DNA of 64,000 bases from a virus: the IMG/VR virus record IMGVR_UViG_3300037231_000129, positions 1 through 64,000 of that record. One strand, written 5' to 3'. The notes under the pieces are model-generated. The model did not search any database. It saw only the letters and a list, made by a program, of their open reading frames with translations, and was not told where the DNA came from. Below are positions 1 to 64,000 of this stretch, piece after piece. The position numbers and the translations under genes were made by a program. Positions within the stretch are counted from its first letter, which is position 1. Every line of letters starts with the position of its first letter.

Positions 1-385
1 GTGATGGCAGGATCGAGCCGTCCTGCCGGGTGCGTCTGTCCACATCGTCGCGGAATTCATGCACCACGTACGGGTTTTCACCCGGACCGTGCAGGGGCGC
101 GAAGGGTTTCTCACCATCGACGTTGAACCATTCGCCCAGTTCATGATTTTCCACGCCGCGGCAGCATTCGAAGATCCAGCGCCGCCAGGTCTTTTCGTTG
201 TACGAGGCGGGCGGCACCGGAAAGTAATGCCGCACGGTTATCTCGTCGTCCGGATCCCTGGCGTCCGGGCCGCTGACCGCGATCACCAGGCGCAAAGCCC
301 CCTCTTCCTCAATAATGCGGAAGCTCCACGTTGGTTTGCAGCGGACTTTTGCGACCAGGTCTCTGAGCACATCGAACGTGAACAT
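1..385 (-). CDS. conserved phage hypothetical protein, runs off the left edge (MFTFDVLRDLVAKVRCKPTWSF...WIFECCRGVENHELGEWF...PFAPLHGPGENPY)
   Basis: Hand-translated. ATG at 385 abuts the TAA (388-386) of the upstream gene and the frame stays open to the window edge. Confidence 0.75.
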   Translation of the reverse strand, partial: MFTFDVLRDLVAKVRCKPTWSFRIIEEEGALRLVIAVSGPDARDPDDEITVRHYFPVPPASYNEKTWRRWIFECCRGVENHELGEWFNVDGEKPFAPLHGPGENPYVVHEFRDDVDRRTRQDGSILPS

Positions 386-1915
386 TTAGCGGGCTCCGAT
401 GCTCGGCGGCACGATCGGCGTACCACCGCCCAGATGCACGATTTTCAGCATTTCCTTCGCGGCGGCTTCAGGATTGCTCTTTGCCAGCGCTTCGATCCGT
501 TGCTGCTCTTCCTCGACCCGGTTGGTGGCCTGTCCTTCGATCACGACGTCATTGCCCTTGTTGACCGCGAACAACGCGCCCTTTGGTGGGGCAGGCATCT
601 TTTGCAGCCGGGTGACAGTCGCGCGCAGCAAGCCAAGCTGGCTCTCTGCCTCGGTGAATTTCGCGGCGTCCTTTTCCAATTTTGCGAGCTTCTCCAGGGC
701 GTCCGCCACGGTCGGATGCACCGCGACCTCGCCGGAATAGATCTTCGCCAGCGGTGTATCGCCGATGTCGAAGCCGCGGGCCTGCCGCTGCAACGGCTGG
801 GTGCCTGAGTTGTCGTTGGGCATCCCGGCGGTGTTGTCGGCGCTGTTGGGATCGGTCGGATCGTCGGTCGGATCGGCGCCGGCGCCCTGTTGCAGCGAAC
901 CGGCGACGACGACAATGATGGACGCCAACCGGGTAATCATCTCAATCGGATCTTGCGGCGCATCGCCCGGGTCGGCCCCAGGATCGCCCGGATCGGACGC
1001 GTCATCCGGATCCGCGCCAGTTCCCAGTGTCTCGTCTTCCGCCTTTTCGAACAATTCCGGGTATTCCTCGACAATCGCCGCCGGCAATGCGCCCATCTTG
1101 ATCATCGGCTCGGCCATTTCCAAGGCCATGTTGGTGAGCGCGCGCGCGCCCTCGGCCCAATCCGCAACCAGGTCGACCGGATCGGTCAGGTATTCGCGGT
1201 AAGCTGGTGGCAGCGCCGTCTTCACCATCAGATCGAAGCCGTCGTAGCATTCGATCTTGTGCAGCTCGCCGGCCGCCTCGGCGCGCTCCAGGTCATCCTG
1301 CTCATCGAGTTCCTCGGCGGTGTCGTTGACCATGGATTGCAGCGTGGTGACGCCCAGCCGCAGAAACAGGTCCATCTTGCTCTTGGCGCCGTCGCTGACT
1401 TCTTCGGGCGCCATTCCATCGCTGTTCGACATCCAGCTTGGCCGGCCGGTTTTGATCGCCTGTACCGTGCGGTCGAGATCGCGCAGCGCGTTGGCGAACA
1501 TCGAGACGTGGTTCAGCCCTTTCTCCAGGGTTTCCTCGGTGGCGCCGCTGATGAAGAACGGCTCCAACTTCTCCATCAGCGCGTCTCGGAACTCGGAGAG
1601 CGTCTGATGCAGCAGCGTTTCCTGGTTTTCCGCCCCGCCGGCGGCGATGCCGATCAGGCTTTTTTCCAGAAGGCCGAAGACGTCGTCGGTGAGGTGGTCC
1701 GTACCCTTAGCCATCTTGTCTCCTTTACGCCGGCGCGTGCCGGGTTTGATGAGCCATGAAGTGTTCAGCAGAGGCACCGGACGGCGCTTGCGCCGGCGCG
1801 GCCGCAGATCCGTGTTCGTCAGGCCCGAGAAAGCGTCCGGCGATTGCCAGAAGCCGCCGCCATGGCCGTAGCTGGCATCACCGCCGGCACCTGCGCCTGC
1901 GCCGCCATCGCTCAT
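386..1915 (-). CDS. probable capsid scaffolding-like protein (acidic, coiled-coil C-terminus ...LQKMPAPPKGALFAVNKGND)
   Basis: 509-aa ORF coupled to the upstream stop. Acidic low-complexity stretches plus coiled coil; downstream of the prohead protease. Function inferred. Confidence 0.55.
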   Translation of the reverse strand: MSDGGAGAGAGGDASYGHGGGFWQSPDAFSGLTNTDLRPRRRKRRPVPLLNTSWLIKPGTRRRKGDKMAKGTDHLTDDVFGLLEKSLIGIAAGGAENQETLLHQTLSEFRDALMEKLEPFFISGATEETLEKGLNHVSMFANALRDLDRTVQAIKTGRPSWMSNSDGMAPEEVSDGAKSKMDLFLRLGVTTLQSMVNDTAEELDEQDDLERAEAAGELHKIECYDGFDLMVKTALPPAYREYLTDPVDLVADWAEGARALTNMALEMAEPMIKMGALPAAIVEEYPELFEKAEDETLGTGADPDDASDPGDPGADPGDAPQDPIEMITRLASIIVVVAGSLQQGAGADPTDDPTDPNSADNTAGMPNDNSGTQPLQRQARGFDIGDTPLAKIYSGEVAVHPTVADALEKLAKLEKDAAKFTEAESQLGLLRATVTRLQKMPAPPKGALFAVNKGNDVVIEGQATNRVEEEQQRIEALAKSNPEAAAKEMLKIVHLGGGTPIVPPSIGAR

Positions 1916-4900
1916 CAGAAGCCTCCTGCGGCGGGTTGCGCTGGAGCCGCCGGCGTGATCGAGGCGGCGTGGCGGGCACGCGTTGCAGGCGGGACGCCCA
2001 GCGTCGCGGCCGCCTGGTTGGCGACGTGCGGGCCGTAACCGGACAGCGCACGATACAGCGCGCTGATCCCCTCGTCGGCCAGATAGCCGGCGCCGGCGCC
2101 GATCGCGCCGCCAATCGCGGTACCGGCGACGTTGCCCGCCAGCGTGCCGCCACCAGGCTCCACGGCTGTCCCGGCAATGTCACCCGCGACACCGCCGACA
2201 TCCTCGCCGGCCGCCGCGCCGGCGCGTTGGAAGAAGCCCCCGGTCAGACGGGTCGCGGCACCGGCGATCTTGCTGCCGACCGCCTTGACGCTTTGACCAA
2301 CCGAAGATCCGGCGATCTTGCTGCCGAGGCCGGGCAAATTCGCGGTGTTCTGCGCATTGGCGATCGCCCCGCCAATCTTCTGGCCGACACCGGTCTGCGC
2401 GAAACGGTTGGCCGCGCCGGAAATCGCCTGTCCGGCACCGGTCTGGCCGAATTTATCGATCGCAGCCTGCGCCAGTTGCTTGCCCGGCTTGGTCGCCAAA
2501 CTTGTGGCTCCGGCACCCACGACGAGGCCGCCAAGCGACCCTGCGGTTGGGTGGTTGGGATTGAGGGCACCGGATTGGCCGACTTGGCCGCCGACAATGC
2601 CACCCACAGCAGGGGCCAGCGCGCGCAAACCCGTCGAGATCAGACCACCGCCTGGAATGAAATTGGAGGCGGCATTCGCCAGCTGAAATCCGGCTTCGCC
2701 ACCGGCATAGGAACCGCCAAGAGTGCCGCGGAATGCATTGTGCAATCGGCCGCGTTGCGGACCGGCCGCACCAGGTGCAGCGGTCGCAGCCGCGCCGGCG
2801 ATCGCCGGTGGTTTCGCGGGGGCCGTCTCGCCAGGAACATCGCCATTCGCCGCGGCCGCGCCGGCGATCGCCGGCGTCTTCGGCAATTGGATGGCATCCG
2901 ACGCGCCAGACCAGGACAGGAACTTGCGCAGGCCGTCCAGCGGCTCCTGCTTCATCACGTTCCTGTCGATCCAGCTGTTCAGCTTACGTGCGGCCACGTG
3001 ATGGATGTCCTCGTCGGATGCGAGAGGTGTCTGCTCGCGTGCCCGGCGGATCTCGCCACGGAACATCTTGTCGATGGTGTCGCGGAATTCCTCGTTGGTG
3101 CGCCATTCCTCGGGACGATGGCTTTCCGGGATTTCTTCAGTCAGCCGCTCTTGCAAATCACGCAAGTATTCGTCGGTGGTCTTCGCGGCTGCTGATGCTT
3201 TGCCGGTCGGCGGCGTGGCGGCGGTGGCATTCGTGTAGGCCTTGTCGACGGCCTCGGTGAGCTCTGACTGCATGATCGCCGGCAGACTGTAATGCTGCGC
3301 GATCAACCATATCGCCCGCTGTATCTGCTTATGTTCGTCGGCATTTGTGGGCGTATAGACGGCGATCTGCTTGCGCAGCTGGCCCAGCACGCGGCCTTTG
3401 TCGCTGGTTGCGGACTCACCGTAAACGTTGTCGGGATTGCCGAAGATGCCGCGTTTCGTGGCGTTTCCTACGAGCAGTTCGGCACGCTGGTTCTGATCGA
3501 GAACCTCCGTGCCGTGCGACTCGAACAGGTCCTTCAGGGAATTCCAGTAACTGACCGGCTTATTAGTCGTGGCGTGTTTGTATTTGGGACCGATGAATGC
3601 CAAGTGTTTTTTGAACAAGCCATCGACCATGTCCTGATCAGCTTTTCCAGGACTACCGCCGCGACGTTCGCGAAACTGCGCATTGGCAGGGCCGGTGCTG
3701 ACGATGTGGTTTTCACGCCGCAGCTTATCGACGGTCTCGTTGAGCGACTTTGGATCGGCGACCTCGATGGTGGATGCCTTCACCTGGTTCTGACTACCAC
3801 TGCCCTGCTGGTTGTCGCGGTTGCGCACCTCGTTCCGGATTTGCTCGACGTTTGATCCGAAGGGGATCTGCACCGCGGCAGACGCACCAGGTTCGTCCTT
3901 CTTCGGGAAGACATGGTGGCCATACATGAAGACCTGTTGGTTCTCAGCATTCCGGTAAGACAAGCCCATGAGCCGCTCACCACGTCGATTGAGGCCGCCA
4001 ACCGGTTCATTGATAACTCGGATATCCTTTGGCCTCTTCCATTTCTTGGTATTGATCTGGAACGGCCTGGTGGGTGAGCTGGCGTCGATCACGCCGATCG
4101 ACGTCGCGAGGCCCAGCGCGGTGCTCAGCTTACCCGAATTTTGGAGGGCAAACGCGCCGACTTTCTTCGCCTTGGCGGCTGCGCTGGCACCCACACGCTG
4201 GGCTGTCTCACCGGCCGTCTTCCAGTTCGTGTTGGCGTGCAGGAAATCGTAAATGTCCTTCAGCGTGCCTTTCAGCGAGCCGCGATGAGCAGCCACCAGG
4301 GCTTCGTAATCGACCGCCGCCTGTTGCATGCGCCCAGCGAGTTCCGGGACGTGGCGTTCGAAAGCAGTTCCGAGTAGCCCGTGCTTCGGAATCCCGGCTT
4401 CCAGTGCCGCCTGCTGGACCGCGATGAGCGTGTTGAGATGGTCGGCGGCGACCCGCGCATGGATGTTGGAGTCGTGGAGGAAATCCCGGCTGGCCTTGGT
4501 TTTAACCTCTGCCTCTTTGGCGTCGAAATTCGGCACCGGGGCAAAATATTCAGGCTTTTTGGAGAACGGATTGCGTATTGCCACTCGCTCGGCGTCCGTC
4601 AAATCTTTCGATTCGGAGCCACGGGCATACTGCAGTGCAGGCTCGCCAAGCTTCATCTCGTCCGCGATGAAGCCGAGCTCGGCATTCACTTTGACTTCCC
4701 AATCATTGTGAACGTTTTCCAGCTCTTCCAACGCCGCCTTGCGGGTTTTTGCGACAAGGTCGTGACCCATCCGGGTCTTCGCAAAGGTGCGGATCGAGGC
4801 CAGTGAGGTGTCATCATGGTCGAAATCGGATAGCCGGTCAGGGACCGCCGTCAGGTCACGCTGCAGTCCATTCCGTCTGGTTTCAAGCTCCTTGATGAGG

Positions 4901-6888
4901 CTGCCGACCTTCTGAGTTTCCGCGGCCCGCTCGATGTGGATTTTTTCGAAACTCGCCAGCGCGGCTTTCCGGTGCTTCACCAGGTCAGTCCACAGCAGCA
5001 GCTGCTTTGGATTCAGTTTCTCTTCATCCAAGGTGTTGATCAGATTCCCTTGGACGGCGCGGCCGGTCTTATCGAGCAACGGCAATCTTTTGCCCTTGGC
5101 GTCGAGATCCGCCACCGCGCGCAGAGATAATGGGCCTTGCGTGCTCATGGCGGCCTTGTCTAAGGCCACATCGATCTGGTGCGGATACCAGCTCCGCGCG
5201 CCATCCCGAATTGCCGCCCCTTCGCCGAGCGACCACTTGTTCACCGCGTTGCGTTCCAACGCTTCCTTGACGAGTTGATGGGTCGGCGTAGTGACAAAAG
5301 CGGGATGATTGGCCGCTACTCCGGGCGCAAAATGGCCAATTTCCTTATGCTCATCGATGTAGGTTTTGGCATGCACCTCACGCGCGGCCAGCGTGGCGCG
5401 GTCGTGCATGCCCGTCGCAGCGGCTCCAAGACGGGCCAGGGCCGCGCGCAGCAGGGCGGTATGACCTTCGCGTGCCGCGACAACGCCGGCGACCACGCCG
5501 GCACCAATGCCGACGGCCGCGCCGATCTTGGCGCCGAGGCGCGCGTGCTGACCGCTACGCGCAAAGCGGCCACCTTCGCCACGCGGATGCTCGGTGGGGT
5601 CGAAGTGATCGTAGGCCGCGCCGGCGATCGCGCCGACACCTGCGCCGGCAGCGCCGAGGACAGCGGCATGCTTGGCGGTGTAGCGAATACCACCGCCGCG
5701 CCTGACGCCAAACTCCTCGGCCATCTTGGCCTGGCCGAGCCAGGGGATGCCCACCTGCTCGCCGATGCTGTGACTGGCGACGCTGGGCCACAGCGTGGCG
5801 ATAACCCGCCTGGCGCCCGCCACAGCCCCCCGGAAATTAGCTTTTTGGAGGAGGTCAGCCTGCTTGGCGAGCACCTCGGGCGCTTCCAGCATGGGCCCGG
5901 CGATCTTGCGCACCCGCCGCGGAAACGCCGCGTCGACATAAGGCCCGACAGCCGATTGCAAATGGAACAACGAAGATCCGTAAGCGAGGCCAGGCACCCC
6001 AGCCCCAACCACCGCGCCAGCGAGAATCCCGGCAGCTCGGCCAGCGCCGGTGCCAAAACGTGGTGTGATCAAGGCACGCGCCAAACGTTTGCCTGTTGCC
6101 GGGAACACGTTGGCCGCATAACTCACGAACTCGCCCGCGCCGTGTCCAAGCGCCCGACCCGCTGCACCGCCAATGCGCTCGGCGGAATCGAGCAGTGCGT
6201 CGCCTGCCGTTGCGGAAGGCCGCGCATACGTCGTTCCATAGGTTCGATTGATTGCGCCGATCGCGCCGCGTGCCACCATGCGCCCTGCCACGACCGGCGC
6301 ACGAACAACCGCTCGGCCTGTCAGCTGACCAAGTTTTCCGCCGGCCCACCCCAAGGCGCGGGTTTGCGCATGATCCAACCGGCCACCGCCGAATTTCGCC
6401 GACGCGCCGGCGATCGCGCCAACGCCTATCCCGGCGGCGCCGGCGATCGGCGGTCCGAAGACGGAATACCGGGTTTCCGGGATGATCTGGGTTTGCGATG
6501 CGTCATACCCGGCGTTGCTGTCGGCGAGGTTCTGGTGATCCTCCGGCCGGGCGACGTCGCCGAAGAAGCCGTGTTGACCGCTGTCCGGTGGTGACCCACC
6601 ACCGCCTGATCCACCACCCGACGAGAACCGACCGCGTTCATCACGCCCCTCGACCTTGGCCAGCACGCGATCGCGTAGGCGCTCGAGGTGAGCGTCGATA
6701 TGCATCAAGGCATGCTGATGCGGATCGGCACCGTTGTAGAACCGCTTATACAAATCCTTCAAACTCGTCAGTTTTGTCAGAGCCGTTTCACGTTTAGCCG
6801 ACGCGCCGGCGCTCTTCAGCAGCTCGTTGTGCTCGATCACACGACGACGCAACTCGGCGATGACGGGTGGGGAGAAGGCAACCTTCAC
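1915..6888 (-). CDS. 1657-aa Gly/Ala-rich putative virion internal (cargo/ejection) protein
   Basis: Long ORF with GTGA overlap with the protease gene; glycine-zipper segments; RDERGRF and HPRGEGGRF motifs. Confidence 0.65.
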   Translation of the reverse strand: MKVAFSPPVIAELRRRVIEHNELLKSAGASAKRETALTKLTSLKDLYKRFYNGADPHQHALMHIDAHLERLRDRVLAKVEGRDERGRFSSGGGSGGGGSPPDSGQHGFFGDVARPEDHQNLADSNAGYDASQTQIIPETRYSVFGPPIAGAAGIGVGAIAGASAKFGGGRLDHAQTRALGWAGGKLGQLTGRAVVRAPVVAGRMVARGAIGAINRTYGTTYARPSATAGDALLDSAERIGGAAGRALGHGAGEFVSYAANVFPATGKRLARALITPRFGTGAGRAAGILAGAVVGAGVPGLAYGSSLFHLQSAVGPYVDAAFPRRVRKIAGPMLEAPEVLAKQADLLQKANFRGAVAGARRVIATLWPSVASHSIGEQVGIPWLGQAKMAEEFGVRRGGGIRYTAKHAAVLGAAGAGVGAIAGAAYDHFDPTEHPRGEGGRFARSGQHARLGAKIGAAVGIGAGVVAGVVAAREGHTALLRAALARLGAAATGMHDRATLAAREVHAKTYIDEHKEIGHFAPGVAANHPAFVTTPTHQLVKEALERNAVNKWSLGEGAAIRDGARSWYPHQIDVALDKAAMSTQGPLSLRAVADLDAKGKRLPLLDKTGRAVQGNLINTLDEEKLNPKQLLLWTDLVKHRKAALASFEKIHIERAAETQKVGSLIKELETRRNGLQRDLTAVPDRLSDFDHDDTSLASIRTFAKTRMGHDLVAKTRKAALEELENVHNDWEVKVNAELGFIADEMKLGEPALQYARGSESKDLTDAERVAIRNPFSKKPEYFAPVPNFDAKEAEVKTKASRDFLHDSNIHARVAADHLNTLIAVQQAALEAGIPKHGLLGTAFERHVPELAGRMQQAAVDYEALVAAHRGSLKGTLKDIYDFLHANTNWKTAGETAQRVGASAAAKAKKVGAFALQNSGKLSTALGLATSIGVIDASSPTRPFQINTKKWKRPKDIRVINEPVGGLNRRGERLMGLSYRNAENQQVFMYGHHVFPKKDEPGASAAVQIPFGSNVEQIRNEVRNRDNQQGSGSQNQVKASTIEVADPKSLNETVDKLRRENHIVSTGPANAQFRERRGGSPGKADQDMVDGLFKKHLAFIGPKYKHATTNKPVSYWNSLKDLFESHGTEVLDQNQRAELLVGNATKRGIFGNPDNVYGESATSDKGRVLGQLRKQIAVYTPTNADEHKQIQRAIWLIAQHYSLPAIMQSELTEAVDKAYTNATAATPPTGKASAAAKTTDEYLRDLQERLTEEIPESHRPEEWRTNEEFRDTIDKMFRGEIRRAREQTPLASDEDIHHVAARKLNSWIDRNVMKQEPLDGLRKFLSWSGASDAIQLPKTPAIAGAAAANGDVPGETAPAKPPAIAGAAATAAPGAAGPQRGRLHNAFRGTLGGSYAGGEAGFQLANAASNFIPGGGLISTGLRALAPAVGGIVGGQVGQSGALNPNHPTAGSLGGLVVGAGATSLATKPGKQLAQAAIDKFGQTGAGQAISGAANRFAQTGVGQKIGGAIANAQNTANLPGLGSKIAGSSVGQSVKAVGSKIAGAATRLTGGFFQRAGAAAGEDVGGVAGDIAGTAVEPGGGTLAGNVAGTAIGGAIGAGAGYLADEGISALYRALSGYGPHVANQAAATLGVPPATRARHAASITPAAPAQPAAGGF

Positions 6889-9326
6889 GCGGCGACCTTC
6901 CGCGGTTCAAGGATCTCGCGGATATGCGTGATCAGGCCACGCGGCGCCATTTTCGCTACCGCAGGCGCAGCTTTGCCGTGTTTCTTGATCCAGTCATCCG
7001 CCTCGGCCGGATGCAGCACGTAGAGCGGGTTTGACGGGGCGCCGTCATGGCCGAAATGCTTCTCGCCAACGCCTTCGGGGTTGTGCAGCAGGCCTGCCGC
7101 GTGTGAGACCTCCATCATCAGGTTGGCGTGCTTCGGCAGGTGTGGCCGCACCTTGTCGTAGGCGCCCTGGGCGTCGCCAACGGCGTGCCAGGTGTTCCGC
7201 CGCTGCTGGTCGACCGCGGCGACCTTGTTCTTGCGGCCGAGCACGGCTTTGCCGGCATGGGTCCGCATGCTGTCGAACTGGTCGTCTAGGTCGTGATGAC
7301 CTTCCTTCAGCCACCGGGCTTTCGCCGCAGCGATACGCTGATCGTGTTCTTTCTCGGAAAGGTTGCTGTGTGCGACGGCTTGCTGACCAACGGCTGCCTG
7401 AGCACCAGTGACTGCCAATTTTTGCATGTAGTTCGGCTTGGCGAGTTCGCTGTCCGGCTTCTTTTTGCCAGACAAAGCACGCCCCGCTGCAAGCCCGGTG
7501 ACGGCACCGCCAACTCCGCCAGCAATACGGCCAGCCTGACGACCCTGAACCGCGCCTTGTACCGCATCATCCAAGCCCATGTCGCCAGCCTCGTAGGCTT
7601 TTTGGCCAAGATGAGCCATTGTGTCCAAACCGACCTTTCGACCGAGTTTAGCGCCCAAATAACCGCCGGCTGCCGCTCCCAACAGACCAAGCACTTTGTT
7701 CATGGGCTGCTGGCGTTTCGCCAATCGCTCATCCAACGCCTCGAGCACCGCGCTGTCGGCCGACTTCATGTAATTGGCCATCCTCAACCTCTCCGCATCC
7801 GGTTGCTTCATCGGATCTACCGTGTGCATCGGGCGCAGCTGCCCATCCGTGTCGAGATGCAGGCCCGCCGCGGTCAGCTCATCCTCGGTCATTTCGTCGG
7901 CGTGCTTGCCGGTCTGGCCCTGCGTCCGGCCGTCAGCGTCGCGGCCGCGTTTGGCCAGCTCCCAGAGGATCGCCTTGTCGGCGCTGTTCGCCAGCGGATC
8001 CGTCGAGCCGGGCCCGGTCCCGCCCATTGACCCAACCTGCGCCTGGCGCAGACCGCCGACGCTCATGTTCTGCGGCTTCGAGCTCGGGCCGTAGACGAAG
8101 CTTTTCGCGCCCATGATACTGCCGATCTCACCACCGTCGCCGCCGGCGCCGTATTCCGGTTTGCCGGTGTCTACGGTGGTGACGTCCTTGCGCAGGCGCT
8201 GCTCGAGGGCGACGAGAACAGGCTCGGTTTTACCAAGCCGGCCGGCCTGACTGAGGGCGATGGCGATAGCCTGTTTGCGATCGGTCACTATCGGCCCCCT
8301 TCGCGGTTTGCCCGAGCGCGGATTCGTCCCGCGCCAGGAGCGCAGCGTGCCAACCTTGTGCTCGTGCATCGTCTGAGCGATCGATGCGCGCTTGGCTTCT
8401 TCGGTGGCCGCAACCTCTGCATCGGCTTTTGCCAGATCGAAAACGATTGGTTTACCGGCCATTTTCTTGAATCCGGGCTCAGTGCTGCGGCTGGTGAACG
8501 TCTTGCCCCGGCTCGTGACCGTCGTCGCCGTACCGGGATCCACCTGGCGGCTCATCGGTTTGTTGCCCCTCACTGTCGTGTAAGCCCAACTCGGCAGGAC
8601 CTTCTTCGTCGGGTTCTGACCGCTGAATGTCTTGCCGCGGCTGACGTAGTTGCCCGCCAACGAGGCTTCGTGCTCGCTGGCCTCGGCCGGCAAATGCGGG
8701 AGCATCCCGACCACGCGCCGGACATCGATCTTGAGCAAATCCGCGAAGGTCGGCGGTGGCAGCATCTGCGCGAACGTGCGCGGCGTGCCCTTCAGCATCA
8801 CCTCCTCGACCGAACCATCCGATTTCTGCAATTCGAGGAATCGCGCGCCGTGCATGCAAGGGCTGTCGACCAGGCTGATTTCGCCGATCCGCGGCGTGTA
8901 GCGGGTGCAGCCTTTATGGATGGGATCAGCCCATTTCTTAGCGTAGCCGCCGCCGATCGACAGCCCGGTGTAGCCGCCCTCCTCGACCTTTAGCCAGTCG
9001 ATGGGGTCGAGGATTTTGAGGCAAACCCGAACCCTTTTCGCCTCATCGTCGAATTCCATCTTCTCGACTTTGCCGGCCAGGTGCTTCGGATTGTGCATGG
9101 CGCGCACGTTGCCGAGGCTCTTGCCGCTGGTCGCGTCGGAGAACTGTTTCGACCATGCCTTGAACATCGGCACGGCCGTGGCGTAGTCCATCACCTCACG
9201 CGATTTGTCCGGCTCCTCGAGCGCCGCCACTGCCCAAATCGTCTGGGTTGCCGCGTCAGCCTTGAACAGAATCGCCGCGTCCGGCTTGAACAACAGCGGG
9301 AACGGCGTTTCACCGCCGATCGCCAT
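6885..9326 (-). CDS. prohead maturation serine protease (HK97/XkdF-like N-terminal domain) with long C-terminal extension including a DUF6496-like segment
   Basis: Motifs GNVRAMH, YTGLSIGG and EISLVDSPC. TMHEHKVGTLRS...VTDRKQAIAIALSQA resembles DUF6496. Start placed at ATG 9326, next to the upstream stop. Confidence 0.8.
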   Translation of the reverse strand: MAIGGETPFPLLFKPDAAILFKADAATQTIWAVAALEEPDKSREVMDYATAVPMFKAWSKQFSDATSGKSLGNVRAMHNPKHLAGKVEKMEFDDEAKRVRVCLKILDPIDWLKVEEGGYTGLSIGGGYAKKWADPIHKGCTRYTPRIGEISLVDSPCMHGARFLELQKSDGSVEEVMLKGTPRTFAQMLPPPTFADLLKIDVRRVVGMLPHLPAEASEHEASLAGNYVSRGKTFSGQNPTKKVLPSWAYTTVRGNKPMSRQVDPGTATTVTSRGKTFTSRSTEPGFKKMAGKPIVFDLAKADAEVAATEEAKRASIAQTMHEHKVGTLRSWRGTNPRSGKPRRGPIVTDRKQAIAIALSQAGRLGKTEPVLVALEQRLRKDVTTVDTGKPEYGAGGDGGEIGSIMGAKSFVYGPSSKPQNMSVGGLRQAQVGSMGGTGPGSTDPLANSADKAILWELAKRGRDADGRTQGQTGKHADEMTEDELTAAGLHLDTDGQLRPMHTVDPMKQPDAERLRMANYMKSADSAVLEALDERLAKRQQPMNKVLGLLGAAAGGYLGAKLGRKVGLDTMAHLGQKAYEAGDMGLDDAVQGAVQGRQAGRIAGGVGGAVTGLAAGRALSGKKKPDSELAKPNYMQKLAVTGAQAAVGQQAVAHSNLSEKEHDQRIAAAKARWLKEGHHDLDDQFDSMRTHAGKAVLGRKNKVAAVDQQRRNTWHAVGDAQGAYDKVRPHLPKHANLMMEVSHAAGLLHNPEGVGEKHFGHDGAPSNPLYVLHPAEADDWIKKHGKAAPAVAKMAPRGLITHIREILEPRKVAA

Positions 9327-9327
9327 C

Positions 9328-10812
9328 TCAGGCCGCCGTCGCGAAGCGTTGCCGCAAGCGCACCCCACCAGCAGGTTCAGCTGCCGCCCGGGGCGGTTCC
9401 CAACCCATGATCGCCTTGGCCAGCGGCAACGGGATCTCCTCGGCCGTCGCCAGCGCCTCCGCGACCCACTTCTTCAGCTGGATGGTGTTGGCGTCTTCCT
9501 GCAACCATGCGGTGATCGCGCCGTCGAGTGCTACCTTCTGCAACTTGTCGCCGGCTTGCATCGACCAAGCCATCAGATCGGCGGCATGCTGCGCGCCCAC
9601 TCGCATCACCTCGACCCGTGATTCCGGCTCCAACGTGTTCAGCGCCTTGCACATCTCCAGCGGTGCGATCTTCACCAGCTCGACCGCCAGGTCGCCGCCC
9701 TTGTCCATCTTCTTCTTCGGGCGCTTCTTGCCGGTGGCCGGATCGACGCTGTCGGCGTCATTGGCCTCGGTCAGCGGTCCATCGCCCTCCGAGCCCGCCA
9801 CGCTGCCCAGGCCGCCCGTGGCGCCCTTGCGGCGGATCTTCAACGTCGGATTGATCTCGCCGCCGCCGCCATCATTGGGACCGCTGCCGGGGGTTGGGCT
9901 TGTGCCGTCCGTCTGATTCGGCATTGCCGTTGAACCGGGCATCCGCTTGCCCGCGCCTTCGCCGCTGCCCTGCCGGGTGTAACCCAAGCGTGAATCGTGC
10001 GTCGCGCCCAGCTTCGATCCCACGTGGCTGGCGGCGTTCCCGGCATTGCTGTGCGCCGGAACCTCATCCTGCTCCTCGGCCTTCCGCAACGCGCGCTGGC
10101 GTACCAAAATTTCCGCGACCGCCTTTTTCAGCTGCTTGTGGCTGCCGTCGCCACCGTTGATGAACTCGGCGATCGCGGCTTCCCGATCGGCATCGGAAGT
10201 CTTGTAGACGTCCATCTTGGCCAGTGCGTTGTCAAAATGCGCGGTGTAATTGCCCACATGCTGCGCCAGCCTGGCCTGCTCGCGTGGCGTCGGCAGAGCA
10301 TCGAACATCTTCTGCAGCTCGAATTCCGGGCCAACGTCAGGCGCAGCCTTGGCCAGCGCCGGGAACTCCTCACTGCCGGACTCGGAATTGACCAGCGCCT
10401 TCTTCAGCGGGCCGTCGCCGGCCTCGAACCACTCCTCGAGGACCTGCTTGGCCATGTCCTCGTCGGCGTCGCGGATCATCGGCATGTAGTGGCCGAGTTC
10501 AGTGCGATACGAGCCGATCTTGATCAGCATCGCCGCCTTTCTTTCCGGCGTCGGCTGCTCATCAACGAATTTCACCAGTGCCGCATCCAAGCTGGCGCGG
10601 GTTTCGTCGAGCGTTGGATTTTGCGTGCTCACGGAAGACTCCTGTTTACCGAAAAGGCTTTGAAAAAAGCTCGGGGCTTTGGTCTTTGGCGTTTTGGGCG
10701 GTGGCGTGTCGGCGGCGTTCGTCTCATTGGAGTTGATCGCGATTTTGCTGCCGATTTCGAGGGCATCGGGCGCGGCCATGCTGACGAAACGCCCCAGGGT
10801 GCTGCCGCTCAT
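9328..10812 (-). CDS. head-associated hypothetical protein rich in L-x-K motifs
   Basis: ATGA overlap with the MuF gene at 10809-10812; lies within the head operon. Confidence 0.7.
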   Translation of the reverse strand: MSGSTLGRFVSMAAPDALEIGSKIAINSNETNAADTPPPKTPKTKAPSFFQSLFGKQESSVSTQNPTLDETRASLDAALVKFVDEQPTPERKAAMLIKIGSYRTELGHYMPMIRDADEDMAKQVLEEWFEAGDGPLKKALVNSESGSEEFPALAKAAPDVGPEFELQKMFDALPTPREQARLAQHVGNYTAHFDNALAKMDVYKTSDADREAAIAEFINGGDGSHKQLKKAVAEILVRQRALRKAEEQDEVPAHSNAGNAASHVGSKLGATHDSRLGYTRQGSGEGAGKRMPGSTAMPNQTDGTSPTPGSGPNDGGGGEINPTLKIRRKGATGGLGSVAGSEGDGPLTEANDADSVDPATGKKRPKKKMDKGGDLAVELVKIAPLEMCKALNTLEPESRVEVMRVGAQHAADLMAWSMQAGDKLQKVALDGAITAWLQEDANTIQLKKWVAEALATAEEIPLPLAKAIMGWEPPRAAAEPAGGVRLRQRFATAA

Positions 10813-12680
10813 GACGCCACCAGCGCTGATCGGATCATGGTGCCCCTCGGGATGAATTTGAAACCGCAGCTGCAACGGCAATTGATGACGTTGTCAGCGG
10901 TGGCCTGTTCGTCGCAGGGCCAGCGAATCGGCCCCAGGATCGACTGGAATGGCGTCTCGATCCCCTGCACTTCCTGGCCGCCCAGCTCGACGTGGGCTTC
11001 GCGGGTGCGTTCGTCGTCGGTGTCGATCCAATGCTTGATCACGTCCAGGTTTGGGTGCGTGTCCAGCACGTCCTGGGCGCGCGCCACCGCGCCGTAGGAG
11101 GTCGCGCGGATCGATTCCGTCCGGGCGATCGTCTGGGCCCGCAGTGCCAGCATCCGCCGATGGTAGGCGTCCACCATCGGGTTGATCTGCTCGGGGGTCA
11201 GCGCCTTGTCCTCGCGGATCGCGCGCTCGATCGTCTTGTCGTAGCGCTTGTCGCGCAGCTTCATCTCGAAAACGCTGGAATCGAGGTTCTCAAGCTTGCG
11301 GCGGAAGCTGTTCACCACGTTGGTCTGATAGGCGGTCAGGCCGATCGACTGCTTGATCGTGCGCGCAACCTCCAGCGGGCCGATCCCCTGCAGGACGGAC
11401 TGGTCCATCAGCGTCTTGCGGATCGTGTCGCGTTGCTGGGTCGAAATTTCGGCGATCCGGTCGAGTGCATAGGTGGCCATGTGCCGGCGGACCGCCGGGT
11501 TGATGAGATCAAAGTCGGTGTCGATCCGATAGCGCGGGTCGCTGCCGTCCGGCTGTTCGGTGGGTGGTTGCGTCGCGCCGTCGGCGTAGGACTCGAAGAT
11601 CCCCGGGCCCAGCGCCGCAATCAGGTCGTCGCCGATGTTGATCGGCTTGTCGCTGTTGCCCAGCAGCCGATCCATCCACTGGCGATAGGTCTCGGCCATG
11701 TTGGTGGCCATGCCCTGTTCAGTGGCCTTGGTCGCCTTGCTCAGCTTGCCCTTACGCTCGGCCGCCGCCACCAGGTGGTGTGCCAGCAGGGTGATGCCGG
11801 CCGCCGTCAGGCCGATGCCGGCGCCGATCAGCGCGCCTCGGCCGCCGGCGCGGTTCATGTGGATGTGCAGGAGCGCCTCGGTCTCGTTGACCACGCGGAC
11901 TCGCGTGCTCTCGCGCAGCTCGGCCGTGCGACGTTCCAGCGTACTCAGCAGTGAGGCGCCATGCGCTTTGACCCCGCGTTGGGCAGCGCTGATGCGTTCA
12001 ATGATCTTTTTTTTCGTCTCGCCACCAACCCACGCATGCATGACATGAGCTTTGACGGGATGCTTCTGGCCGAGACCGGTTTCCAGATCGTCGCGGTGCA
12101 TCTCCATTCTGACCATGTCAGGGGTGAGGCCGAACATCTCCATGTCAGCCATCGACTGATCGAGATTTTTCAGGTCACGGGCGAGTTTCGCGCGATTGAG
12201 GACACGCTCGGTCGGCGCCCGTACAGTGGCTTTCGGCGGTTTGCCTTTGAGCGTCTGGAGCTGTTTGATTCCGTCCTGAAGCGCCTTGAGCTTCTCAGGA
12301 TCAGTTGTGTTCCCGATCAGCTGGTTCAACGCCGCGACCTGGAAGTCGTAAACCGCCCGGTTCTTCGGGGTGCCGATATACGGCGCCTCCGGTCGCGCAG
12401 GATTCGGCGTGCCGCGCAGACTTTGCTTCATTTCCTCGACAATCGCCGATCGCTGCGCTTCAGCGTCCGTGACAACGCCCTGGTCAGCCGCGTGGACGGC
12501 GTCGGCCATTTTCCGGGGTGCAGCTCGGGCCACGTTGTATCGACCTGCCTCAGCGCCGATTACAGCGCCGGCGACGGCACCGCCCGCGAGAAGACTCCAC
12601 CGGGAATGGGCCGCGTTACGCCGTTGGCGTAGTTCCGCTGGGCTGAGCGGGTCGCCAACGATGTGTTTTGCGAGCTCCAT
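10809..12680 (-). CDS. MuF/SPP1 gp7-like head morphogenesis (minor head) protein with long N-terminal extension
   Basis: C-terminal RAQTIARTE, KHW-DERTREAH and NVINCRC motifs. Confidence 0.85.
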   Translation of the reverse strand: MELAKHIVGDPLSPAELRQRRNAAHSRWSLLAGGAVAGAVIGAEAGRYNVARAAPRKMADAVHAADQGVVTDAEAQRSAIVEEMKQSLRGTPNPARPEAPYIGTPKNRAVYDFQVAALNQLIGNTTDPEKLKALQDGIKQLQTLKGKPPKATVRAPTERVLNRAKLARDLKNLDQSMADMEMFGLTPDMVRMEMHRDDLETGLGQKHPVKAHVMHAWVGGETKKKIIERISAAQRGVKAHGASLLSTLERRTAELRESTRVRVVNETEALLHIHMNRAGGRGALIGAGIGLTAAGITLLAHHLVAAAERKGKLSKATKATEQGMATNMAETYRQWMDRLLGNSDKPINIGDDLIAALGPGIFESYADGATQPPTEQPDGSDPRYRIDTDFDLINPAVRRHMATYALDRIAEISTQQRDTIRKTLMDQSVLQGIGPLEVARTIKQSIGLTAYQTNVVNSFRRKLENLDSSVFEMKLRDKRYDKTIERAIREDKALTPEQINPMVDAYHRRMLALRAQTIARTESIRATSYGAVARAQDVLDTHPNLDVIKHWIDTDDERTREAHVELGGQEVQGIETPFQSILGPIRWPCDEQATADNVINCRCSCGFKFIPRGTMIRSALVAS

Positions 12681-12690
12681 GAGCGTCCAT

Positions 12691-12725
12691 AAAAAAAGGG
12701 TGCAGCCTTGATTCTGGCCGTACCC
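12691..12725 (-). terminator. intrinsic terminator-like hairpin immediately upstream of the head operon
   Basis: Minus strand GGGTACGGCC-AGAATCAA-GGCTGCACCC followed by T7. Confidence 0.55.
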
Positions 12726-12845
12726 ACGATGTCAAGGATTGCTTATCCCCACCGAAATTACAACAGCAATCAATGAAATCAAAAGTTTAGGACACTCCGA
12801 TGTGACTTTCCCGGCCATGGAGGCCGATCACGTCTTGAGTGGTCT

Positions 12846-13985
12846 ATGAGACTGGACAACTCCGAGATGCCGGCGCTACGGTGTTTGGCACAGAGTCATG
12901 GACCAAAAACAATGGCGCGAAACCTGCGAAAATTGCTTGCTGGAACCGAAGTAGCAGAATTCACACCGCCAGGCGTGCCGGGTGGTTTCGCCTCATCCAC
13001 CGAATTGCTGCTCAACACCGTCCTCGCGGCATGGAAAGATGGGAGCCCAGCCGAAAGCGAGACGGATGTGCGTGAATGGGCGTCCTATGGAATGGCGCTG
13101 GGCCAGGCCGACAGACGGGTGCGCTGGGAAATCGGCGACTGGTGGAACCGCGGCGAACGCTACGGCGAGCGCGTCGATATCGTCAGCCATCCCGACTGGA
13201 AAGGCCCCTCCTACGGCACGTGTCGCACGTATGGATCGATCGCGGCGAAGTTTGATCTGTCTACGCGCATGTACAATCTCGATTTTGAGCATCACCGCCA
13301 AGTGGCCAAAATACCCGCCGATAATGCAATTCGTATCCTCCGGGATGCCAGCGCACAGGCCACGGAAACAGGGAAAGTCCCGCCGGCGCGTCAGCTTGGT
13401 CAGCAGGCGAAAAAGGAGAAGCGGGCGACAAGGGAAGAAGAGCTTGATGAAGCCGCCCAACGGCAATCCTCGCGGCTTGGCACGAAAGTCTATCCGGTAA
13501 TTTTGGCCGATCCGCCGTGGCGCTTCAAAGTCTGGGGCGAAAAGACCGGCATGGATCGCGCGGCCGACAATCATTATCCGACCATGGCACTCGAGGATAT
13601 CTGCACGCTGCAGGTCCCGGCCGCCGACGATTGCGTGCTCTTCCTGTGGCGAACTGGCTCGACCTCACGCAAGGCTCACCAGGTCATCGATGCCTGGGGT
13701 TTCGAATGCAAAAGCGAGTTCGTATGGGGCAAAGACCGCATCGGGAACGGCTACTGGGTGCGTGACAAGCATGAGGTGCTGATGATCGCGACCCGCGGGA
13801 ATCCGCCAGCCCCGGCGCCGGGCGAGAATCACGACTCCCTGCAGCTTCTGCCCAAGGGCAAGCACAGCGCCAAGCCCGAGCGGTTTTACGAGATCATCGA
13901 AAAATGGTTCCCGAGTTGCGACAAGCTCGAGATGTTCGCGCGCGCGCCGCGGGATGGCTGGGACAGCTGGGGGAACGAGCTATGA
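12846..13985 (+). CDS. MT-A70 family N6-adenine methyltransferase with N-terminal phage domain
   Basis: ILADPPW, HYPTM, HSAKPERFYEIIE and KLEMFAR motifs. Confidence 0.9.
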   Translation: MRLDNSEMPALRCLAQSHGPKTMARNLRKLLAGTEVAEFTPPGVPGGFASSTELLLNTVLAAWKDGSPAESETDVREWASYGMALGQADRRVRWEIGDWWNRGERYGERVDIVSHPDWKGPSYGTCRTYGSIAAKFDLSTRMYNLDFEHHRQVAKIPADNAIRILRDASAQATETGKVPPARQLGQQAKKEKRATREEELDEAAQRQSSRLGTKVYPVILADPPWRFKVWGEKTGMDRAADNHYPTMALEDICTLQVPAADDCVLFLWRTGSTSRKAHQVIDAWGFECKSEFVWGKDRIGNGYWVRDKHEVLMIATRGNPPAPAPGENHDSLQLLPKGKHSAKPERFYEIIEKWFPSCDKLEMFARAPRDGWDSWGNEL

Positions 13986-14368
13986 GCGATCCCGAATTGA
14001 CGCAGGCGCCCGCGACACGCGCCGAGCTGATTTCGCTTGGGCTGGATGAACTTTCAACGTTGGAGGAAATCAGACTTGCTCGCGAAGCTAGAGCCAAGAC
14101 GTACTCCAGCGTTGAACAGGCTATCCGATCTGAGCAACGGAGAACCGATGAAAGACGGGAAGAACGGAAGCGGACCGGCGAAACAGTAGACCAACAAAAT
14201 AAACGCAGACGCGCCCAAATATTAACCCTTCGAGCGCAGGGAATGACTTTTGCCGTCATTGGCAAAACTCTCGGTATAAGCACGAGCAGAGCCGCACAAG
14301 TCGCGGAAAGTGAGAAACGGCGTGAGAGGCGTCGTAAACAGAATCGCCCAGAGGGAATCGAATCATGA
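13982..14368 (+). CDS. HTH (sigma-70 region 4-like) DNA-binding protein
   Basis: ATGA overlap; LRAQGMTFAVIGKTLGISTSRAAQV. Confidence 0.65.
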   Translation: MSDPELTQAPATRAELISLGLDELSTLEEIRLAREARAKTYSSVEQAIRSEQRRTDERREERKRTGETVDQQNKRRRAQILTLRAQGMTFAVIGKTLGISTSRAAQVAESEKRRERRRKQNRPEGIES

Positions 14369-14664
14369 GCGTCGATCAAGCAAGCAACAGAGCCGTGCCG
14401 AAGGCATGGAACGGTGGTTCACCACCGCCGCCGCGCAAACTGGGCCGCTGGGCCATGACACCGAACGTCGACGTCGCGCTGGAAGCCGGCGAAAAGCTGG
14501 TGGTGCAGGTTGTCGACGGCAAGGTCAAGGCGTACCGCGGAATCAACCCCGTCGGGATCTTCGCTGATCCCCTGCTGGTGCTGGTGCTGAAGAAGAACTC
14601 CGAGATCGCCAATGGCGAGATCACACGCTGCTTTCCGGATCGGATGGAGGTGGAACTGACATGA
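14365..14664 (+). CDS. hypothetical protein
   Basis: ATGA-coupled ORF. Confidence 0.6.
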   Translation: MSVDQASNRAVPKAWNGGSPPPPRKLGRWAMTPNVDVALEAGEKLVVQVVDGKVKAYRGINPVGIFADPLLVLVLKKNSEIANGEITRCFPDRMEVELT

Positions 14665-14819
14665 CCGGGAACTTCTCTGCGTTCTTCATGGGTATGCTTT
14701 TTATGTCCGGCATTATATTTTCCAACCGGAAGGAATGGGGAGCCGTGATTGCGGTCTTCGTCATGCTGATCCTGCTCCTGGTCACGACGACACGACCGGA
14801 AGGCTGGGCTCTCCCATGA
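14661..14819 (+). CDS. small two-TM membrane protein (52 aa, MTGNFSAFFMGMLFMSGIIF...)
   Basis: Hand-translated; ATGA overlaps at both ends; GGAGG upstream. Confidence 0.55.
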   Translation: MTGNFSAFFMGMLFMSGIIFSNRKEWGAVIAVFVMLILLLVTTTRPEGWALP

Positions 14820-15259
14820 CCGATCTCATCGCCGACGCACCACGAACCTGCCGCACCTGTGGCTGTACGGATTTGGACTGCTCGCAGTGCATCACTAAGA
14901 CCGGCCGGCCCTGCTCCTGGGTCGAAGTCGATTTGTGCAGCGCCTGTTGCACAATCGACCTCGAGGCCATCGAGCCCAGCATCCACGCCATCCACCAGAT
15001 GTTCGGCCTGTCCTACGCCCGTTATCTGGTGGTGCCGCGCAGCGTCCTGCAATCGATGCCGGCACACTGGCAGGGCAAGATGGTCGTCTTGCTCGAAGAG
15101 ATGCGGGTCGCCTGCGCCCAGGTCGGGATCGAGCTGCCGACGTACGTCGTCGATAACAGCGGTGGCGAGAAACGGGACAAGCTGATGCGAGCGTGGTTGC
15201 ACGACTACGAGCGCGGCCGGCGGAACGTCTTTGCCGAGGGAAAAGTCCGTGTCGGATAG
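14816..15259 (+). CDS. Cys-rich phage hypothetical protein
   Basis: CRTCGCTD..C...CSWVEVDLCSAC followed by FGLSYARYLVVPRSVLQSMP; coupled start. Confidence 0.7.
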   Translation: MTDLIADAPRTCRTCGCTDLDCSQCITKTGRPCSWVEVDLCSACCTIDLEAIEPSIHAIHQMFGLSYARYLVVPRSVLQSMPAHWQGKMVVLLEEMRVACAQVGIELPTYVVDNSGGEKRDKLMRAWLHDYERGRRNVFAEGKVRVG

Positions 15260-15432
15260 GGATAAGGGCCTCGGCGTCGCCGCCCTGATGCATGGGTTGC
15301 TGGGTCTCAGCCGGCCGGTCAACCGCGTTGCCGAGCACCTCCTGCGCTGGGATCTGCACGAGACCAGCGCCTACGCCTCGCGCTACCCGGAGGCCGTCAC
15401 ACCCGATGACGACAGAGGGATCGGAGGGACCG

Positions 15433-15714
15433 GTGTCGAACCTGTTTGAAGACTGGAAATTCTGGGCGGCCGTTCTCGCCGGTTTCATTCTCGGACAGCT
15501 CAACAGGCGGTGGCTTCACTGGCGTTTTCCGAATTGGAAAAGCATCCACAAGAAATTCGAATGGAATAGCGGCGAGCATGTTTACGTTAACGATCGGGAA
15601 GTCTTCGGCGAAGAAGCCGAGCGCGTGAAAGCGGATCTTGAAGGTGCTCACGAGCGCATGCGCGAAGCTCTCGCACGGATGCTTAATAAAACGAAGGTAA
15701 AGGCCGACAAATGA
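15433..15714 (+). CDS. hypothetical membrane protein
   Basis: GGAGGG RBS before GTG; N-terminal hydrophobic stretch. Confidence 0.5.
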   Translation: MSNLFEDWKFWAAVLAGFILGQLNRRWLHWRFPNWKSIHKKFEWNSGEHVYVNDREVFGEEAERVKADLEGAHERMREALARMLNKTKVKADK

Positions 15715-16166
15715 GCGCTCTTGTCATCACCTCTGAAACCATCGAGGCGTTGCGGCAACTGGCCATCACCGCCGCCGCGGCGCCTGTCGACATGAACGTC
15801 CTCACCTCGGCGATCCGAACGCCCGAGGGTAAGGTCAAGCACATGGAGCAGATGACGGCGCAAAGCCTCGAGCTTCTCGGATCACGGCCGTATTTCGTCA
15901 CCTTCTCGATCGAGACAGGCCATCCCTGCGGCACCAGCCGCCACATGAGCATGAGCGTCGATCGCGCCGGCTTCATGCCCAACGATTACGCGGTGTGGAT
16001 GGTGGCCGAATTGCTCGGCTTTTTGGGTACGCTCCGCGGGAACTGTCACATCTGGTGGGAAGACATCGAGGATGGCCAGAAGGCCGTCAACATCCTGCAG
16101 CCGATCGAGAATCCGCTGACCTGGCGGGACAGGAGGCATGGAGTCGTCCCATGGATCCTGGCATGA
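15711..16166 (+). CDS. hypothetical protein
   Basis: ATGA-coupled ORF of 151 aa. Confidence 0.65.
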   Translation: MSALVITSETIEALRQLAITAAAAPVDMNVLTSAIRTPEGKVKHMEQMTAQSLELLGSRPYFVTFSIETGHPCGTSRHMSMSVDRAGFMPNDYAVWMVAELLGFLGTLRGNCHIWWEDIEDGQKAVNILQPIENPLTWRDRRHGVVPWILA

Positions 16167-16327
16167 AGCTCCAGATTACGCTCGACGAGAACAAGGTCGG
16201 GATAACGATGATCTACCCAGATCGCTATGCCGCGATCGAAGAATACGATCGATTGGTTGAGATGTTGAGCCGCCAAAGCGGAGAAACTGTCACCCTCGAA
16301 ATAAAAGGAGCACGTCGTGTGGAATAA
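16163..16327 (+). CDS. small hypothetical protein
   Basis: ATGA-coupled. Confidence 0.5.
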   Translation: MKLQITLDENKVGITMIYPDRYAAIEEYDRLVEMLSRQSGETVTLEIKGARRVE

Positions 16328-17009
16328 ATCCGCCTACAACGCTTCGATCCGAGACATCGAGATGCCGGATCGGATCAAGAAACTGCCGGTTTCGCCGAAG
16401 GGATTCTCGGTGCCATGGTTCGTCGCGTTCATCGACGGCGTGCCGGATTTCCGGGTTGTCCGTGAGAACGGCATCGCGATTGCCCATAACCGCAAGCTCT
16501 GCTGGGTCTGCGGCGAGCCGATGGGTCGCATGAAGGCAATCTCGCTGGGCCCCATGTGCATCATCAACCGAGTGATCAGTGAGCCGCCGTCGCATCGCGA
16601 ATGCGCGGTCTATAGCTGCTTGGCCTGTCCGTTTCTATCGAACCCGCGCATGCAGCGGCACGCCGCCAATCTACCGGAGAACATCGGCGCCGCCGGCGTC
16701 GCGATCCTGCGCAACCCGGGCGTCATGGCGGTCTGGATCACGCGGCACTACGAGCCGTTCGGCACCGATGGCCAGGGCATCGGCCGCGCCGGCGTGCTGT
16801 TTACCTTCGACGATGCGGAGGAGATCCTGTGGTTCGCCGAGGGTCGCGCCGCGACGCGGGCCGAGATCATGGCCTCGATCGACAGCGGTTTTCCGCTGCT
16901 GGAGGAGGCTGCGGCGAAGCAGGACCAGCATTACAAGCAGGGCGACGCGGCGATGAAGCAACTGATGAAACAGCGCGAGGCCGCGCTCCGCCTCCTGCCG
17001 GAGGCATGA
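16317..17009 (+). CDS. conserved Cys/His-rich phage protein
   Basis: AAGGAG RBS; VPWFVA, LCWVCG, GPMC, EPPSHRECA and ACPFL motifs. Confidence 0.75.
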   Translation: MWNKSAYNASIRDIEMPDRIKKLPVSPKGFSVPWFVAFIDGVPDFRVVRENGIAIAHNRKLCWVCGEPMGRMKAISLGPMCIINRVISEPPSHRECAVYSCLACPFLSNPRMQRHAANLPENIGAAGVAILRNPGVMAVWITRHYEPFGTDGQGIGRAGVLFTFDDAEEILWFAEGRAATRAEIMASIDSGFPLLEEAAAKQDQHYKQGDAAMKQLMKQREAALRLLPEA

Positions 17010-17239
17010 CAATGGCTAGAGGTGGCAAGATCACGGTCACAACCTATTCCTATCAGCAAATCGTCGCCGCGGTTCTGCGGGAACTCGGAATTTCGGAAGG
17101 TCGAGATTCCGTCAAGATTATGCCTCAACCGGAAAACGAACCCAGAATCGAGATCGTCTCGATCAACGGCGGTAAGCCATCTGTCATGATGCTGACCAAG
17201 GACATGACGCTGCACGACGTGCTTCGGATAGGGCTCTGA
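17006..17239 (+). CDS. hypothetical protein
   Basis: ATGA-coupled. Confidence 0.5.
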   Translation: MTMARGGKITVTTYSYQQIVAAVLRELGISEGRDSVKIMPQPENEPRIEIVSINGGKPSVMMLTKDMTLHDVLRIGL

Positions 17240-17241
17240 CC

Positions 17242-17511
17242 ATGCCGGTGACGCTTCAGCCACGACCTGGATTCAATTGGCTCCAGGTCAGCTGGGGCGG
17301 TCCGTACGAGGTGCGGACCCTCAAGTGCTCGTATTGCGAAGCGCCGATCAACGATGACGACGATGACGACGACGATATCCCCCTGATTGTGTGGAACAAC
17401 GCAGGCTGGTGCGCCGAATTCTGCCGAGATTGCCAGGTGACCTGGTGGGGATTTTCGCCGCTCGCTCCACCTCCTGACGATGAACTTGACTGGGAGCGAC
17501 GCGACACATGA
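17242..17511 (+). CDS. zinc-finger hypothetical protein
   Basis: CSYC...FCRDC pairs. Confidence 0.6.
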   Translation: MPVTLQPRPGFNWLQVSWGGPYEVRTLKCSYCEAPINDDDDDDDDIPLIVWNNAGWCAEFCRDCQVTWWGFSPLAPPPDDELDWERRDT

Positions 17512-17795
17512 GCGGTCCACAAAATGGGTTTGGCTATCACCCCATAGTACCCCGCTACTGGACGGCCGAAACCAGTGGGCGGCTGCGGCCGGCGGTGATG
17601 GCCTACTTGGAAAACAAGCCCATGGACGATCGCCAGATCGCCGCCATGCGGGCTTATCTGCGGCAATGGATGGCATGTGACTGGAAAGGTCCGATGATCG
17701 ACGTGTTGCGAACGCAAGTCGAGGATTTGACAACGAAAGAAGATATCACCCGATGGCTCGACCGCGCGCGGACCATGAGCATCGACCCGCTCTGA
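17508..17795 (+). CDS. hypothetical protein
   Basis: ATGA-coupled, 95 aa. Confidence 0.65.
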   Translation: MSGPQNGFGYHPIVPRYWTAETSGRLRPAVMAYLENKPMDDRQIAAMRAYLRQWMACDWKGPMIDVLRTQVEDLTTKEDITRWLDRARTMSIDPL

Positions 17796-17809
17796 GAAAG
17801 GACAAGCAA

Positions 17810-17971
17810 ATGCATTGTCCACCAAGCGATTTTTTGTTTGGCGTTTACTGTGGGGCCACCATGATTGGTTTTCCGCTGTTCTGCGTTATTGTGGTGATGT
17901 GGCGTTTTCCCTCGGGAAAGGCTGCAAATTGCAAGACATGTAAACAGCCGCCACGCCGCCGGTCATTCTGA
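17810..17971 (+). CDS. small membrane protein
   Basis: GAAAGGA RBS; one TM segment. Confidence 0.45.
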   Translation: MHCPPSDFLFGVYCGATMIGFPLFCVIVVMWRFPSGKAANCKTCKQPPRRRSF

Positions 17972-18189
17972 TGAGCCGTCGCCAGTTCAGCCTCCTGCCG
18001 CCCTGCGCGCGACTGCCGCGGCTACACCGCATGCACGTTGCCGACATGGGCGAAGGCGGGAGATCCATCATTGCCCTCTTCGAATGCCGGCGTTGCCACC
18101 AGAAATCAGACTGGGTCGAGATTGACGGTCTGACCGCCGCCCGCAAGGGCATTCCGTGCCCGACCTGCAACAAGGATCTGCCCTCATGA
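17971..18189 (+). CDS. zinc-ribbon hypothetical protein
   Basis: CRRC and CPTC; TGATG coupling. Confidence 0.65.
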   Translation: MSRRQFSLLPPCARLPRLHRMHVADMGEGGRSIIALFECRRCHQKSDWVEIDGLTAARKGIPCPTCNKDLPS

Positions 18190-18707
18190 GCGAAACCGAG
18201 AGCCGAATCGCGAAGGCCAAGATGCCGGTCGCCTTCGAGATGACCATGCTGATTGCCCAGGAACCGTGGTTCCAGGACGCCATGACCAAAGCCGAGCAGG
18301 CCGTCGACGTCCTTGAAAAGCATGACGTTGTCGGCACGCTGGCGCTCAGCAACGGTAGCCTGCAGGTCGGCCTGCTGATCAGCCTGAAAGAGCAGAAGAA
18401 GCTCGAGGAGGCGACGTCCGTCAGTGACTGGATGCGTCGTGATTCGGTGGACATGCTGCGCCGGGGTGCCACGTCGCCCTTTGACTCGTCCGATGCTTTC
18501 CGCAAGGGCCGCGCGCCCACGGTGCCGGATCCGGCGATCGACTGGGCGCATGCCGCCGCGCGCGGCGTGATGGAGCTGCTCGCCACCGATAAGCGCTTGA
18601 GCTTCGAGCTGGGAAAACTGCGATACGAGCATCGGCGGGATCTGGTGCAGCGTGCCACGGCGATTGTCCGCCAGGCCGACGCGTGGCGTCGAACAGGAGA
18701 AGAGTGA
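18186..18707 (+). CDS. hypothetical protein
   Basis: ATGA-coupled. Confidence 0.6.
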   Translation: MSETESRIAKAKMPVAFEMTMLIAQEPWFQDAMTKAEQAVDVLEKHDVVGTLALSNGSLQVGLLISLKEQKKLEEATSVSDWMRRDSVDMLRRGATSPFDSSDAFRKGRAPTVPDPAIDWAHAAARGVMELLATDKRLSFELGKLRYEHRRDLVQRATAIVRQADAWRRTGEE

Positions 18708-19429
18708 TGAGCAGCCCCGGATTTGATCGAGCAACCGGTATGCCGATAGCGGGCAAGAACAGCCTCCTCGTTGGCGGTGGCCGCGTAGACGCTGCGACCA
18801 CCGCCCCAGTCCCTTCGTTGCCGGCGGGGGGTTATGGGAAAGTGCAGACCGCATTATGGGCGTTTATCGCCAGCCAGGAAAGCGGGAAATTGTCGCTGGA
18901 CCCGAAGGACTCGGGCAATTGGAACTCGGGGATCTGCGGCATCGGCATTCTTGTCGGGTCGAAATGGGGAATTTCCGCCGCGGCGTTTCCGTCGGTGGAT
19001 ATTCAGAACGTGACGTTTGAGAGTGCCCAAGCGATTTGCATGCGGCAATATTGGCCGACGGTGAAAGCCAGCATGTTATGCGACAAAGGCGCCGCAGCAC
19101 TGGCTATGCTCCTTGTCGATGCGGCCTGGGGCAGTGGTCCGACTCCGGCGATAGTAGCGCTCCAGCGTGCCGTTGGGGTAGCGGCGGACGGAGAGTGGGG
19201 TTCCATAACCGACGCGGCGATCGACCGCGCCATCGGTGCGCCACCGCTGTGGGGACTACCAACCGGGCTCCACTGTCTGATCGCGGACTACGTCGCTGAA
19301 CGGATCCTGTTTGAGAGCAAGCTGGGCACCTGGGGCAACTACGAAGGCGGGTGGGTGCATCGGCTGACTCGAATCGAGTCGCTTTGCCACTCGTTCCTGC
19401 CGGTGCCTCCCCCGCAATTCGTCGCTTAA
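18707..19429 (+). CDS. glycoside hydrolase family 108 lysozyme (endolysin-like) with C-terminal peptidoglycan-binding region
   Basis: QESG..DPKDSGNW, SKWGISAAAFP, RQYW, LQRAVGVAADG and GGWVHRL. Confidence 0.8.
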   Translation: MSSPGFDRATGMPIAGKNSLLVGGGRVDAATTAPVPSLPAGGYGKVQTALWAFIASQESGKLSLDPKDSGNWNSGICGIGILVGSKWGISAAAFPSVDIQNVTFESAQAICMRQYWPTVKASMLCDKGAAALAMLLVDAAWGSGPTPAIVALQRAVGVAADGEWGSITDAAIDRAIGAPPLWGLPTGLHCLIADYVAERILFESKLGTWGNYEGGWVHRLTRIESLCHSFLPVPPPQFVA

Positions 19430-19445
19430 CCCCACGGAGGAACCC

Positions 19446-20057
19446 ATGTCCGATTCCGCGTTCCCTTCCACGGCCCACTGGCCGGAATACACCTCGCACA
19501 AGATCGTCCGCGCCGCGCCGATCGTCGACATCAAGCGTGGGGAAGGGGGTCGTTCGAAAATCTTCATCTACGTTCAGCCGACACCGGACGCCGTCATAGA
19601 GGTCTTCGAAACGACTGTTCCGGCGATGAAGGACAAGGCCGCGATCGGCGGCTACGGGGTGGTTTACGAGGACGGGTTTCACTCGATTTCGCCGAAAGAG
19701 GCATTCGAGAACGGCTACACGCTTCGGAAGAAGAAGCCACTCGATCCGGCGGATGAGCCTGGCGCTGTCCCGCTCACCTGGCCGAAATACCGATGCAACG
19801 ACGACGGCCATGTCGTCTATGCGGCTTGCATCGTGAATGCATGGACCCACTACCAGAACGCCGCTGCCGCACCTTCAAAAGTCGTGATCACCGTACAACC
19901 GCGTGGCGCCGACAGCGTCGAACTCATCAGCCTGTCCAACCCTGATCTGTGGGAAAATGCAGTCACCGGTGCGTATGCTGTTTGCGACGAGGCGGGCAAA
20001 AAGGAGATCGTCCCAGGCGATCTATTCGTTTTCAATTTCACAGGGATCCCGACCTAA
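19446..20057 (+). CDS. phage protein with two tandem related domains
   Basis: GGAGG RBS; WPEYTSHKIVRAA...GGYGVVYEDG..SISPKEAFENGY, then WPKYRC..VYAA...GAYAV. Confidence 0.7.
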   Translation: MSDSAFPSTAHWPEYTSHKIVRAAPIVDIKRGEGGRSKIFIYVQPTPDAVIEVFETTVPAMKDKAAIGGYGVVYEDGFHSISPKEAFENGYTLRKKKPLDPADEPGAVPLTWPKYRCNDDGHVVYAACIVNAWTHYQNAAAAPSKVVITVQPRGADSVELISLSNPDLWENAVTGAYAVCDEAGKKEIVPGDLFVFNFTGIPT

Positions 20058-20208
20058 TCTACGCTGCCCAGGTGCAGTGACGCGAGTTGGAGCGACCGAG
20101 CACCCAAACGGGCAAGCCTTCAATCGGTAAGACGGGCGACACCGGTCAGACGAAGGCCTGAGACCCGCGACTTCGCCGGAGGGAGAGAATCTGGCACCTT
20201 TCAATTAC

Positions 20209-20244
20209 AAAACAGCCGATTTCGACGTAGAAACCGGCTGTTTT
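20209..20244. terminator. bidirectional intrinsic terminator between convergent blocks
   Basis: AAAACAGCCGATTTC-GACGTA-GAAACCGGCTGTTTT. Confidence 0.7.
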
Positions 20245-20311
20245 CGTGAAGCCGCTTGATATTGCGGCAAACAATTCCCGCATTCAGGGCTTTATGCGCC
20301 CATTCAGTGCT

Positions 20312-21775
20312 TTATGCGCCGGTGCCTGGAATGTTCCCCTCACGCCGTTGCCGCCTGGCTTCCCGATCGGCGTCGGTCTCCGGATCGGAGCCAGCGCCCG
20401 TGCCCGCCGTAGCCGCATCGCCGATCGTCGCCATCGTGCCGAGATCGCGGCGCTGATCAAGTTCCGAGGCCTGCTCCGGGCTCAGTTTCCTCGACGCGTC
20501 CTTTTGGCTTTGGCTTGTCATCCCGGCGTCCTGATGCTCGCCAGGCGCCGCACCGGCCCTGTCGTCTTCGGCTCTGTCGTAATCGCCAGCGGCGATCCGC
20601 TCCGCTTTCGGTCGATTGGCGTCAAAATCAGCCCGGTCACCCCGATAGCTTTCGCCGAGATCCACCGACCCCGTGCTTGCCATGTCACGCCGATAGCTTT
20701 CGCCGAGATCCACCGACCCCGTGCTTGCCATCGTGTTCGTGTTCGGGATGTCCACCGTGCCGTTGTTCGAGATCCCGCCCGTGTTCGCCGAGGCGCTTCT
20801 CACCTCGCCAACATGATCGTCGATAGAGTCCGTGCTCCTGATCTCCCTTTCACCGTTGTCCGTTCCATCGACATCAGTGTCCTCGCGCTGAACGATGCCC
20901 ACCGATTTGGTCTGCGGGTGCGGATCCGCGATCCGATTGTCCATCGATCTCTTCGCGCGCAGCTGGTCCGCCGGCATGATCGGCGTCGGGCTGTGCAGGG
21001 CGGCCGACGACGCATCCAGAGCTGGGGTCTCCTCGATACCCTCGACGTCCTCAGCATCCTGTGGACCGCTCGCCAAGGCCTCGAAATCCGCCTTGATCTT
21101 GTCGATCGTGTCGCGCGCGGCCGGAACCAGCGTTGCGCCGGCGTCAAGCAGCGCCTGTTCGTAGATGCTGACGATGTGCATCGCCGAGGCTGCCATCTGA
21201 CGCAACTGGAAATACTCGGGCGGCGGCACGAATTTGGCTTTGTCGACGCCATCCTCGGGCACCTCGCGGCCAAGCGTTACCGCCATATTCCGCGATTGAC
21301 GCCGCGCATTCAGATCCCGGAAGAACTGCGCGACAACGGCCAGCTCACCGGTCACTGGATGCGGGAAATCTTGAATCCAGTTGCGGAAATCACCGGTTAT
21401 TTTGCGAAATGCGGAGGTCGCGGCGACCTGCGTCATTTGCGAGGGACTGTTGCGCAGGGTGTCGCTGGTGACCGTCTCATAGGCTGGCGCCGGCATCGCC
21501 AGATCCACGGTTCTCCGACTTTGAGCACCAGGATTGTAGTCGTAGTGCTCGGGTCGCAGGACCATGCCAGCGGGCTGGGCAACGCGAGCCGGTGCAGAAT
21601 AGTCCGCATCGCCCGGGCGGGGCCCGGTGACTACGGCCGCGCGCGCGACGGGATCGGTGACCACCGGTTCACGGGCTTTCGCGCGGTCGTCTTTTGGATC
21701 AACCCCATAGTCACGGCCGTCATTTTGGTCGAGGCTCCCTCCAGCCGGAGGGTCGTCTTGCCTGATATCGGACAT
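20312..21775 (-). CDS. acidic low-complexity hypothetical protein (487 aa)
   Basis: GAGGAG RBS; follows the polyvalent protein gene. Confidence 0.7.
   Translation of the reverse strand: MSDIRQDDPPAGGSLDQNDGRDYGVDPKDDRAKAREPVVTDPVARAAVVTGPRPGDADYSAPARVAQPAGMVLRPEHYDYNPGAQSRRTVDLAMPAPAYETVTSDTLRNSPSQMTQVAATSAFRKITGDFRNWIQDFPHPVTGELAVVAQFFRDLNARRQSRNMAVTLGREVPEDGVDKAKFVPPPEYFQLRQMAASAMHIVSIYEQALLDAGATLVPAARDTIDKIKADFEALASGPQDAEDVEGIEETPALDASSAALHSPTPIMPADQLRAKRSMDNRIADPHPQTKSVGIVQREDTDVDGTDNGEREIRSTDSIDDHVGEVRSASANTGGISNNGTVDIPNTNTMASTGSVDLGESYRRDMASTGSVDLGESYRGDRADFDANRPKAERIAAGDYDRAEDDRAGAAPGEHQDAGMTSQSQKDASRKLSPEQASELDQRRDLGTMATIGDAATAGTGAGSDPETDADREARRQRREGNIPGTGA
20642..20731. repeat. 42-nt direct repeat, 48-nt period (MASTGSVDLGESYR twice)
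   Basis: Direct sequence comparison. Confidence 0.9.
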
Positions 21776-21785
21776 AAGTGTCTCC

Positions 21786-24700
21786 TCATTGTTGCGGGAC
21801 AGACGAGTCAGAAGGCTGATCGCCAGCGGCTTGGTAGAGCGGTGGAGCTGTGTAACGTGTACCCGATGATGCTGCTATGGCAGCTCCTCCTGCGGCCGCG
21901 CCCGCAATCGTTCTCGATGCGGGGCGGATCCCAGCCATTCCGGTCTTACGGGCGAGCTGGGCATGCTGTAACGCGGCTTTCTTGCCGGCGGTCATGGCTT
22001 TGCGAGCAGCGGTTTGCATCAGTGGCGAAGGACTACCGCCGTCGAGAACACGGACGTGCTCGCGGAGTGCCTCGTGCAGGCCATGCCGGTACAGGCTTTG
22101 GGTGGCGCCGCGCACCCCACGGACAGCGCGCCCATGGGTCAGCAGCGCGGCAGCGCCGCCGGCAATAGCCCCGCCGGCGATCGCGCGTGCCATCGGGTGG
22201 TTCGCCAACTCCTCTTTGACCTTCGGCGCCACCAGCGCAGCGCCAGCGCCGGCGCCGACGCCCATGCCGATTTTCAGCTTGGTGCTCGATGAAGCAAAGC
22301 GACGTCCCAGGCTGGCGCCCATGCTGGCGAAGCTCTTCCCAAGTTCGCCTTTGCTGGGGAAATCGGCGCCATATTTGTCGCGCCATTCCTTCTTGCAACT
22401 GGAACATAGACCGGGGCCACCGCAGCGAGCCTTGATTCCGTGCGGATGCGGGGTGACGTGGCCATGGCCGTATGCGCCTCCGAGCGGGATGAACGCCTTT
22501 GTCAGCGGCTTTTTCTCCTTGCCGCGGAACGCCCATGCGCCGGCGGCCGCGAGTCCACCGTAAATCAACGCACCCGGCAGACGCCCGGCGAGCCGGCCTG
22601 CATGGAACGATGGACTGAGCAGGCGCCGGCCGACACCCCGCCGCAACGCGGCTTTCTCGTCTTGCTCAACCAGCGATGCGAAGACGATCCTGTGGCCTTC
22701 CCTGGTATGGCGGATTTTGTCGACGCGGATCTTGCTGCCCGCGCCAAGTGCTACTTCCGCCTGCGGACCCTGAAGCGGATTGGCGCCTTCGACGTCCCAC
22801 ATGTGCGTTTTGTTGTTCAAGCCGCGCAGATGCACCCGCACCTTTTTCTCGCCGGCCTTTGTATTCGCGCCGCCCACTGCCGCCGTTAACCTAGATCCCG
22901 CTCGACTTGCGGGACCTTTCTCTGTTTCCGCGACTTCCTTCGGCGTGCCGGTTTTGCTTGCGTAATCGAAGTGGGTGAAATGGCTTCCAATGCTAGAATC
23001 ACGCGTCCAGGAGTTCGGCGCGTTCATGGTGATGTGGTCGCCTTCCTTGGCATTGAGAAATGCCTCGGCGCCTTTGCCGTGCATCCCGCGCCACAGGTGC
23101 TTCGGTGGCGGCTTTAGAGCCGGAGTGCCAAACAATCCTTTCAGCGCTTCATGCAGGCCAAAAGGATCGTGACGCGGCCTCTTTTCCCCACCAAACCCGG
23201 TGCGCTCGGCGCCGGCTTCGTTGATATGACGGATATTGTCGTGTGATCCGACCATTCCGGCGGCAAATCGCTGCTTGGACGATCCTTCGCCGTAAGCGCC
23301 CTGAACATGGGCATGCACAACGCCCTGACGCCAACCACCCAAAGCCGCCGCTTGCCGCATGCGCCGCACCGTTGGATGAACTCCGAGGAGCCCCTTGGGC
23401 GCAGCCCCGGTGGCTGCACTGTAGGCGTCGCCACCGTAGCGGATGCCGAGCGAACCGCCGGCGATGGCCCCACCGGTCACAGCGCCGATTTTACCGGCGC
23501 TCCACCGGCCGCCCTGGTCACGCTTGTGCTTGGATTCCTCGTAGGCCTTCGCCAGCGGACCGCTGGTGTCGCAATTGTCGGCCCAATGCTTGAAGGTCGA
23601 AAAAGTCATCGTATGCACGGCGTTGCGCCGATCGGGGCCGCGGCCGTCGGAGAACGCCTGGTCATAGGTGGTCACCGCTTGTCCACGGGTGACGAACCCC
23701 AGGAAACTCTTGTGTTCGTCGAACGCCTTGGCGCCATGCGTCTTGTGCTGGTCGATGACGAAAACGGGGTGCTGGTCGGCATGATGCGCGTCGGGGCCGA
23801 GATAGACGTCCAGGTGGTCACCATCGGCGCCGACGGTCTTCTTGATGTAGCCGTAGTGCGCCGGCATGCGGACCGACCAGGCCTTACCGCTAGGGCCGAC
23901 CCCGCGCCGCATCGCGCCCTTCGGTGTCTCGATCGAGATATCGAGGCCGCCAACGAACAGGTGGCCCATGCGATAATTACCGGCCTTGGCTTGCGCGGGG
24001 CTTGGACTCTGTGTGCGCCTGGCGGCCGCGCGGACGTCGGACTCGGTCACCAGCCGCTTGCCGAGAGGTTGACGTTCCACGCCAATCTGTTGACGTTCAA
24101 CACTAATTTGTTCACGTTTTGCGCCGCGCTGTTGACGAATGGCCGGAAATTTCGGGTTTTGTTGACGTTCGTTATTTGCAACAGCCTGCTTCCCCATCGG
24201 CCCGAACTGCCAGCGCTCCTGCCGCGTGACGCCGCCGTTCAGCTGGCGATGCAGATCCCGCTGGGTGTTCAGCCGTAGCCGCAGCGCATTGCGTCGCATG
24301 CGTGGATGAATTGCGCGCTGTAGTTGGCGTTTCGGATCGGTGGTGAAATCCGAGCCCAGCCGGAAGCCGTAATCCATCTTCTCGAGGTCGCCCACGGGCT
24401 GGATCCGGTAGAGTCCAGTGACGTCGTCGTAGACGGTCGAGCCGCCGATCGTCGGCACGCCGAAGTGCGATTCAACCGATGCGGCCTGGTCCGTCATCGA
24501 GGACGCGCCGGAGATCGGTGGCAAGCCGCCAGGCGGCATGGGAATAGCTTTCCCAGCTCTGCCAGCGGCGATCGCCAGCGCCGCGAGCTCCAGCGGGTTG
24601 CTCGGCGCCGATGACTCGCCGCCGGCGCCGGCCGAGGCCTGTGGCGCGGTTCCGAAGCCGCTCATCAGGCTGTAGCTGCTGTAGCGACGACCGAGAGCCT

Positions 24701-25940
24701 GTGCCTGCGGCTGGATCGGCGCCGTCGGCACCTGGCCGGACGTATCCTGGCTGTTGCCCGGCTGCGCCACCGCGGCGCCGGCGATCGGTGGCGTGTTTGT
24801 CAAATGAACAGCCGCCGATCCTTGGGACTTTTCTCCGAAATTTCGGGACTTTTCTCCGAAATTTCGGGGTCGCCCTGGCTTCCCTTTCAAAGGGGCAACG
24901 GGGGGCACGCGAGGCGCTGGCAAAGGCCCACGTGCGCCTGTCGCGGGCGTCGCCGGCGGCCGCGGATGAACATTCGGGCCGCCGGCACCCGGTTCCGACT
25001 GATTTGGCGGGATTGCGCCTGGTTGCGGATGATTTGGCGGCGGCGTCTTCTTGCCGTGCAAATTTGCAAGGTTGAACGCCTTGGTCATCTCCTCGTCGCT
25101 CAGATTGCCGAGGTTCAGCTTGATGAACTGCTCATGCGTGCGCATCCGCATCCGCTCGTGACCCGTCAGCTTGCCGAATTTCTTCTGCCGGTAGAGCGTG
25201 CCGAATTCGTCGCGGAACGGCTGCCAGCTGCCCTTCAAGCCGCCCTGGTTCAGATGGTCGAATACCCGGCGCGCGGCATAGCGCATGAACGGCACCAACG
25301 GCTTGAACTCGGCCTTGGCAGCCTCATCCATGTGCGTGTCGTAGTCGCCCAGGCCCGCCTTGTGCATGGCGCGCAGCGCGGCATGCTTGTAGGCGCGCAC
25401 CACCGTGTCATGGCGCGTGCTTGCCGGAATCAGACCTCTTGCGTGCCCCTGCTCGATCGCGGCCGTCTGGTGGTCGCGCACCACCGCGCCGACCTGGGTG
25501 ACCAGCGCGCGCATCTTCGGATGCTGCTGCGCCATCGCGACCTGGCCCGGGTTGGTGATCACGACGTCCTGGTGTGCACCGCCCTTCGCCCGAGCCAGCG
25601 CGCGCGCCATCGAGCGGCGGCTCAGCGCCGGCAACGCCGCAACGGCGCCGTCCTGGTATGCCTTAGGCAGGTGGAAGGTGAACTTGCCGTTGACACTGCC
25701 TACGGGCGCTTCGGTGGCCCTGGTGTCCCACACGCTCCGCACGCTTGTCGAAGGGCGGCTTTGGCCTTGACGAAACAGCCCAATCGCTTGACGCGAAGGC
25801 GCTCCACTGGATCCCTGTTTAACGCTGGGGGACGTTTCCGCACGGTGGCTTGCATCTCGCCCTGACTCGCCCGATGCGGTCCAGCGGCCTCCCTCGTCCC
25901 GCATTTCGGCTTGCGTCAGGTAGCGTTTGCCGAGAATCAC
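21786..25940 (-). CDS. polyvalent protein with InPase (inorganic pyrophosphatase-like) domain, R-S-E ADP-ribosyltransferase domain and small Cys/His domain
   Basis: InPase: AQAKAGNYRMGH, IETPKG, HYGYIKKTVGADGDHLDVY, FDEHK. ART: LWRG, SWT, QAEV. Also GHGHVTP..KARCGGPGLC. Confidence 0.8.
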   Translation of the reverse strand: MILGKRYLTQAEMRDEGGRWTASGESGRDASHRAETSPSVKQGSSGAPSRQAIGLFRQGQSRPSTSVRSVWDTRATEAPVGSVNGKFTFHLPKAYQDGAVAALPALSRRSMARALARAKGGAHQDVVITNPGQVAMAQQHPKMRALVTQVGAVVRDHQTAAIEQGHARGLIPASTRHDTVVRAYKHAALRAMHKAGLGDYDTHMDEAAKAEFKPLVPFMRYAARRVFDHLNQGGLKGSWQPFRDEFGTLYRQKKFGKLTGHERMRMRTHEQFIKLNLGNLSDEEMTKAFNLANLHGKKTPPPNHPQPGAIPPNQSEPGAGGPNVHPRPPATPATGARGPLPAPRVPPVAPLKGKPGRPRNFGEKSRNFGEKSQGSAAVHLTNTPPIAGAAVAQPGNSQDTSGQVPTAPIQPQAQALGRRYSSYSLMSGFGTAPQASAGAGGESSAPSNPLELAALAIAAGRAGKAIPMPPGGLPPISGASSMTDQAASVESHFGVPTIGGSTVYDDVTGLYRIQPVGDLEKMDYGFRLGSDFTTDPKRQLQRAIHPRMRRNALRLRLNTQRDLHRQLNGGVTRQERWQFGPMGKQAVANNERQQNPKFPAIRQQRGAKREQISVERQQIGVERQPLGKRLVTESDVRAAARRTQSPSPAQAKAGNYRMGHLFVGGLDISIETPKGAMRRGVGPSGKAWSVRMPAHYGYIKKTVGADGDHLDVYLGPDAHHADQHPVFVIDQHKTHGAKAFDEHKSFLGFVTRGQAVTTYDQAFSDGRGPDRRNAVHTMTFSTFKHWADNCDTSGPLAKAYEESKHKRDQGGRWSAGKIGAVTGGAIAGGSLGIRYGGDAYSAATGAAPKGLLGVHPTVRRMRQAAALGGWRQGVVHAHVQGAYGEGSSKQRFAAGMVGSHDNIRHINEAGAERTGFGGEKRPRHDPFGLHEALKGLFGTPALKPPPKHLWRGMHGKGAEAFLNAKEGDHITMNAPNSWTRDSSIGSHFTHFDYASKTGTPKEVAETEKGPASRAGSRLTAAVGGANTKAGEKKVRVHLRGLNNKTHMWDVEGANPLQGPQAEVALGAGSKIRVDKIRHTREGHRIVFASLVEQDEKAALRRGVGRRLLSPSFHAGRLAGRLPGALIYGGLAAAGAWAFRGKEKKPLTKAFIPLGGAYGHGHVTPHPHGIKARCGGPGLCSSCKKEWRDKYGADFPSKGELGKSFASMGASLGRRFASSSTKLKIGMGVGAGAGAALVAPKVKEELANHPMARAIAGGAIAGGAAALLTHGRAVRGVRGATQSLYRHGLHEALREHVRVLDGGSPSPLMQTAARKAMTAGKKAALQHAQLARKTGMAGIRPASRTIAGAAAGGAAIAASSGTRYTAPPLYQAAGDQPSDSSVPQQ
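24824..24865. repeat. 21-nt tandem duplication (RNFGEKS twice)
   Basis: GGGACTTTTCTCCGAAATTTC repeated twice. Confidence 0.9.
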
Positions 25941-26410
25941 GGGTTTTTCCTTATCTCAGTGAACAAGGTGTCCAGGCTTTGGCGGATCTGCGCCGACACT
26001 CCTCCGGGATCATCGGAAATTACGTGCAGGCGCATTCGCGAGTTAACCCGGCGCGCGCTCTCCTGCAGGATCACGTCGCGTAGACAGGCCATCGTGATGA
26101 CCAGGTCGCGAGGATCAACCATGCCGAGCAGGATCATGGCTTCGCGGGCACGGTGCAACGCCGCCTGGATTTCAGGGTCCGGATAGGCGACCAGGCGCAA
26201 CATAATGCCTAATCCGCGCAATCGGACGTTCATGTCCCGATCGCCGTAGTCGAGCGAGACCATCGTCTCGCTGGCATGCGCCGAACGCGCGAAATAGCCC
26301 GGATCGTTGGTTCGAATTTGGCGCACGATGTTGGCGATCTCGCTGTCATTCTCTTTCGTATCGAGAGATTCCAGCAGGCGCGGCAGCAGCCGGGCGACAT
26401 GGTCGCTCAT
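25937..26410 (-). CDS. hypothetical protein
   Basis: Coupled at both ends. Confidence 0.6.
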   Translation of the reverse strand: MSDHVARLLPRLLESLDTKENDSEIANIVRQIRTNDPGYFARSAHASETMVSLDYGDRDMNVRLRGLGIMLRLVAYPDPEIQAALHRAREAMILLGMVDPRDLVITMACLRDVILQESARRVNSRMRLHVISDDPGGVSAQIRQSLDTLFTEIRKNP

Positions 26411-26610
26411 CTGTAATCCTTGGCGTCTATCAGCATTTCTGTCGGAGAAATGCCCATGACCACGCTTCTGAGGGCCAACCCGCACAGATTACGCTGGGCG
26501 TCTACCACGAGCGCCGCATCTTCCTCGGGAAACGGGAAATCAGCGAGCATTCGAATAACAAGCGGATCCTGCCACAGCGGTCCTCCCCACCGGAGATCGC
26601 GGTCGCTCAT
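26407..26610 (-). CDS. hypothetical protein
   Basis: ATGA coupling. Confidence 0.5.
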   Translation of the reverse strand: MSDRDLRWGGPLWQDPLVIRMLADFPFPEEDAALVVDAQRNLCGLALRSVVMGISPTEMLIDAKDYR

Positions 26611-26906
26611 GTGAAATCCCGCGCCCAGACGCGGATGTTGGGCCTTTCTCCGGGCGCGCATTCATCCTTGTGCGCCAGGCCGATGATCTCACCCTGCTTA
26701 TCGATGATCATGACCACGTCTTCGTAGGCATACGGGAATTTCACCAGCATCCGGCACAGCAGCCGCTCCTGTTCAACCACGGCTCGGTAGAAATGCGAAA
26801 AGACCGGATCGTGCGGCAGTGTTTCCTGATTCGCTGTTTCGTTTGACCATGGAGGCAGCACTGGCAACCCAAGGAATTTGCTGACCTCTGCTTCGAAACG
26901 GGGCAT
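26607..26906 (-). CDS. hypothetical protein
   Basis: Starts immediately after the portal stop. Confidence 0.55.
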   Translation of the reverse strand: MPRFEAEVSKFLGLPVLPPWSNETANQETLPHDPVFSHFYRAVVEQERLLCRMLVKFPYAYEDVVMIIDKQGEIIGLAHKDECAPGERPNIRVWARDFT

Positions 26907-28766
26907 TTACTTTGCTCCCCCCATGCGGGCTGCGAGGACCTTGGCATGCGCCTCGCCCACCTTCAGCGCAGCCTGGACCTTCGGATGAAGGTGGAGCGGC
27001 ACGACGTTGCTGCCGCCGGCGGGTCCGCCGAAGGGTGGTTTGCCAGCGGCAGGCTTGCCGAAGGCCGGTTTACCGGCGGGCCCACCGTTGTCCGGCACCG
27101 AATTACCGGGCGTCGTCTGGCGCTTGATGTTGAGCGGACCGCCCGCCGTGACGCCAGGCGCTTCCGGTGGCGTCGGCGTTACCCCGAGTGCTTCGAGGAC
27201 CTCGGGTGGCAGCCCATTGAGCGGATCGCCATCCTGGCCGCTGCCGAGCAGCTGCGCGGGGTCCTGGCCGGGCATCATCTCGCCGCCGGATCCCATCATC
27301 GGCATCTGTGGCTGCGGCATCCCGGTCAGGTCCCAGCCGTTGGCGATCGCCTTGATCATCGCTGCCACGCTCATGAACCCAAGCGGCCCGATGCCCTGCA
27401 CCACCGGCCCGATACCCAGCGGCTCGATGCCGCGCTCGCTGCGCATGTCGTCGCGCGAGATGATACCGCCCTCCACCAACGGCAGATCCCGCTTTTCCTT
27501 CTCGGCGGGATCCGTCTTCTTAATGTCGTCCCAGACCATCTCAATGTTTTTGAAGCCGAACCAACGAACAATGATGTCGTCGATGATGTTCTTGACCCAC
27601 ATCATCAGTGGTTGCAGGCCTTCGTCTTGCGACTCCTCGTAGGAACTCTCCGAGGTGGCGCGATTCATCATTCTCACCAACGGAGTTGGTGGCAAACTGA
27701 AACAATATTGGACAATTCTAGCTAGCCATTCGTCGAACTGGTCGGTCAGCGCGGTGTCATTCCTCGTCGGAACGAATTGCACGCCGCCAGGAATGAACTT
27801 CAGCTTGCGGCGGTTGACCGCGTCATTGACCACGGTGTCCCAGTGGTCCTGCCACTCCTGAATGCGTTGGGTGCTCCAGTCGGCCGGCACCTGGGCGATC
27901 GCGTCGGGCACGGTGCCGTCGGTGAAATACCCGAGCTGTGAGGCCTGCCGGCGCATGCCGATATTGGCGGTGACGATGACTTGTTCGACGCAGCTGTAGC
28001 CGTATGCCTTGTGAACACGCGGGTTCCGCGGCGCATAGATCAGTTCGTCGGCCGTGTAGTGGACGGCGCCGAGGCCCTTCAGGTTCTGCACATAGGCCGG
28101 TCCGCTCTCCGGGCGCCGGCCGTCGTAACTCAGGATCGGCTTGATCAGCGCGCCGTCCAGCAGCTCGAGCTTGGCGATCTCGCCGCCAACCGTCTTATGG
28201 CAGTAGATCGTCGCCGCATCGATCGAGAGATGTTCCTCGACCAGCATGCGTACCCAGTCAGCCCAGCTGTGCTGGCCGTCCGGCCGGCGCAGGAAACTCT
28301 CGACCTTCTCGCAATCAGGATCGCTTTTCGGCCGCAGCTGCTGGTTCGCCGGCTTCCGCGGCAACACCGAATAGGTGAGCTTCGACATCTGATCCTTGCG
28401 CGTCTCCATCGCGAGACGGATCAGGTCCCAGCCGCCGACAGACGGATCGCAGATCGCGCGCAAGGTGTCGAAGTCGACCGGCTCGTAGGAGCGGGCGCGC
28501 AGCGTGGCGTTGTAATTGGTCGGGTAATCGAAGCGGCGTCCGATCGCGCCCTGGGCGATCGGCGGCATCGGAATGCCAGGCGGGAAAAACGGTAATTCAC
28601 TTGAGCCAGGACCGGTGGTCATCCCGAGCCATGACCGGACGCCCGACGTCACCTGGCGGATGATGCCGGGATCGATCGGTTGGGCGTTGGCATTGGTGCG
28701 GCTGAGACCCGCTACATTCTGCGGTCGACCGTTGTTCCAGCCGTTGGCGGTGACCGCCTTGGCCAT
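26907..28766 (-). CDS. phage portal protein (HK97-like) with Pro/Gly-rich tail
   Basis: ETRKDQ, LELLDGALIKP, YAPRNPR..YGYSCVEQ, YFTDGTVP, DEWLARIVQYCFSLPP, GLQPL. Confidence 0.9.
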   Translation of the reverse strand: MAKAVTANGWNNGRPQNVAGLSRTNANAQPIDPGIIRQVTSGVRSWLGMTTGPGSSELPFFPPGIPMPPIAQGAIGRRFDYPTNYNATLRARSYEPVDFDTLRAICDPSVGGWDLIRLAMETRKDQMSKLTYSVLPRKPANQQLRPKSDPDCEKVESFLRRPDGQHSWADWVRMLVEEHLSIDAATIYCHKTVGGEIAKLELLDGALIKPILSYDGRRPESGPAYVQNLKGLGAVHYTADELIYAPRNPRVHKAYGYSCVEQVIVTANIGMRRQASQLGYFTDGTVPDAIAQVPADWSTQRIQEWQDHWDTVVNDAVNRRKLKFIPGGVQFVPTRNDTALTDQFDEWLARIVQYCFSLPPTPLVRMMNRATSESSYEESQDEGLQPLMMWVKNIIDDIIVRWFGFKNIEMVWDDIKKTDPAEKEKRDLPLVEGGIISRDDMRSERGIEPLGIGPVVQGIGPLGFMSVAAMIKAIANGWDLTGMPQPQMPMMGSGGEMMPGQDPAQLLGSGQDGDPLNGLPPEVLEALGVTPTPPEAPGVTAGGPLNIKRQTTPGNSVPDNGGPAGKPAFGKPAAGKPPFGGPAGGSNVVPLHLHPKVQAALKVGEAHAKVLAARMGGAK

Positions 28767-28767
28767 C

Positions 28768-29043
28768 TCAGTCGAGACCCATCAAGGTTGCCACGGTGCC
28801 CATGTGGAGCATGGATAAGGCGTAGGGATAGTAGACGCCGGCGACCACCGGGAAGCTGACCGGCGGGCCGCCACGCATGTCCTTAAAGGTCGCGACGACA
28901 ACGCCGTCGGTGAGGGCGTGGATGCCGCTGGTGTACGGTTGCGGCTTACCGTTGGATTGCATCGGTCCCTGAATGGTCTGGATATCCGACGGGACCAGCA
29001 GGTAGGCGATGGTTCGCCTGGCACTGTAAAGCGGATCGGGCAT
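28768..29043 (-). CDS. hypothetical protein upstream of portal
   Basis: AGGAG RBS, 91 aa. Confidence 0.65.
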   Translation of the reverse strand: MPDPLYSARRTIAYLLVPSDIQTIQGPMQSNGKPQPYTSGIHALTDGVVVATFKDMRGGPPVSFPVVAGVYYPYALSMLHMGTVATLMGLD

Positions 29044-29058
29044 CTGGATCTCCTGGGG

Positions 29059-29238
29059 TCAGAAACGGCCGCTGCCGAACCCGCCAAACAGCATGAAAAG
29101 CACGATGACCACGACAACGAGGACGAAGCCACCACCCATGTAGTGGGCGCCTCCATAGCCACCGTAGCCTTGGCGATAACTATATGCGCCGCCGCCAAAG
29201 ATCAGGAAAAGCACGACAATCAAAAGGATTACGCCCAT
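29059..29238 (-). CDS. DUF3309-like small two-TM protein (MGVILLIVVLFLIFGGG...)
   Basis: Hand-translated, 59 aa; AAGGAGG RBS. Confidence 0.7.
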   Translation of the reverse strand: MGVILLIVVLFLIFGGGAYSYRQGYGGYGGAHYMGGGFVLVVVVIVLFMLFGGFGSGRF

Positions 29239-29250
29239 GGTCGATCCTCC

Positions 29251-29547
29251 TTAAGGGCCAACACCGTTCTGTGTCATCGCCCAGAGTTCAGCAGCCAGCG
29301 GCTGTGGATCGATTTCGTGTTCAGACCACCATTGAGCCTCGTCGCCTGCTGCTTCGATTATGAGATGATGCGCCCGACAGACCGGCACCGTCCACTGATC
29401 TCCCGATTTCAGGCTGCGCGCGCGGAGTTGTGCGAACTTCAAGTGGTGCGGATCACATGGTTGGCGCCCACAAATGATACAGCGTAGTGTGCTGACGAAC
29501 GTCAGGTGTGCTCTGGACCGGTGGCGCTCGGGATGCGGAGGGATCAT
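29251..29547 (-). CDS. DUF968-like HNH/zinc-binding protein
   Basis: CIICGR..DPHH...K.GDQWTVPVCRAHH; start uncertain. Confidence 0.75.
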   Translation of the reverse strand: MIPPHPERHRSRAHLTFVSTLRCIICGRQPCDPHHLKFAQLRARSLKSGDQWTVPVCRAHHLIIEAAGDEAQWWSEHEIDPQPLAAELWAMTQNGVGP

Positions 29548-29788
29548 GAAAACCGCTGACTGGAACAAAGATGGCTATGACATGCGGGCCTGCTACGACG
29601 AAGAATCCCAGATCCTGATCATGGGGCTCGTGCCGCAGGGACGGCGCAGATTCCCACAAGGCTATGCTTTTCCCCGTTACACTGGACCTGGTGGTCGCTC
29701 GGAGTATGGCATCGACCTGGCGGCCGCCACGGCGATCATCGTCGAGCAGGGCGGAGCCTGGAATGAACAGGGAAGAGAGCCAGCATGA
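29546..29788 (+). CDS. hypothetical protein
   Basis: GGAGGG RBS before ATG. Confidence 0.55.
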   Translation: MKTADWNKDGYDMRACYDEESQILIMGLVPQGRRRFPQGYAFPRYTGPGGRSEYGIDLAAATAIIVEQGGAWNEQGREPA

Positions 29789-30258
29789 GCAACGCGCGTG
29801 GACGCATACGGCTGATATCGACGGATGGCACGACGCGATCCGTCAAAGTGCTGGACGCCGCCGGCGACGAGATCAAATGGGGCGAGACAGGGCTCCTGGG
29901 AGTCGAAGTCGAACCGTTGGAACCCAATGGCTTCGTCAACATAAGGCTGGAGCTGAGCCGCGTTGACCTCGATCTCGAGGGGACCGTGTATGTGGCAGGA
30001 AACGACCTCACCCGCGAAGCACTCAGGGTTACCGATGGTGAGGAAGGTCTTCAGCCCCTGCTGCGATACATGAACTCGATTCCAGAGATGATGCCATGGG
30101 ACGACGTGCCGGAAGAATGCCGCATCGTTTTCTGGGGGCGGTGGCGTCTGTCGACGGGCGATAAAACCCCGTTCGACGAGTGGGATGCGGCAAAGGGCGT
30201 CCAGGACAAGGCCAAATACGGCCAGATGCGCGCACAAGCCGCGAAGCCTGATATTTAG
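29785..30258 (+). CDS. hypothetical protein
   Basis: ATGA-coupled, 157 aa. Confidence 0.65.
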   Translation: MSNARGRIRLISTDGTTRSVKVLDAAGDEIKWGETGLLGVEVEPLEPNGFVNIRLELSRVDLDLEGTVYVAGNDLTREALRVTDGEEGLQPLLRYMNSIPEMMPWDDVPEECRIVFWGRWRLSTGDKTPFDEWDAAKGVQDKAKYGQMRAQAAKPDI

Positions 30259-30518
30259 GCGCCGCATCACCCGCTCACCGGCAGTTTCCCGTGTCGCGTA
30301 CATAATTTCAGGAATAATTTGGCGCGGTTTTCGGCGTCGAAATAACCGCAATTTCCGCAGCGCTTTTAGGTGGACATTTAGCCACGCGCCTAATTGGGCC
30401 TCATTTCCGCGCACTTGCGTGTGAAGCGGCACAGGGTCTAAGACCGTCAGCGCTAGAATTCAAAACAGGTCTCCTGAGACGGCGGCCGACCGCATCTGCA
30501 TCCTGCTGTAGGTCGCTC

Positions 30519-30557
30519 GAGAAACGCCGGTTCGGCCTCCCCGACCGGCGTTTTCTC
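30519..30557. terminator. terminator-like hairpin
   Basis: GAGAAACGCCGGT(T)CGG-CCTCC-CCGACCGGCGTTTTCTC between convergent genes. Confidence 0.55.
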
Positions 30558-30804
30558 ACCAGCGACGATCCCAGACGATCCAATGCACCACCGCGTCAGG
30601 CTGATCGATCGCCGCCCGGCCGACACGCTCCACCGTCAAAACCAGCAGAATATGCGGTTCGCCCGTCTGTTTATGCATGCGGACGCCTCGATTGTTCACG
30701 CCGAGAATGAGATATGCGCCGCGGCCGCGGGCGGAGGCGACGTAGTGCGCGTGCATTGGCATCTCGGCATCAGGCCCATTCCAGCGCATGCGGATCTTCT
30801 TCAT
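30556..30804 (-). CDS. hypothetical protein
   Basis: ATGA-coupled. Confidence 0.55.
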   Translation of the reverse strand: MKKIRMRWNGPDAEMPMHAHYVASARGRGAYLILGVNNRGVRMHKQTGEPHILLVLTVERVGRAAIDQPDAVVHWIVWDRRW

Positions 30805-31268
30805 GCCTTTGTCTTCAGCGCCCAGTAATCCAGTTTCTGCGACGCCAGCACGCAAAGACCATCGGACATCGGTTCGTAGGTCCTGCACAAGCCCGGCCGG
30901 TGGGCATGGTCGCCGCAGCGGCCCTCGCGGGTCAACACCGGGCACCAGAACAGCCACCGGCCGTCCGGACGCCGCCACAGCGGCATGATCGGGCCGGCAT
31001 TATTTGTCGACGTGCCGTCACCATCGAACGATCGTGCGAGCCTGACATAGACCTCCAGCAGCGTCAGCGGTCGCTCGACCCTTGCGCAATGGGAAAGCGG
31101 CCCCTGTAGCTCCAACCGATCGGAGAAGTCACCCCAGTCCCAGGGCCAATCCGACGACACTGCGGGATGTTCGATGAAATCGAAGGTACTACCGGGCCAG
31201 CTTCCACTGTTGATCATCATGCCGCTGCAGCAGCGGCCGGGAGCATGACATTGGTCGCAAATGGACAT
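30801..31268 (-). CDS. YkgJ-like Cys-cluster protein
   Basis: CDQC..GRCC; CPVL..GRC..H..RP.LCR.YEP; GGAGG RBS. Confidence 0.65.
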   Translation of the reverse strand: MSICDQCHAPGRCCSGMMINSGSWPGSTFDFIEHPAVSSDWPWDWGDFSDRLELQGPLSHCARVERPLTLLEVYVRLARSFDGDGTSTNNAGPIMPLWRRPDGRWLFWCPVLTREGRCGDHAHRPGLCRTYEPMSDGLCVLASQKLDYWALKTKA

Positions 31269-31350
31269 CGGCCGGCCTCCAAAGATTTTTTCACAGAAAA
31301 ACCGAAGAGTGCCTATAAACGGAGCACTTTTAACACAAAGAAACATTCGT

Positions 31351-32169
31351 ATGCCCGTCGCAACCAGGCGATCCGAGCGTTATGACCAGCAGGCCAACAT
31401 CCCCAGTCCCGATCCCTCGCTACGAACGACCGAGGAATTGCGACATGGGCTGAACTCGCTTCGCGAGCTGGTCGAAACACGATTTACCGCTATGGACAAG
31501 GCTTCGGTTTTGTTCAACGAGAACCTGAGTCGAACCCCGACCGAAATCGATAAGCAAGTCACTCATCTACGATCACTACTTGAGAGCCGCATTTCCACCG
31601 TTGACCATTTGATCAAGCTGATCACTGACGACGTAAAACAGTTTCCCGCTGAAATCGGCCGCTTCGTGGAAAACTTGCGGCAGTTGCACGATGAGAAATT
31701 CACCAGCATCCAGACCCAGTTTCTAGAGCGTGACGTACGAGCCACGGCCAGCGAAGACGCCGCGAAGATCGCGGTGAACGCCGCGTTGCAGGCGCAGAAA
31801 GAAGCCGCCGCAGCGCAGAATCAGGCTAACTCCGAGGCGATCACCAAGAGCGAAGCGGCGACCGCCAAGCAGATCGACGCCATTCAGGCGCTCATCACCA
31901 CCAACAACAAAGCGAACGACGAGAAAATCGGCTCGGTGCTGACGCTGATCGCCGCCAACAACAAGGCGATCGATGAAAAGATCGCTTTGCTCAATGCTCG
32001 GCAGAATATTGGCGAAGGGGGCACCAGCGCTCGTTCGACCCAGAACACCATGATGATCGCGGTGATCGCCGTGCTGGTCTCGATCGTGGTCGGTGGATTT
32101 GCGATCATGCACAGCGGCAACACCATTCCGACTGCGATGCCCGCCTACAACATGACCAACCCGCACTGA
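31351..32169 (+). CDS. coiled-coil protein with C-terminal TM helix
   Basis: Heptad-like pattern; MMIAVIAVLVSIVVGGF. Confidence 0.7.
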   Translation: MPVATRRSERYDQQANIPSPDPSLRTTEELRHGLNSLRELVETRFTAMDKASVLFNENLSRTPTEIDKQVTHLRSLLESRISTVDHLIKLITDDVKQFPAEIGRFVENLRQLHDEKFTSIQTQFLERDVRATASEDAAKIAVNAALQAQKEAAAAQNQANSEAITKSEAATAKQIDAIQALITTNNKANDEKIGSVLTLIAANNKAIDEKIALLNARQNIGEGGTSARSTQNTMMIAVIAVLVSIVVGGFAIMHSGNTIPTAMPAYNMTNPH

Positions 32170-32171
32170 CA

Positions 32172-32690
32172 TCAGGCGGCTTTCCGCTTCCTGGCCGTTC
32201 CCCAAAATGCGTCGGCCGACCCGTACCGCAGAATACTCGCTCGAGCTGCAATGTGCGGGTAACGGTATTTGAACTTCGCCTCCTGGCTGATTGCGAATTT
32301 CCGGATATCCTCGGCTTCCTCTTGCAGAATCGCGGCCTTCACAAAGGCGATGATGCGCTTAGAGGTTTTCTTCCTCGGCGTGTTGCGTGCGACAAAAGCG
32401 GCGATCGGCACCGGATCAAAGGTCACCGTGATTTCGTGCAGGGTCCGCCGGATCTCCTGTGGCAATGCGTCGAAGCGCCGGAAAACACTGCGATGGGTGA
32501 CCTGGAGCGTCGTCCACTGGTCGCCGGTATCGAAGCCCGGTTCCGGTGGCCCCTCGACGATCGCCGGCAGCGCCAGCAGAAGCTGGCGGCGCTGCACCAA
32601 GGACAATTGCCGCTTGCGACGTCCCGGCCGCCTGTGAACAGCGTGGACCCTGGTGATCGCCTTTTCGAAGGCCTCACTCTCGAAGGCCAC
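32172..32690 (-). CDS. hypothetical protein
   Basis: GAGG RBS before GTG. Confidence 0.6.
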   Translation of the reverse strand: MAFESEAFEKAITRVHAVHRRPGRRKRQLSLVQRRQLLLALPAIVEGPPEPGFDTGDQWTTLQVTHRSVFRRFDALPQEIRRTLHEITVTFDPVPIAAFVARNTPRKKTSKRIIAFVKAAILQEEAEDIRKFAISQEAKFKYRYPHIAARASILRYGSADAFWGTARKRKAA

Positions 32691-32697
32691 AGGATCC

Positions 32698-32997
32698 TCA
32701 CTCGCGAGCAGGTTTGTAGCCTTTCAGCGTTAGGTGAAACTGACCGCCCATGGTTTGGAGGATCTCCCATTCGAAAGCCTTGGGGATGATTTTCTCCGCG
32801 GCGCCGCGGGTCCAGCACAGCCGCTCTGATTCCGGTCGGCCACCTCGCTCGCCGATACCGCTTTCGTCCTGGACGACTTTCTGGATGTCGTAGGCGAAGG
32901 CCTGCTTCGGATCTTCCATGATCGCGTCGACCACGTCCATCACCTGGCTATGGTATCTTCGCCAGCTGGCGGCGATCGCGTCGTCGTTCATCGGCAT
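32698..32997 (-). CDS. hypothetical protein
   Basis: TGATG coupling. Confidence 0.6.
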   Translation of the reverse strand: MPMNDDAIAASWRRYHSQVMDVVDAIMEDPKQAFAYDIQKVVQDESGIGERGGRPESERLCWTRGAAEKIIPKAFEWEILQTMGGQFHLTLKGYKPARE

Positions 32998-33446
32998 CAG
33001 ACGTCCCTCCGTTCCAGGTAATTGTCGAGCATCTCGATGATCTCGGCCTTGGCATATCCCTCGCCGACTTGGTGCGTCTGCGCCAAATCATACACCGCCG
33101 TCTTGAGCCGGGCGATCGTGTTGCGGCGCACACCCTCGGCCAGCGCCGCCACCTGGTCGCTGGTCAGCAGAAACGACGGTGGTTCCCGCGGCGCCGGCGC
33201 ACCGACAAGCCCGAGCAGCTGCAGCCACCGCGCCATCGCCTCCGCCAACTTCGCGATGCCCTGGAACTCGCCGAGGGTGCAAATGGTGCGATAACCGTCG
33301 TCGGCGCGGAACCACACCCGAGTTCGGGTATTGACGAGCTCGGTTTCCTTGATCACCAGGGCGATCGTCCGATCCGAGTTGGTCTTACCGAAGGCGGCGA
33401 TCGGCCCGACGAACAGCTCCTGCAGCGTGATGCCCTGCTCGTTCAT
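32997..33446 (-). CDS. hypothetical protein
   Basis: ATGA coupling. Confidence 0.6.
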   Translation of the reverse strand: MNEQGITLQELFVGPIAAFGKTNSDRTIALVIKETELVNTRTRVWFRADDGYRTICTLGEFQGIAKLAEAMARWLQLLGLVGAPAPREPPSFLLTSDQVAALAEGVRRNTIARLKTAVYDLAQTHQVGEGYAKAEIIEMLDNYLERRDV

Positions 33447-33886
33447 CGGATGGTGAGCCCTGAACTTGGCGGCTGCTCGGTGGCGCGGAGGCCTGCGATC
33501 TTGCGCATGTCCTCCAGGTGGTAACGTAGCGCGGTGATCTCGGCGCTCCGATCCTTCTCGCCACTGGGCATCATGCCGAGCCGGTGGCCTAAATCGATGA
33601 AGGCCTGGAGAACCTCCAACACGCCGCGACCGCCGCCGGGCTCGTAACCCACTGCTGACAGGAACGGTTCTCGGGCCCACTCGCCCTCTGGTATTGCCTG
33701 CCAGATCGCCGGACAGAGCTCGAGATCCGGCGTGCGTGTCAGAGTACCATCAACCTCCCGGTGATGAGTATTCGGCGGTCGATAGAACACCCGTAGCTCG
33801 AGCCGGCGGGTTTGCATCGGCATCAGGAATGCCGATACCCCGACCTTTGGTTCGTATGGCGATCCAAGCCCAATGGTGAACGACAT
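33443..33886 (-). CDS. hypothetical protein
   Basis: AGGAGG RBS. Confidence 0.65.
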   Translation of the reverse strand: MSFTIGLGSPYEPKVGVSAFLMPMQTRRLELRVFYRPPNTHHREVDGTLTRTPDLELCPAIWQAIPEGEWAREPFLSAVGYEPGGGRGVLEVLQAFIDLGHRLGMMPSGEKDRSAEITALRYHLEDMRKIAGLRATEQPPSSGLTIR

Positions 33887-33898
33887 AGCAGAAGCCTC

Positions 33899-34288
33899 CT
33901 ATTCGTCCGCGTGCACCAGCTTGCGGATCATCGCATCCGTCACCGGCGTTTCGCCGGCCAGATGGAAATCGATGATGTCGGCCACCGCGATCTTGCTGGT
34001 GAATGGCTGCGGTGCGCCCAGCGTCTGCTCCGGCGCCTCGATCTCGAGCACCTGGTTCTCCAGTCGGACCGCCCGGCCAACCGTGATCGTCATCATGCCG
34101 GTCCCCAGGGACTTCAGCGCTGGATCCTTCGCGTCGATCGGTTTCCACCACTTCACGATGATCCAACCCCGTTTCGCTGCCATTTCGGGTATCAGATAGA
34201 GTTTTGCCGCCATATCCGGCGGTGACAACGGCCGCTGGTTGGTGTGAAGCACGGGAGTCCTCGATTTATGCTCGGCCATGACGGTCAC
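33899..34288 (-). CDS. hypothetical protein
   Basis: GTGA coupling. Confidence 0.6.
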   Translation of the reverse strand: MTVMAEHKSRTPVLHTNQRPLSPPDMAAKLYLIPEMAAKRGWIIVKWWKPIDAKDPALKSLGTGMMTITVGRAVRLENQVLEIEAPEQTLGAPQPFTSKIAVADIIDFHLAGETPVTDAMIRKLVHADE

Positions 34289-34578
34289 TTCCTTTGCGGG
34301 TAAAGCGGTTGGATATCGATGATGCAGGCAATCGGGATGATCGTCCTGCGCTGGGGGTTGAGACGCATCTGGATGACGTTCATGCGCACCTCTTCCGGCA
34401 ATCCCGTTGCCCGCCAGACCTCGGTGAAGACGGCGTTCAGATAGGTCACCACGACGGGGCGACGATGCGGGATGGTGAGCCGGAACCGTTCGACCAGTCG
34501 CCGCTGTACGTTCGGCGCGGCGGCCGGCGGCGGCAGCATATCGAGCCTGGCCTGCTCAGGAGTATCAGCCGGGCTCAT
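34285..34578 (-). CDS. hypothetical protein
   Basis: Member of the coupled ORF chain. Confidence 0.55.
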   Translation of the reverse strand: MSPADTPEQARLDMLPPPAAAPNVQRRLVERFRLTIPHRRPVVVTYLNAVFTEVWRATGLPEEVRMNVIQMRLNPQRRTIIPIACIIDIQPLYPQRK

Positions 34579-34942
34579 CAGACCGCTCGCCAGTGAACGT
34601 ACCCGCCTCGATGTCGCCTTTCTCCCGGATGATGCTGGCGAGGTAGCCGACAGCGATGGCGTTGCCGTGTTTGGCCTCCGTGTTCAGTACATCCCAGAGT
34701 TCGATCAAGCACATCCCGCGCAGCTCGTTGTCGCGGTCCGCCGGCAGATTTTTCGCATAGCTCAGCATCTGGCTACGAAAGCGCTGCACGCCGGCCGCCC
34801 GGCGCCAGTCATCCAATTGGGCCGCGGTTTCGCGAAGAATTTCCGCCAACGGCTTATCCCCCAAAACCCGAGCAGCGGTTCGCAAAAAATCTGTCGTCGG
34901 CCACCACGGCTGTGGAAAACGAGATGGGTTCTTGCGCGTCAT
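34565..34942 (-). CDS. hypothetical protein
   Basis: ATGA coupling. Confidence 0.6.
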   Translation of the reverse strand: MTRKNPSRFPQPWWPTTDFLRTAARVLGDKPLAEILRETAAQLDDWRRAAGVQRFRSQMLSYAKNLPADRDNELRGMCLIELWDVLNTEAKHGNAIAVGYLASIIREKGDIEAGTFTGERSDEPG

Positions 34943-35409
34943 CGCCAGCTCAGCACGATGCGCGGGAAGAACAGCGCGATCTCGCGCCTAGCCGCGGTGG
35001 CATCCTCCGAGCCATGCGCGACGTTCTCGGCCACCAGGTTGACGTTGCCGTATTCCGCCCGCAGCGTACCTTTGTCGGCGAAGCCTGGATCCGTGGCGCC
35101 CAACACCCCGCGCCACGCTTTCACTGCATCGCGGCCGCCGATCACCATGGCGACCACCGGGCCCGACACGCTGTCGACCAGCTGCGGCCAGTAGCGTTTT
35201 TTCCTGTGCTCGGAGTACAGATCGAGGATCTGCTCGCTGGTGAGCGTCGCCGCCACCGCGGTCATGATGATCAGCTTTTCCCGCAGGATACGAGAGAGCA
35301 CGAGGCCGACCAGATTGGCCCTGACGGCATGGCTTTTGATCAGGGCGAAGGTGGTTTCCAGAGCAGCTTCACCGGCCGGCGGCTGCGGGATAAGCAGGTT
35401 TGGGATCAT
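34939..35409 (-). CDS. ndk: nucleoside diphosphate kinase
   Basis: TFALIK, Y.EH, SGPVVAM, GATDP, GTLRAEYG, NVAHGS, REIALFF. Confidence 0.92.
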   Translation of the reverse strand: MIPNLLIPQPPAGEAALETTFALIKSHAVRANLVGLVLSRILREKLIIMTAVAATLTSEQILDLYSEHRKKRYWPQLVDSVSGPVVAMVIGGRDAVKAWRGVLGATDPGFADKGTLRAEYGNVNLVAENVAHGSEDATAARREIALFFPRIVLSWR

Positions 35410-35675
35410 GACGATTTCCTTATGACGCAACGGCAGTTGGGAGGGGTAGAGGCGGTGGGGTCGACCAGGATCGCGAGATACAGCGGCCCTTCGTCAACGA
35501 ATGGCCGGGGCATCGGCGCACCGGTTCGATCATCGCGCCAGACCTTGCCGATCCCGCCGCAGGGATCACACCGCTTGGCCGATAACCGATCCCAGTTGCG
35601 GAGCAGGCGCATAGACTCAGGAACGAAGGCACCGAGGCCTTGGCAGACCGGGCAGACGAAGACCGCGACGTTCAT
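35406..35675 (-). CDS. DnaJ-type zinc-finger small protein
   Basis: CPVCQGLG and CDPCGGIG. Confidence 0.6.
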   Translation of the reverse strand: MNVAVFVCPVCQGLGAFVPESMRLLRNWDRLSAKRCDPCGGIGKVWRDDRTGAPMPRPFVDEGPLYLAILVDPTASTPPNCRCVIRKSS

Positions 35676-35863
35676 GTTCCGTAGATCTCTTTGAGCCGCT
35701 TTTCGCTGTAATTGTCCGGATGCTCGCGGTTCAGTTCTTTCAGCTCTGCGACCGATTTGTTGACGACCCCGGCTATGTCCGCGTCGTCGCACATGAAGTC
35801 CCCATGCCAGCAGCATGCACACAAACACCTTGAGCATACGATCACCATTCGGTCGTCGTTCAT
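35672..35863 (-). CDS. Cys-rich small phage protein
   Basis: VCSRCLCACCWHGDFMCD...LNREHPDNY. Confidence 0.65.
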   Translation of the reverse strand: MNDDRMVIVCSRCLCACCWHGDFMCDDADIAGVVNKSVAELKELNREHPDNYSEKRLKEIYGT

Positions 35864-36150
35864 CGCCGGAATTGCTCCGGAATCGGGGTGCCGTCGGGCA
35901 TCTGCCCGTTGCGGTACCAATCAGGGGTTTTGTTGGTGGATTCCAGCCGGCCGGGCGGGTAGCCCGCCTGGGTCAGGCGCCTGTTAAAATCGCCCATTTG
36001 CTCGCTTTGGTTCTGGAACACCCAGGCGACCTCGTTGCGGAATTGCTCGTAACGAGCAGTCAGCTTGAACAGCATGACGATCAGGAGGGTCTCGAGCATG
36101 ACGGACGCGACGATGACAGCGATCAGGACGATCCAATCGAATAAGGTCAT
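35860..36150 (-). CDS. membrane-anchored hypothetical protein
   Basis: N-terminal TM segment. Confidence 0.6.
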   Translation of the reverse strand: MTLFDWIVLIAVIVASVMLETLLIVMLFKLTARYEQFRNEVAWVFQNQSEQMGDFNRRLTQAGYPPGRLESTNKTPDWYRNGQMPDGTPIPEQFRR

Positions 36151-36151
36151 G

Positions 36152-36370
36152 TCACACCCCCTGTGCTGTGCTGATCTGCGGGCAATCGATCACGATCGGC
36201 GCCGGCCGGCCGAGGCAAGGCGCGTTGCCCTCGGTTGACCAGGGTCGCTCGTAGCAGCGCATGCACCGTCCCATGTAGCTGTGCAAATCGCCCCATAAAT
36301 GGCCGCTTTTGTCGGACGTTAGGGCGACAGGGAACCGGGGAAACTCGGACGCGAGTGAATCTTGGCTCAT
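36152..36370 (-). CDS. hypothetical protein
   Basis: Coupled ORF. Confidence 0.45.
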   Translation of the reverse strand: MSQDSLASEFPRFPVALTSDKSGHLWGDLHSYMGRCMRCYERPWSTEGNAPCLGRPAPIVIDCPQISTAQGV

Positions 36371-36633
36371 CACCCGCTGACCCTTGTCTGATTGTGGTAG
36401 ATATCGAGCCTGATCTGATTTGCCGCGATCTGCTCTTCGAGGTTGGTTATCGCCCGCTCAAGCCGCTCCACGATTGCTGGGAAATAACCGATAAGCTTAA
36501 CGCCATCGCAGATCGTTTGCAGATCGATCAGCACCAGGTGGTCTTCCATGATCTGGAATGTGAGATCACGGATCATCCGGAATCGCCACATTTCGTCTGC
36601 GCGAGCGCTGTGTGGGTAGAGCTGAGTGACCAT
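36370..36633 (-). CDS. hypothetical protein
   Basis: Coupled ORF. Confidence 0.5.
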   Translation of the reverse strand: MVTQLYPHSARADEMWRFRMIRDLTFQIMEDHLVLIDLQTICDGVKLIGYFPAIVERLERAITNLEEQIAANQIRLDIYHNQTRVSG

Positions 36634-36857
36634 CAACCCGTGACCTCTTCCGGGGCGTCGTCATCGATGTGGCGCTCATTCCAAGTTGTGCGCCCCAACG
36701 CCAACGTTTCAGCAGCTACGTGAGGTGCTACCAAGCAAAAATCCGCCACACACGAAACCATGACCTTCTCTGGACCACCCCCATGCCAGGATTCGACCTG
36801 GGGAATTTCACCGCACCAGGGACACCCTTTGAAGCCTTCGACGACGAAGATCGCCAT
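36633..36857 (-). CDS. Lar-like (restriction alleviation) zinc-finger protein
   Basis: CPWCG...C...C...TWNER; AGGAG RBS. Confidence 0.6.
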   Translation of the reverse strand: MAIFVVEGFKGCPWCGEIPQVESWHGGGPEKVMVSCVADFCLVAPHVAAETLALGRTTWNERHIDDDAPEEVTG

Positions 36858-36911
36858 GTCACTCTCCTGCCTTGAACGGCACACGGTCATAGACACCTTT
36901 TCGAACCCGGG

Positions 36912-38483
36912 TCAACGGTTGCCCCGCGGGCCAGTGACCGGCGCCAGCCCCATCGCCTGCCGCAACGCGTTCTCCGATTCCAGCACCTTCTCGGCCTGCG
37001 CCTTCAGGAATTCAAACAGTCCGTCGGTGCCGTTGATGAACATCGCGAAGCCGGACGCGACCGCGTCGACCTGGTCGTCATGCGCGCCGGTGGGGAAGCT
37101 CTGGATTTCTTCCAGGAAGTCCTCGTTCCAGCCCGCCCGGTAGTAGAAGACATTGCCGGCGGAGGCCTGCGACGCCAGCGGCGAGGCGCGAACCGACTTC
37201 GAGCCGGTCGCCGGTTCCCATTTCACGGTGTAGCCGGCGAGCTGCTTGACCAGGTAAGCGATCTGGTATTTGCCCGCCTGCGCCGGATCCTGCGGAATGA
37301 AGATCGGGATCGATTTACCATCCTGCGCGGCGGTGGTGCTGATCAAGGTCTCGACGCCGCCGGGATCAAACCGTTCCCGAGTAATGTGGCCGATGATGTA
37401 GGTCTTGGTCGCCGGATGAAAACCGAACTTGCAGCCCACCGTCCAGTCCGGATCGGCGCTGCCCATCTTCTCGGTCGCCGCGAGATCCCATGCCCGTACC
37501 CAGATAACGCCGTGCGGGATCGCCTCGAGCGGCTTGAACCAGGCCCGCTTGAATAGACCACCCTCACGCGGCTGCGGCCGCTGCTGCTGCTGTCCGGCCA
37601 CCGCATAGCCGTCCTGGCCGCCCAGGTTCTTCCACAGGCCGTCCAGCACCACCTCTGAGAACTTCTCCGGCCACAACGGCTCGCCCTCGGTGGTGCGCCA
37701 GTCGAATTCATGGCGATTGGGGTGCTTGAGCTCAAATCGCGCCGGCAGCACGACGGTGTAGTAACCGCGGCGGATGCACTCGCCGGCGACGTCTTTGTCA
37801 TTGATCCGCTGCTGCACCACCATCGACACGCCGCGCTCGGGGGCGTTGAACCGGCCCGACATGGTTTCAAACCAGAAAATCCGCGCCATGGTGATTTCGG
37901 CGGGGCTATCTCCCGAAGTGATGTCGTGCGGATCATCGAAGATATTGAAATCGCTACCATGTCCGGTTACACCGGTGCCGGGCGACCCTACGAAACGAAC
38001 CCCGCCTTCGGTGGTCTGGTAGTGCGTCTTGGTGTTCTGATCGCGCCGGAATCGCACTTCCGGCCATCGGGCCTGATACCAGGGGCTTTCGATCAACCGC
38101 CGCGACGCGCTGGCATCCCGGGTGGCGAGCGGCTGGGCGTAGCTCGCGGTGATGAACTTCGCGGACGGCCACCAGGTCCATACCCAGGCGGGAAACGCCA
38201 CGCTGCAAAGCAGGGACTTCGAATAGCGTGGCGGGATGCAGATGACGATTTGCTGGATGTCGCGACGGGCGGCACGCTGCAGGTGGTAGCAAATGACCCG
38301 GATATGCCGGCCGTCTTTGAACGGCTCTGGATCCATAATGGGCCACGCCATCTTGTAGAAATCGATGAACGATCGTCGGCCGAGCTCGCGTTCGACGTCG
38401 ATCCGATGGCTCAGGAAATCGATGGTGTCATTGTCAGTGGCGAGCATTGGGTCTACGGTAATGGACCAAAGAGGGGTATCCAA
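36912..38483 (-). CDS. terL: terminase large subunit
   Basis: Walker A IPPRYSKS, Walker B IFDDPH, nuclease motifs RAWDLAAT and HDDQVDA. Alternative start at ATG 38447. Confidence 0.93.
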   Translation of the reverse strand: MDTPLWSITVDPMLATDNDTIDFLSHRIDVERELGRRSFIDFYKMAWPIMDPEPFKDGRHIRVICYHLQRAARRDIQQIVICIPPRYSKSLLCSVAFPAWVWTWWPSAKFITASYAQPLATRDASASRRLIESPWYQARWPEVRFRRDQNTKTHYQTTEGGVRFVGSPGTGVTGHGSDFNIFDDPHDITSGDSPAEITMARIFWFETMSGRFNAPERGVSMVVQQRINDKDVAGECIRRGYYTVVLPARFELKHPNRHEFDWRTTEGEPLWPEKFSEVVLDGLWKNLGGQDGYAVAGQQQQRPQPREGGLFKRAWFKPLEAIPHGVIWVRAWDLAATEKMGSADPDWTVGCKFGFHPATKTYIIGHITRERFDPGGVETLISTTAAQDGKSIPIFIPQDPAQAGKYQIAYLVKQLAGYTVKWEPATGSKSVRASPLASQASAGNVFYYRAGWNEDFLEEIQSFPTGAHDDQVDAVASGFAMFINGTDGLFEFLKAQAEKVLESENALRQAMGLAPVTGPRGNR

Positions 38484-38996
38484 ATGTCACACTATACCGG
38501 TCCTAATCCGGCGGCGATTAAGTTCGTGGAAAACGTCCCCGATGAATTTGCGGAGATGTGCCGTATTTCCAATGGGATACTGTATTTGCACATTTGGGTG
38601 CCCGGACCGGATTCTGAGAAGCGATTTGCCGACACAACCGATCGAGATGCTCAAGTGGACCGCTATCTCGTTGAAACCTTCTTCAAATCTCTCGCCAGCC
38701 ACGAAAACCCGTTCTGTATGCTTTGCGACACCCGTTTCCATATCGCGGCACCATCGCTTGAACCACCGCCGCTCGTAAATCCGAACATCTATCCCGTCGC
38801 CATTGCGATTTTGCGACCCGATCTCGATGTCGGAAAGAAGCATCGTGAAATGCCCGCCATTATCAGTGGGATATGCGACGATTGTGCCGGGCGTCATCCC
38901 GACCTCTACCAGACTCTGGCCCTTTTTTATGGTCGCTATTACCTTGATGGGGTCCGGCTGATCGACCGCTCGACACACGAGCCCGGTCATGCCTGA
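38484..38996 (+). CDS. hypothetical protein (CxxC pairs)
   Basis: GAGGGG RBS; the upstream part of the listed ORF is antisense to terL. Confidence 0.6.
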   Translation: MSHYTGPNPAAIKFVENVPDEFAEMCRISNGILYLHIWVPGPDSEKRFADTTDRDAQVDRYLVETFFKSLASHENPFCMLCDTRFHIAAPSLEPPPLVNPNIYPVAIAILRPDLDVGKKHREMPAIISGICDDCAGRHPDLYQTLALFYGRYYLDGVRLIDRSTHEPGHA

Positions 38997-39243
38997 TTCA
39001 CCTATCCGCACAACACAAGAGACGATCGCGATCTACGAGCAAGATTGGCGGGATACGCTTGGCCGCGAAATGACCTTCGAAACATACGTTCAGGGAAGGG
39101 TCGATCAAACGATGCTCGATCTTCAAAAAATCCAGGAAATCCTGAAATGGCTGAGAGCAGGCCCATCAAAGCGATCGCGTATCGAGCACGAAAACAGGCT
39201 ATTTAGCCGCCACATCGTATTTCCCGAGGTGAACGATGGCTGA
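38989..39243 (+). CDS. hypothetical protein
   Basis: Member of an overlapping ORF chain. Confidence 0.55.
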   Translation: MPDSPIRTTQETIAIYEQDWRDTLGREMTFETYVQGRVDQTMLDLQKIQEILKWLRAGPSKRSRIEHENRLFSRHIVFPEVNDG

Positions 39244-39538
39244 CCGACAATTCTTAGAACAGCTGACCAAACAACTCGCCAACGATGGCAAGCTGATCGA
39301 ATCCGGCTACGTCGCGATGCGGCTTCACTGCATGGATCGGGACGCGCCGCCCGACCAGGTGCGGGAAATGCGCATGGCGTTCATGGCCGGCGCGCAACAT
39401 CTGTTCAGCAGCCTCATGGTTACGCTGGATCCCGAGCATGAGCCGACGGAGGCGGATATGCGGCGGATGGACCTGATCGACAAAGAGCTTCGCGCGTTCA
39501 TCCCAGAGTTGAACAAGTGGGTGGCCGCTCATGGCTAA
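39236..39538 (+). CDS. conserved phage hypothetical protein
   Basis: GAGGTG RBS; Q.REMRMAFMAGA. Confidence 0.7.
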   Translation: MADRQFLEQLTKQLANDGKLIESGYVAMRLHCMDRDAPPDQVREMRMAFMAGAQHLFSSLMVTLDPEHEPTEADMRRMDLIDKELRAFIPELNKWVAAHG

Positions 39539-39755
39539 ATTTGGGAGCATCTTCGATTACGCTGAGCAGGTCACAATCGATGGCGACCACAGTCTCAAAG
39601 CGGTGGTAACTGGCTTTCACTTCGGTCCGCCGGGCTACGAGATGATCGATGTAGCCTGGATTCACAACGGCGAGCAGAAGACCGCGACGGTCCATGCCTG
39701 CCGATTGAAATCGACGCTCAATAAGCCGCTGCCGCCGGGATACCTCAAGCCATGA
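39531..39755 (+). CDS. hypothetical protein
   Basis: Member of an overlapping ORF chain. Confidence 0.6.
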   Translation: MAKFGSIFDYAEQVTIDGDHSLKAVVTGFHFGPPGYEMIDVAWIHNGEQKTATVHACRLKSTLNKPLPPGYLKP

Positions 39756-40027
39756 ACGAACCCCTCTACGGCTGGTTCGACAAGGCTGACGCACCACCGG
39801 TCTACGAGCCGCCCCTCGACACGCCCTGCCCCTATTGCGGGCTTCCCTGCACGGACGACGATGTCCGCACCCACAGCTTCGTCAGCCTGGAGCGCCGCGC
39901 CGGCAGACGGTCGTATTTCTACCGCACGCACCAGACCTGCGACGACCAGGCCTCGGAGGGAGAGCAGGAATCCATTTTCAACGGCGTGGTCGAGCAGATC
40001 GCCGTGATCGAGGGCGAAGAGCCATGA
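39752..40027 (+). CDS. hypothetical protein (CPYC, H..C)
   Basis: ATGA coupling. Confidence 0.6.
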   Translation: MNEPLYGWFDKADAPPVYEPPLDTPCPYCGLPCTDDDVRTHSFVSLERRAGRRSYFYRTHQTCDDQASEGEQESIFNGVVEQIAVIEGEEP

Positions 40028-40203
40028 CGCAATCCATTCCTCCCGCAAGGCCGGCCAACAACAACGATCGGATTCCCAAGAATTTCATAAGCTTCAGCGA
40101 TCTCGCGACAGGCATGGGACTAGATGAAGACGTTCTTCTGCAACGGCTCGCAAAGATTTTCAGCAAGCGAGACATCCCTGCAGCCGAGGGTGAACCGCCG
40201 TAA
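40024..40203 (+). CDS. small hypothetical protein
   Basis: ATGA coupling. Confidence 0.45.
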   Translation: MTQSIPPARPANNNDRIPKNFISFSDLATGMGLDEDVLLQRLAKIFSKRDIPAAEGEPP

Positions 40204-40222
40204 CCGAACAGGAGACAAACCC

Positions 40223-40432
40223 ATGGATTACACGGCCTCCCAGCAGCTTGTCGTCGATGAACGCAACGCGCTGGAAGCAAAGATGACGACGCTGGTGGAG
40301 TACATCGCGAACTCGGAAGAATTCGCGCTGCTGCCTGTCGAAGACCGCGGCCGGCTGCGGATCCAGCTGTCGATCATGCGCCAGTACAGCGACATTCTGT
40401 TCGTCCGGATTGACCATTTCGCCAAGCCATGA
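40223..40432 (+). CDS. crAss001_48-like small helical phage protein
   Basis: AGGAG RBS; QQ.VVDE..L......L..Q..IM.QYS.IL..RI pattern. Confidence 0.65.
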   Translation: MDYTASQQLVVDERNALEAKMTTLVEYIANSEEFALLPVEDRGRLRIQLSIMRQYSDILFVRIDHFAKP

Positions 40433-40695
40433 GCCGCGCATCTCACCCTGAAGCCACCGCCGACGAAGTCTTCATCGGCAACATCTGGCGCAGCGATTTC
40501 TCGAAGATCGGTTGGAAAACCAAGCGACTTGGCCGGATCGCTTATGCGAGCGATGGCCGGGAAATTCCCAAGCACCAGGCATTCTCGCCTGTCTTCGCGA
40601 GTCGCGAAGAGGTTGAGGCCGCTGGTGTGGCAATCCCCGATACCGGCGTCATCGATCACTGTTGGCACGGCAAACTGAACTCTCGACCCCTCTGA
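40429..40695 (+). CDS. hypothetical protein
   Basis: HPE...EVF.GN, GWKTKR.G..AY, PVF. Confidence 0.65.
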   Translation: MSRASHPEATADEVFIGNIWRSDFSKIGWKTKRLGRIAYASDGREIPKHQAFSPVFASREEVEAAGVAIPDTGVIDHCWHGKLNSRPL

Positions 40696-40934
40696 AACGG
40701 CACGCGGGGATGACGCTGATCACGCCTGCGACGACGCGCCATCTGATTGCCGAGCTGCGCGCTCAGTGCCGGGAAATGCCGGCGCTGGCGTAGCCGGAAT
40801 GGGCGTAAGCGGTTCATCGCGCGCCATGTGGCCGTGTCGACCACGACCATCGTTTCCGGCCATGGGACCTTCCACTGATCCCAGAACGCGTGCAGCGCCG
40901 CGTCGATCTCGATGATCATCTGGCTATCTGGCAT
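40656..40934 (-). CDS. hypothetical protein
   Basis: End of the minus-strand chain; start uncertain. Confidence 0.45.
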   Translation of the reverse strand: MPDSQMIIEIDAALHAFWDQWKVPWPETMVVVDTATWRAMNRLRPFRLRQRRHFPALSAQLGNQMARRRRRDQRHPRVPFQRGREFSLPCQQ

Positions 40935-41164
40935 TCTGGCTATCTGGCTTTCCGTCTCAATGGTTCATCGACGGCCGCGCAGCGCGTCCTGTCGGCGTCA
41001 GGCGCACCATTGGTCGCGGCCAGTTAGAGACCTCGATCAAGCTGTTCATGAGAAGCTCCTGGAACGATCTCCACTCAATAAGCCCATAATCGATGGGCTG
41101 CCATTCCGGCGTGATCAGCGCCAGCACGCGACGCCCCGCCGGCGAGATCAAATCTTGCGATGAC

Positions 41165-41692
41165 TTAGGTGTCAGCTTTGCTCACGGGAAGCAGAGACAC
41201 TGACATAGAATCGATCCCGTAGGCCTTGAGCGTCGTGCGTGCCTCGATCAGCTGCTCGACCACATCCCGCATCTGGTTGTCGGTCCATTCAGGCCGCGTA
41301 TCAGCGCCAGGCCGGTCTTTCGGCCCACAGCTTTGCAGCAAGTCTTCCAGCTCGGCGGAGGTAGCCCGCGGTAGCCGCCAATTGAGCCGCGATCGCCGGC
41401 GCGAAGTTTCCCTGCTTGCCGCCATGCGCCGCAGCTTGATGAGCTGCTCGAGCACGTCCCTCATTTGACCATCGAGCAGCTCTAGGTCGAGTAGTCTGCG
41501 GAGTGTTCGGGCATAACAGAGCCACGTGTCGCGACTGATGTGCAACGGCACCTCGAGGCGGGAATTGACCGCGAAATGCCAGAGCAGGAACTGAGGATTG
41601 TCGAGTTCTGATGGTCTGCCTGCGTTCTCGGCTTCGATCTGCCAGTGCTCGGCCCCGTCGGTGATATTGGGAACGTGCAAATTGTCGCTCAT
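41165..41692 (-). CDS. hypothetical protein with internal repeat (QMRDVLEQLI/QMRDVVEQLI)
   Basis: ATGA coupling. Confidence 0.6.
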   Translation of the reverse strand: MSDNLHVPNITDGAEHWQIEAENAGRPSELDNPQFLLWHFAVNSRLEVPLHISRDTWLCYARTLRRLLDLELLDGQMRDVLEQLIKLRRMAASRETSRRRSRLNWRLPRATSAELEDLLQSCGPKDRPGADTRPEWTDNQMRDVVEQLIEARTTLKAYGIDSMSVSLLPVSKADT

Positions 41693-42069
41693 GTGAGCGG
41701 CCACGCGAGGCCCAGCGCGGCCGCGACCTCCATCGACGTGATCTCCCATCCCTCCTCGGTGTCGCCCTCCTGGCGCATGACGTGAAACGCCGGCAGGGCG
41801 TCCTCAGGAAACAGGTCGGCGGCGATCGGCGTCTCGTCCACCACCTCGACACCGCCATGAAAGCCTTCCACGGGCTCGACGGTGATCGGCGCGTCGTCAC
41901 CGTTGGGATTGTGGACGATGTGGCGCAGCTCGCCGCTGAGCAGCGTGACGTCGAACGGTGGTGGCCCGAAGCCGCCCAGCATGAGCGTCACTTTCGGAAT
42001 TTCGCGCCAGGTGCCGTTTTCGATCCAGCCCCAGGCGCGCCCGTCGTCGAGATTGTCGAACTTGGCCAT
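41689..42069 (-). CDS. hypothetical protein
   Basis: GGAG RBS; abuts the upstream stop. Confidence 0.6.
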   Translation of the reverse strand: MAKFDNLDDGRAWGWIENGTWREIPKVTLMLGGFGPPPFDVTLLSGELRHIVHNPNGDDAPITVEPVEGFHGGVEVVDETPIAADLFPEDALPAFHVMRQEGDTEEGWEITSMEVAAALGLAWPLT

Positions 42070-42327
42070 TTAGCGCTCCAGCCCTTTAGCGTCGGGCACC
42101 TCCAGCCGAAAGTTGATGATCGTGCCGAGGACAGCCTCGACTGGCTGCATAACAAGAACCACAGGCGCCAACCGATTACAGGCTACCCACCCAGACAAAA
42201 ATGCCCGGCGATGCATGCCTTCCTCGCGCACGGTCAGGGTTCCAAGGTGTTGCCGATAGGCCGCATAATCTGCGTACATGGCTTTACGCTTTTCGTCATC
42301 AGTCATGAGGAAGATCCTGCCAAGCAT
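42070..42327 (-). CDS. hypothetical protein
   Basis: Chain ORF; start uncertain. Confidence 0.5.
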   Translation of the reverse strand: MLGRIFLMTDDEKRKAMYADYAAYRQHLGTLTVREEGMHRRAFLSGWVACNRLAPVVLVMQPVEAVLGTIINFRLEVPDAKGLER

Positions 42328-42571
42328 GTTCGACAGCTTCGACCCGCTGCCATCCTTCGAAGTGGATCAGCGTCTCGGCATCGACCTTGCGCGCGAAACG
42401 GAGAGCCTTGCTTGCGTCGTTCGTCCACAAATCGGGCGTCACCAGCGCTTGCTGCCATTCCCATCGCGACGCCGGCCCAGCTGCATACCAGGACGGTGAT
42501 CCTACTCCTCGTCGCTCGATGAGCCAGCCGGTTTCAGCAACCGCTGGCGTCGTCTTGCCGAGATCCCCCAT
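42299..42571 (-). CDS. hypothetical protein
   Basis: GWLIER...ALRFARK.DAE...EHAW pattern. Confidence 0.55.
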   Translation of the reverse strand: MGDLGKTTPAVAETGWLIERRGVGSPSWYAAGPASRWEWQQALVTPDLWTNDASKALRFARKVDAETLIHFEGWQRVEAVEHAWQDLPHD

Positions 42572-42628
42572 GACGCACCGCTTTCCAGTTGCGGCGGCCC
42601 CCGAGCAGCAACGCGAGGGCCGCGTTGA

Positions 42629-44209
42629 TCATGCCGCGGCTGCGATGGCCCCGGTGACCGTCGCAAACCCGCTGATCGTCGGCGCCACGGTTCCCTTATG
42701 GGTGCAACCAACCAACACCAGTTTCGAAGTCGGCATATAGCTGCCAGCCTGGATTTCACCAGCAACACCACCGCCGTCGAAAATGACATCTGTCATTGTA
42801 ACAGTGGCACCCGTCGCCTGGTTTAAGGCGCTCTCCATGCTGTATCCGAAGAACAGCGTATTCGCCGCATTGGCTCGCAGCGCGATCGTGGTTCCGGTGA
42901 TCGACACCAGGCCACCGTCAGGGATGTCGACGACACTTCCGGAAACCGCGCCGCCGTCGGCCGCGCCGCCCGTCAGCACGCCGCCGGTGATGGTCGTTGT
43001 TCCCGCCCGTGATTTGACCGCGTGTGTGGAAAGCGGACCGGTCGATACAGTCGATGTCCCCAGCACGAATTTTGTGGTCGGACTGCCGCCGACATACATC
43101 TCGTGCGTGTAACCATCGCCAGCACCATTGCCGTGGATGTTGCTGCCGTTGACCGTGATGTTGCTGGCGAAGGTCAGAATTCCGTCCTGACAGCCGGTGA
43201 TCTCGACATCGGTCAGCGTGAAGCCGATCCCGGCCGCGCCGTCTCGCACTCCCGCCGCGTTGTTGCCCAAGGACGCTGGCACCGCCGCACCTTGAATCGT
43301 CAGCTTCTCGATCGTCACGCCGGCCACCGTTGGGACCAAGACGGCCTTGTTCTCATATGGCGGCAAATCGGTGGCGTTGATCGTTGTCACCCCCGTCCCG
43401 GCGCCAGTCACGATCCCGGCCACATTGATCGCGCCGGTACCGACAAACGTCCCGGCGCCCAAGGTCAGCGTCTGGCCTGTCGCCAGATCCGTTAGAAGCG
43501 TGGCAAGCGTTCCCGATTTGGCGACACCAGCGATTGTGCCGGCGACGGTGGTCAGCGCGGGCGCAGGCACCGGGATCGGAGCCGCTGGGACGGCACTTTG
43601 AGGCAGGAACGTCATATTCGAGCCGTTCGAGTTGAAAATCGACGTGGCATACGAAGCACTCCCGGTGCCCCGCGAGTTCGCCGCGTCCTGATTACACCAC
43701 CACGGGATCAGGCCGACGGTTGCCGCGTTGATCCACAGTCCATTCAAGCCTGGCCCGGTTGCATTGATCTCGAAGCCGGTCATGCCCGTGAAATCGCCGT
43801 TGATAGTGAAAACCTGCGATCCGGTCATGGTCTCGCCAACGTCCGAGGTCACGGTCAGGGGGCCGGCGAGCGCCGTTTGCTCGGTTCCCTGATTCATGAT
43901 GAGCACGAATTCGCAGCTGCCCGCCGTGCCCGGGTTGTTCGAAAGGGTGAGCTGGATGCTGTTGGGGCCTTTGCCGAGAGTGACTGGCGCTCCGGCTGCA
44001 ATTCCCGTCGGCATTGCGAGGGGATAAGCGTTGGTGCTGCCGGTGACGACCGGCGTCGTGCCGCCTCCCGTGGTGCCACCTCCCGTGGTACCGCCTCCCG
44101 TGCCCGTCCCGCTGCCTGTTACGCTGGCACCGCCGCCTGTTAAGACGGTGGTCTCGACGGTGGTCGATGAAAGGGTCGTGGTCTTCGTGGTGGTGTTGTT
44201 GCCGCTCAT
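42629..44209 (-). CDS. Gly/Thr-rich protein with right-handed beta-helix (pectin-lyase-like) domain
   Basis: AGGAG RBS; NAAGVR, ITGCQDGILT, HGNGAGDGYTHEMYVG, HAVKSRA, VDIPDGG. Confidence 0.75.
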   Translation of the reverse strand: MSGNNTTTKTTTLSSTTVETTVLTGGGASVTGSGTGTGGGTTGGGTTGGGTTPVVTGSTNAYPLAMPTGIAAGAPVTLGKGPNSIQLTLSNNPGTAGSCEFVLIMNQGTEQTALAGPLTVTSDVGETMTGSQVFTINGDFTGMTGFEINATGPGLNGLWINAATVGLIPWWCNQDAANSRGTGSASYATSIFNSNGSNMTFLPQSAVPAAPIPVPAPALTTVAGTIAGVAKSGTLATLLTDLATGQTLTLGAGTFVGTGAINVAGIVTGAGTGVTTINATDLPPYENKAVLVPTVAGVTIEKLTIQGAAVPASLGNNAAGVRDGAAGIGFTLTDVEITGCQDGILTFASNITVNGSNIHGNGAGDGYTHEMYVGGSPTTKFVLGTSTVSTGPLSTHAVKSRAGTTTITGGVLTGGAADGGAVSGSVVDIPDGGLVSITGTTIALRANAANTLFFGYSMESALNQATGATVTMTDVIFDGGGVAGEIQAGSYMPTSKLVLVGCTHKGTVAPTISGFATVTGAIAAAA

Positions 44210-44243
44210 GGGTGTCTCCTCTGAAATCATAGAAAAATTGCAA

Positions 44244-44480
44244 TTATTCAGTCGGCGTCGCGATCTGGCCCTTGACCATATCGAGTAGAAACTTGTTTAG
44301 CCTGTTTTGAGCTATCACGGCTGGACCAATTAAAGTGTTGACCTCGGCCTGCGCCGCATCGAGCCGCATGCGAGCGGCCCTTAGCTTCGCCTGATATCGC
44401 GCGGCGTCAGCGACCAACGTACGGATCTGAGCAAGATCATCGTCAGCCACGACGAACGGCGCGCCGCAGAGCTGCTTCAC
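44244..44480 (-). CDS. hypothetical coiled-coil protein
   Basis: GGAG RBS before GTG. Confidence 0.5.
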   Translation of the reverse strand: MKQLCGAPFVVADDDLAQIRTLVADAARYQAKLRAARMRLDAAQAEVNTLIGPAVIAQNRLNKFLLDMVKGQIATPTE

Positions 44481-45429
44481 GTTGGAGACGCTCCGCCGCG
44501 TTTTTCAACTGCTCGACCTGGCCGGGCGTGACTCGAGCATGCACCAAATCGTCGAGAACCTCGTCGACGCGTTTGGCGACCTTACGAGCCGCTTCGATTT
44601 CCTCGGCCTTTTCCACGGCTGCCCGCGCGACGACGATCTCGCCAGCGACGGATCTGAGTCGTTCTCGACCTGATTGCTGGAGGACCAGTGCGGGATCGTT
44701 GTAGATCCCCTCCTGCATGGGATGACCTCCCATCGGCACGATCCCGACGCTTTTGCCGTCCGGCGCCATCTCGGCGTGCGTCCCATAAAGGTCACCCGCG
44801 CGCAACATACGTTCCGCCTCCGCGATCATTTCGTCGGAGAAAGCCTTATCGGTCTCGGAATTACCGAAACGACCGAAACCCTTGCACGATATCGAGTATC
44901 TCGGCACAGCGTCAGTGCTCGGCGGAAGCCGCGCCACCGGATGATCGCTCGCCAGGAAACGTCGTTCGCAGCGCAGCCACGCCTCCGCCGGCTTCGGACT
45001 GGGTTTCTGGGACGTGATTCCCGGTCCAAATGGGTCTGCCGAGGCGATCTGCGACGTTTGGCCGGCGAGAGGCTTGGTGATGACGGCTTCGATCTGCGCC
45101 CGCAGCTTCGTCTCCTCATCCTCGAGATCGTCGAAGATCATCATGCTCGCGCTCAAGCCTGTTAGGCTCGCCGCCGGCGATATCTTCGTCGTCTTCCAAC
45201 GATACCCGACCGGGATTGGCACCGTATTGTCCTCTGGGTGAAACACGGAAACGGGCCCATGCTCGAGGCCGACCTCGACGTCTGCGACTCGGAACACGGG
45301 CTCGAGCGCTTCCAGTGGGATGCGAAAATTCTTCCGCAAAACACCGAATCCCTGCGATTTCCCACAATTTAACAAAGCCTGCATCTCGGCCAAAGTCGGG
45401 AGAACCTTCGGTGGATCGCCGCATGCCAT
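44443..45429 (-). CDS. hypothetical protein (328 aa)
   Basis: GGAGG RBS. Confidence 0.6.
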   Translation of the reverse strand: MACGDPPKVLPTLAEMQALLNCGKSQGFGVLRKNFRIPLEALEPVFRVADVEVGLEHGPVSVFHPEDNTVPIPVGYRWKTTKISPAASLTGLSASMMIFDDLEDEETKLRAQIEAVITKPLAGQTSQIASADPFGPGITSQKPSPKPAEAWLRCERRFLASDHPVARLPPSTDAVPRYSISCKGFGRFGNSETDKAFSDEMIAEAERMLRAGDLYGTHAEMAPDGKSVGIVPMGGHPMQEGIYNDPALVLQQSGRERLRSVAGEIVVARAAVEKAEEIEAARKVAKRVDEVLDDLVHARVTPGQVEQLKNAAERLQREAALRRAVRRG

Positions 45430-45469
45430 TTGCCTGCCTCCATTCCTGATCCCAGCATCATAGGCGCAT

Positions 45470-45545
45470 TGGTGCCCAGGGATGGAATCGAACCACCGAC
45501 TCCCGCGTTTTCGGCGCGGAGCTCTACCAACTGAGCTACCCGGGC
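45470..45545 (-). tRNA. tRNA-Phe(GAA) with encoded CCA
   Basis: GCCCGGG TA GCTC..GAGC T CCGCG-CCGAAAA-CGCGG GAGTC GGTGG-TTCGATT-CCATC CCTGGGC ACCA; 76 nt. Confidence 0.9.
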
Positions 45546-45549
45546 AACG

Positions 45550-45649
45550 AGCCTGGTGAGGGATTCGAACCCCCGACCTCTCTACAGTCCCACAGCCGTG
45601 AAGCTGACCCTGCTTGAGTGCTCTGACCGAATAACTGAGCTACCCAGAC
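45550..45649 (-). tRNA. tRNA-like element with greatly extended anticodon arm and no CCA
   Basis: Acceptor GTCTGG/CCAGGC, D arm GCTC/GAGC, T arm GGGGG-TTCGAAT-CCCTC; anticodon arm about 39 nt. Confidence 0.65.
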
Positions 45650-45682
45650 CCGACGCAACCTTGATCGGCCCATGATCGTGTG

Positions 45683-46807
45683 TCAATCAGGCTTCGGCAC
45701 TTCCTCCTCCGGATCCATAACTCGCCGCAGATCCTCAAGACTGTCCGGCGGCGGCGGCCGCGGCGGCTCACTCTCGCGCCGCACCTCGCCGGCGAGCAGC
45801 AACTGCCCCGCGCGCACGATGCGCAGCTCGTCGCTGCGCAGCTTCGACATATCCGCCTGTGGCAGCAACGCCGGATCCGCCGGCGGCACCGTGGGCCCGC
45901 GACCACCACCCCCGCCCAGCGCCAGGCCGGCGATCGCGCGTTCCAGAGTGATTGTGTCCTTCAGCGAGTTGGTGAGCGCCCGCAGCGTCCCCGCCAGCGT
46001 GTCGCCCTCGGTCGGCAGCAATAGCGTCAGCGCAGCCCGCTGCACCTTCAACAGCTTCTCCTGCGCGTCCTCCTCCTCAAGGCCCTCGGTTTTCACGTAA
46101 TCATGCGGCGTCAGGTAAACCGACAATAAATGCGTCACTTCCGCCAAGATCCGCTTATGTCGCTCCACCTGCTGGAGCTGCTGCAGCGACATCATCCCGC
46201 GCAGCGTTGAAAGGTGAACCTGGAGCTCCGCTTGCTCCTCTTTCGACCGCGTTGGGAATATAGTCGCTTCGGGTGGTTTAGGCGGTGGTTTCGCTCCCGG
46301 AAACGGGATTACGTGCGCACCCGGCGCTTTGCCGGCCTTCGCTGGCTTGGCGGAATCCCCGACGGGCTTGGCTGGTTCTTCGGGAGGGGTCTGCTGGGGT
46401 GCCGGCGGAACGGGGGGTGGGAATGGCGTCCCAGGCCGAACAGCCGGTGGCCCATGCGGCCCTGCCTGCCGCTTTGCGATCCGCTGGGCCTTCTTTGGCA
46501 TGGGTGGACCGCCGAGGCTCTTGGCCAGCCCCTGCGCCAGGACTTCGTCGTGCGCCTCCGCCGCGGCATCCTTCACCTGGCGATCGAATTCCGCGGCCTG
46601 CTGCTTGGTGAGCTTCTTCATCTCGCCGGGAGAGGTGTATTTGAGCCAGCCGCCGACCTCGATCCAGTACTCGATGGCCCCCCGGTGAACACCATATTTC
46701 CTAGCCAGGTAGCGCTGGGAGCAGGCGGAGTTTTCGTATTCCCAGCGGCAGGCTGCCAGGTGTGCGTCGGTTAACTTCCGGACAATCCGGGTTGGATGCT
46801 TAGCCAT
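45683..46807 (-). CDS. putative terminase small subunit / N-terminal HTH protein
   Basis: EYE....SQRYLARKYGV...AI..W...GGW HTH; first gene of the leftward unit. Confidence 0.5.
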   Translation of the reverse strand: MAKHPTRIVRKLTDAHLAACRWEYENSACSQRYLARKYGVHRGAIEYWIEVGGWLKYTSPGEMKKLTKQQAAEFDRQVKDAAAEAHDEVLAQGLAKSLGGPPMPKKAQRIAKRQAGPHGPPAVRPGTPFPPPVPPAPQQTPPEEPAKPVGDSAKPAKAGKAPGAHVIPFPGAKPPPKPPEATIFPTRSKEEQAELQVHLSTLRGMMSLQQLQQVERHKRILAEVTHLLSVYLTPHDYVKTEGLEEEDAQEKLLKVQRAALTLLLPTEGDTLAGTLRALTNSLKDTITLERAIAGLALGGGGGRGPTVPPADPALLPQADMSKLRSDELRIVRAGQLLLAGEVRRESEPPRPPPPDSLEDLRRVMDPEEEVPKPD

Positions 46808-46967
46808 GGCAACAATTCAACATTTTTGTAAGAAAAACGCAACGAGACCTTGAAATTATCATTGATTTTGCACCGAAAAACACCACATACTTATAGACCG
46901 AAACGCTCGGTCGGCCCAGCCGGGACACCCCCGTTGCTGGGTCTTTGCATATCTAAGGAACACCACC
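46808..46967. promoter_or_regulatory. AT-rich divergent promoter region with two hairpins before the first array gene
   Basis: Local AT richness; TTGCAC...CATACT; hairpins GACCGA/TCGGTC and CCCAGC/GCTGGG. Confidence 0.5.
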
Positions 46968-47333
46968 ATGTTCAAAAAGTTCTTCCGCAAAATCGTCCCG
47001 GCAGTTCCTGGCTCCCCAAGGGGTCCTTTGGTTCTTGTCGTGACACCTCCGACGGCTCTTGCCGAGCCTGTCGTCGATTTCCTGACCCCGTTCATCCAGT
47101 TCTCTCGGATGCGGATCAATTCGCTTCGGATGTCCAGTTGCTGTCCCACCTCTGTGGTGGCACGGAAGCTGCGAAGGATCGAAGCAAAAATCGATAATTT
47201 CCAAAGACTGGTTATCTGCCCAACCGGTCTCGATCTTGAACTCTCGATCATCATGGTCGTCGAGCTCATCAACGGGATTACCGCCGATTTGGACCAGGTC
47301 GTCAGTGAAATGGGAGTTGTCGAAACCGTCTAG
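46968..47333 (+). CDS. hypothetical protein (array gene)
   Basis: TAAGGAACACCACC-ATG leader. Confidence 0.65.
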   Translation: MFKKFFRKIVPAVPGSPRGPLVLVVTPPTALAEPVVDFLTPFIQFSRMRINSLRMSSCCPTSVVARKLRRIEAKIDNFQRLVICPTGLDLELSIIMVVELINGITADLDQVVSEMGVVETV

Positions 47334-47348
47334 CGCCGCGTGAGCGGC

Positions 47349-47405
47349 GTGCCTTCCCTGTGATCAAGCAGGGCAGAGAGCTGGCTGCGCTCCAGCGAAA
47401 GGCAC
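47349..47405 (+). ncRNA. hammerhead-like element, type III topology, CAGAGA core (copy A1)
   Basis: GTGCCT T CCCTG/CAGGG CAGAGA GCTGG/CCAGC GAA AGGCAC. Confidence 0.55.
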
Positions 47406-47411
47406 ACCCCA

Positions 47412-47780
47412 ATGTTCAACGCAATCCTCCCCGTCGTTCGTCCCGTCGCCATTGCTGGCGCCCGGGTTGCCGGCGGCATCGCCATTGACGTGACCAAGAC
47501 CGCTGCCGGCGTCGTTGTCGGTATCGCGCTCGCGGTCGGTCTGGTTCGTGGTCTCAACAAAATCGAAACCACGTATCAGACGGTCAAGACCCGCCGCCAG
47601 GCGCGGCAGATCGCCAAATCGGTGGCTCAGGAAATCGCAAAACGCAATCTCCTGGCCTCCAACGGCTTTCTGCACCGCGACCAAGTGGCTCCTCAGCTGC
47701 ACGCTGAGATCCAACGGATGATCGACAATGGCCGTCTGGTCCTTGTCGCCGATCCGATCTCCGATGAGCTCGCCGCGTAA
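47412..47780 (+). CDS. hypothetical protein (array gene)
   Basis: GAAAGG-CACACCCCA-ATG. Confidence 0.75.
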   Translation: MFNAILPVVRPVAIAGARVAGGIAIDVTKTAAGVVVGIALAVGLVRGLNKIETTYQTVKTRRQARQIAKSVAQEIAKRNLLASNGFLHRDQVAPQLHAEIQRMIDNGRLVLVADPISDELAA

Positions 47781-47825
47781 GCGGCGTGCCTTCGGGCCTC
47801 CTAAGACCACGCCGCACCATGCGGC

Positions 47826-47884
47826 GTGCCTATCCAGCACCGCTGGACAGAGAGCCGAGACCTGTCCGTCTCGGCGAAAGGCAC
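47826..47884 (+). ncRNA. hammerhead-like element A2
   Basis: GTGCCT A TCCAGC/GCTGGA CAGAGA GCCGAGAC/GTCTCGGC GAA AGGCAC. Confidence 0.55.
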
Positions 47885-47892
47885 ACCCCAAT

Positions 47893-48162
47893 ATGCCCAC
47901 CCCCACAGAAGAAATCCTCGATCCCTCCGATGAAGAGCTGGTCGAGACCCTACGCTGCATCAACAGCCTGGCTCGGCTCCGTGAAATCATGGGCGGCCGC
48001 CTCGGCAGCTCTGATCCAACGGTCGCACTCTTGGTAGCGGTCATCTTCCGTCTCGAGCGCGACTACCAAACGGATTCGAGCGAGGCTCAGCGTGACGAAA
48101 TCAGACGCCTGGTGGCTTCGGAAAAAAGACACGAAATCACCAGCCTGCTGAATTCGCTATAA
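47893..48162 (+). CDS. hypothetical protein (array gene)
   Basis: Shared leader; 89 aa. Confidence 0.7.
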   Translation: MPTPTEEILDPSDEELVETLRCINSLARLREIMGGRLGSSDPTVALLVAVIFRLERDYQTDSSEAQRDEIRRLVASEKRHEITSLLNSL

Positions 48163-48181
48163 GAACCTGGCGCAAGCCAGG

Positions 48182-48236
48182 GCCTTCCCCACCCCGTGGG
48201 GCAGAGAGCCGGGACCTGTCAGTTCTGGCGAAAGGC
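48182..48236 (+). ncRNA. hammerhead-like element A3
   Basis: GCCT T CCCCAC/GTGGGG CAGAGA GCCGGGAC/GTTCTGGC GAA AGGC. Confidence 0.55.
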
Positions 48237-48244
48237 ACACCCCA

Positions 48245-48565
48245 ATGACTTTCAAATCCTTCCTGTCGGCGACCGGCAGCGCGATCGGTGCCACGGCAAA
48301 GATCATGAACGACGTCGCCATGACCAATGCACGTGGCAATCTCCTGTTGAGGCTTCCGACCGAGATCGACAAGATCGATACCGCATTCGGAACCTTGACA
48401 ACCGATCTTCACATGCTCGCCGCCTACGGCAAACCGAGCTCTTCCGAGCAGCTTCGCGCTACGCGGGAGATCTCTGACAAACTGGCAGCTTTGGCCGCCA
48501 AGCTTGTCGCAACATCCTCCGAACTCGCGGCTTTGGCCGGGGCCAAGAAGATGAGCCCCGCATGA
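48245..48565 (+). CDS. hypothetical protein (array gene)
   Basis: Shared leader. Confidence 0.75.
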   Translation: MTFKSFLSATGSAIGATAKIMNDVAMTNARGNLLLRLPTEIDKIDTAFGTLTTDLHMLAAYGKPSSSEQLRATREISDKLAALAAKLVATSSELAALAGAKKMSPA

Positions 48566-48571
48566 CGGGGC

Positions 48572-48625
48572 GCCTTTCCAGCACCGCTGGACAGAGAGCC
48601 GAGACCTGTCGTCTCGGCGAAAGGC
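48572..48625 (+). ncRNA. hammerhead-like element A4
   Basis: GCCT T TCCAGC/GCTGGA CAGAGA GCCGAGAC/GTCTCGGC GAA AGGC. Confidence 0.55.
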
Positions 48626-48632
48626 ACACCCA

Positions 48633-48755
48633 ATGCTCAAAACTCTTACCCGAAAACTCCTGGTCACAGGCGTTGCGCTCCTATCGGGCGCCACGGTGGC
48701 CGGGATCACTCTCGCGATCATCTCCGTCAAGGGCGCGAAAGGCGCACCCGAATAA
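48633..48755 (+). CDS. 40-aa single-TM peptide (MLKTLTRKLLVTGVALLSGATVAGITLAIISVKGAKGAPE)
   Basis: Hand-translated; shared leader. Confidence 0.65.
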   Translation: MLKTLTRKLLVTGVALLSGATVAGITLAIISVKGAKGAPE

Positions 48756-48779
48756 CCAAACTGCCCCTCTCGTAGGGGC

Positions 48780-48831
48780 GCCTTCCCCGCACCGCGGGGC
48801 AGAGAGCATCCCTGCAATGGATGCGAAAGGC
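48780..48831 (+). ncRNA. hammerhead-like element A5
   Basis: GCCT T CCCCGC/GCGGGG CAGAGA GCATCC/GGATGC GAA AGGC. Confidence 0.55.
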
Positions 48832-48839
48832 ACACCCCA

Positions 48840-49226
48840 ATGAGTTTTGCTTCATCCTTCGGCCAGCCGCTCGCGCGTACTGGCCTTAATTTGCTTCGTG
48901 GGTCCACGATCCAGGCCATCGCCCGCACTGTGGGCGTTGTCGCTGCCGCGGGTCTCCTCGGAGCAGTCTACCACGTCGTCAACGACGAGGCCCGCAACGT
49001 CGTCCAGCTCGCCCGCTTGCGAGGCCAGTACCGCCGGCACCGCCACGATCGAATACTCGTAGCGACGCTCGGCACGGCTCTGGATCCGCAGCTGCAATAC
49101 CAGCTGCTCTCGTCGCGGGATGCATTCAAACGCATCACACGCCTGCTGGTCGATCCGGCCGTCGACGACGTCTCACGTAACCAGCTGCGCCAAGCCATTG
49201 TCATGGCCTGCTCGCAGCCGGTTTAG
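48840..49226 (+). CDS. hypothetical protein with TM segment (array gene)
   Basis: Shared leader. Confidence 0.75.
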   Translation: MSFASSFGQPLARTGLNLLRGSTIQAIARTVGVVAAAGLLGAVYHVVNDEARNVVQLARLRGQYRRHRHDRILVATLGTALDPQLQYQLLSSRDAFKRITRLLVDPAVDDVSRNQLRQAIVMACSQPV

Positions 49227-49353
49227 AACGGGTATCATACCCTTTCTCGTTCCCGCTTTGGTCCACCAAAGCGGGCGGGATACCCTCTCGACTGAGAGGG
49301 GAGTCCAGCCGGCCGCTCTGAAAGCGCCGACGAAATCCCGAAAGGCACACCCA

Positions 49354-49770
49354 ATGGCCAAATCCAAGCTGTCCGAACGCATGCTTCCTGTGCGAGGTTC
49401 CAAGCAATCACATGAATTGCTGATAGAGCTGGTCGCCGAACTTAAAATGGCGGCCGAAGAAGGCACTGTCTTGCATTATGCGCCTGTTTTGGACGCTTAC
49501 GTGTCAAAGCGTAAAGCCAAACAGATAAACAAATGCTTTGAGGAAATGCTCGACGAAGTTTTGCTTCGAAAATTGACGACCCTCGAATTTTTGTTTGTTG
49601 CGGCTAGACTCTGGCATTTCGCCAAGCTAGAAACAAATATGACGATGCCGATCCAAGCACGTCCATACTTACCCAAGCTGTTCGATCTCGCCGAAGAATT
49701 CGGCGTCGCGGCAGCGGATATCGCACAAATCGAAATCGACCATGTCGTGAACCCGCCGCCCGATGATTGA
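49354..49770 (+). CDS. hypothetical protein (array gene)
   Basis: CGAAAGGCACACCCA-ATG. Confidence 0.75.
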   Translation: MAKSKLSERMLPVRGSKQSHELLIELVAELKMAAEEGTVLHYAPVLDAYVSKRKAKQINKCFEEMLDEVLLRKLTTLEFLFVAARLWHFAKLETNMTMPIQARPYLPKLFDLAEEFGVAAADIAQIEIDHVVNPPPDD

Positions 49771-49778
49771 TCGGGCGG

Positions 49779-49833
49779 GCCTTCCCCGCACCGCGGGGCA
49801 GAGAGCCGAGACCTGCACGTCCCGGCGAAAGGC
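49779..49833 (+). ncRNA. hammerhead-like element A6
   Basis: GCCT T CCCCGC/GCGGGG CAGAGA GCCGAGAC/GTCCCGGC GAA AGGC. Confidence 0.55.
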
Positions 49834-49840
49834 ACACAAA

Positions 49841-49966
49841 ATGCCGTTCCTCCTCGCCCTGGCATTCATTTACCTGCCGGGTTGGGTCTGGCCCGCGCTC
49901 ATCATTTTCGCGTTGATCGCGCTGCTAGTGCCCGGCCTTGCACCCCCCAGAACCGGCGGTAAGTAA
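49841..49966 (+). CDS. 41-aa hydrophobic peptide
   Basis: Shared leader; MPFLLALAFIYLPGWVWPALIIFALIALLVPG. Confidence 0.6.
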   Translation: MPFLLALAFIYLPGWVWPALIIFALIALLVPGLAPPRTGGK

Positions 49967-50002
49967 CCGCCGGCGCCGGCATTCAACCGGCTTGAGAAAG
50001 GG
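49946..50002 (+). ncRNA. hammerhead-like element, type II topology, UUGANAA core (B1)
   Basis: CCC A GAA CCGGCGGT/ACCGCCGG C GCCGG/CCGGC TTGAGAA A GGG. Confidence 0.6.
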
Positions 50003-50008
50003 ACAACC

Positions 50009-50284
50009 ATGACCATAGACCCCAACCTCCTCCGACCTGGTCATCGTCTGCGGTTCACCCAATCGCTGGACGTCTTCACCCTGGACCACATCTTTCCCAA
50101 AGGTGCGGCGGGCACGATCGAAGACGCCGAACTCGACGCCCTCCCGGGTCTGCCAATCCTGTATCTGCGCATGGATGACGTCTTTCCCTGCTTGAGCAGC
50201 TTCAAGAATGTTCTGCAGATCTTCCGGTCTAATGACCTGGGTGCGGAGGTGACCGACGCTGAATTCGAACCATGCGGCTTCTAA
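50009..50284 (+). CDS. hypothetical protein (array gene)
   Basis: AAAGGGA RBS. Confidence 0.7.
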   Translation: MTIDPNLLRPGHRLRFTQSLDVFTLDHIFPKGAAGTIEDAELDALPGLPILYLRMDDVFPCLSSFKNVLQIFRSNDLGAEVTDAEFEPCGF

Positions 50285-50321
50285 GCCGCCTGGTGCCAGG
50301 ACACCCCTGGCTTGATAAGGA
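50264..50321 (+). ncRNA. hammerhead-like element B2
   Basis: TTC GAA CCA.GCGGC/GCCGC.TGG T GCCAGG/CCTGGC TTGATAA GGA. Confidence 0.6.
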
Positions 50322-50328
50322 CATCCAC

Positions 50329-50934
50329 ATGTTACTCACCGACGACCAGGCCACACGCATCAACGGCCTTCTCCGTGCCACGCGGCCGTTCGCCAAATTG
50401 CCGGCGACGAACCAGCGACCCATGAACACCACGTGGCAAGCACTGAACGACACGTTGATGTCGATGCGGCTCCCCCTCTATCACAGATCCCTGCGCAAGC
50501 CGGTTCCCACGGAGAAGGTCTACGAGGCCGCCGTGCAGAATGGGCTTGCACTCCTCGGCGCGTTCGCGGCGACGCTTGGCACCAAACAGGCCATCGTCAG
50601 CAGCCGCGGCCGCTGGATCGACCGCATCAGCTTTCAGCCCCGTCCCGACGGGATGAACTGGAATGCGGCGCATGCCATCTCCCCGGAGTATCTGGTCCAA
50701 AAACGGGCCAGTGATCCGAACCAAGCTGTCTCGTTGGAGGATTTCCTGTTCATGGCCGCCAAGACTACCTACGTGGTAGCCCGGCGGTCCGCAGGCGCGA
50801 TCCCCGACATTACCGCTACCTTCGCCTTCGACGTCGCCTCCGATGGTGCGCCGACGGTCGATGGGGTGGTGCGAGAACACGGCGCCCAGACGCATAACGC
50901 GAGCTTGCTGCCGCTTTCTCCTTTCCGCCTTTGA
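50329..50934 (+). CDS. hypothetical protein (array gene)
   Basis: TAAGGA RBS. Confidence 0.7.
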   Translation: MLLTDDQATRINGLLRATRPFAKLPATNQRPMNTTWQALNDTLMSMRLPLYHRSLRKPVPTEKVYEAAVQNGLALLGAFAATLGTKQAIVSSRGRWIDRISFQPRPDGMNWNAAHAISPEYLVQKRASDPNQAVSLEDFLFMAAKTTYVVARRSAGAIPDITATFAFDVASDGAPTVDGVVREHGAQTHNASLLPLSPFRL

Positions 50935-51018
50935 GAAAGGCGCGCCCTTCGGGGCCGCTTATCCATGCACATCATCATGGACTGAAGACTTGATTTCCCG
51001 CCTGATCATTACCATATC

Positions 51019-51802
51019 AGTTGGGTCATTAAAATCCGAATGATCTGGGCCCGGTTAGCGCCCTAGAGTGCGGCGCTTCTGCGCGGCTTGAGACGATCCT
51101 GGTGCGACGGTCGCACTTGCAATTTAGCAGGCGAGATGTTGAGGAAGACATCAATAGAGATTCCGCATCGTTGTGGTACTTGCAAGAACGCGGAAAAGGC
51201 CAATGCTCGACTGTAAGGCCAGTTGGGATTTGAGTACGGCAGCACTTGTAACCCTGCCCGAACACGGGGGCGCCACCCTCCAAGCCTAAACCTCTTCTAT
51301 TTCGTCCAATGAGTATCGACCAAAATGGCTCCGCTATAGTCCATCGGCATGCCGGTCATCCGGATTGATGCCAGTTAGAATGCGGTTCCGAGTGCCTGGG
51401 GTCTATGGCCCCCAGGCCGCCATGAGTAGTCGAGCCATCCGTAGTGGTAGAAGTTGGTTTGACTATGGAAATCAAACTGATGGAATTCACCGCGGAGATC
51501 CTATCCGGCAAGCCATTGGCGACCGCAAGGGCGCCGAGAATGCCGAGAGTTCATGCAGGCCCATGAGCAGGATAGGATCTGGTTTCCGTCGCATAACGCG
51601 GCGGGCTGAGAACTCGCCCGGGGCCTGGTCGCAATCCAGTAGCCAGAGCCCCCGGGCGGCAGAAACCAGATATCATTCCCATAGCATAGCGGTCCGAGTA
51701 GCTTAGTGCGCTCGACTGCTAAGGCCGGCAGCTTCTGCTGTGTTTCGAAAGGAACCCGCGTTGGGTGTGCGCGGCGGCCGGCATCTCACCCACCACCCAA
51801 CT
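51019..51802 (+). ncRNA. candidate large structured non-coding RNA (about 780 nt)
   Basis: No credible ORF; many nested helices; 5'/3' closing helix AGTTGGGT/ACCCAACT; followed by a terminator. Confidence 0.6.
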
Positions 51803-51804
51803 TC

Positions 51805-51839
51805 CCCCCTGACAGGACCCCCTGTCAGGGGGTTTTTTT
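51805..51839 (+). terminator. strong intrinsic terminator
   Basis: CCCCCTGACAGG-ACCC-CCTGTCAGGGGG followed by T7. Confidence 0.85.
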
Positions 51840-52262
51840 GTGCCTTTGACGCCAGCTCGCCAGTCCGTGCAACGCGGCGCGGAGTAATGGCTGCTGGGTG
51901 GCCGTGGGCGGGTTTTCCCACACCACGCAATTTACCAGCACATTCCAGGAATCCGGGCCGATCGCGTCGTAGGCATGCGCCAGCTGGTGCAACGCGGCTG
52001 CCTGCTCAGACGCGCGCGTTGCGTCTGCTTCAGTGAACGAGGAGCGGCTCAACCGCCCGCGGAGGTTGCCTGTCGTCGCCATTTCGCCAAACCAGGCGGC
52101 CGCGCCCAGCAGTTTGGCGACCTCGTCGCCCAGCTCGCCGGCGTGCGCCATCACCTCGAGCGGTGTGAGCATGCGGCCCGGAATGACGGTTTTCACGACC
52201 ATCCGGCCATCTTTGATCGTGACGTCGGCGAATGCCGCCTTGACACGATGTTGATACGCCAT
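51825..52262 (-). CDS. DUF6456-like putative transcriptional (late/antitermination) regulator
   Basis: GAGGGG RBS; C-terminal A..AIG....VL..CV.......LLRAAL..LA pattern. Confidence 0.45.
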   Translation of the reverse strand: MAYQHRVKAAFADVTIKDGRMVVKTVIPGRMLTPLEVMAHAGELGDEVAKLLGAAAWFGEMATTGNLRGRLSRSSFTEADATRASEQAAALHQLAHAYDAIGPDSWNVLVNCVVWENPPTATQQPLLRAALHGLASWRQRHKKTP

Positions 52263-52328
52263 GGAAAACCCCTCTATCGTGGACCATGATCTTGCCTACG
52301 ACTCTAGGAAAGCGGTTAACATCCGGCC

Positions 52329-52865
52329 ATGAAAGCCCCGACCAGCCTCCCCGTTCTGCCATTAAAAGCCGATATCACGAGCGAGGTGGGTCAGATCGCG
52401 ATCGCGATCCCACTGGCCACGACGTATCTGCTTTCACTGATCGATCCGGCCGACAAGAAAGGTAAACGGCATCTGTATAATCAGCGGCACTTGCGAAATT
52501 TGACCGGCGGTGGCGACAAGAATGGCAAAGGCGGCAACGAAGAAGACCGGCTGCACAAGAATTCGATCCTGAAAATCTGGGACCTGCGCAAGATATGGGC
52601 GGTCCCTCAGCCAATAAATCCCACTTTGGGGAGAGCCTATCGAAAAGCATGCTCAGTGGCTGGTGGTACGCCCACCATGAAGAAACCGAAAATGCACTGG
52701 ATCGAGGCGAAAGAGGGTGCATCCGGCTTCATGGGCGAAAGCGGGCGCTACCAATGGCTGTGGAACCCTGAGGTTTCCACCTTCGAGAAGCTGGAGCTGA
52801 TCCTCGCTGAAGCCCGCCGGCGGGGGTTTGACGCCGAGGTGGTCAAGATGCGGCAAGCGGCGTGA
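52329..52865 (+). CDS. hypothetical protein
   Basis: 178-aa ORF. Confidence 0.6.
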   Translation: MKAPTSLPVLPLKADITSEVGQIAIAIPLATTYLLSLIDPADKKGKRHLYNQRHLRNLTGGGDKNGKGGNEEDRLHKNSILKIWDLRKIWAVPQPINPTLGRAYRKACSVAGGTPTMKKPKMHWIEAKEGASGFMGESGRYQWLWNPEVSTFEKLELILAEARRRGFDAEVVKMRQAA

Positions 52866-52877
52866 GGGATCCCCCGC

Positions 52878-53501
52878 GTGAGCCCCGAAAACGCCCCATC
52901 CTCGCTCACCATCCCTGTTGCGTCTGCGCCTCTCGATTTGCTCCCTACGGCGTCGGAAAAAGCTTTCCTTGGATCTTCAGTCAGGACTGGGAAACCTACT
53001 TCAAATCCATGCTCTGGTACTGTCCGAAGCACAATCCAGACACCGCGGCGTCGCAACCATTACGAACGCCGGCTGCAAATCTACCTCGTGCGTCAGTTCC
53101 GCCGCCTGGTCGATCCACTGGACGCGAGCCTGATCGCGATCGAGAACGGCGAAGACCGTAGCCCGGAGACGCTCGAGCTGCTCGATGCCATGGGGTTGGA
53201 GGCCGGTATCACCGACCTGGTGCTGCTCGCCACAGGCGCACGGGCGCACTGGATCGAGATCAAGCTGGCCAAGACGGATCTGCATGCAGCGACCGACGTG
53301 CGGCCCAACCAGCAGGTGATCCACAACCTGCTCCGCTATTATCGCTTCCAGGTCAGCGTGGTGCGGACGGCGGACGAATTCTGGGCAATCGTGGATGCGA
53401 TGCAGATCCACCATTTGCCGCGGCCGCCGGTGCATGAGCAGCTGCACCTGCCGGTGATGCGCCGGCGGCGGCTGAAGCGCCCGACGGCCGAGGCGGCCTA
53501 G
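52878..53501 (+). CDS. VRR-NUC (PD-(D/E)xK) nuclease
   Basis: E..LQ, MGL.AGITDL, WIEIK, Q...H..L...V.VVR. Confidence 0.75.
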   Translation: MSPENAPSSLTIPVASAPLDLLPTASEKAFLGSSVRTGKPTSNPCSGTVRSTIQTPRRRNHYERRLQIYLVRQFRRLVDPLDASLIAIENGEDRSPETLELLDAMGLEAGITDLVLLATGARAHWIEIKLAKTDLHAATDVRPNQQVIHNLLRYYRFQVSVVRTADEFWAIVDAMQIHHLPRPPVHEQLHLPVMRRRRLKRPTAEAA

Positions 53502-53532
53502 CCGATCGGCTTAGCCGGCGGCCGCGATTCCA

Positions 53533-53763
53533 TCAGTTGTCCCGTTTTTCCATGCGAGAGAGTCGGCCGGGACGGTTTCCCCTGAGCCTGCGGCCTGCAT
53601 CCGTCAGCCAAAGCAACCGGTTCTCCGTCCTGGTGACGAGGCCGGCTGACGTCGCGGCGGCGACGATCGCCCGGTCATCCGGCAGGCTACGCGATTCCCA
53701 CCATTCGGCGAACAGCGTGCTGTCAGCGATGACGGCCTGGGGCGTCGGATCTTGCGTCATCAT
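53533..53763 (-). CDS. hypothetical protein
   Basis: ATGA coupling. Confidence 0.5.
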   Translation of the reverse strand: MMTQDPTPQAVIADSTLFAEWWESRSLPDDRAIVAAATSAGLVTRTENRLLWLTDAGRRLRGNRPGRLSRMEKRDN

Positions 53764-53996
53764 GGCAAATCCGTATTCGAGGCGCTGGACAGCGAGCACC
53801 ATCCGTCCCACTCGGTCATCGTCGACGTCGTCCAGAGCATGCAGCCATCCGCCAGACACCGTGTCGCGACGATGACGTTCGCCGTCTGTTGGCTGCTCAT
53901 CGTCGGTCCTGGCCGGTTGATGGCTGGCCCCTCATCCTGCATCGACAGGGTGCGCGACCATGGGCACCATTTCTTCTTTGCTTCGTCGGGGCTCAT
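53760..53996 (-). CDS. Cys-rich small phage protein
   Basis: EAKKKWCP...C.A.GCMLW...GWC.L. Confidence 0.7.
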   Translation of the reverse strand: MSPDEAKKKWCPWSRTLSMQDEGPAINRPGPTMSSQQTANVIVATRCLADGCMLWTTSTMTEWDGWCSLSSASNTDLP

Positions 53997-54544
53997 TCTT
54001 CGGTTTCCTCTGGTTCTGGAGCGTCGGCGGCGAGCACCTCTTCAGGGTGCTTTTGCGCCATGTGGGCACTGAGATCAGCGAAGCTGGTATCGCAGTGCAG
54101 GCAGATGCCGTGAGCCGCCTGCTTCTCCGCTCGCCGCAGCGCCTTGTTGGCGTCGCGGGCCTTGCGACGCGCCCGATCGCGCGCCTCGATCGCCACGCTG
54201 AAGGCTTCTACCGCGCGGAATTGGCGGCCCTGCGCCTCGGTCGCAATTCGCTGGAGGCGCTCGATCTCTTCCGCCTGGCGGGCGGTCTCCTGCTTCAGCC
54301 GATCACGCTCGCGGCGCGTCATCTCGTCCTGGCAGTTGTCTTTGTCCCAGCCCCAGCCGTGCCCATTCGGACAGTAATTGTAGCCGCCCTTGTTGTGCCG
54401 GTGGTCATAAACCTTGATCGGAACGACATAGAGAACGCCACAGCTGCCGCATTCGGTGATCCGGTAGGACTGGTCGCGGATCTCGATCAGGTCGCAGCTA
54501 AGAGATCGTGTCGGCGGGATCACCGCCAGATTTTGCCGTCCCAT
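53993..54544 (-). CDS. zinc-finger/coiled-coil phage protein
   Basis: CGSCG, YCPNGH, G.C..C..SF..L..HM..KHP; GGAGG RBS. Confidence 0.75.
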   Translation of the reverse strand: MGRQNLAVIPPTRSLSCDLIEIRDQSYRITECGSCGVLYVVPIKVYDHRHNKGGYNYCPNGHGWGWDKDNCQDEMTRRERDRLKQETARQAEEIERLQRIATEAQGRQFRAVEAFSVAIEARDRARRKARDANKALRRAEKQAAHGICLHCDTSFADLSAHMAQKHPEEVLAADAPEPEETEE

Positions 54545-55310
54545 ATTGCACCTCCCTGGTGATCGGGAATGTCTGCCACCGCTGGAGCGTCACATGCTCG
54601 GGCGGCGCGGTGCGGCCGCGCCCAGCCGGCGGCAGGGGCCACCCTTCATCGGTGCAGCCGATACAGTACCACCGCGTCTTGCGCCGCTTGCGCGCGGTGC
54701 GGAACCACGCAAGCCAGTCGTCGAAATCGCTGACCTCCGCATCAGTCAGCGGGCCGGTAGCGACAACGATATCGGTGCAGTGGGTGTTTTTCGAGGCCAC
54801 CCCAGCGAGAGTGGCCGCGTTTACCACCAAGTTCCACATATTGGGGCCACTGGCCCGCCAAACCTGCACGTGGCCACGATCTGGCATCATCACCGGATAG
54901 AGGCTGACGATCATCAGGCCGCCGTAGCCCAGCCGATAACTCCACCGAATCATACGCTTGACCGCCAAATTACTGACGTCAGCGGTCGACGGGTCGGCGT
55001 TGTAGGTAACCCAGCAAAGCTTCGGACCTGACCCCCAGGTATGGATCAACAGCTCGCGCCAGCGGGTCATATCGCTATCGTCCCAGCGTGGCTCCTCGTT
55101 GTCGTCACGCCACCGTCTCATGCCACCACCATGAAATACCACGTGGCGCATCACTGGCTTGACCGGCCTATCGCGAGAACGAACCACGGGCGGCAACGTC
55201 ACGCCGCTGCGTTTCAGCATTTCCTCGATGTCAACGATCGCGTCCATGCCGCCTCCTGCCACGGATGTGTCCATGATCATAGACCAAAAATCCGGATGGT
55301 CCAGCCTCAA
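54498..55310 (-). CDS. DUF1643-like protein
   Basis: WGSGP..CWV..PSTAD, WSYRLGYGGL.IVSLY. Confidence 0.65.
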   Translation of the reverse strand: MRLDHPDFWSMIMDTSVAGGGMDAIVDIEEMLKRSGVTLPPVVRSRDRPVKPVMRHVVFHGGGMRRWRDDNEEPRWDDSDMTRWRELLIHTWGSGPKLCWVTYNADPSTADVSNLAVKRMIRWSYRLGYGGLMIVSLYPVMMPDRGHVQVWRASGPNMWNLVVNAATLAGVASKNTHCTDIVVATGPLTDAEVSDFDDWLAWFRTARKRRKTRWYCIGCTDEGWPLPPAGRGRTAPPEHVTLQRWQTFPITREVQYGTAKSGGDPADTIS

Positions 55311-57238
55311 TCATCGTAGCGATCCTGCCATGACTGCCCCACCGGCTCGCGGAGAGCGTCAACCGACACCAGCTGCGGCGTGATCCGGGTATTGCTGAGG
55401 TTGTAGCGCATCATCGTGTCGCCCACGGTCACGTAGTAAGACTCCTTTGACTTCCAGCTTCGCACCAGCATGTCGGAGTTTTCAAAGTTCGGGCGATGAA
55501 TTGTCAGGCCGAAATCGCAGCGCGAATAGAAATTCTGTCCCCCACCGATGTCGTAACCGACGGGCACCGGATAACTGCCATCCTTGTTTTTCTCGCGCAT
55601 GGTATGCGGGTGCACGATCAATACGATATTAGTGCGAAGCTCTACCGCGAGCCCGACGCAGCCTTGCAAGACAACGCCCAGCCAATCGGTTTGCGTCTTG
55701 CGCCAGCCCTGTGGCATTTCGTCGTCGATTTCCTGCCACGGATCCCAGATTACCAGCTTGGCCCCGGTGCGCTTCACCGCTGAGCGTGTTGTTTCTTTCA
55801 ACCAGGTGAGCGGGGCCGGTTTGCCGCGTTCCGGCCATGCGATGAAGCTCCAATATTTGTGGACCCATTCCTGATTGGTCATCAACGCGGTGGCGCGATC
55901 CATACGCTCGAGATGGGCATTGCTGAAAAATGGCTGTTGGGTGCGTTGGGAAATCAAATCGACGCTGACGCGTTTGTTGCTGACCTCGGCCGAGAACATG
56001 ATCGTGTGAAACGGCCGGGCGAATTGATTGACCTGCATCTGATCAATCGCATGTTCGGTCACCATGGTGCTGTAGGCTGTCCAGAATGCCGATTTGCCAT
56101 GGCCTGGAATCCCCGTAGTGACCCAAAAACGTCCGTCGTCCGCCAGACTTATCCGTTGATCCAACGCCGCAACCCCGGTGATGAACCGCCCGCGTCCGAT
56201 CCCGTCGTAGAGATTGCCGACTTCCTCGTCGGTGACGACTTCGATGCCCTCAAGCGGGTAAGGCTCGGCATGGTCGATCGCGAACCGCACGGCGTCACGG
56301 CCACGCTTGGACAAGGTATCCTTGGCGTCCTTGCAGCCTTCGGGCCAGCGGACCAGCCAACAGCGCTCCTTGCCCAGCCGGCGGGCGATCTCCTCGTGAT
56401 GATTGGATCCGGCCAAATCCATGTCACCAGCGAGAATGATCTGCTTGAGGCGCTTCAGCTTTTGGTTGCTATGGAGGCAAATATACCTCTGATCGTCATC
56501 CGTGACCGGATCGTAGACCTTCGACAGCTTCGCCGGGCTGCCGTCTGGCAAACTCGTGGTCTGGCGAAAGCCGGCCTCGACGCATGCCGCAACGTCGTCC
56601 TCGCCCTCCACGATGATACCGGTTTCATCGCTGACGAAGCTGTCGACATTGTAGAGCGATTGCTCGGCGTCCGGTTCCTGGCTGAACCGCTTCACCCCGC
56701 TGCTGTACACCGCCTTGTATTTGACGTTCAGCAACGCGCCATCTTCGCGGTAGGGATAGGCGATCACCGGGCGCATGCGGCCGGCGCCGTCGATCTGCTT
56801 GCCGGCCTTGTCGATCGCCGGCATGAAGCGCTGGCTCCGGTAGATGCCGAGCATCTGCACGGTAGCCTCGGAGATCCCGAACTTCGCGAACCAGGTCAGC
56901 AGCGATGCCGGGCGATCGATATCTTCCGGTGGTACCGGCCGCCGATAGACCTTCGGGGCCTGCTGGCGGCGCGGTGGTGATCCGGAGAGCCGGCGGCCGC
57001 CGGTGATGCCGCAGTTGTTCGCCCGGTGGCATACCCAGGTGAAGCCCTGCCCATCATCGTCGATCCGGACGTAGAAATTCTTCTCCCGCTGCTTGCCACC
57101 ACCGCATTCGGGGCAGAACAGCTTGGAGCGACCACCGCCGTGGTTCTTGCCGGGTCGCGGCGCTTCGTGAAGCTCGATCCGCTCATCGTCGAGTAGCTCC
57201 TGCAGCGTTTCGCACGGCTGCTCGCCCTTCCGCGCCAC
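55307..57238 (-). CDS. bifunctional DNA primase-helicase (T7 gp4/Twinkle-like)
   Basis: Zinc finger CPEC..CH..NC; TOPRIM VEGEDD, DMD, KDA; Walker A TGIPGHGKS; DPW; VHP; IHRP. Confidence 0.9.
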   Translation of the reverse strand: MARKGEQPCETLQELLDDERIELHEAPRPGKNHGGGRSKLFCPECGGGKQREKNFYVRIDDDGQGFTWVCHRANNCGITGGRRLSGSPPRRQQAPKVYRRPVPPEDIDRPASLLTWFAKFGISEATVQMLGIYRSQRFMPAIDKAGKQIDGAGRMRPVIAYPYREDGALLNVKYKAVYSSGVKRFSQEPDAEQSLYNVDSFVSDETGIIVEGEDDVAACVEAGFRQTTSLPDGSPAKLSKVYDPVTDDDQRYICLHSNQKLKRLKQIILAGDMDLAGSNHHEEIARRLGKERCWLVRWPEGCKDAKDTLSKRGRDAVRFAIDHAEPYPLEGIEVVTDEEVGNLYDGIGRGRFITGVAALDQRISLADDGRFWVTTGIPGHGKSAFWTAYSTMVTEHAIDQMQVNQFARPFHTIMFSAEVSNKRVSVDLISQRTQQPFFSNAHLERMDRATALMTNQEWVHKYWSFIAWPERGKPAPLTWLKETTRSAVKRTGAKLVIWDPWQEIDDEMPQGWRKTQTDWLGVVLQGCVGLAVELRTNIVLIVHPHTMREKNKDGSYPVPVGYDIGGGQNFYSRCDFGLTIHRPNFENSDMLVRSWKSKESYYVTVGDTMMRYNLSNTRITPQLVSVDALREPVGQSWQDRYDD

Positions 57239-57241
57239 CGG

Positions 57242-58561
57242 TTAGAACTCGGATCCCGCCCAGTCTGGAGGAGGATCCCCGGCATTGCCGCTATGCCCGT
57301 TATTTTGCCCGTACAGCGGGTCTGGCGTTTTCCCCACCTGCTGACCGGCGAAATCGTCGGACCGTGCTGAGGCGCCAAAAATCTCTGCCCGCAGAACCGG
57401 ATCACGCTCGACCGCCTGCCACATAAACGAGCCTGGTTTGCTGGGATCGTATCCCCAAGCCTCTTTGAGGGCGGCATTCTGATCACTGACGAACGTGATC
57501 TTCACCATCGAGAAATCGCTGCAATGAAGGGGATCAATGCCCGGCGGTATGTCAACCAGGATCGCTGGATTACGCGAAAGATCGACCAGGTTGGCGTAAT
57601 TGTCGCGGATCAGAGCGTAGAGATCGAGCTGGCGCAGCCGTTCCTCCGACACGTTGGCCAATGTTTTCAGCGGCAAGCTGGCCCACCACCGGCTGATGTT
57701 TTCGCTGGTGGCGATTTGGCGAATTGACGCTGGATAGCCGCCTCGACGATCGCCGCGGAAGAATGGGTCCTTCGCAGCCCAGCGACAGCAGCGTGCCCAA
57801 CGATCAAGCTTGTTCTCGATGCTGGTATGTTTCATCGCCTGCTGGAGCATGATGCACTCGCCGCGGGTCGGCGTTCCCACCATCGGGATCAGCGGCGATC
57901 CTGCGATTTCGCGATTCCAGACTTCGATGATCTCGGCCGGGCTCGGCATGCGGGGTGCTGGAGGTGGCGGCTCGACCCCCGGCAGCGACGGCTCGGCGAT
58001 CGGAGCGGTGGTCGCATCCACCGGCGCTGGGCGCGCCCCCTGCCCGTCCGATGGATCGACAGGCCCTTCATGCACGAAGGAGCTCTTCGGGGGGGCCGCC
58101 GGCGAAGCCGGTGGCGGCGCGGTGGCGCAGTCCGGATCGGCCTCGAAAATTGGTCGCGCGCTCTCTTTCTCTTTCTTGTTTATTTCCTTGATTGATTCGT
58201 AGGACTCTGTGACCGGTGCAAACGTCGTTCGAGTCCAGTCGGTCCTGTCGTCGGAGTCCGTTTTCACCGGCCGGGACGTAAACCCGACGATTTGGTAAGT
58301 GCTGGCAGTGCGGCGTCCCTGCCCACTGACCAGAATTCGTAGCAGACCCATTTCGACCAATTGATCGATGGTGCGCCGGACGCTGCGCTCGTTGGCATGG
58401 ACCATCTCGGCCAGCCGGTTGATCGTTGGATAACTGATGCCCTGGCAATTGGCGTGCTGACCAAAGGCTTGCAGGAGGTAACCTTGCAGCTGTGTTCGCA
58501 CCTGTTGTGCCCATGCCCATTGAGCGCCCGCTACGTTGACGTAAGTCGTGGTGCAGCTCAT
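57242..58561 (-). CDS. phage replication initiator-like protein with N-terminal winged HTH
   Basis: GISYPTINRLAEM...ERSVRRTIDQL; directly upstream of the helicase. Confidence 0.75.
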   Translation of the reverse strand: MSCTTTYVNVAGAQWAWAQQVRTQLQGYLLQAFGQHANCQGISYPTINRLAEMVHANERSVRRTIDQLVEMGLLRILVSGQGRRTASTYQIVGFTSRPVKTDSDDRTDWTRTTFAPVTESYESIKEINKKEKESARPIFEADPDCATAPPPASPAAPPKSSFVHEGPVDPSDGQGARPAPVDATTAPIAEPSLPGVEPPPPAPRMPSPAEIIEVWNREIAGSPLIPMVGTPTRGECIMLQQAMKHTSIENKLDRWARCCRWAAKDPFFRGDRRGGYPASIRQIATSENISRWWASLPLKTLANVSEERLRQLDLYALIRDNYANLVDLSRNPAILVDIPPGIDPLHCSDFSMVKITFVSDQNAALKEAWGYDPSKPGSFMWQAVERDPVLRAEIFGASARSDDFAGQQVGKTPDPLYGQNNGHSGNAGDPPPDWAGSEF

Positions 58562-58929
58562 GGGACGAGCTCCTCGCTTGAGGAGTCGGGTGGAAAACCG
58601 ATTATTTGGTAGATGATGATTTGCTCCGCGTCGCCGCGGCGCTCACCCGTATCGGCAATAAAGTTGCCGGCTATGAGACGTTCTGGAATTCTGGTGAGAG
58701 TTTTCTCGCTCACATTTGTGACGCTGCCTAGCATCTGGTTTTTATCCGGTGCGCTGATGCCATTTTCATCGGCCCAAGAAGCGAGGCTGAAAAGGATGAA
58801 TTTTTCCTTGTGATTGCCCGGTTGCTTGGGAATTACGTATGCTATCGCATCTGCGTTGATCGGACGTTCCTTAGCAGGGAGTGCCAAAATGGCTGTTTGG
58901 TCCACGTTCATGTTCCGCCCCTTCATCAC
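58558..58929 (-). CDS. winged-HTH protein related to the initiator N-terminus
   Basis: KFILFSLASWADENGISAP...SEKTL...YQIIGF. Confidence 0.6.
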   Translation of the reverse strand: MMKGRNMNVDQTAILALPAKERPINADAIAYVIPKQPGNHKEKFILFSLASWADENGISAPDKNQMLGSVTNVSEKTLTRIPERLIAGNFIADTGERRGDAEQIIIYQIIGFPPDSSSEELVP

Positions 58930-59207
58930 AATCGATTTGCGACGCGGCGTGAAACTGAAACGAGGGCTTGCAGCCCAGACATATAACCACTAATTTGCCA
59001 GACGAGGTCATGGCAGACCAGGTGCTTCAACGCGGACGAGGGCCCGCGAAGTGTCTGAGCGTCGAATCCGTCGCCACGGTTTCCCGCTTCGTCAGTCAAG
59101 TCAGGGGCGGTCGGGTTAGCTGGCCGACCGCCCCACCTCTTCATCAAACTCCAGACTGTAATCAGCGAGTCCCAATCACGCAATATCCATGATTCCAGCT
59201 GCGACAC
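58926..59207 (-). CDS. hypothetical protein
   Basis: Coupled ORF; weak support. Confidence 0.35.
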   Translation of the reverse strand: MSQLESWILRDWDSLITVWSLMKRWGGRPANPTAPDLTDEAGNRGDGFDAQTLRGPSSALKHLVCHDLVWQISGYMSGLQALVSVSRRVANRL

Positions 59208-59400
59208 ATTTGCTGTATTTTCAATACCTAAACGATTCCAGTCGCTTGATCGCCAGAGTCGGCATCACCATATCTATTGGGCAATAACCACACGCAAAAA
59301 TTTACCACCGGGACTCGGTTTTTTGTGCCGATCCATAGAACGGCCGGTCTGCATGCACGCATGCGAATCGTCTGTGTTCCCGTTTTGAACGTGGTTTTCA

Positions 59401-59484
59401 TATCCGAAACCGCTCCGTGGCCGTGCCTCCCTCCCATGACCACGGGACGATCCGCCGGCGATCAAGCCGGCACTGATGAGGATA
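59401..59484 (+). ncRNA. type II hammerhead-like element with canonical CUGAUGA/GAAA core (C1)
   Basis: TATCC GAAA [imperfect stem III, CCGTGG/CCACGG] TC C GCCGGC/GCCGGC A CTGATGA GGATA. Confidence 0.7.
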
Positions 59485-59488
59485 CCCC

Positions 59489-59722
59489 ATGACAACACGC
59501 ATCCCGCAGGTCGTTCTGGACGCTTACGTCGCGCGTTGGTCGCATCTCGGGATATTGGCCGGGAAGGTCAATGATCCTGCTGTCACCGGCCTGCGCGCCG
59601 CACGCACATTCGCCCAGACGGTTTGCTGTCTCGAATCACCTCCCACGGTCACCATCAACCAGGTTCGCGGGCTTGCCCGCGTGGCCAATGGCGAACCCTG
59701 GGAAGCGATCCCCGACGTTTGA
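59489..59722 (+). CDS. hypothetical protein (array gene)
   Basis: GAGGA RBS from the element. Confidence 0.7.
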   Translation: MTTRIPQVVLDAYVARWSHLGILAGKVNDPAVTGLRAARTFAQTVCCLESPPTVTINQVRGLARVANGEPWEAIPDV

Positions 59723-59775
59723 AACCCCGGCCCGCCGGGTTCCCGGCGCAATCTGGCGCCGGACTGATGAGGAAC
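59721..59775 (+). ncRNA. hammerhead-like element C2
   Basis: GAAA C CCCGG/CCGGG TT C CCGGCGC/GCGCCGG A CTGATGA GG; stem II weak. Confidence 0.55.
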
Positions 59776-59780
59776 ACCCC

Positions 59781-60026
59781 ATGCCACCAAGAAGACGCGT
59801 TGAATGGCTCGCGGCGAAAGCCGAGGGTCAATGCAACGACGTGCCCTACGACACCGAGCTGGTGAACAGCAACGGCGTCTCCATCCATTTTTGGCTGGGC
59901 GACCGTGAACCCACCGACGAACTGCTCGACGATCTCTCACGACGTGCCTGCAATCGGCGGGACATCGTGCGGATCCAATTCTCCGAGGGTCAGCCCACCG
60001 GCTTCTGGGCTCACTCCGATTTCTGA
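59781..60026 (+). CDS. hypothetical protein (array gene)
   Basis: GAGGAACACCCC-ATG. Confidence 0.7.
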   Translation: MPPRRRVEWLAAKAEGQCNDVPYDTELVNSNGVSIHFWLGDREPTDELLDDLSRRACNRRDIVRIQFSEGQPTGFWAHSDF

Positions 60027-60027
60027 C

Positions 60028-60082
60028 GAAACCCCGGCTCAGCCGGGTTTCCGGCGCAATCCTGCGTCGGGCTGATGAAAGG
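60028..60082 (+). ncRNA. hammerhead-like element C3
   Basis: GAAA C CCCGGC/GCCGGG TT TCCGGCGC/GCGTCGGG CTGATGA; stem II poor. Confidence 0.5.
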
Positions 60083-60088
60083 AATCAC

Positions 60089-60601
60089 ATGCCCCTTACC
60101 GTCCTTCGCGACGGTGCAGCACCGGTCATTCTTTCCAACCGGACTGTCTTTGATCAACTTCCCGACGAGATTGACGTAGCCGAGCTGATGAGCTCGATCC
60201 GCGCCGGCGACACCGTGCCCGTTACCTTACGGGAGATCGGTGCTGTCCGGCTGACGTCGCCAGGCATGGTGCCAACGCTGGATTACAATCCGCCCCAGCA
60301 ATCGTTGGCTCTGTCCACGGCGCATCCCATGCCCGTGGATCGGCCGTTCGAACTCGAATGCCGGATCCTGGTTCCAATCGATGCCATGATCAATTGCCAT
60401 GCCCCCTCCAAAAAGGAGGCTATGGAATTGGCCAACAAGGTTTTCGATGGTGTCAGGCAGGCGCCTTCGAGTTTCCAGGTGGTGGTGAACCGCGATGATA
60501 TAGCGGAAATCTTCCACGATCTGGAGAACGGCATGTCGCGCAGACGCTTCGACCTGATTGGCGCCCACAACCTGGTGGTCAATCGAACGGAAGAACGATG
60601 A
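60089..60601 (+). CDS. hypothetical protein (array gene)
   Basis: AAAGGA RBS. Confidence 0.7.
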   Translation: MPLTVLRDGAAPVILSNRTVFDQLPDEIDVAELMSSIRAGDTVPVTLREIGAVRLTSPGMVPTLDYNPPQQSLALSTAHPMPVDRPFELECRILVPIDAMINCHAPSKKEAMELANKVFDGVRQAPSSFQVVVNRDDIAEIFHDLENGMSRRRFDLIGAHNLVVNRTEER

Positions 60602-60614
60602 AAGAATCCAGCCC

Positions 60615-61190
60615 ATGGCAAATCTGACTGTTTACCGCCAGCAAGAGCCACCGTTTTCAATGACGATGGCCAACTGCCTGGCGGCCGCTGCCACCCAGGA
60701 AGACACCGATCTGATTGCCCTGTCCATGCGCACCAAGCGCCCTGCTCTGGTGGGCCTCGACAGCCGGTCGTCGATCATTCTACCCGGTGGAGACCTCGAC
60801 GGACGTACCACGTTCGAAGATCTCTACGACACCTGCCTGACATTGGTCGACCTGCAGCACATGCGGGAGGCCAATGTTAGCAACCCTGAGGATGTGCCAC
60901 TGCGAGCCTACAGGCTCGAAGTGTTGTTTGCGATCGATGGCACCTGCCAAATACCGATTGCTCTTCTCGCCAGTTCTATCGGCGATGCACGCCCCCGTTT
61001 GCGTACTCTCCTCGCCAAGGATGTTATGTTCCGCGAAGCCCTGTTTGACGCTGTCATTCAGGCTATCGACCGGAACTTTCGGGCTGAGGAGGATATCGTA
61101 TTCCGGGTGCGGGAGAGCAGCATGGACGATCGCTCCATCATCCCGCCCCTGCTCCCAGGGGCCGGGCCAGAGTGGCGCATTCTTGAGTAA
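60615..61190 (+). CDS. hypothetical protein
   Basis: ORF without a preceding element. Confidence 0.65.
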   Translation: MANLTVYRQQEPPFSMTMANCLAAAATQEDTDLIALSMRTKRPALVGLDSRSSIILPGGDLDGRTTFEDLYDTCLTLVDLQHMREANVSNPEDVPLRAYRLEVLFAIDGTCQIPIALLASSIGDARPRLRTLLAKDVMFREALFDAVIQAIDRNFRAEEDIVFRVRESSMDDRSIIPPLLPGAGPEWRILE

Positions 61191-61192
61191 GT

Positions 61193-61253
61193 GAAAACCC
61201 CGTAGCGGATACCGCCGCGGGGTTTTGCTTGCATTCAGCAAGCATTGATAAGG
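61193..61253 (+). ncRNA. hammerhead-like element B3 (A15.1-U16.1, UUGAUAA core)
   Basis: GAA AACCCCG/CGGGGTT T TGCTTGC/GCAAGCA TTGATAA GG; stem II weak. Confidence 0.55.
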
Positions 61254-61263
61254 AACACACCCA

Positions 61264-61506
61264 ATGTCTGACGAACCCAAGATCCTTGACGGGATCGCTA
61301 TGCCCCCGATCCACCCCTCGATCACCATGGACTTGGTTCTCGAAGCCATGGATCGCTCACCAAGCGAGACAGACGCCCTCGGCTTCTGCCTGGCGTGTGG
61401 CGAGAGCGTGCGAGAGATCGCTACGAGCACCAGGCGCGAGACATGCGGCTTCTGCGGTTGCCCTGCCGTCTTCGGCGCCGAGGAAATCATGTTCATTCTC
61501 GCCTGA
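61264..61506 (+). CDS. zinc-finger phage protein
   Basis: GFCLACG...CGFCG...VFGAEE. Confidence 0.75.
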   Translation: MSDEPKILDGIAMPPIHPSITMDLVLEAMDRSPSETDALGFCLACGESVREIATSTRRETCGFCGCPAVFGAEEIMFILA

Positions 61507-61557
61507 TCCGAACCTGGGCCACGCCCGGGCGCGGGCATTTCGCCCGCTTGAAAAGGA
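61507..61557 (+). ncRNA. hammerhead-like element B4
   Basis: TCC GAA CCTGGGC/GCCCGGG C GCGGGC/GCCCGC TTGAAAA GGA. Confidence 0.62.
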
Positions 61558-61564
61558 ACACCCC

Positions 61565-61810
61565 ATGTCGAAAACCGCTCAGGAGATCCTGGATGCCCTG
61601 CCCCTGCCGCCGATCCATTCGAGCGTCACGCCCGAGCGGCTCACCGAGGCGCTCACCCGCTATCAGCAGACCTTGGATAACCCAGGGTTTTGTTTGAGTT
61701 GCGGCGCCGAGGCCGAGGGCTGCGAACCCGATGCCCGTCGCTACCACTGCGACGAGTGCGGACAGCCCGCCGTCTTCGGCGCCGAGGAACTCGTGCTGAT
61801 GACGATGTAG
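61565..61810 (+). CDS. zinc-finger phage protein, paralog of the previous gene
   Basis: GFCLSCG..EPDARRYHCDECG..VFGAEE. Confidence 0.8.
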   Translation: MSKTAQEILDALPLPPIHSSVTPERLTEALTRYQQTLDNPGFCLSCGAEAEGCEPDARRYHCDECGQPAVFGAEELVLMTM

Positions 61811-61819
61811 GAGGCAGCC

Positions 61820-62041
61820 ATGGCAGCGCGTCTCTGGAATCCTCACATTGGCACCCTGAAAGGCGGCCTACATCATAGTGTGGCCTACATCATTCAGATG
61901 CGGGTGCCACGCGATGAAGGCTATGGCTCGCCCATGGTCGCCCTGTCCGATTACACCACTTCCCGCCGTACGGCGGATAGCTGGTTGGCGGATGCTCGGG
62001 TGAAGGCCGGCCGCTATCTCAGGGATACCCGAAACAAATAA
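61820..62041 (+). CDS. hypothetical protein
   Basis: AGGAGG RBS. Confidence 0.65.
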   Translation: MAARLWNPHIGTLKGGLHHSVAYIIQMRVPRDEGYGSPMVALSDYTTSRRTADSWLADARVKAGRYLRDTRNK

Positions 62042-62090
62042 CCGAACCCGGGCTACACCCGGGTGCGAGCATCCCGCTCGCTTGAAAAGG
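62042..62090 (+). ncRNA. hammerhead-like element B5
   Basis: CC GAA CCCGGG/CCCGGG T GCGAGC/GCTCGC TTGAAAA GG. Confidence 0.6.
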
Positions 62091-62099
62091 AAACACCCC

Positions 62100-62693
62100 A
62101 TGGCTTCCTATCGTGAACTCGCGGCCGCCATCGAGGCGCTCTGCCGCGCTATTCGTGCTCGAACGATATCGCCTGCCTCGGCGTTGCTCACGTCATGTGA
62201 AGCGCTTGCCGCGGCCGCTCGCCGTGGCATCGTTGCTCAATCGCCCTGGACGCCCTTCGAGCCAGCGACAGCGCCGCCGATCTCCGAACGGGCACTGCAG
62301 CTCACCGCTGAAAGACTGAACCTGCCCCTTGAGGACGTCCGTCGTGAGTTGACCGACGAAATCCAGGGACCGCAGATCTTCATCAACAGCCGCTACCAGG
62401 TCGCCATGCGGCTTTGGGAACCCGGCGTCATGTATCTGTCGATCAAGCGTCTGGACCAGCAACCCATCCGGTCCTGGCGCGACCTGCAGCGGATCAAGAC
62501 CGAACTGGTTGGCCCCGAAAACGAAGGGGTCGAACTGTTCCCCGCGGAATCGCGGCTCATCGATCGGGCCAACCAGTTCCACCTGTTCATTTTGACCGAT
62601 CCAGCGGCGCGGTTCCCGTTCGGTTACAAGCACACCCGCGACGTCGGCCCTCCCGTTGGCCTTGGCGAGGCGCAGGAACCATTCGAGGCATAA
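62100..62693 (+). CDS. conserved phage protein (DUF7694-like C-terminus)
   Basis: LSIKRLD..WRDLQRIK.ELVGPE.E.VELFPAESRL.D.ANQFHL; family name tentative. Confidence 0.7.
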   Translation: MASYRELAAAIEALCRAIRARTISPASALLTSCEALAAAARRGIVAQSPWTPFEPATAPPISERALQLTAERLNLPLEDVRRELTDEIQGPQIFINSRYQVAMRLWEPGVMYLSIKRLDQQPIRSWRDLQRIKTELVGPENEGVELFPAESRLIDRANQFHLFILTDPAARFPFGYKHTRDVGPPVGLGEAQEPFEA

Positions 62694-62694
62694 T

Positions 62695-62739
62695 CCGAAC
62701 CCCTTCGGGGGTGCGAGCAATCAAGCTCGCTTGAAAAGG
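62695..62739 (+). ncRNA. hammerhead-like element B6
   Basis: CC GAA CCCC-TTCG-GGGG T GCGAGC/GCTCGC TTGAAAA GG. Confidence 0.6.
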
Positions 62740-62747
62740 CTACACCC

Positions 62748-62950
62748 ATGTCGAGGCACCCTCAATTCAGAATGGGATTTAAGACCGGCAACAATGCTTT
62801 CGATTACGGTCTGGGCATCCTGGAATCCATCGCATTTTGACCGAGATCAACGCCAAAATCGCTGATGGCGATCGAATAGGTAAGATCATGGACAGCAACG
62901 GCAATTCCATCGGCCAGTGGTCACTGGAATTGCCGGACGATAAAGATTGA
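62748..62950 (+). pseudogene. frameshifted small phage gene (FKTGNNAF... / RILTEINAKIADG..GKIMDSNGNSIGQW)
   Basis: The first frame stops after 30 aa; the continuation is in another frame near 62830. Confidence 0.6.
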
Positions 62951-62951
62951 G

Positions 62952-63003
62952 CCGAACCCGCGGCGCAAGCCCGGGCGCGAGCGATCAAGCTCGCTTGATA
63001 AGG
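62952..63003 (+). ncRNA. hammerhead-like element B7
   Basis: CC GAA CCCG.GGC-GCAA-GCC CGGG C GCGAGC/GCTCGC TTGATAA GG. Confidence 0.62.
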
Positions 63004-63012
63004 AAACACCCA

Positions 63013-63447
63013 ATGGGATACACACATTTTTGGTTTGCACCCGAAGCAATCAGACCCCGCATCTGGTGGGTCGTGATGGCCGACGCGCTTAAGTTGGTGG
63101 AAGCATTCCCAGGCCCTGGTGGCCTCTGCATGGGCATCGAGAACCAAGCCCAGCGAGCCTTCGTCTCACGCGAGGAAATCCGCTTCAATGGCGGACCAGG
63201 CGCGCAGGCGGAGGATTTCAGGCTCACCCGGGAAGCCGGCAAACGGTATAGCTCCTGCAAGACCCAGCATCAGCCCTATGAACGGCTGGTCTGTGCTATA
63301 CTTGCCTCCACCGCTGATCGTACTCGGCTCATTCGCGTCACCAGCGATGGCAATCATCACGATTGGTTACCATATATAGAGTGGGCGTCCACGGTGTTGC
63401 GGCGTCCACTCCCGATGCCGATCCATACCAACGAAATCACAGGGTAA
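63013..63447 (+). CDS. conserved phage protein (MGYTH.W...IRFNG...CKT..PY...V.SDG)
   Basis: Shared leader; recognisable motif pattern. Confidence 0.75.
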   Translation: MGYTHFWFAPEAIRPRIWWVVMADALKLVEAFPGPGGLCMGIENQAQRAFVSREEIRFNGGPGAQAEDFRLTREAGKRYSSCKTQHQPYERLVCAILASTADRTRLIRVTSDGNHHDWLPYIEWASTVLRRPLPMPIHTNEITG

Positions 63448-63505
63448 CGAACCCCACCGCCCGGTGGGGACGCCGGCGATCAAGCCGGCACTGAGGAGTA
63501 ACCCT
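63441..63505 (+). ncRNA. hammerhead-like element C4 (CUGAGGA core, C15.1-G16.1)
   Basis: AGGGTAAC GAA CCCCACC/GGTGGGG A C GCCGGC/GCCGGC A CTGAGGA GTAACCCT. Confidence 0.68.
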
Positions 63506-64000
63506 ATGGCAGATCTCGACATTATCGAACTCATGCGGAGCCCGCTGACCCAAAGCGGGAAATCCTCGAACTTCCTGCGCCTGGTGCTGTCCGAAGCCGC
63601 AAGCTACGGCATGCCGGCGCAGGTGGTTGCTACACTCGACGACATAGCGGCGATGCTCGGCTACTACCGGCCCCTGCCAGAGGGGCAGGCCGTGCATCTG
63701 GCGGGTCCTCTTGTGCAATGGCGTACCGACCGGCAACAGCCGGTGCTGGAACGCATCACGGAAATCGAAGGCCTGGCGCTCAAACAGCGTGCCCTCGTTG
63801 CTTTCGGCGGCGCACCACCCGACCACCGGGTAGGCACCGCGGAGATCATCGTCGCGCTGTCCAACTGCCATAAGAGCTTCATGCCAAAGCCCTATTATGA
63901 GATTTGGGCATGGGCTTGTACCACCGTCATGGCGCATCTGACCGGCGAAAACCCCGAGAAGATCCGCAAGACGAATGAGTGGCCGCAAGTTTTCGACAAC
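63506..64000 (+). CDS. hypothetical protein, runs off the right edge (MADLDIIELMRSPL...)
   Basis: Hand-translated open frame; GAGGAG RBS. Confidence 0.7.
   Translation, partial: MADLDIIELMRSPLTQSGKSSNFLRLVLSEAASYGMPAQVVATLDDIAAMLGYYRPLPEGQAVHLAGPLVQWRTDRQQPVLERITEIEGLALKQRALVAFGGAPPDHRVGTAEIIVALSNCHKSFMPKPYYEIWAWACTTVMAHLTGENPEKIRKTNEWPQVFDN

What the first reader, a model, noticed from the sequence alone, without database searches (positions are those of the whole stretch)
47334..63505. One hammerhead-like ribozyme per gene: two phage gene arrays punctuated by 17 three-way-junction RNAs
Seen: in two plus-strand arrays (47.3-50.3 kb and 59.4-63.5 kb) nearly every small gene is preceded by a 45-85 nt element. 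Stem sequences differ between copies but stay paired, while the unpaired junctions are conserved in hammerhead order: GAA - stem III - one unpaired base - stem I - YUGANRA - stem II. Starts: 47349, 47826, 48182, 48572, 48780, 49779, 49946, 50264, 59401, 59721, 60028, 61193, 61507, 62042, 62695, 62952, 63441. Known: the hammerhead core is CUGANGA...GAAA...UH, and hammerheads occur in phage intergenic regions. Inference: the phage cuts polycistronic early RNA into monocistronic units, each with a 5'-OH, a protective hairpin and an RBS, like a natural RiboJ-style insulator array or an RNase-independent analogue of T7 early mRNA processing. Alternatively the elements are cassette junctions for gene shuffling.
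Basis: partly seen in the sequence, partly recalled or inferred. Interest (0 to 1): 0.93.

Follow-up and report, generated by a model that had tools for sequence, protein, structure and literature searches.

The report
Ribozyme-punctuated phage early-gene arrays
An uncultured 98-kb phage puts a small hammerhead-type RNA in front of almost every gene of two gene arrays: most look like self-cutting hammerhead ribozymes (a layout known since 2011), but six belong to a widespread, uncatalogued relative with an altered core and an extra knot, whose ability to cut is untested.

Summary
All 17 listed elements are real, sense-strand, covarying three-way-junction RNAs that sit directly before start codons. 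They are two families, not one.

- **Type II hammerheads:** Five have the canonical core. Seven have U3/A8, and seven replace A15.1-U16.1 with C-G.
- **The 'CAGAGA' family:** the six copies at 47.3-49.8 kb have type III topology and a six-base core (U4 changed to A, position 7 absent). No Rfam model reports them.

I found 76 distinct CAGAGA-family copies: in a related phage (terminase 58% identical), in soil and peat metagenome contigs, and in alphaproteobacterial prophages. These copies are usually mixed with type II hammerheads. Thirteen of 15 stem pairs show compensatory changes. Core position 4 also covaries with the middle base of a conserved loop II triplet (A-U, G-C, G.U, U-A). That implies a pseudoknot that does not fit the hammerhead active fold.

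Ribozyme clusters that flank single phage genes were published in 2011, and this scan has met such arrays, and apparently this variant, on other DNA. Cutting of the long transcripts into single-gene mRNAs is the best reading. It is unproven here and open for the CAGAGA family.

The parts
47350..47405 (+). CAGAGA-family element 1 (type III topology). Predicted H17 = U47355. Preceded by a hairpin over the upstream stop codon; followed by ATG 47412.
   Evidence: 57.6 bits; MFE = three-way junction
47827..47884 (+). CAGAGA-family element 2. H17 = A47832. Gene start 47893.
   Evidence: (62.8 bits)
48181..48238 (+). CAGAGA-family element 3. H17 = U48186. Gene start 48245.
   Evidence: (65.5 bits)
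48571..48627 (+). CAGAGA-family element 4. H17 = U48576. Gene start 48633.
   Evidence: (62.8 bits)
48779..48833 (+). CAGAGA-family element 5. H17 = U48784. Gene start 48840.
   Evidence: (67.9 bits)
49227..49353 (+). Expanded structured leader in the same slot. It has the same outer helix and RBS module as the CAGAGA family but three internal hairpins and no CAGAGA core. Gene start 49354.
   Evidence: MFE -56.1 kcal/mol, z = -4.0; not found by R1 or R2
49778..49835 (+). CAGAGA-family element 6. H17 = U49783. Gene start 49841.
   Evidence: (62.9 bits)
49943..50006 (+). Type II hammerhead variant. Core at 49992-49998 with U3/A8; C15.1-G16.1; H17 = C49974. The upstream stop codon lies in the stem III loop.
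   Evidence: 35.6 bits
50260..50326 (+). Type II hammerhead variant. Core at 50312-50318 with U3/A8; C15.1-G16.1; H17 = U50294.
   Evidence: 45.3 bits
50928..50996 (+). Type II hammerhead with canonical core at 50982-50988, A15.1-U16.1 and H17 = A50961. No gene follows; it heads an 850-nt structured non-coding stretch.
   Evidence: 41 bits
50989..51840 (+). Gene-free, strongly structured RNA region. It ends at the only strong + strand intrinsic terminator (51805-51832 plus a U run), which closes the first transcription unit.
   Evidence: z = -5.2
59399..59487 (+). Type II hammerhead. Canonical core at 59473-59479, a perfect 5-bp stem II that contains the SD, long stem III, H17 = C59452.
   Evidence: RF02276 17.5 bits; 58.4 bits
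59714..59778 (+). Type II hammerhead. Canonical core at 59764-59770. This is the best Rfam match.
   Evidence: RF02276 25.8 bits, gathering score 37; 56.8 bits
60021..60086 (+). Type II hammerhead. Canonical core at 60072-60078; H17 = U60049.
   Evidence: 49.1 bits
61186..61259 (+). Type II hammerhead. U3/A8 core at 61245-61251 together with A15.1-U16.1; H17 = U61225.
   Evidence: 55.5 bits
61503..61562 (+). Type II variant. U3/A8; C15.1-G16.1; H17 = C61530.
   Evidence: 54 bits
62037..62096 (+). Type II variant. U3/A8; C15.1-G16.1; H17 = U62064.
   Evidence: 49 bits
62690..62745 (+). Type II variant. U3/A8; C15.1-G16.1; H17 = U62712.
   Evidence: 47.9 bits
62947..63009 (+). Type II variant. 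U3/A8; C15.1-G16.1; H17 = C62976.
   Evidence: 47.9 bits
63442..63505 (+). Type II hammerhead. Canonical C3/G8 core at 63491-63497 but C15.1-G16.1; H17 = A63470 (hand parse).
   Evidence: 54.1 bits

Best explanation
Two long + strand transcription units of this tailed phage (about 46.9-51.8 kb, and 59.3 to about 72 kb) carry a hammerhead-type RNA at nearly every gene junction.

The 12 in-window type II copies (17-18 in the genome) are most likely self-cleaving hammerheads. They would cut 3' of H17 as the RNA is made. Each upstream piece would then end in a hairpin (stem III) with a 2',3'-cyclic phosphate. Each downstream piece would start with a 5'-OH directly on the stem I hairpin.

In every copy the Shine-Dalgarno is the 3' strand of the open helix, and its partner strand leaves with the upstream fragment. 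Cleavage would therefore also unmask the ribosome-binding site.

The six copies at 47.3-49.8 kb belong to a hammerhead-derived family. This family has type III topology and a CAGAGA core strand, and core positions 3-5 can pair with loop II. It occupies the same slot in this phage and in related phages, so it probably does the same job. It may do so either as a remodelled or pseudoknot-gated ribozyme or as a non-cutting leader.

Shown here: the structures, their covariation, their positions, and their spread. Inferred: the cleavage, the nature of the RNA ends, and the RBS unmasking.
For: **Type II copies**
- All 12 in-window copies keep G5, A6, A9, G12, A13 and A14, and have a non-G H17.
- Positions 3 and 8 are either C/G or U/A. 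Published natural hammerheads show that same covariation and are active (PMC3088659).
- Stems I and III covary: 82-89% paired, with all 14 pairs showing changes on both sides.
- Rfam Hammerhead_II gives its only hammerhead-like signals in the genome at six of these copies (E 2e-4 to 0.03).
- Published tandem prophage hammerheads cut about 2-kb polycistronic RNAs in vitro.

**Transcription units**
- There is no excess of promoter-like sites inside the arrays, and there is a single strong terminator at 51805-51832.

**CAGAGA family**
- I found 76 distinct copies.
- Conservation: U16.1 76/76; A15.1 75/75; H17 = U68, C7, A1, G0; C3 75/76; G5 76/76; G8 75; A9 75; G12, A13 and A14 essentially invariant.
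- 13 of 15 stem pairs are compensatory.
- Intermediate forms exist: CAGAUGA in G001, and CUGANAA with a variable position 7 in G049.
- The family is mixed with type II hammerheads in the same arrays. One 4.3-kb contig, L267, holds 6 type II and 2 CAGAGA copies.
- It persists across phages whose terminases are 44-58% identical.
Against: - No cleavage data are available, and reads could not be obtained.
- No copy reaches an Rfam gathering score (best 25.8 against 37). The CAGAGA family gets no hammerhead hit even at E <= 10.
- Seven of the 12 in-window type II copies have C15.1-G16.1 instead of A-U. Mutants at 15.1/16.1 lose at least 10-fold activity (PMC3088659).
- Stem II is weak (66% paired).
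- In the CAGAGA family, U4 and N7 are both changed. These are the partners of the U-turn contact.
- Core position 4 covaries with the middle of the loop II triplet: A-U in about 70 copies, G-C in 2, G.U in 1, and U-A in 4 paralogues. Pairing of positions 3-5 with loop II cannot coexist with the C3-G8 pair and the hammerhead pocket.
- Some relatives carry C3 with A8, uncompensated.
Confidence: 0.55

Rival explanations
1. The CAGAGA family (six copies here) is an ex-hammerhead that no longer cuts. It would be a structured translation or stability leader. Its pseudoknot (core positions 3-5 with loop II) and its outer helix hold the Shine-Dalgarno in a defined fold. That fold would be opened by ribosomes, by temperature or by a phage protein. 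Only the type II copies would process the RNA.
For: - Core position 4 covaries with loop II through three Watson-Crick states plus one wobble.
- U4 and N7 are altered, and G8 is replaced by A in the G049 form.
- No Rfam hammerhead model scores the family.
- The SD (AGG at -12 to -10) is the 3' strand of the outer helix, pairing with CCU.
- A non-hammerhead structured leader occupies the same slot at 49227-49353.
Against: - The residues that remain invariant are exactly the hammerhead catalytic set: G5, A6, A9, G12, A13, A14, the 15.1-16.1 pair, and a non-G H17 in all 76 copies. A mere leader would not need to keep them.
- The family alternates with true hammerheads at equivalent junctions.
- The G-C and U-A states each rest on one or two evolutionary events.
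Confidence: 0.3
2. The elements are recognition structures for host or phage ribonucleases (RNase P-, E- or III-type processing of intercistronic regions), not self-cleavers.
For: - The folds are compact and conserved at every junction.
- A conserved A/C-rich tail follows the outer helix.
- T7-type RNase III processing of early mRNA is an established precedent (own knowledge).
Against: - The conserved unpaired bases match the hammerhead core position by position, not any known RNase site.
- ARAGORN was not run. The Rfam scan found only one true tRNA in the window.
- Published arrays of the same design cut without protein.
Confidence: 0.07
3. They are DNA-level cassette junctions or recombination sites for shuffling small genes.
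For: - The elements flank single, fast-evolving ORFan genes (no PHROG or Pfam hits).
- Two neighbouring genes are paralogues (44% identity).
- Several stem I loops carry a GATC-containing motif.
Against: - Pairing is strand-specific. U.G wobbles are frequent (28 of 76 at pair 1.1-2.1) and become C.A on the other strand.
- Reverse-strand model scores collapse (69.7 against 20.7 bits).
- Stems differ between copies, so they offer no homology for recombination.
- The elements are always sense-strand and fused to the RBS.
Confidence: 0.03

Closest known systems
Clustered hammerhead ribozymes flanking single genes or short gene blocks in prophages (Perreault et al. 2011, PMC3088659)
   Same: - Sense-strand hammerheads between phage genes.
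- Types II and III are mixed.
- The proposed role is processing of long transcripts into single-gene mRNAs.
- Natural U3-A8 covariation occurs.
- Stem II is weak.
- There is an association with Mu-like phage genes; this phage has a Mu F-like protein.
   Different: - The published clusters are two or three ribozymes. Here there are about 24 in one genome, nearly one per gene.
- Most copies replace A15.1-U16.1 by C-G.
- One quarter belong to a family with a changed core.
Type III hammerhead ribozyme (Rfam RF00008)
   Same: For the six CAGAGA copies:
- the open helix is stem III;
- junction lengths are 1 and 3 nt on two sides;
- U16.1/A15.1, H17 not G, C3, G5, A6, G8, A9, G10.1-C11.1 and G12-A14 are all in hammerhead order.
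   Different: - The core strand has 6 nt, not 7 (no N7).
- Position 4 is A (rarely G), not U.
- The loop II triplet is complementary to positions 3-5 and covaries with them.
- There is no RF00008 hit at E <= 10.
Type II hammerhead ribozyme (Rfam RF02276)
   Same: The order is stem II 5' strand - GAA(A) - stem III - H17 - stem I - CUGANGA - stem II 3' strand. Six genome copies get weak RF02276 hits.
   Different: - Scores are 17-26 bits against a gathering score of 37.
- I found no loop I / 3'-tail pseudoknot.
- C15.1-G16.1 is present in 7 of the 12 in-window copies.
- The 3' strand of stem II doubles as the Shine-Dalgarno.
Self-cleaving ribozymes in 5' UTRs of RNA viruses that enable translation initiation (PMC13725137)
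   Same: A ribozyme sits immediately upstream of an ORF, and self-cleavage is coupled to translation of the downstream gene.
   Different: Those are eukaryotic, cap-independent systems. Here the proposed link is unmasking of a bacterial Shine-Dalgarno, and it is untested.
RiboJ-type synthetic insulators and RNase III processing of T7 early mRNA (own knowledge, not checked here)
   Same: Each cistron gets a defined 5' end followed by a hairpin, independent of upstream context.
   Different: RiboJ is engineered. T7 uses a host protein enzyme, not RNA catalysis.

Membership tests
Hammerhead ribozyme, type II (12 in-window copies) | Three helices around one junction, in the order II(open)-III-I, with covarying stems | tested here: met
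   Structural parse. In the alignment of 30 copies, stems I and III are 82-89% paired and all 14 of their pairs show compensatory change. Stem II is only 66% paired.
Hammerhead ribozyme, type II (12 in-window copies) | Core strand C3 U4 G5 A6 N7 G8 A9 | tested here: met
   Five copies are canonical (50935, 59406, 59721, 60028, 63449). Seven have the compensated U3/A8 pair (49950, 50267, 61193, 61510, 62044, 62697, 62954), a variant published as active.
Hammerhead ribozyme, type II (12 in-window copies) | G12 A13 A14 and a cleavage-site base H17 that is not G | tested here: met
   GAA is invariant in all copies. H17 is C, U or A (plus hand parses of 59406 and 63449).
Hammerhead ribozyme, type II (12 in-window copies) | A15.1-U16.1 pair | tested here: not met
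   Met in 5 copies and replaced by C-G in 7. Across 30 copies the counts are AU:16 and CG:12.
Hammerhead ribozyme, type II (12 in-window copies) | Score at or above the Rfam RF02276 gathering threshold | tested here: not met
   The best score is 25.8 bits against 37.
Hammerhead ribozyme, type II (12 in-window copies) | Site-specific self-cleavage 3' of H17 | not testable with these tools
Hammerhead ribozyme, type III (six CAGAGA copies) | Three-way junction with stem III open and covarying stems | tested here: met
   97.6-98.6% paired, and 13 of 15 pairs compensatory over 76 distinct copies.
Hammerhead ribozyme, type III (six CAGAGA copies) | Seven-base core strand CUGANGA | tested here: not met
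   The strand is CAGAGA: A4 in 72 of 76 copies, G4 in 4, and no N7.
Hammerhead ribozyme, type III (six CAGAGA copies) | GAAA, A15.1-U16.1, and H17 not G | tested here: met
   G12, A13, A14 and A15.1 are present in 74-75 of 75-76 copies. U16.1 is 76/76. H17 is U68, C7, A1, G0.
Hammerhead ribozyme, type III (six CAGAGA copies) | Core bases 3-6 free to form the catalytic pocket (C3 pairs with G8) | tested here: inconclusive
   Positions 3-5 are complementary to a conserved loop II triplet and covary with it. This may be an alternative, inactive conformer or the native fold.
Hammerhead ribozyme, type III (six CAGAGA copies) | Recognised by an Rfam hammerhead model | tested here: not met
   No hammerhead or other ribozyme family is reported at E <= 10.

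The most novel reading that the evidence does not exclude
The CAGAGA family is a working, previously undescribed branch of the hammerhead ribozyme. Its uridine turn is remodelled (A4, no N7), and core positions 3-5 pair with loop II in an H-type pseudoknot. This could be a built-in OFF state that gates cleavage, and with it release of the Shine-Dalgarno. For example, it could respond to ribosomes finishing the upstream gene. Alternatively, it could be part of a new active architecture.
Probability: 0.3. Interest if true: 0.8.

Novelty: new variant of a known kind. Interest (0 to 1): 0.6.

Why it matters
The biological role of bacterial and phage hammerheads is still described as largely unknown (review PMC6765202). 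This phage group offers an extreme and regular case: about one ribozyme per gene, with the ribosome-binding site built into the fold. The idea that cleavage defines mRNA ends and switches on translation could therefore be tested directly, for example in the alphaproteobacterial prophages that carry the same arrays.

The CAGAGA family is absent from Rfam 15 and from the papers I could search. It has at least 76 distinct natural copies. It keeps the hammerhead catalytic purines but changes positions held to be near-invariant. It therefore offers a natural experiment on how far the hammerhead core can be rebuilt, or on how a ribozyme is converted into a regulatory fold.

Tried and rejected
- **Loose pattern scan.** A 15-base pattern for the CAGAGA element in viral contigs gave more than 120 single chance hits and was useless. 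A 19-base version then found the related phage G001.
- **Relatives by primase-helicase.** This returned 80 loci at 36% identity or less. Only one hammerhead was found in 1.2 Mb, so the arrays are not a general feature of those distant phages.
- **Other routes to relatives.** A search by the DUF7694 gene gave one locus. blastn of the second array against GenBank phages gave no match.
- **MAFFT alignments of the type II copies.** These put the U3/A8 group one column out of register. I built model R1 on that seed anyway. The realignment (A8) is still imperfect for some C15.1-G16.1 rows, so the 81% paired figure is an underestimate.
- **A longer pseudoknot.** A first-reader note proposed that loop II tracks the stem I/core boundary. 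This did not hold over the family: the fourth position is often unpaired. Only the three-base pairing with covariation at its middle is supported.
- **More U4- or G4-type members.** Pattern scans in viral contigs gave only chance hits.
- **Rfam.** No family other than weak Hammerhead_II hits was found. The twister, twister-sister, pistol, hatchet and RAGATH models gave nothing.
- **A tRNA-like or RNase P substrate reading** of the CAGAGA fold was considered. It was rejected as unsupported.

Full report
**Setting.** The window is the first 64 kb of a 98,024-bp IMG/VR virus record that CheckV rates 96% complete. The record encodes a portal, a large terminase, a Mu F-like head protein and a primase-helicase. 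It has no close cultured relative: its terminase is at most 40% identical to those of Rhizobium phages. The two arrays lie on the + strand. They consist of small genes with no PHROG hits, and the only Pfam hit above its curated cut-off is one DUF7694.

**Checking the observation.** All 17 coordinates mark real elements that end 7-12 nt before a start codon. They fall into two families.

*Type II family.* Eleven listed copies (49946, 50264, 59401-63441) have the stated order: GAA - stem III - one base - stem I - YUGANRA - stem II. That is type II hammerhead topology.
- Five copies carry the canonical core strand. Seven carry U3/A8.
- Five keep A15.1-U16.1. Seven have C-G there.
- H17 is never G.
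- Rfam's Hammerhead_II model gives sub-threshold hits at six genome copies (17.5-25.8 bits against a gathering score of 37).
- My covariance model R1 finds only the 17 genome copies in 78 kb (35-72 bits; next best 14 bits). It finds one hammerhead in 1.2 Mb of distantly related phage DNA.
- Over 30 copies from this phage and from metagenome relatives, stems I and III are 82-89% paired. Every pair shows compensatory change, and slid controls give 35-46%.

*CAGAGA family.* The six copies at 47349-49779 differ. Their order is an upstream hairpin over the previous stop codon, then GCCU, one base, stem I, CAGAGA, stem II (closed by G-C), GAA and AGGC. This is type III topology. The core strand matches the hammerhead core except that U4 is A and N7 is absent. 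Each isolated copy folds into this three-way junction as its minimum-energy structure. No Rfam family, hammerhead or other, reports these copies even at E <= 10.

**Relatives of the CAGAGA family.** A 19-base pattern found a 91.5-kb phage record, G001, whose terminase is 58% identical to this phage's. G001 carries about 14 copies. Five of them were not in the seed and score 45-56 bits. One scan each of the metagenome and genome collections, followed by a structural filter, gave 25 loci with valid copies.
- Most are soil and peat contigs.
- Two are alphaproteobacterial MAG contigs.
- A survey of 151 genomes of that order found arrays in two genomes. In one of them, G049, a terminase 44% identical to this phage's lies about 8 kb from the array.

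In all, model R2 collected 88 hits, 76 of them distinct.
- 97.6% of cells are paired, and 13 of 15 pairs have compensatory changes. None of 500 shuffles reached this; slid controls give 32-49%.
- The unpaired positions are almost invariant: U16.1 76/76; H17 = U68, C7, A1, G0; C3 75; G5 76; A6 73; G8 75; A9 75; G12, A13 and A14 in all but one or two copies.
- The same contigs also carry type II hammerheads, including the U3/A8 + C15.1-G16.1 form. Contig L267 has six type II and two CAGAGA copies in 4.3 kb.

Mixed arrays of this kind are therefore a property of a whole phage group, probably one infecting Alphaproteobacteria.

**The pseudoknot.** Loop II of the CAGAGA family begins with a conserved triplet complementary to core positions 3-5. 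The middle pair covaries.
- A4 goes with U in about 70 copies.
- The three complete copies with G4 have C in two cases and U in one.
- The four G049 paralogues have a seven-base core with U4, a variable N7 and A8. They carry A in the loop triplet.

The order of strands is: triplet, three or four purines, stem II 5' strand, loop triplet, two to five loop bases, stem II 3' strand. That is the order of a classical H-type pseudoknot, and the loop lengths suit one (inference from general RNA structure knowledge).

Such pairing cannot coexist with the hammerhead active fold, in which C3 pairs with G8 and positions 3-6 line the cleavage pocket (PMC3088659). There are two ways to read this: the pseudoknot is an alternative inactive conformer, or the family has left the hammerhead fold.

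The G-C and U-A states each rest on very few independent events, so this point is suggestive rather than proven. A longer pairing proposed in a first-reader note is not general. An intermediate copy in G001 has a seven-base core with A4 and no loop triplet. A type II-like copy with A4 lies at genome position 64326-64392. The core is thus unusually plastic in this lineage at positions 3, 4, 7 and 8, while G5, A6, A9 and G12-A14 stay fixed.

**How it most likely works.** The region 46-64 kb has no more promoter-like sites than shuffled sequence. It has one strong + strand terminator, at 51805-51832. This fits long polycistronic transcripts.

In both families the Shine-Dalgarno (GG at about -10) is the 3' strand of the open helix. 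Its partner is a CC(U)-containing strand that lies 5' of the predicted cleavage site. Cleavage 3' of H17 would give three results:
- an upstream mRNA ending in a hairpin (stem III, or the extra upstream hairpin in the CAGAGA family);
- a downstream mRNA beginning with a 5'-OH on the stem I hairpin;
- a Shine-Dalgarno held only by a short intermolecular helix.

Upstream stop codons lie inside or just before the elements. Terminating ribosomes must therefore unfold them, which may couple folding to upstream translation (inference).

Published tandem prophage hammerheads cut about 2-kb transcripts at every ribozyme in vitro, and one set also cut in vivo. That is the main external support. None of the cleavage steps is shown for this phage.

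**Comparison with what is known.** Clusters of hammerheads flanking single phage genes, natural U3-A8 covariation, weak stem II and a weakly active 15.1-16.1 variant were all reported in 2011. The link of ribozymes to Mu-like phage genes, and the unresolved function, are restated in later papers. This scan has already followed up several such arrays on other DNA. Two earlier notes appear to describe the same altered-core, pseudoknotted family elsewhere; I did not test those.

What I could not find in Rfam 15 or in the searchable papers:
- the CAGAGA family itself;
- the covariation of its core with loop II;
- the prevalence of C15.1-G16.1.

I therefore rate the arrays as a large instance of a known layout, and the CAGAGA family as a new variant of a known kind. 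Its catalytic status is the open question.

**Verdict.** The processing interpretation is the best available, and is well precedented for the type II copies. It is unproven, and genuinely uncertain for the six copies of the first array.

Noticed in passing
window 50989-51840 (+): An 850-nt stretch with no credible gene lies between the last hammerhead of the first array (50935-50988) and a strong terminator (12-bp stem plus a U run at 51805-51839). It folds far better than shuffles (z = -5.2). It may be a large structured RNA whose 5' end is made by the ribozyme. There is no Rfam match.
   Followed up: partly
window 49227-49353 (+): This is a different 127-nt structured leader in the same pre-gene slot. 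It has the same outer helix and RBS module as the CAGAGA family but encloses three hairpins and lacks the core (z = -4.0). It suggests a slot that accepts interchangeable RNA modules.
   Followed up: partly
L001:326-392 (genome 64326-64392, +): A type II-shaped three-way junction has an A4 core (seven bases), an extra C after GAA, and two unpaired bases at the H17 site. It is either a decayed copy or a further variant. Model R1 missed it.
   Followed up: partly
stem I loops of type II copies (e.g. window 59460-59465, 62983-62988, 63478-63483) and of CAGAGA copy 1 (47362-47369): Seven of the 17 type II copies have a stem I loop ending in AUCAA, and five of those read GAUCAA. The first CAGAGA copy has the same motif. 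This puts a GATC site in the DNA.
   Followed up: no
window 61264-61506 and 61565-61810 (+): Two adjacent small genes are paralogues (44% identity over 73 aa, four-cysteine pattern). Each has its own hammerhead, and the stems of the two are entirely different.
   Followed up: partly
window 62748-62950 (+): The gene after the hammerhead at 62697 appears split into two short frames (30 aa, then 37 aa from a TTG). This may be a frameshift or an assembly error.
   Followed up: no
window 45473-45545 (-): A phage-borne tRNA gene (64 bits) lies just upstream of the first array, on the opposite strand.
   Followed up: no
L267:1948-2016 and L267:3634-3698 (-), metagenome contig: These type II copies have C3 with A8, so the 3-8 pair is not compensated, together with C15.1-G16.1. 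They are further evidence of relaxed core constraints in this phage group.
   Followed up: no

Follow-up and report, generated by a model that had tools for sequence, protein, structure and literature searches.

What are the six short repeated elements that punctuate an array of small genes in a phage from a peat metagenome, and why does their layout recall that of hammerhead ribozymes? The phage (98 kb; IMG/VR record IMGVR_UViG_3300037231_000129) was analyzed over positions 1 to 64,000 of its record, hereafter the window, and each of the six elements precedes a small orphan gene, 7-10 nt from its ATG.

Six copies and their setting

The pattern CAGAGAG-N(8-38)-CGAAAGGC occurs six times in the window, on the + strand only (CAGAGAG starting at 47374, 47848, 48202, 48592, 48800, and 49799), against a mean of 0.01 in shuffled sequence, which excludes a chance pattern. 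All six share the layout GCCU-H / hairpin / CAGAGA / G-hairpin-C / GAAAGGC, and in all six loop II opens with CUG, as a first-pass annotation of this DNA had described; five have U as the H and the sixth has A. Minimum-energy folds recover a three-helix layout in every copy. The RNA is predicted to close with helix P1 (GCCU/AGGC), which would enclose the stem I hairpin, a short purine linker and the stem II hairpin. The features are listed below, with bit scores from R1, a covariance model built for the leader family.

46968..50934, + strand: array of small orphan genes on the same strand, punctuated by the leaders (from the ORF list)
47335..47349, + strand: hairpin 0 (example), GC-rich, without a U-tract, ending 0-3 nt before GCCU (from folds)
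About 20 nt before 47832, and about 48166-48181, 48555-48571, 48763-48779 and 49756-49778: hairpin 0 of the remaining copies
47351..47403, + strand: leader copy 1; P1 47351-54/47400-03, stem I 47356-60/47369-73, stem II 47380-84/47392-96; site-17 U 47355, pseudoknot CAG 47374-76/CUG 47385-87, linker AGA 47377-79, GAA 47397-99; ATG 47412 (122-aa ORF); R1 61.4 bits, minimum-energy fold and sequence in agreement
47828..47882, + strand: leader copy 2; stem I 47833-38/47842-47, stem II 47854-61/47868-75, GAAAGGC 47876-82; site 17 is A 47832, CAG 47848-50/CUG 47862-64; ATG 47893 (89-aa ORF); R1 53.9 bits, fold z-score -5.8
48182..48236, + strand: leader copy 3; stem I 48187-92/48196-201, stem II 48208-15/48222-29 with two G.U pairs, GAAAGGC 48230-36; CAG 48202-04/CUG 48216-18; ATG 48245 (106-aa ORF); R1 57.3 bits, and fold
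48572..48625, + strand: leader copy 4; stem I 48577-82/48586-91, stem II 48598-605/48611-18, GAAAGGC 48619-25; CAG 48592-94/CUG 48606-08; ATG 48633 (40-aa ORF); R1 57.8 bits, fold z-score -5.0
48780..48831, + strand: leader copy 5; stem I 48785-90/48794-99, stem II 48806-11/48819-24, GAAAGGC 48825-31; CAG 48800-02/CUG 48812-14; ATG 48840 (128-aa ORF); R1 64.1 bits, and fold
49779..49833, + strand: leader copy 6; stem I 49784-89/49793-98, stem II 49805-12/49819-26 with one A.C mismatch, GAAAGGC 49827-33; CAG 49799-801/CUG 49813-15; ATG 49841 (41-aa ORF); R1 56.9 bits, fold z-score -4.0

The array is probably a single operon. Scans of 46968-50934 gave no internal sigma-70-like promoter above chance level and no terminator on the + strand, and PHROG and Pfam scans of nine of its ORFs gave no match above noise. 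The sequencing runs listed for 47300-49900 are DNA metagenomes, with no RNA run among them, and a peat sample is their probable source. Each leader fills the space from a hairpin adjoining the stop codon of the preceding gene to the start codon of the following one; this hairpin 0 lies directly 3' of the stop or carries it inside its loop, and it ends 0-3 nt 5' of the leader in 53 of 69 family copies.

Spread and covariation of the family

At least 70 distinct copies are present among the matches listed for R1. Three phage records carry 6, 16, and 19 copies and, among the matches listed, two alphaproteobacterial genomes carry 2 and 8, with further copies on about 12 metagenome contigs. Those two genomes (G003 and G049) were the only carriers in an order-level genome sample, and searching 150 genomes from the family of G049 and 150 from the class of G003 with R1 added no further carrier. 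Relatives of the phage sought through its 533-aa protein (42629-44230) were not found. The degenerate cores YRGARA and CUGANAA yielded no new true members in viral contigs, where the loose pattern CAGAGAG...CGAAAGGC gave mostly chance single matches. Orthologous downstream genes in different phages retain the leader although its stems differ; homologs of the 128-aa ORF behind copy 5, for example, occur in four other records with the same leader in front. Taken together, the elements appear to constitute a family of mRNA leaders of about 50-60 nt in phages and prophages of Alphaproteobacteria. A published description of this family was not found in the literature, making it an undescribed, hammerhead-like candidate for a new Rfam family.

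The helices are strongly conserved as structures. Of the helix cells in 70 copies 97.4% are paired (shuffles, 77%), and two-sided changes affect 13 of 18 pairs; for helices 1, 2, and 4 the paired fraction is 96.9-98.2%, with two-sided changes in 11 of their 15 pairs. P1 covaries through GCC/GGC, GGC/GCC, CCC/GGG, UCC/GGA, ACC/GGU, and GUC/GAC. The base of stem I is a U.G pair in 33 of the 70 copies, and this pair, which would be C.A on the opposite strand, marks the strand that acts as RNA.

A fourth interaction ties loop II to the junction. The first three junction bases, equivalent to hammerhead positions 3-5, and the three bases that open loop II form a pseudoknot of 3 bp, and the triplets are exchanged together (CAG:CUG, CGG:CCG, UAG:CUA, CUG:CAG, and GUG:CAC). 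Paired cells amount to 97.6%, and the signal collapses on sliding the register. Ten cells are doubly changed, whereas shuffles average 1.0 ± 0.9 and none of 500 reaches that number, and this evidence corresponds to about four independent compensatory events. Each variant triplet shares an element with its matching loop and the pairing is therefore in cis. A loop II-core pseudoknot had been anticipated in the first-pass annotation, and compensatory changes at core positions 3 and 4 bear it out. The annotation had also held that loop II tracks the boundary between stem I and the core. Its reading of the window was accurate for GGACAG with CUGUC(C) (copies at 47828 and 48572) and for GGCAG with CUGC (47351, 48780, and 49779), while the sixth copy, at 48182, combines GGCAG with CUGUC and would form a G.U pair. 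In the homologs retrieved with the covariance model the 3-bp loop-core complementarity is kept, but the boundary base fails: pairing between the fourth loop base and the base that precedes CAG reaches 73.5% in the 70 copies, against 73.6 ± 2.1% in shuffles, the exceptions including A:C (4) and G:A (15). An extended GGACAG/CUGUCC pseudoknot was accordingly rejected as a family feature, and once stem II has formed it would leave no loop to cross back.

Could these be DNA-level or selfish repeats, such as promoters, recombination sites or miniature mobile elements, with no function as RNA? They are multi-copy and intergenic and contain inverted repeats, as such elements would. However, they keep a single orientation relative to the genes and a fixed distance to the ATG, their stems covary despite sequence divergence, G.U pairs are abundant on the sense strand only, the pseudoknot covaries as well, and no promoter-like signal stands out. 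This explanation is most improbable.

A Shine-Dalgarno sequence within helix P1

The 3' arm of P1 and the GAA preceding it form GAAAGG, a Shine-Dalgarno sequence complementary to the CCUUUC of the 16S tail; in a carrier genome the 16S gene terminates with CCTCCTTTC. An ATG follows P1 by 4-11 nt in 65 of 70 copies, so that the sequence is properly spaced from a start codon while being paired inside a conserved fold. In the minimum-energy folds AAGGC pairs with GCCUU in all six window copies, and the 5' arm, GCCUU(U)C, itself mimics the 16S rRNA tail. Since the Shine-Dalgarno sequence occupies the 3' arm of P1 and its complement the 5' arm, the ribosome binding site is hidden within the folded leader. 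Neither the Shine-Dalgarno identity of GAAAGG nor the mimicry by GCCUU(U)C appeared in the first-pass annotation.

These features suggest that the element is a hammerhead-derived leader, locked by its pseudoknot, that conceals the ribosome site in front of each small gene, a reading to which we give about an even chance. The junction CAG and the loop II CUG would form an H-type pseudoknot with the linker A-G-A running along stem II, so that the former catalytic turn would have been recruited into the pseudoknot and would lock the junction. With GAAAGG sequestered by the GCCUU arm, this compact 5' structure would keep translation off by default, and occlusion of the site is thus expected to lower translation. 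Release might come about in two ways: ribosomes or a factor could displace the 4-5 bp of P1, or slow residual self-cleavage after GCCU-H could detach exactly the anti-Shine-Dalgarno arm. Leaders of this kind would offer a model of how expression is set in some phages whose tiny early genes stand in long arrays.

Bacterial leaders in which a pseudoknot sequesters the Shine-Dalgarno sequence include the preQ1-II and SAM-II riboswitch expression platforms. They share with the present family an H-type pseudoknot beside a helix that hides this sequence, immediately 5' of the start codon. The leaders described here, in contrast, have no sequence or Rfam similarity to these riboswitches and no known ligand, and they recur many times per genome in front of orphan phage genes.

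Hammerhead layout, and the possibilities of cleavage and convergence

The leaders show the type III hammerhead arrangement, with helices III, I, and II around one junction and stem III open, and share with RF00008 (clan CL00010) a stem II closed by G-C and a GAA before the A-U pair. Among 70 copies G5, A6, and G12 are invariant and A9, A13, and A14 rarely vary. The U-A pair adjacent to the junction is present in all of them, site 17 is U in 59, C in 6, A in 5, and never G, and G12-A13-A14 reads GAA in 64 (GCA in two, GCU in one, and an extra base in three). Complementary bases occupy positions 3 and 8 in 62 of the 70 (C-G 59, U-A 2, G-C 1; the other 8 are C.A), with one additional G-C case in a weaker copy, which amounts to partial covariation. 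The junction strand, however, is CAGAGA in 56 copies and in none the consensus CUGANGA; the other forms are CUGACAA, CUGAGAA, CUGAAAA, UAGAAA, CGGAGA, GUGAUCA, CAGAUGA, and CAGAGU. The first-pass description, a type III topology with U4 changed to A and position 7 missing, thus holds for the three covarying helices, GAA, U-A pair, and absence of G at site 17, but its core fits only those 56 of 70. The leaders also depart from type III hammerheads in that positions 3-5, which would otherwise be free for the catalytic pocket, pair and covary with loop II, in that some copies lack G8, A13, A14 or A9, and in that stem III doubles as the Shine-Dalgarno/anti-Shine-Dalgarno helix.

In searches at E up to 10 that covered the window and 58 kb of relatives, the leaders matched none of the Rfam hammerhead models (RF00008, RF00163, RF02275-7), nor any of the other self-cleaving classes (among them twister, twister-sister, pistol, hatchet, and HDV-like) or riboswitches in Rfam 15. 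Whether run at gathering thresholds or with this looser limit, Rfam gave only a tRNA and Hammerhead_II hits below threshold, all on other elements. Pistol, twister, hatchet, HDV-like and hairpin ribozymes and a tRNA-like RNase P substrate were discarded on strand topology or for want of an Rfam match. Hammerhead-like type II elements, scoring below the Rfam cut-off, occupy equivalent sites in the same phage and in the prophage of G049.

Clustered prophage hammerheads that flank single genes have been described previously, with a consensus core, demonstrated cleavage and natural core variants including U3-A8, and a role in processing polycistronic phage RNA was proposed for them (Perreault et al., 2011; PMC3088659). 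In these hammerheads a pseudoknot connects loop I with loop II or with the 3' tail, stabilizing the active fold (PMC3088659). The present family shares with them the arrangement of one element per gene or short block in alphaproteobacterial phage or prophage arrays; it differs in that its core departs from the consensus and loop II pairs with the core itself.

Do the leaders still cleave? If they are variant hammerheads, active or switchable, the CAGAGA core, with U4 changed to A and N7 lost, would cut after GCCU-H. An early polycistronic transcript would be divided into single-gene mRNAs, each with the stem I hairpin at its 5' end, hairpin 0 would protect the 3' end of the upstream fragment, and the Shine-Dalgarno sequence would be freed because the 4-5 bp anti-Shine-Dalgarno arm departs with that fragment. 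The loop II pseudoknot would then either represent an off-state, slowing or regulating cleavage, or lock the product once it is cut. The layout and the invariant bases fit hammerhead essentials, positions 3 and 8 swap jointly in UAGAAA and GUGAUCA, and natural core variants can stay active (PMC3088659). The two deviating positions, 4 and 7, are physically linked because U4 contacts the phosphate between A6 and N7. One copy per gene beside type II-like elements repeats the pattern of the active Agrobacterium and Azorhizobium prophage clusters (PMC3088659), and hairpin 0 adjoins the predicted cleavage site in most copies. Yet the catalytic pocket needs positions 3-5 free, and selection maintains their pairing with loop II. 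Copies with C3.A8 (8), with GCA or GCU for GAA (3), and with A9U (1) keep the rest of the motif, their stems and pseudoknot being mostly retained, no Rfam hammerhead model scores the family, and Shine-Dalgarno pairing explains the conservation of GAAAGG and CCUU without catalysis. Self-cleavage of the leaders is therefore a tentative proposition, somewhat more apt to be wrong than right. That they are natural switchable hammerheads, in which the covarying loop II pseudoknot reversibly masks a remodeled, self-cleaving core (A4, no N7), is unlikely. Position 3 would then pair with G8 while the element is active and with the loop G while it is locked, and a single cut would both yield single-gene mRNAs and detach the anti-Shine-Dalgarno arm, coupling RNA processing, timing and translational activation in one 55-nt element per early gene.

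The first-pass annotation had put forward three functions, namely a new ribozyme variant, a switchable hammerhead, or a catalytically dead derivative retained as a translational leader. We lean toward a leader that occludes the Shine-Dalgarno sequence because copies with changes lethal to a hammerhead keep the pseudoknot and the stems. Several observations sit uneasily with this non-catalytic function: the near-invariant bases are the hammerhead essentials (G5, A6, A9, G12, A13, A14, U-A, and H17 never G), the complementarity of positions 3 and 8 includes U-A and G-C, the equivalent places hold type II hammerhead-like elements while clustered prophage hammerheads are active (PMC3088659), and a cut at the hammerhead site would neatly remove the anti-Shine-Dalgarno arm. 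This family bears on the role of bacterial and phage hammerheads, fusing a hammerhead layout with a ribosome binding site. If the leaders cleave, they would be the first natural hammerhead with a core gated by an internal alternative pairing, a switch tying cleavage to translation; if not, they would show clearly how a ribozyme scaffold can be taken over, without catalysis, as a translational leader.

The leaders probably descend from hammerheads. The likeness might instead be convergent, the fold being an operator or aptamer recognized by a phage or host protein or a small molecule whose binding would set translation throughout a regulon of small early genes. As many as 19 copies in one genome stand before unrelated orphan genes, each with a compact conserved fold, invariant unpaired purines and an occluded Shine-Dalgarno sequence, and start-associated repeats before subsets of non-structural phage genes are known (PMC3203893). 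The SAS/ESAS of Cluster K mycobacteriophages (GGGATAGGAGCCC) occur at 11-19 copies per genome before a subset of non-structural genes; the motif includes the ribosome site, about half have an upstream inverted repeat, and the role is presumed to be translational (PMC3203893). They resemble the leaders as multi-copy, start-associated motifs with a ribosome site, but sequence and hosts differ and SAS/ESAS have no three-way junction, pseudoknot or hammerhead-like layout. A binding site of this kind is quite unlikely here: no candidate partner was identified, the Rfam search at E up to 10 matched no riboswitch family, and the type II-like elements in the same arrays, together with the intermediates GUGAUCA and CAGAUGA, favor common descent over convergence.

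Leader copies and their distribution

Six matches to the motif CAGAGAG-N(8-38)-CGAAAGGC occur in the window (0.01 in shuffles), each of them on the + strand. Every copy has the layout GCCU-H, hairpin, CAGAGA, a second hairpin that is closed by G...C and has CUG at the start of its loop, and GAAAGGC; the coordinates and loop/boundary pairings given in the first-pass annotation were correct as read.

Leader copies in the window, with loop I as placed in the family alignment A3
47351-47403, +, leader; loop I 47361-68
47828-47882, +, leader; loop I 47839-41
48182-48236, +, leader; loop I 48193-95
48572-48625, +, leader; loop I 48583-85
48780-48831, +, leader; loop I 48791-93
49779-49833, +, leader; loop I 49790-92

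All six belong to an array of small ORFs on one strand (46968-50934), for which no PHROG or Pfam families were found, with 7-10 nt between the end of each copy and an ATG. On the 5' side each copy has a GC-rich hairpin that lacks a U-tract and adjoins or includes the upstream stop codon, and the array shows no conspicuous internal promoter or + strand terminator. The parent virus record (98,024 bp) is rated 96% complete; of the sequencing runs listed for the window, all of them DNA, one from a peat metagenome is the best match.

Rfam 15 holds no matching family, and literature searches found no published description. In an exact-pattern scan of viral contigs, true members (those with both hairpins and a downstream ATG) were confined to two other phage contigs, the other 62 matches being without stems, while metagenome and genome scans yielded at least about a dozen further contigs and at least one alphaproteobacterial MAG. 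A covariance model built on 34 distinct copies found 6 in the window phage, 16 in a 91.5-kb phage, 19 in a 104.6-kb phage, 2 in the MAG and 8 in a prophage-like stretch of G049, a genome of the same order as the MAG; at E <= 0.005 the family has at least 70 distinct copies. Carriers are rare among the genomes sampled: G003 and G049 were the only two in an order-level sample of 151, and no additional carriers occurred among 150 more genomes of G049's family or 150 of the class. Where different phages have orthologous downstream genes the leader is kept and its stem sequences differ.

Helices, pseudoknot and ribosome site

A three-way junction with a 3-bp pseudoknot, and the Shine-Dalgarno (SD) sequence inside the closing helix, is well supported as the structure of the family. 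Across 70 copies 97.4% of cells are paired (77% in shuffles), with two-sided changes at 13 of 18 pairs and loss of the signal on sliding partners. Covariation is seen at the two outer pairs of the closing helix, five of six in stem I and four of five in stem II. The junction-side pair of stem I is U.G in 33 copies, C-G in 28, U-A in 8 and C.A in none; because the abundant U.G would read C.A on the opposite strand, the structure is that of the sense RNA, and a repeat acting at the DNA level is very improbable. Loop I is tiny and mostly CC-ending family-wide (ACC, AUCC, GCC, CACC); no pairing partner was found for it.

In 97.6% of cells the opening three bases of the junction complement those of loop II, and as the covariance model had no pseudoknot term the loop alignment was not fitted to this pairing. 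Pair 1 is C-G in 64 copies, U-A in 1 and G-C in 1; pair 2 A-U in 59, U-A in 7 and G-C in 1; pair 3 G-C in 66 and G.U in 1. Ten cells are doubly changed, against 1.0 +/- 0.9 in shuffles, a count reached in 0 of 500.

Pseudoknot variants (junction with loop II)
CGG with CCG, one metagenome contig
UAG with CUA, 104-kb phage
CUG with CAG, six copies in G049
GUG with CAC, two copies in G049, one under the alignment threshold

Since variant loop and variant junction share one element whose neighbours are CAG:CUG, the pairing is in cis, and about four independent compensatory events lie behind it. Complementarity and compensatory changes thus bear out, for 3 bp, the loop II/core pseudoknot proposed in the first-pass annotation. 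The further tracking that it described, of the fourth loop base with the base before CAG, does not exceed chance (pairing in 73.5%, shuffles 73.6%) and includes A:C (n=4) and G:A (n=15); the homolog search that it suggested as a check therefore upheld the CAG:CUG pairing but not that of the boundary base. We infer an H-type geometry, in which a linker of 3-4 nt (A, one or two variable bases, A) would span the deep groove of the 5-8 bp stem II and the leftover 2-5 loop II bases would span back.

An ATG lies 4-11 nt 3' of the closing helix in 65 of 70 copies, most commonly at 6 nt, across an A/C-rich spacer. CCUUUC is the complement of GAAAGG, and G049's 16S gene terminates CCTCCTTTC, so the GCCUU(U)C 5' arm mimics the rRNA tail. 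GCCUU:AAGGC is paired in the minimum-energy folds of all six window copies, and the SD-arm variants AGCC, AGGG, AGGA, AGGU and AGAC are compensated by the 5' arm. The best reading of these sequences, held with middling confidence, is a leader locked by the pseudoknot that would occlude the SD; that it is instead a putative operator binding a protein or ligand is unlikely.

Relationship to hammerheads

The main rival, plausible if less probable, is a putative still-active or switchable variant hammerhead, whose predicted cleavage would detach the anti-SD arm. The helix order is that of a hammerhead, 64 of 70 copies have GAA and all 70 the U-A pair, and none has G at site 17. G5, A6 and G12 are invariant, A9 occurs in 69 of 70, and both UAGAAA and GUGAUCA change positions 3 and 8 jointly. 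The deviating positions 4 and 7 contact each other in the hammerhead structure, and active hammerheads are clustered beside single genes in Agrobacterium and Azorhizobium prophages (PMC3088659). However, no copy matches any Rfam hammerhead model at E up to 10, the CUGANGA core is found in 0 of 70, and positions 3-5, required free in the active site, are held paired with loop II by selection. Deviant copies have C3.A8 (n=8), GCA or GCU replacing GAA (n=3) or A9U (n=1), with stems retained in all and the pseudoknot in most, and conservation of GAAAGG and CCUU is accounted for by the SD and its mimic. Because defining features fail, we do not classify this family among the hammerheads; most likely it descended from the prophage hammerheads among which it sits.

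One copy in the phage G001 (L460:3429-3481, - strand) reads CAGAUGA, retaining position 7 and changed only from U4 to A, and is without a CUG loop or downstream ATG. Possibly it represents an intermediate step from the canonical to the CAGAGA form, or the reverse.

Other RNA elements

In a second small-gene array (59400-63500, +) a type II hammerhead-like element precedes each gene, with the SD inside or adjoining a CUGAUGA-like box (CUGAUGAGGAAC, UUGAAAAGGAAC, UUGAUAAGGAA). That at 59717-59783 scores 25.8 bits with Rfam Hammerhead_II, under the cut-off of 37, and a like element in the G049 prophage (L582:15107-15170) scores 22.8 bits. A tRNA and a tRNA-like match occupy 45470-45649.

45470-45545, -, tRNA-Phe(GAA)
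beside it, -, weak tRNA-like match (30.5 bits) whose anticodon arm carries a 33-nt insertion, not called by ARAGORN

An odd type III-like element at 49276-49356 (+), with GGGAU-A, stem, GAGUCCA, long stem II and GAAAUCCC, is not detected by the family covariance model; 3' of it is a free-standing GAAAGGCACACCCAATG start region, a conserved ribosome site outside any closing helix. Finally, 50990-51839 (+) has no convincing ORF over its roughly 0.85 kb, finishes in a strong terminator (12-bp stem and T7, 51805-51832) and may be a large non-coding RNA.

Follow-up and report, generated by a model that had tools for sequence, protein, structure and literature searches.

Do the seven intergenic elements with a UUGANAA core in this phage belong to the type II hammerhead ribozymes, and might they cleave the transcripts that carry them? 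The window (the whole stretch of DNA analysed, 64,000 nucleotides) comes from the record of an uncultivated soil or peat phage, a 98-kb virus rated 96% complete by CheckV, with terminase, portal and primase-helicase genes. Across the 98-kb genome there were 17 type II hammerhead-like motifs, on the + strand only, which followed + strand early-type gene arrays at about one motif per gene, and every array copy (17/17) sat in the same slot, running from a stop codon through the motif to the next ribosome-binding site and start. A model built from all copies returned 17 matches on the + strand, one of them absent from the training set. The original prediction had listed seven copies reading TTGAGAA, TTGATAA or TTGAAAA, and all seven boxes were verified in their places: TTGAGAA in v49992, TTGATAA in v50312, v61245 and v62995, and TTGAAAA in v61548, v62082 and v62731 (each copy is named after the first position of its core box).

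49946 to 50002, + strand: v49992; GAA 49950-49952; C15.1 49953, G16.1 49973; stem III 7 bp; C17 49974 (predicted cleavage after it); stem I 49975-49991; UUGAGAA 49992-49998; stem II an A.A mismatch, then 3 bp; start codon 50009; MFE structure the full three-way junction, z -3.6; R2 score 45.5 bits.
50263 to 50322, + strand: v50312; GAA 50267; C15.1 50270, G16.1 50293; U17 50294; stem I 50295-50311; UUGAUAA 50312-50318; stem II 3 bp; start codon 50329; z -5.1; R2 score 46.5 bits.
61189 to 61255, + strand: v61245; A15.1-U16.1 61196/61224; U17 61225; stem I 61226-61244; UUGAUAA 61245-61251; stem II essentially absent (one G.U); start codon 61264; z -5.6.
61506 to 61558, + strand: v61548; GAA 61510; C15.1 61513, G16.1 61529; C17 61530; stem I 61531-61547; UUGAAAA 61548-61554; stem II 3 bp; start codon 61565; MFE structure the full three-way junction; R2 score 53.3 bits.
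62040 to 62092, + strand: v62082; GAA 62044; C15.1 62047, G16.1 62063; U17 62064; stem I 62065-62081; UUGAAAA 62082-62088; stem II 2 bp; start codon 62100 (DUF7694 gene).
62693 to 62741, + strand: v62731; GAA 62697; C15.1 62700, G16.1 62711; stem III 4 bp with a UUCG loop; U17 62712; stem I 62713-62730; UUGAAAA 62731-62737; stem II 2 bp; start codon 62748.
62950 to 63005, + strand: v62995; GAA 62954; C15.1 62957, G16.1 62975; C17 62976; stem I 62977-62994 with loop GAUCAA; UUGAUAA 62995-63001; stem II 2 bp; start codon 63013; R2 score 54.4 bits.

All seven shared one fold, in which GAA leads without a gap into stem III, a single unpaired C or U separates this from stem I, which is likewise flush, and UUGANAA and a stem II of 0-3 bp follow; stem II is open and stems I and III are closed by loops, the type II order. 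Position 17 read C, U, U, C, U, U and C in copy order, and position 7 read G, U, U, A, A, A and U. Stems III and I were recovered by both RNAfold and RNAalifold, and the 3-bp stem II also appeared in the MFE structure of two copies. Stem II was weak throughout the variants: the 2-3 bp claimed for it earlier held in five copies, with v61245 reduced to one G.U and v49992 opening on a mismatch. The stem III loop of v50312 contains the stop codon of the upstream gene. Stem III of v61245 and its U run are also intrinsic-terminator-like, and terminator-type families align there. Siblings with a consensus (CUGANGA) box were found in the same slot and the same gene arrays:

50931 to 50992, + strand: CUGAAGA sibling; A15.1-U16.1, A17, without stem II; R2 score 26.5 bits.
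59402 to 59483, + strand: CUGAUGA copy; A-U, C17, long stem III; Rfam Hammerhead_II 17.5 bits; R2 score 46.6 bits.
59717 to 59774, + strand: CUGAUGA sibling; RF02276 25.8 bits, E 0.047 (gathering score 37).
60024 to 60082, + strand: CUGAUGA sibling; R2 score 38.8 bits.
63445 to 63501, + strand: CUGAGGA sibling (C3-G8); C15.1-G16.1, A17; R2 score 46.5 bits.

The first of these lies at the stop codon of a 201-aa gene, at the head of a non-coding stretch of ~850 nt, and the second opens the 59.4-72 kb gene array; the third was the top Rfam match of the window, yet it stayed under the gathering score. Because consensus-box copies share the slot and gene arrays of the variants, and because positions 3 and 8 are paired in all 17 copies, the seven variant motifs are hammerhead-architecture elements and not chance hairpins. 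The hammerhead fold proposed for them was supported, with the architecture present in 7/7.

Conservation was judged within this one genome, in which all copies are paralogues. G12, A13, A14, U4, G5, A6 and A9 were 100% identical in all 17 copies as well as five diverged C-G ones, and identity elsewhere was 48-60% in stem columns, 25-40% at N7 and 46-60% at H17, a pattern that on sequence grounds points to purifying selection on the core bases. G was absent from position 17 in all 17 copies (genomic G 0.31, P ~0.002). Stem I was 93% paired over the 17 paralogues, with double changes at all six pairs; the observed covariation score of the 17 was matched by 0/500 shuffles, and pairing fell from 80% to 34-48% in slid controls. 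The 3-8 pair was C-G in 10 copies and U-A in seven, with no mismatches, which agrees with the earlier observation that 3 and 8 change together while 7 is free and U4, G5, A6, A9 and GAA are invariant; since the seven U-A copies are paralogues, these counts overstate independent events and the changes at 3-8 may go back to one or a few events, not seven. The consensus letters C3 and G8 of RF02276 were absent from all seven variants, which carry U3 and A8 and keep the pairing isosterically.

The first pair of stem III varied as well. At 15.1-16.1, nine of the 17 copies had A-U and eight had C-G; the A15.1-U16.1 pair of RF02276 was replaced by C-G in 6/7 variants, as had been read from the sequence, and v61245 was the sole U3-A8 copy to retain A-U. 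C15.1-G16.1 was also found in two CUGANGA copies, at 63491 and 67201 (the latter outside the window), and is therefore not tied to the UUGANAA core. It occurred in 6/7 U-A copies vs 2/10 copies with a C-G core pair (Fisher p 0.015, a value that ignores paralogy). The 3-8 and 15.1-16.1 states occurred in each of their four possible combinations, and near-identical stems I stood beside different stems III. No diverged relative carrying the variant core was found. In a soil relative, a type II hammerhead (L198:391-440) joins a CUGAUGA core to G15.1-C16.1, and non-A-U pairs at 15.1-16.1 therefore recur in such phage elements.

Chance accounts poorly for these numbers. A strict descriptor, run over the 98-kb genome, gave 10 matches on the + strand and 0 on the - strand; 200 dinucleotide shuffles averaged 1.1 over both strands. 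Its TTGANAA form gave 7 vs 0.37 in the shuffles. All nine occurrences of TTGANAA[AG]G were on the + strand, and seven of them were the variant copies. The word TTGANAAGG was unused before other genes of the phage, and UUGA and GAA lie outside the Shine-Dalgarno sequence. Rfam hammerhead models reported none of the seven variants, even at E ≤ 10, so standard descriptors miss them, as predicted; no hammerhead match in the window reached the gathering threshold (37 bits), and two CUGANGA-box siblings gave sub-threshold Hammerhead_II matches. "Variant class" is a fair label for the sequences, with catalysis putative. The U3-A8 part of the proposed natural class is not new, covariation of this kind in nature having been published in 2011.

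Architecture, conservation, covariation and placement are what we observed, and we consider it somewhat probable (roughly 55%) that the seven UUGANAA elements are diverged members of a 17-copy type II hammerhead array with, by analogy, a self-cleaving role. During synthesis of the polycistronic RNA, each motif would fold by forming stem III, then stem I, after which the UUGANAA strand would close stem II, with U3-A8 acting as an isosteric substitute for the C3-G8 tertiary pair. By analogy with tested prophage arrays, self-cleavage would follow position 17, so that the upstream message would end in the stem III hairpin and a cyclic phosphate, and the downstream message would carry a 5'-OH and start with the stem I hairpin. 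As stem II has only 0-3 bp, the halves would then separate and free the ribosome-binding site, AAGGA, which comprises positions 8, 9 and 10.1-10.3 and lies 10-12 nt upstream of the start codon. C15.1-G16.1, as the first stem III pair, probably slows cleavage without abolishing it, and copies may therefore differ in cutting speed. Cleavage, its rate and its effects on mRNA stability and translation we infer in part from prophage type II arrays, which cleave in vitro and in E. coli; 2-bp stems II are common (PMC3088659). RNA runs were searched for this DNA, and none contained it.

Several points weigh against self-cleavage. The NHH rule, as attributed to Kore et al. (1998) where PMC3923133 and PMC8495972 cite it, permits A, C and U at 16.1 and so excludes G16.1, and according to the citation in PMC3923133, trans-acting hammerheads do not cleave sites with G at this position. 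Losses of at least 10-fold in 15.1/16.1 mutants are cited by Perreault et al. (PMC3088659). On the side of cleavage, a natural U15.1-A16.1 variant still cuts, if weakly (PMC3088659), and PMC3884650 describes the minimal-hammerhead rule of no G at 17 as relaxed in tertiary-stabilised hammerheads. Against it, a comprehensive double-mutant scan of a type III hammerhead found that only a G3-C8 swap rescued the 3-8 pair, and the remaining doubles of that motif, U3-A8 presumably among them, showed little activity (PMC9901934). v61245 lacks stem II, and that of v49992 opens on a mismatch. No loop I pseudoknot or other tertiary clamp was consistent across copies and no complement of loop I was found in the 3' tail; a perfect 5-bp complement lay 18-28 nt upstream of GAA in three copies, inconsistently across copies, and loop I had one invariant A and often read (G/A)AUCAA.

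These points lend themselves to a possible, if unlikely, alternative, that the elements derive from hammerheads and barely or no longer self-cleave, the C15.1-G16.1 copies having been exapted as three-way-junction leaders that insulate cistrons, present or mask the ribosome-binding site, cap mRNA ends left by host RNases or bind a factor, from phage or host, that recognises the hammerhead junction. G16.1, the unrescued U3-A8 pair and the very short stem II lacking a detected clamp would all be expected of such leaders, as would the ribosome-binding site, which in every copy overlaps positions 8 to 10.3. The phage also has a second family, with six copies at 47351-49833 and a still more deviant 6-nt box (CAGAGA), which suggests that drift of the core is tolerated in this genome. 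What a purely structural leader leaves unexplained is that G12, A13, A14, U4, G5, A6 and A9 do not vary and that G is kept out of position 17, even though stems, loops and N7 have diverged, and that all seven carry a compensated change at 3-8.

Relatives of the phage bear on an improbable third reading, in which the repeats are DNA-level cassette boundaries that foster gene gain, loss and shuffling by homologous recombination, with RNA activity secondary. In the contig of a related soil strain, 59720 is joined straight to 60028 with the loss of one 81-aa gene, the gene flanked here by the copies at 59717-59774 and 60024-60082, and the breakpoints fall inside 11 identical bases at the start of the two hammerheads. 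The four combinations of core states and the shared stems I beside different stems III also fit recombination. However, one joint is one event, every copy lies on the transcribed strand of its genes, and recombination needs identity, whereas the stems diverge by compensatory changes that keep the RNA paired. The weakest reading, that terminator or attenuator hairpins beside an A-rich ribosome-binding region merely resemble a hammerhead core, draws on AAGGA and ACACCCC before AUG as a plausible translation start region, on the 20-nt 3' end of the elements occurring once without the hairpins in another viral contig (L280/L283) and on the terminator-like v61245, but is very improbable given that a terminator scan of 58800-64000 gave 7 sites vs 4.0 expected with no + strand site at a variant copy, that it leaves the flush GAA, one-nucleotide junction, UUGA box, paired 3-8 and strand bias unexplained, and that consensus-box siblings fill the same slot.

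It is possible, if unlikely, that the C15.1-G16.1 copies, with or without U3-A8, are efficient self-cleavers at an N-G-H triplet; in that case the link between 3-8 and 15.1-16.1 could reflect co-adaptation of the core or deliberate gene-by-gene tuning of cleavage rate along the operon. Our literature search found no report of a C15.1-G16.1 hammerhead, and the filter in the Methods of Perreault et al. (2011) would reject the C-G copies. If they do cleave efficiently, the one sequence restriction still left in the NHH rule would fall, and if they cleave at all, a consensus requiring A15.1-U16.1 (Rfam, descriptors) would be too narrow and engineered hammerheads could be aimed at sites with any nucleotide at 16.1 instead of NHH alone. 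If they do not, ribozymes would have turned into structural mRNA leaders with their catalytic letters kept, which would need explaining. The 17 siblings, which between them show four core-state combinations within one operon system, form a natural mutant series that could address gene-by-gene tuning of cleavage rate, and hence mRNA stoichiometry.

The closest known systems are the prophages of Agrobacterium tumefaciens, Azorhizobium caulinodans and Clostridium scindens, in which clustered type II hammerheads flank genes (Perreault et al. 2011, PMC3088659; RF02276). The phage array resembles them in its type II topology, in lying between genes, where it flanks one gene or a short block at a time, in its short stem II and in having several copies on one transcript. 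Since both this layout of hammerheads between phage genes and U3-A8 are already published, the advance is incremental. Unlike the prophage arrays, this one packs 17 copies into a single 98-kb phage, none at the Rfam gathering score, has seven U3-A8 and eight C15.1-G16.1 copies, places the ribosome-binding site within the core and stem II, and showed no consistent form of the pseudoknot between loop I and the tail after stem II that most type II members have. A G3-C8 swap rescues activity in mutational scans (PMC9901934, PMC8495972) and likewise shows the two positions to work as a pair; the pair differs from U3-A8, however, and as the sole double of its motif to restore activity in the scan of PMC9901934 the swap counts against assuming that U3-A8 is always tolerated. 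Natural covariation from C3-G8 to U3-A8 occurs in several hammerheads, and covarying pairs of the U3-A8 type were active in vitro (Perreault et al. 2011, PMC3088659, Figure 5 for the covariation). Those variants share the compensated change of C3-G8 seen here and have no reported change at 15.1-16.1, whereas six of our seven copies combine both, and the natural U15.1-A16.1 variant is also a Watson-Crick swap of A15.1-U16.1, for which this phage has C-G instead.

All seven UUGANAA boxes of the original prediction were confirmed (starting at 49992, 50312, 61245, 61548, 62082, 62731 and 62995), and everything it had claimed about their sequence was borne out. The variants, named here by the start of the box, had a layout without spare nucleotides: GAA, a hairpin, a single unpaired C or U, a second hairpin, UUGANAA and then GG, with AGGG following the box in v49992. 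The outermost pair of the first hairpin was 15.1-16.1 in each variant, and this pair was, as claimed, C-G in six of the seven and A-U in one (61196/61224). Minimum free energy structures from RNAfold contained both hairpins in the variants (z-scores of -1.8 to -5.6), together with a 3-bp stem II in two copies, and RNAalifold predicted the same two helices, with double changes in 7 of 12 pairs. Across the whole genome, a strict descriptor matched 10 motifs, all of them on the + strand, where dinucleotide shuffles led us to expect 1.1; its UUGANAA form found 7 against 0.37 expected from such shuffles. None of the seven variants was among the matches of an Rfam search, either at the gathering threshold or at E<=10. 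Because they fell below the Rfam threshold and departed from the consensus letters at C3/G8 and at A15.1-U16.1, the variants were treated as a variant form of the known hammerhead and set apart from its ordinary members.

A covariance model trained on the copies picked up 17 elements on the + strand, all within 49.9-72.0 kb and one absent from its training set, and nothing comparable outside this array. Ten of the 17 had a CUGANGA box, two of which gave sub-threshold matches to Rfam Hammerhead_II (25.8 and 17.5 bits, with a gathering score of 37). The copy heading the downstream gene array and the CUGANGA-box copies lying beyond the window, in coordinates of the whole record (G000), were as follows:

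59402-59483, + strand: first hammerhead of the 59.4-kb gene array, at its head
64703-64768, + strand: CUGANGA-box copy beyond the window, continuing the array
65097-65161, + strand: CUGANGA-box copy beyond the window, continuing the array
66918-66978, + strand: CUGANGA-box copy beyond the window, continuing the array
67149-67211, + strand: CUGANGA-box copy beyond the window, with C15.1-G16.1
71957-72005, + strand: CUGANGA-box copy beyond the window, continuing the array

Nearly every copy lay after one gene's stop codon and before the next gene's start codon, with 7-18 nt from box to start where a gene followed (10-12 nt in the seven variants). Several consensus-box siblings carried mismatches near the core (C.A at 1.1-2.1, or C.A or C.U at 15.2-16.2), and in this respect the helices of the U3-A8 copies were cleaner.

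Several features pointed to selection on a hammerhead fold. Among the 17 copies, which are paralogues within one genome rather than independent events, stem I was 93% paired, with changes on both sides in all six pairs, and the 3-8 pair was C-G in 10, U-A in 7 and mismatched in none. The Shine-Dalgarno sequence (GAGGA or AAGGA) coincided with positions 8, 9 and 10.1-10.3; GAA and UUGA lay outside it. The word TTGANAA[AG]G occurred nine times on the + strand (seven being the variants and an eighth overlapping the start of hammerhead 50931-50992) and never on the - strand, so this phage does not use it as a general start signal. A terminator scan flagged none of the variant hairpins, and a terminator reading was dropped for six of the seven variants; v61245 resembled a terminator. 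Seven other core bases were identical in 17 of 17 copies, including five C-G copies with stems just 48% identical; N7, H17 and loop I varied, and G was absent from position 17 in all 17 (P ~0.002). No shuffle reached the observed covariation, and pairing dropped from 80% to 34-48% in slid controls. The covariation, core identity, lack of G17, word placement and lack of terminator calls together leave chance, a plain ribosome-binding site with a terminator, and recent duplication weak as explanations. We put the probability that the variant elements are real and hammerhead-derived at about 0.9. A search for a loop I pseudoknot gave inconsistent results across copies, and a switch in which AUCAA of loop I pairs with the UUGAU box was rejected, as it would form only a weak hairpin competing against the much stronger stem I.

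Of the copies with C-G at 15.1-16.1, six were U3-A8 and two (63491 and 67201) were C3-G8, and one U3-A8 copy had A-U there. All four combinations of states were thus present, and the association of the two changes was modest (Fisher p 0.015, without correction for paralogy). C15.1-G16.1 accompanied five or more stem I sequences unrelated to one another, and stems I that were nearly identical (loop GAUCAA) were found on both A-U and C-G stems III, so this state is either old or has spread via recombination among copies. Recombination between hammerhead copies does happen: in a related soil strain, one contig joined 59720 to 60028, skipping 307 nt and with them the 81-aa gene 59781-60026, with breakpoints within 11 bases common to the starts of two hammerheads. 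The ribozyme repeats thus double as recombination points for the gain or loss of gene cassettes. Contigs of four other metagenomes compared with 47300-64000 had no listed difference inside the hammerheads, at patchy cover and in numbers too small to be informative. Two tandem paralogous genes of ~80 aa (61264-61506 and 61565-61810, + strand) have cysteine pairs in common, as well as a C-terminus reading ...PAVFGAEE.... A separate variant hammerhead lay upstream of each, its 15.1-16.1 pair being A-U in one case and C-G in the other; on the assumption that leader and gene were duplicated together, this pair would have changed on both sides after the duplication.

The phage record was 98,024 bp long (62% G+C, estimated 96% complete), the window covering its first 64 kb. 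Genes for a terminase, a portal, a Mu-F-like protein and a Toprim/DnaB-like primase-helicase were on the - strand; the + strand carried arrays of small genes without a Pfam or PHROG family except for one DUF7694 protein. Near-identical strains or the same DNA were present in peat, soil and lake metagenomes, a look for RNA runs containing this DNA gave none, and cultured phages had no blastn match to 59400-63520. Upstream of the array lay a second three-way-junction family, of type III topology and present in six copies (47351-49833, + strand), in the order GCCU, one nucleotide, stem I, the 6-nt box CAGAGA, stem II and GAAAGGC, each directly 5' of ACACCCC(A)AUG. The CAGAGA box lacks one base relative to the hammerhead consensus and has A in place of U4, and one copy had loop I UGAUCAAG, like type II copies. 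This family had no Rfam match, and a CAGAGA-family pattern scan of IMG/VR gave 0 matches. Directly 3' of hammerhead 50931-50992 began ~850 nt without a convincing ORF (50990-51845, + strand; RNA fold z-score -3.9), terminating in a strong hairpin and U run (51797-51840). Neither Rfam nor blastn against cultured phages or E. coli gave a match to it, and contigs from other soil metagenomes produced a depth spike at 51199-51755. We regard the stretch as a candidate for a large structured phage RNA, one with a 5' end that a ribozyme could free.

A diverged relative with the variant was not found by blastn, by IMG/VR and GTDB patterns or at protein-anchored loci. The IMG/VR pattern CGAACC...GCTTGAWAAGGAA had 27 matches, none with the two-hairpin fold; the pattern YTGANRAGGAACACCCCATG matched 5 stretches (3 distinct sequences) without a hammerhead; and 72 matches to the 3' end pattern in 185,579 GTDB species genomes included none with hammerhead architecture. 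These IMG/VR and species-genome matches are structureless chance matches. The protein-anchored loci came from relatives that were too distant: 80 loci of primase-helicase relatives (~30% identity) yielded a few consensus type II hammerheads (loci L020 and L021) and no variants, and 160 loci of DUF7694 relatives from IMG/VR and metagenomes yielded only L121 and L140, with a consensus core, and L198, with G15.1-C16.1. The closest protein homologues had 91% and ~56% identity, and single-protein scans for their loci found nothing. L198 (391-440, on soil contig Ga0310811_10145461) was a type II hammerhead with CUGAUGA and a 5-bp stem II, situated one gene upstream of a DUF7694 homologue (41% identity), and its loop I, GAUCCU, was similar to that of the array. 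It is one isolated hint of a relaxed first pair of stem III in such phage elements.

Given that diverged copies keep the catalytic letters and obey the H17 rule, the odds that the variants still self-cleave would seem somewhat better than even. The strongest counter-argument is the NHH rule, since PMC3923133 (citing Kore 1998) reports that a trans-acting hammerhead does not cleave with G at 16.1. We found no report of C15.1-G16.1 in the literature. The U3-A8 variation, on which the original prediction had laid most weight, was already known from Perreault et al. 2011 (PMC3088659), who described type II hammerheads clustered around single genes in prophages, arrays of which cleave in vitro and in E. 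coli. When all double mutants of a type III hammerhead were scanned, the 3-8 pair was rescued by the G3-C8 swap alone (PMC9901934), so tolerance of U3-A8 is context-dependent. Pointing the other way, tertiary-stabilised hammerheads, according to PMC3884650, relax the minimal-ribozyme rule of no G at position 17. Elsewhere, deviations in the core are rare (one survey counted 3 in 583, PMC10085705), against which the 8 of 17 seen in this one phage stand out.
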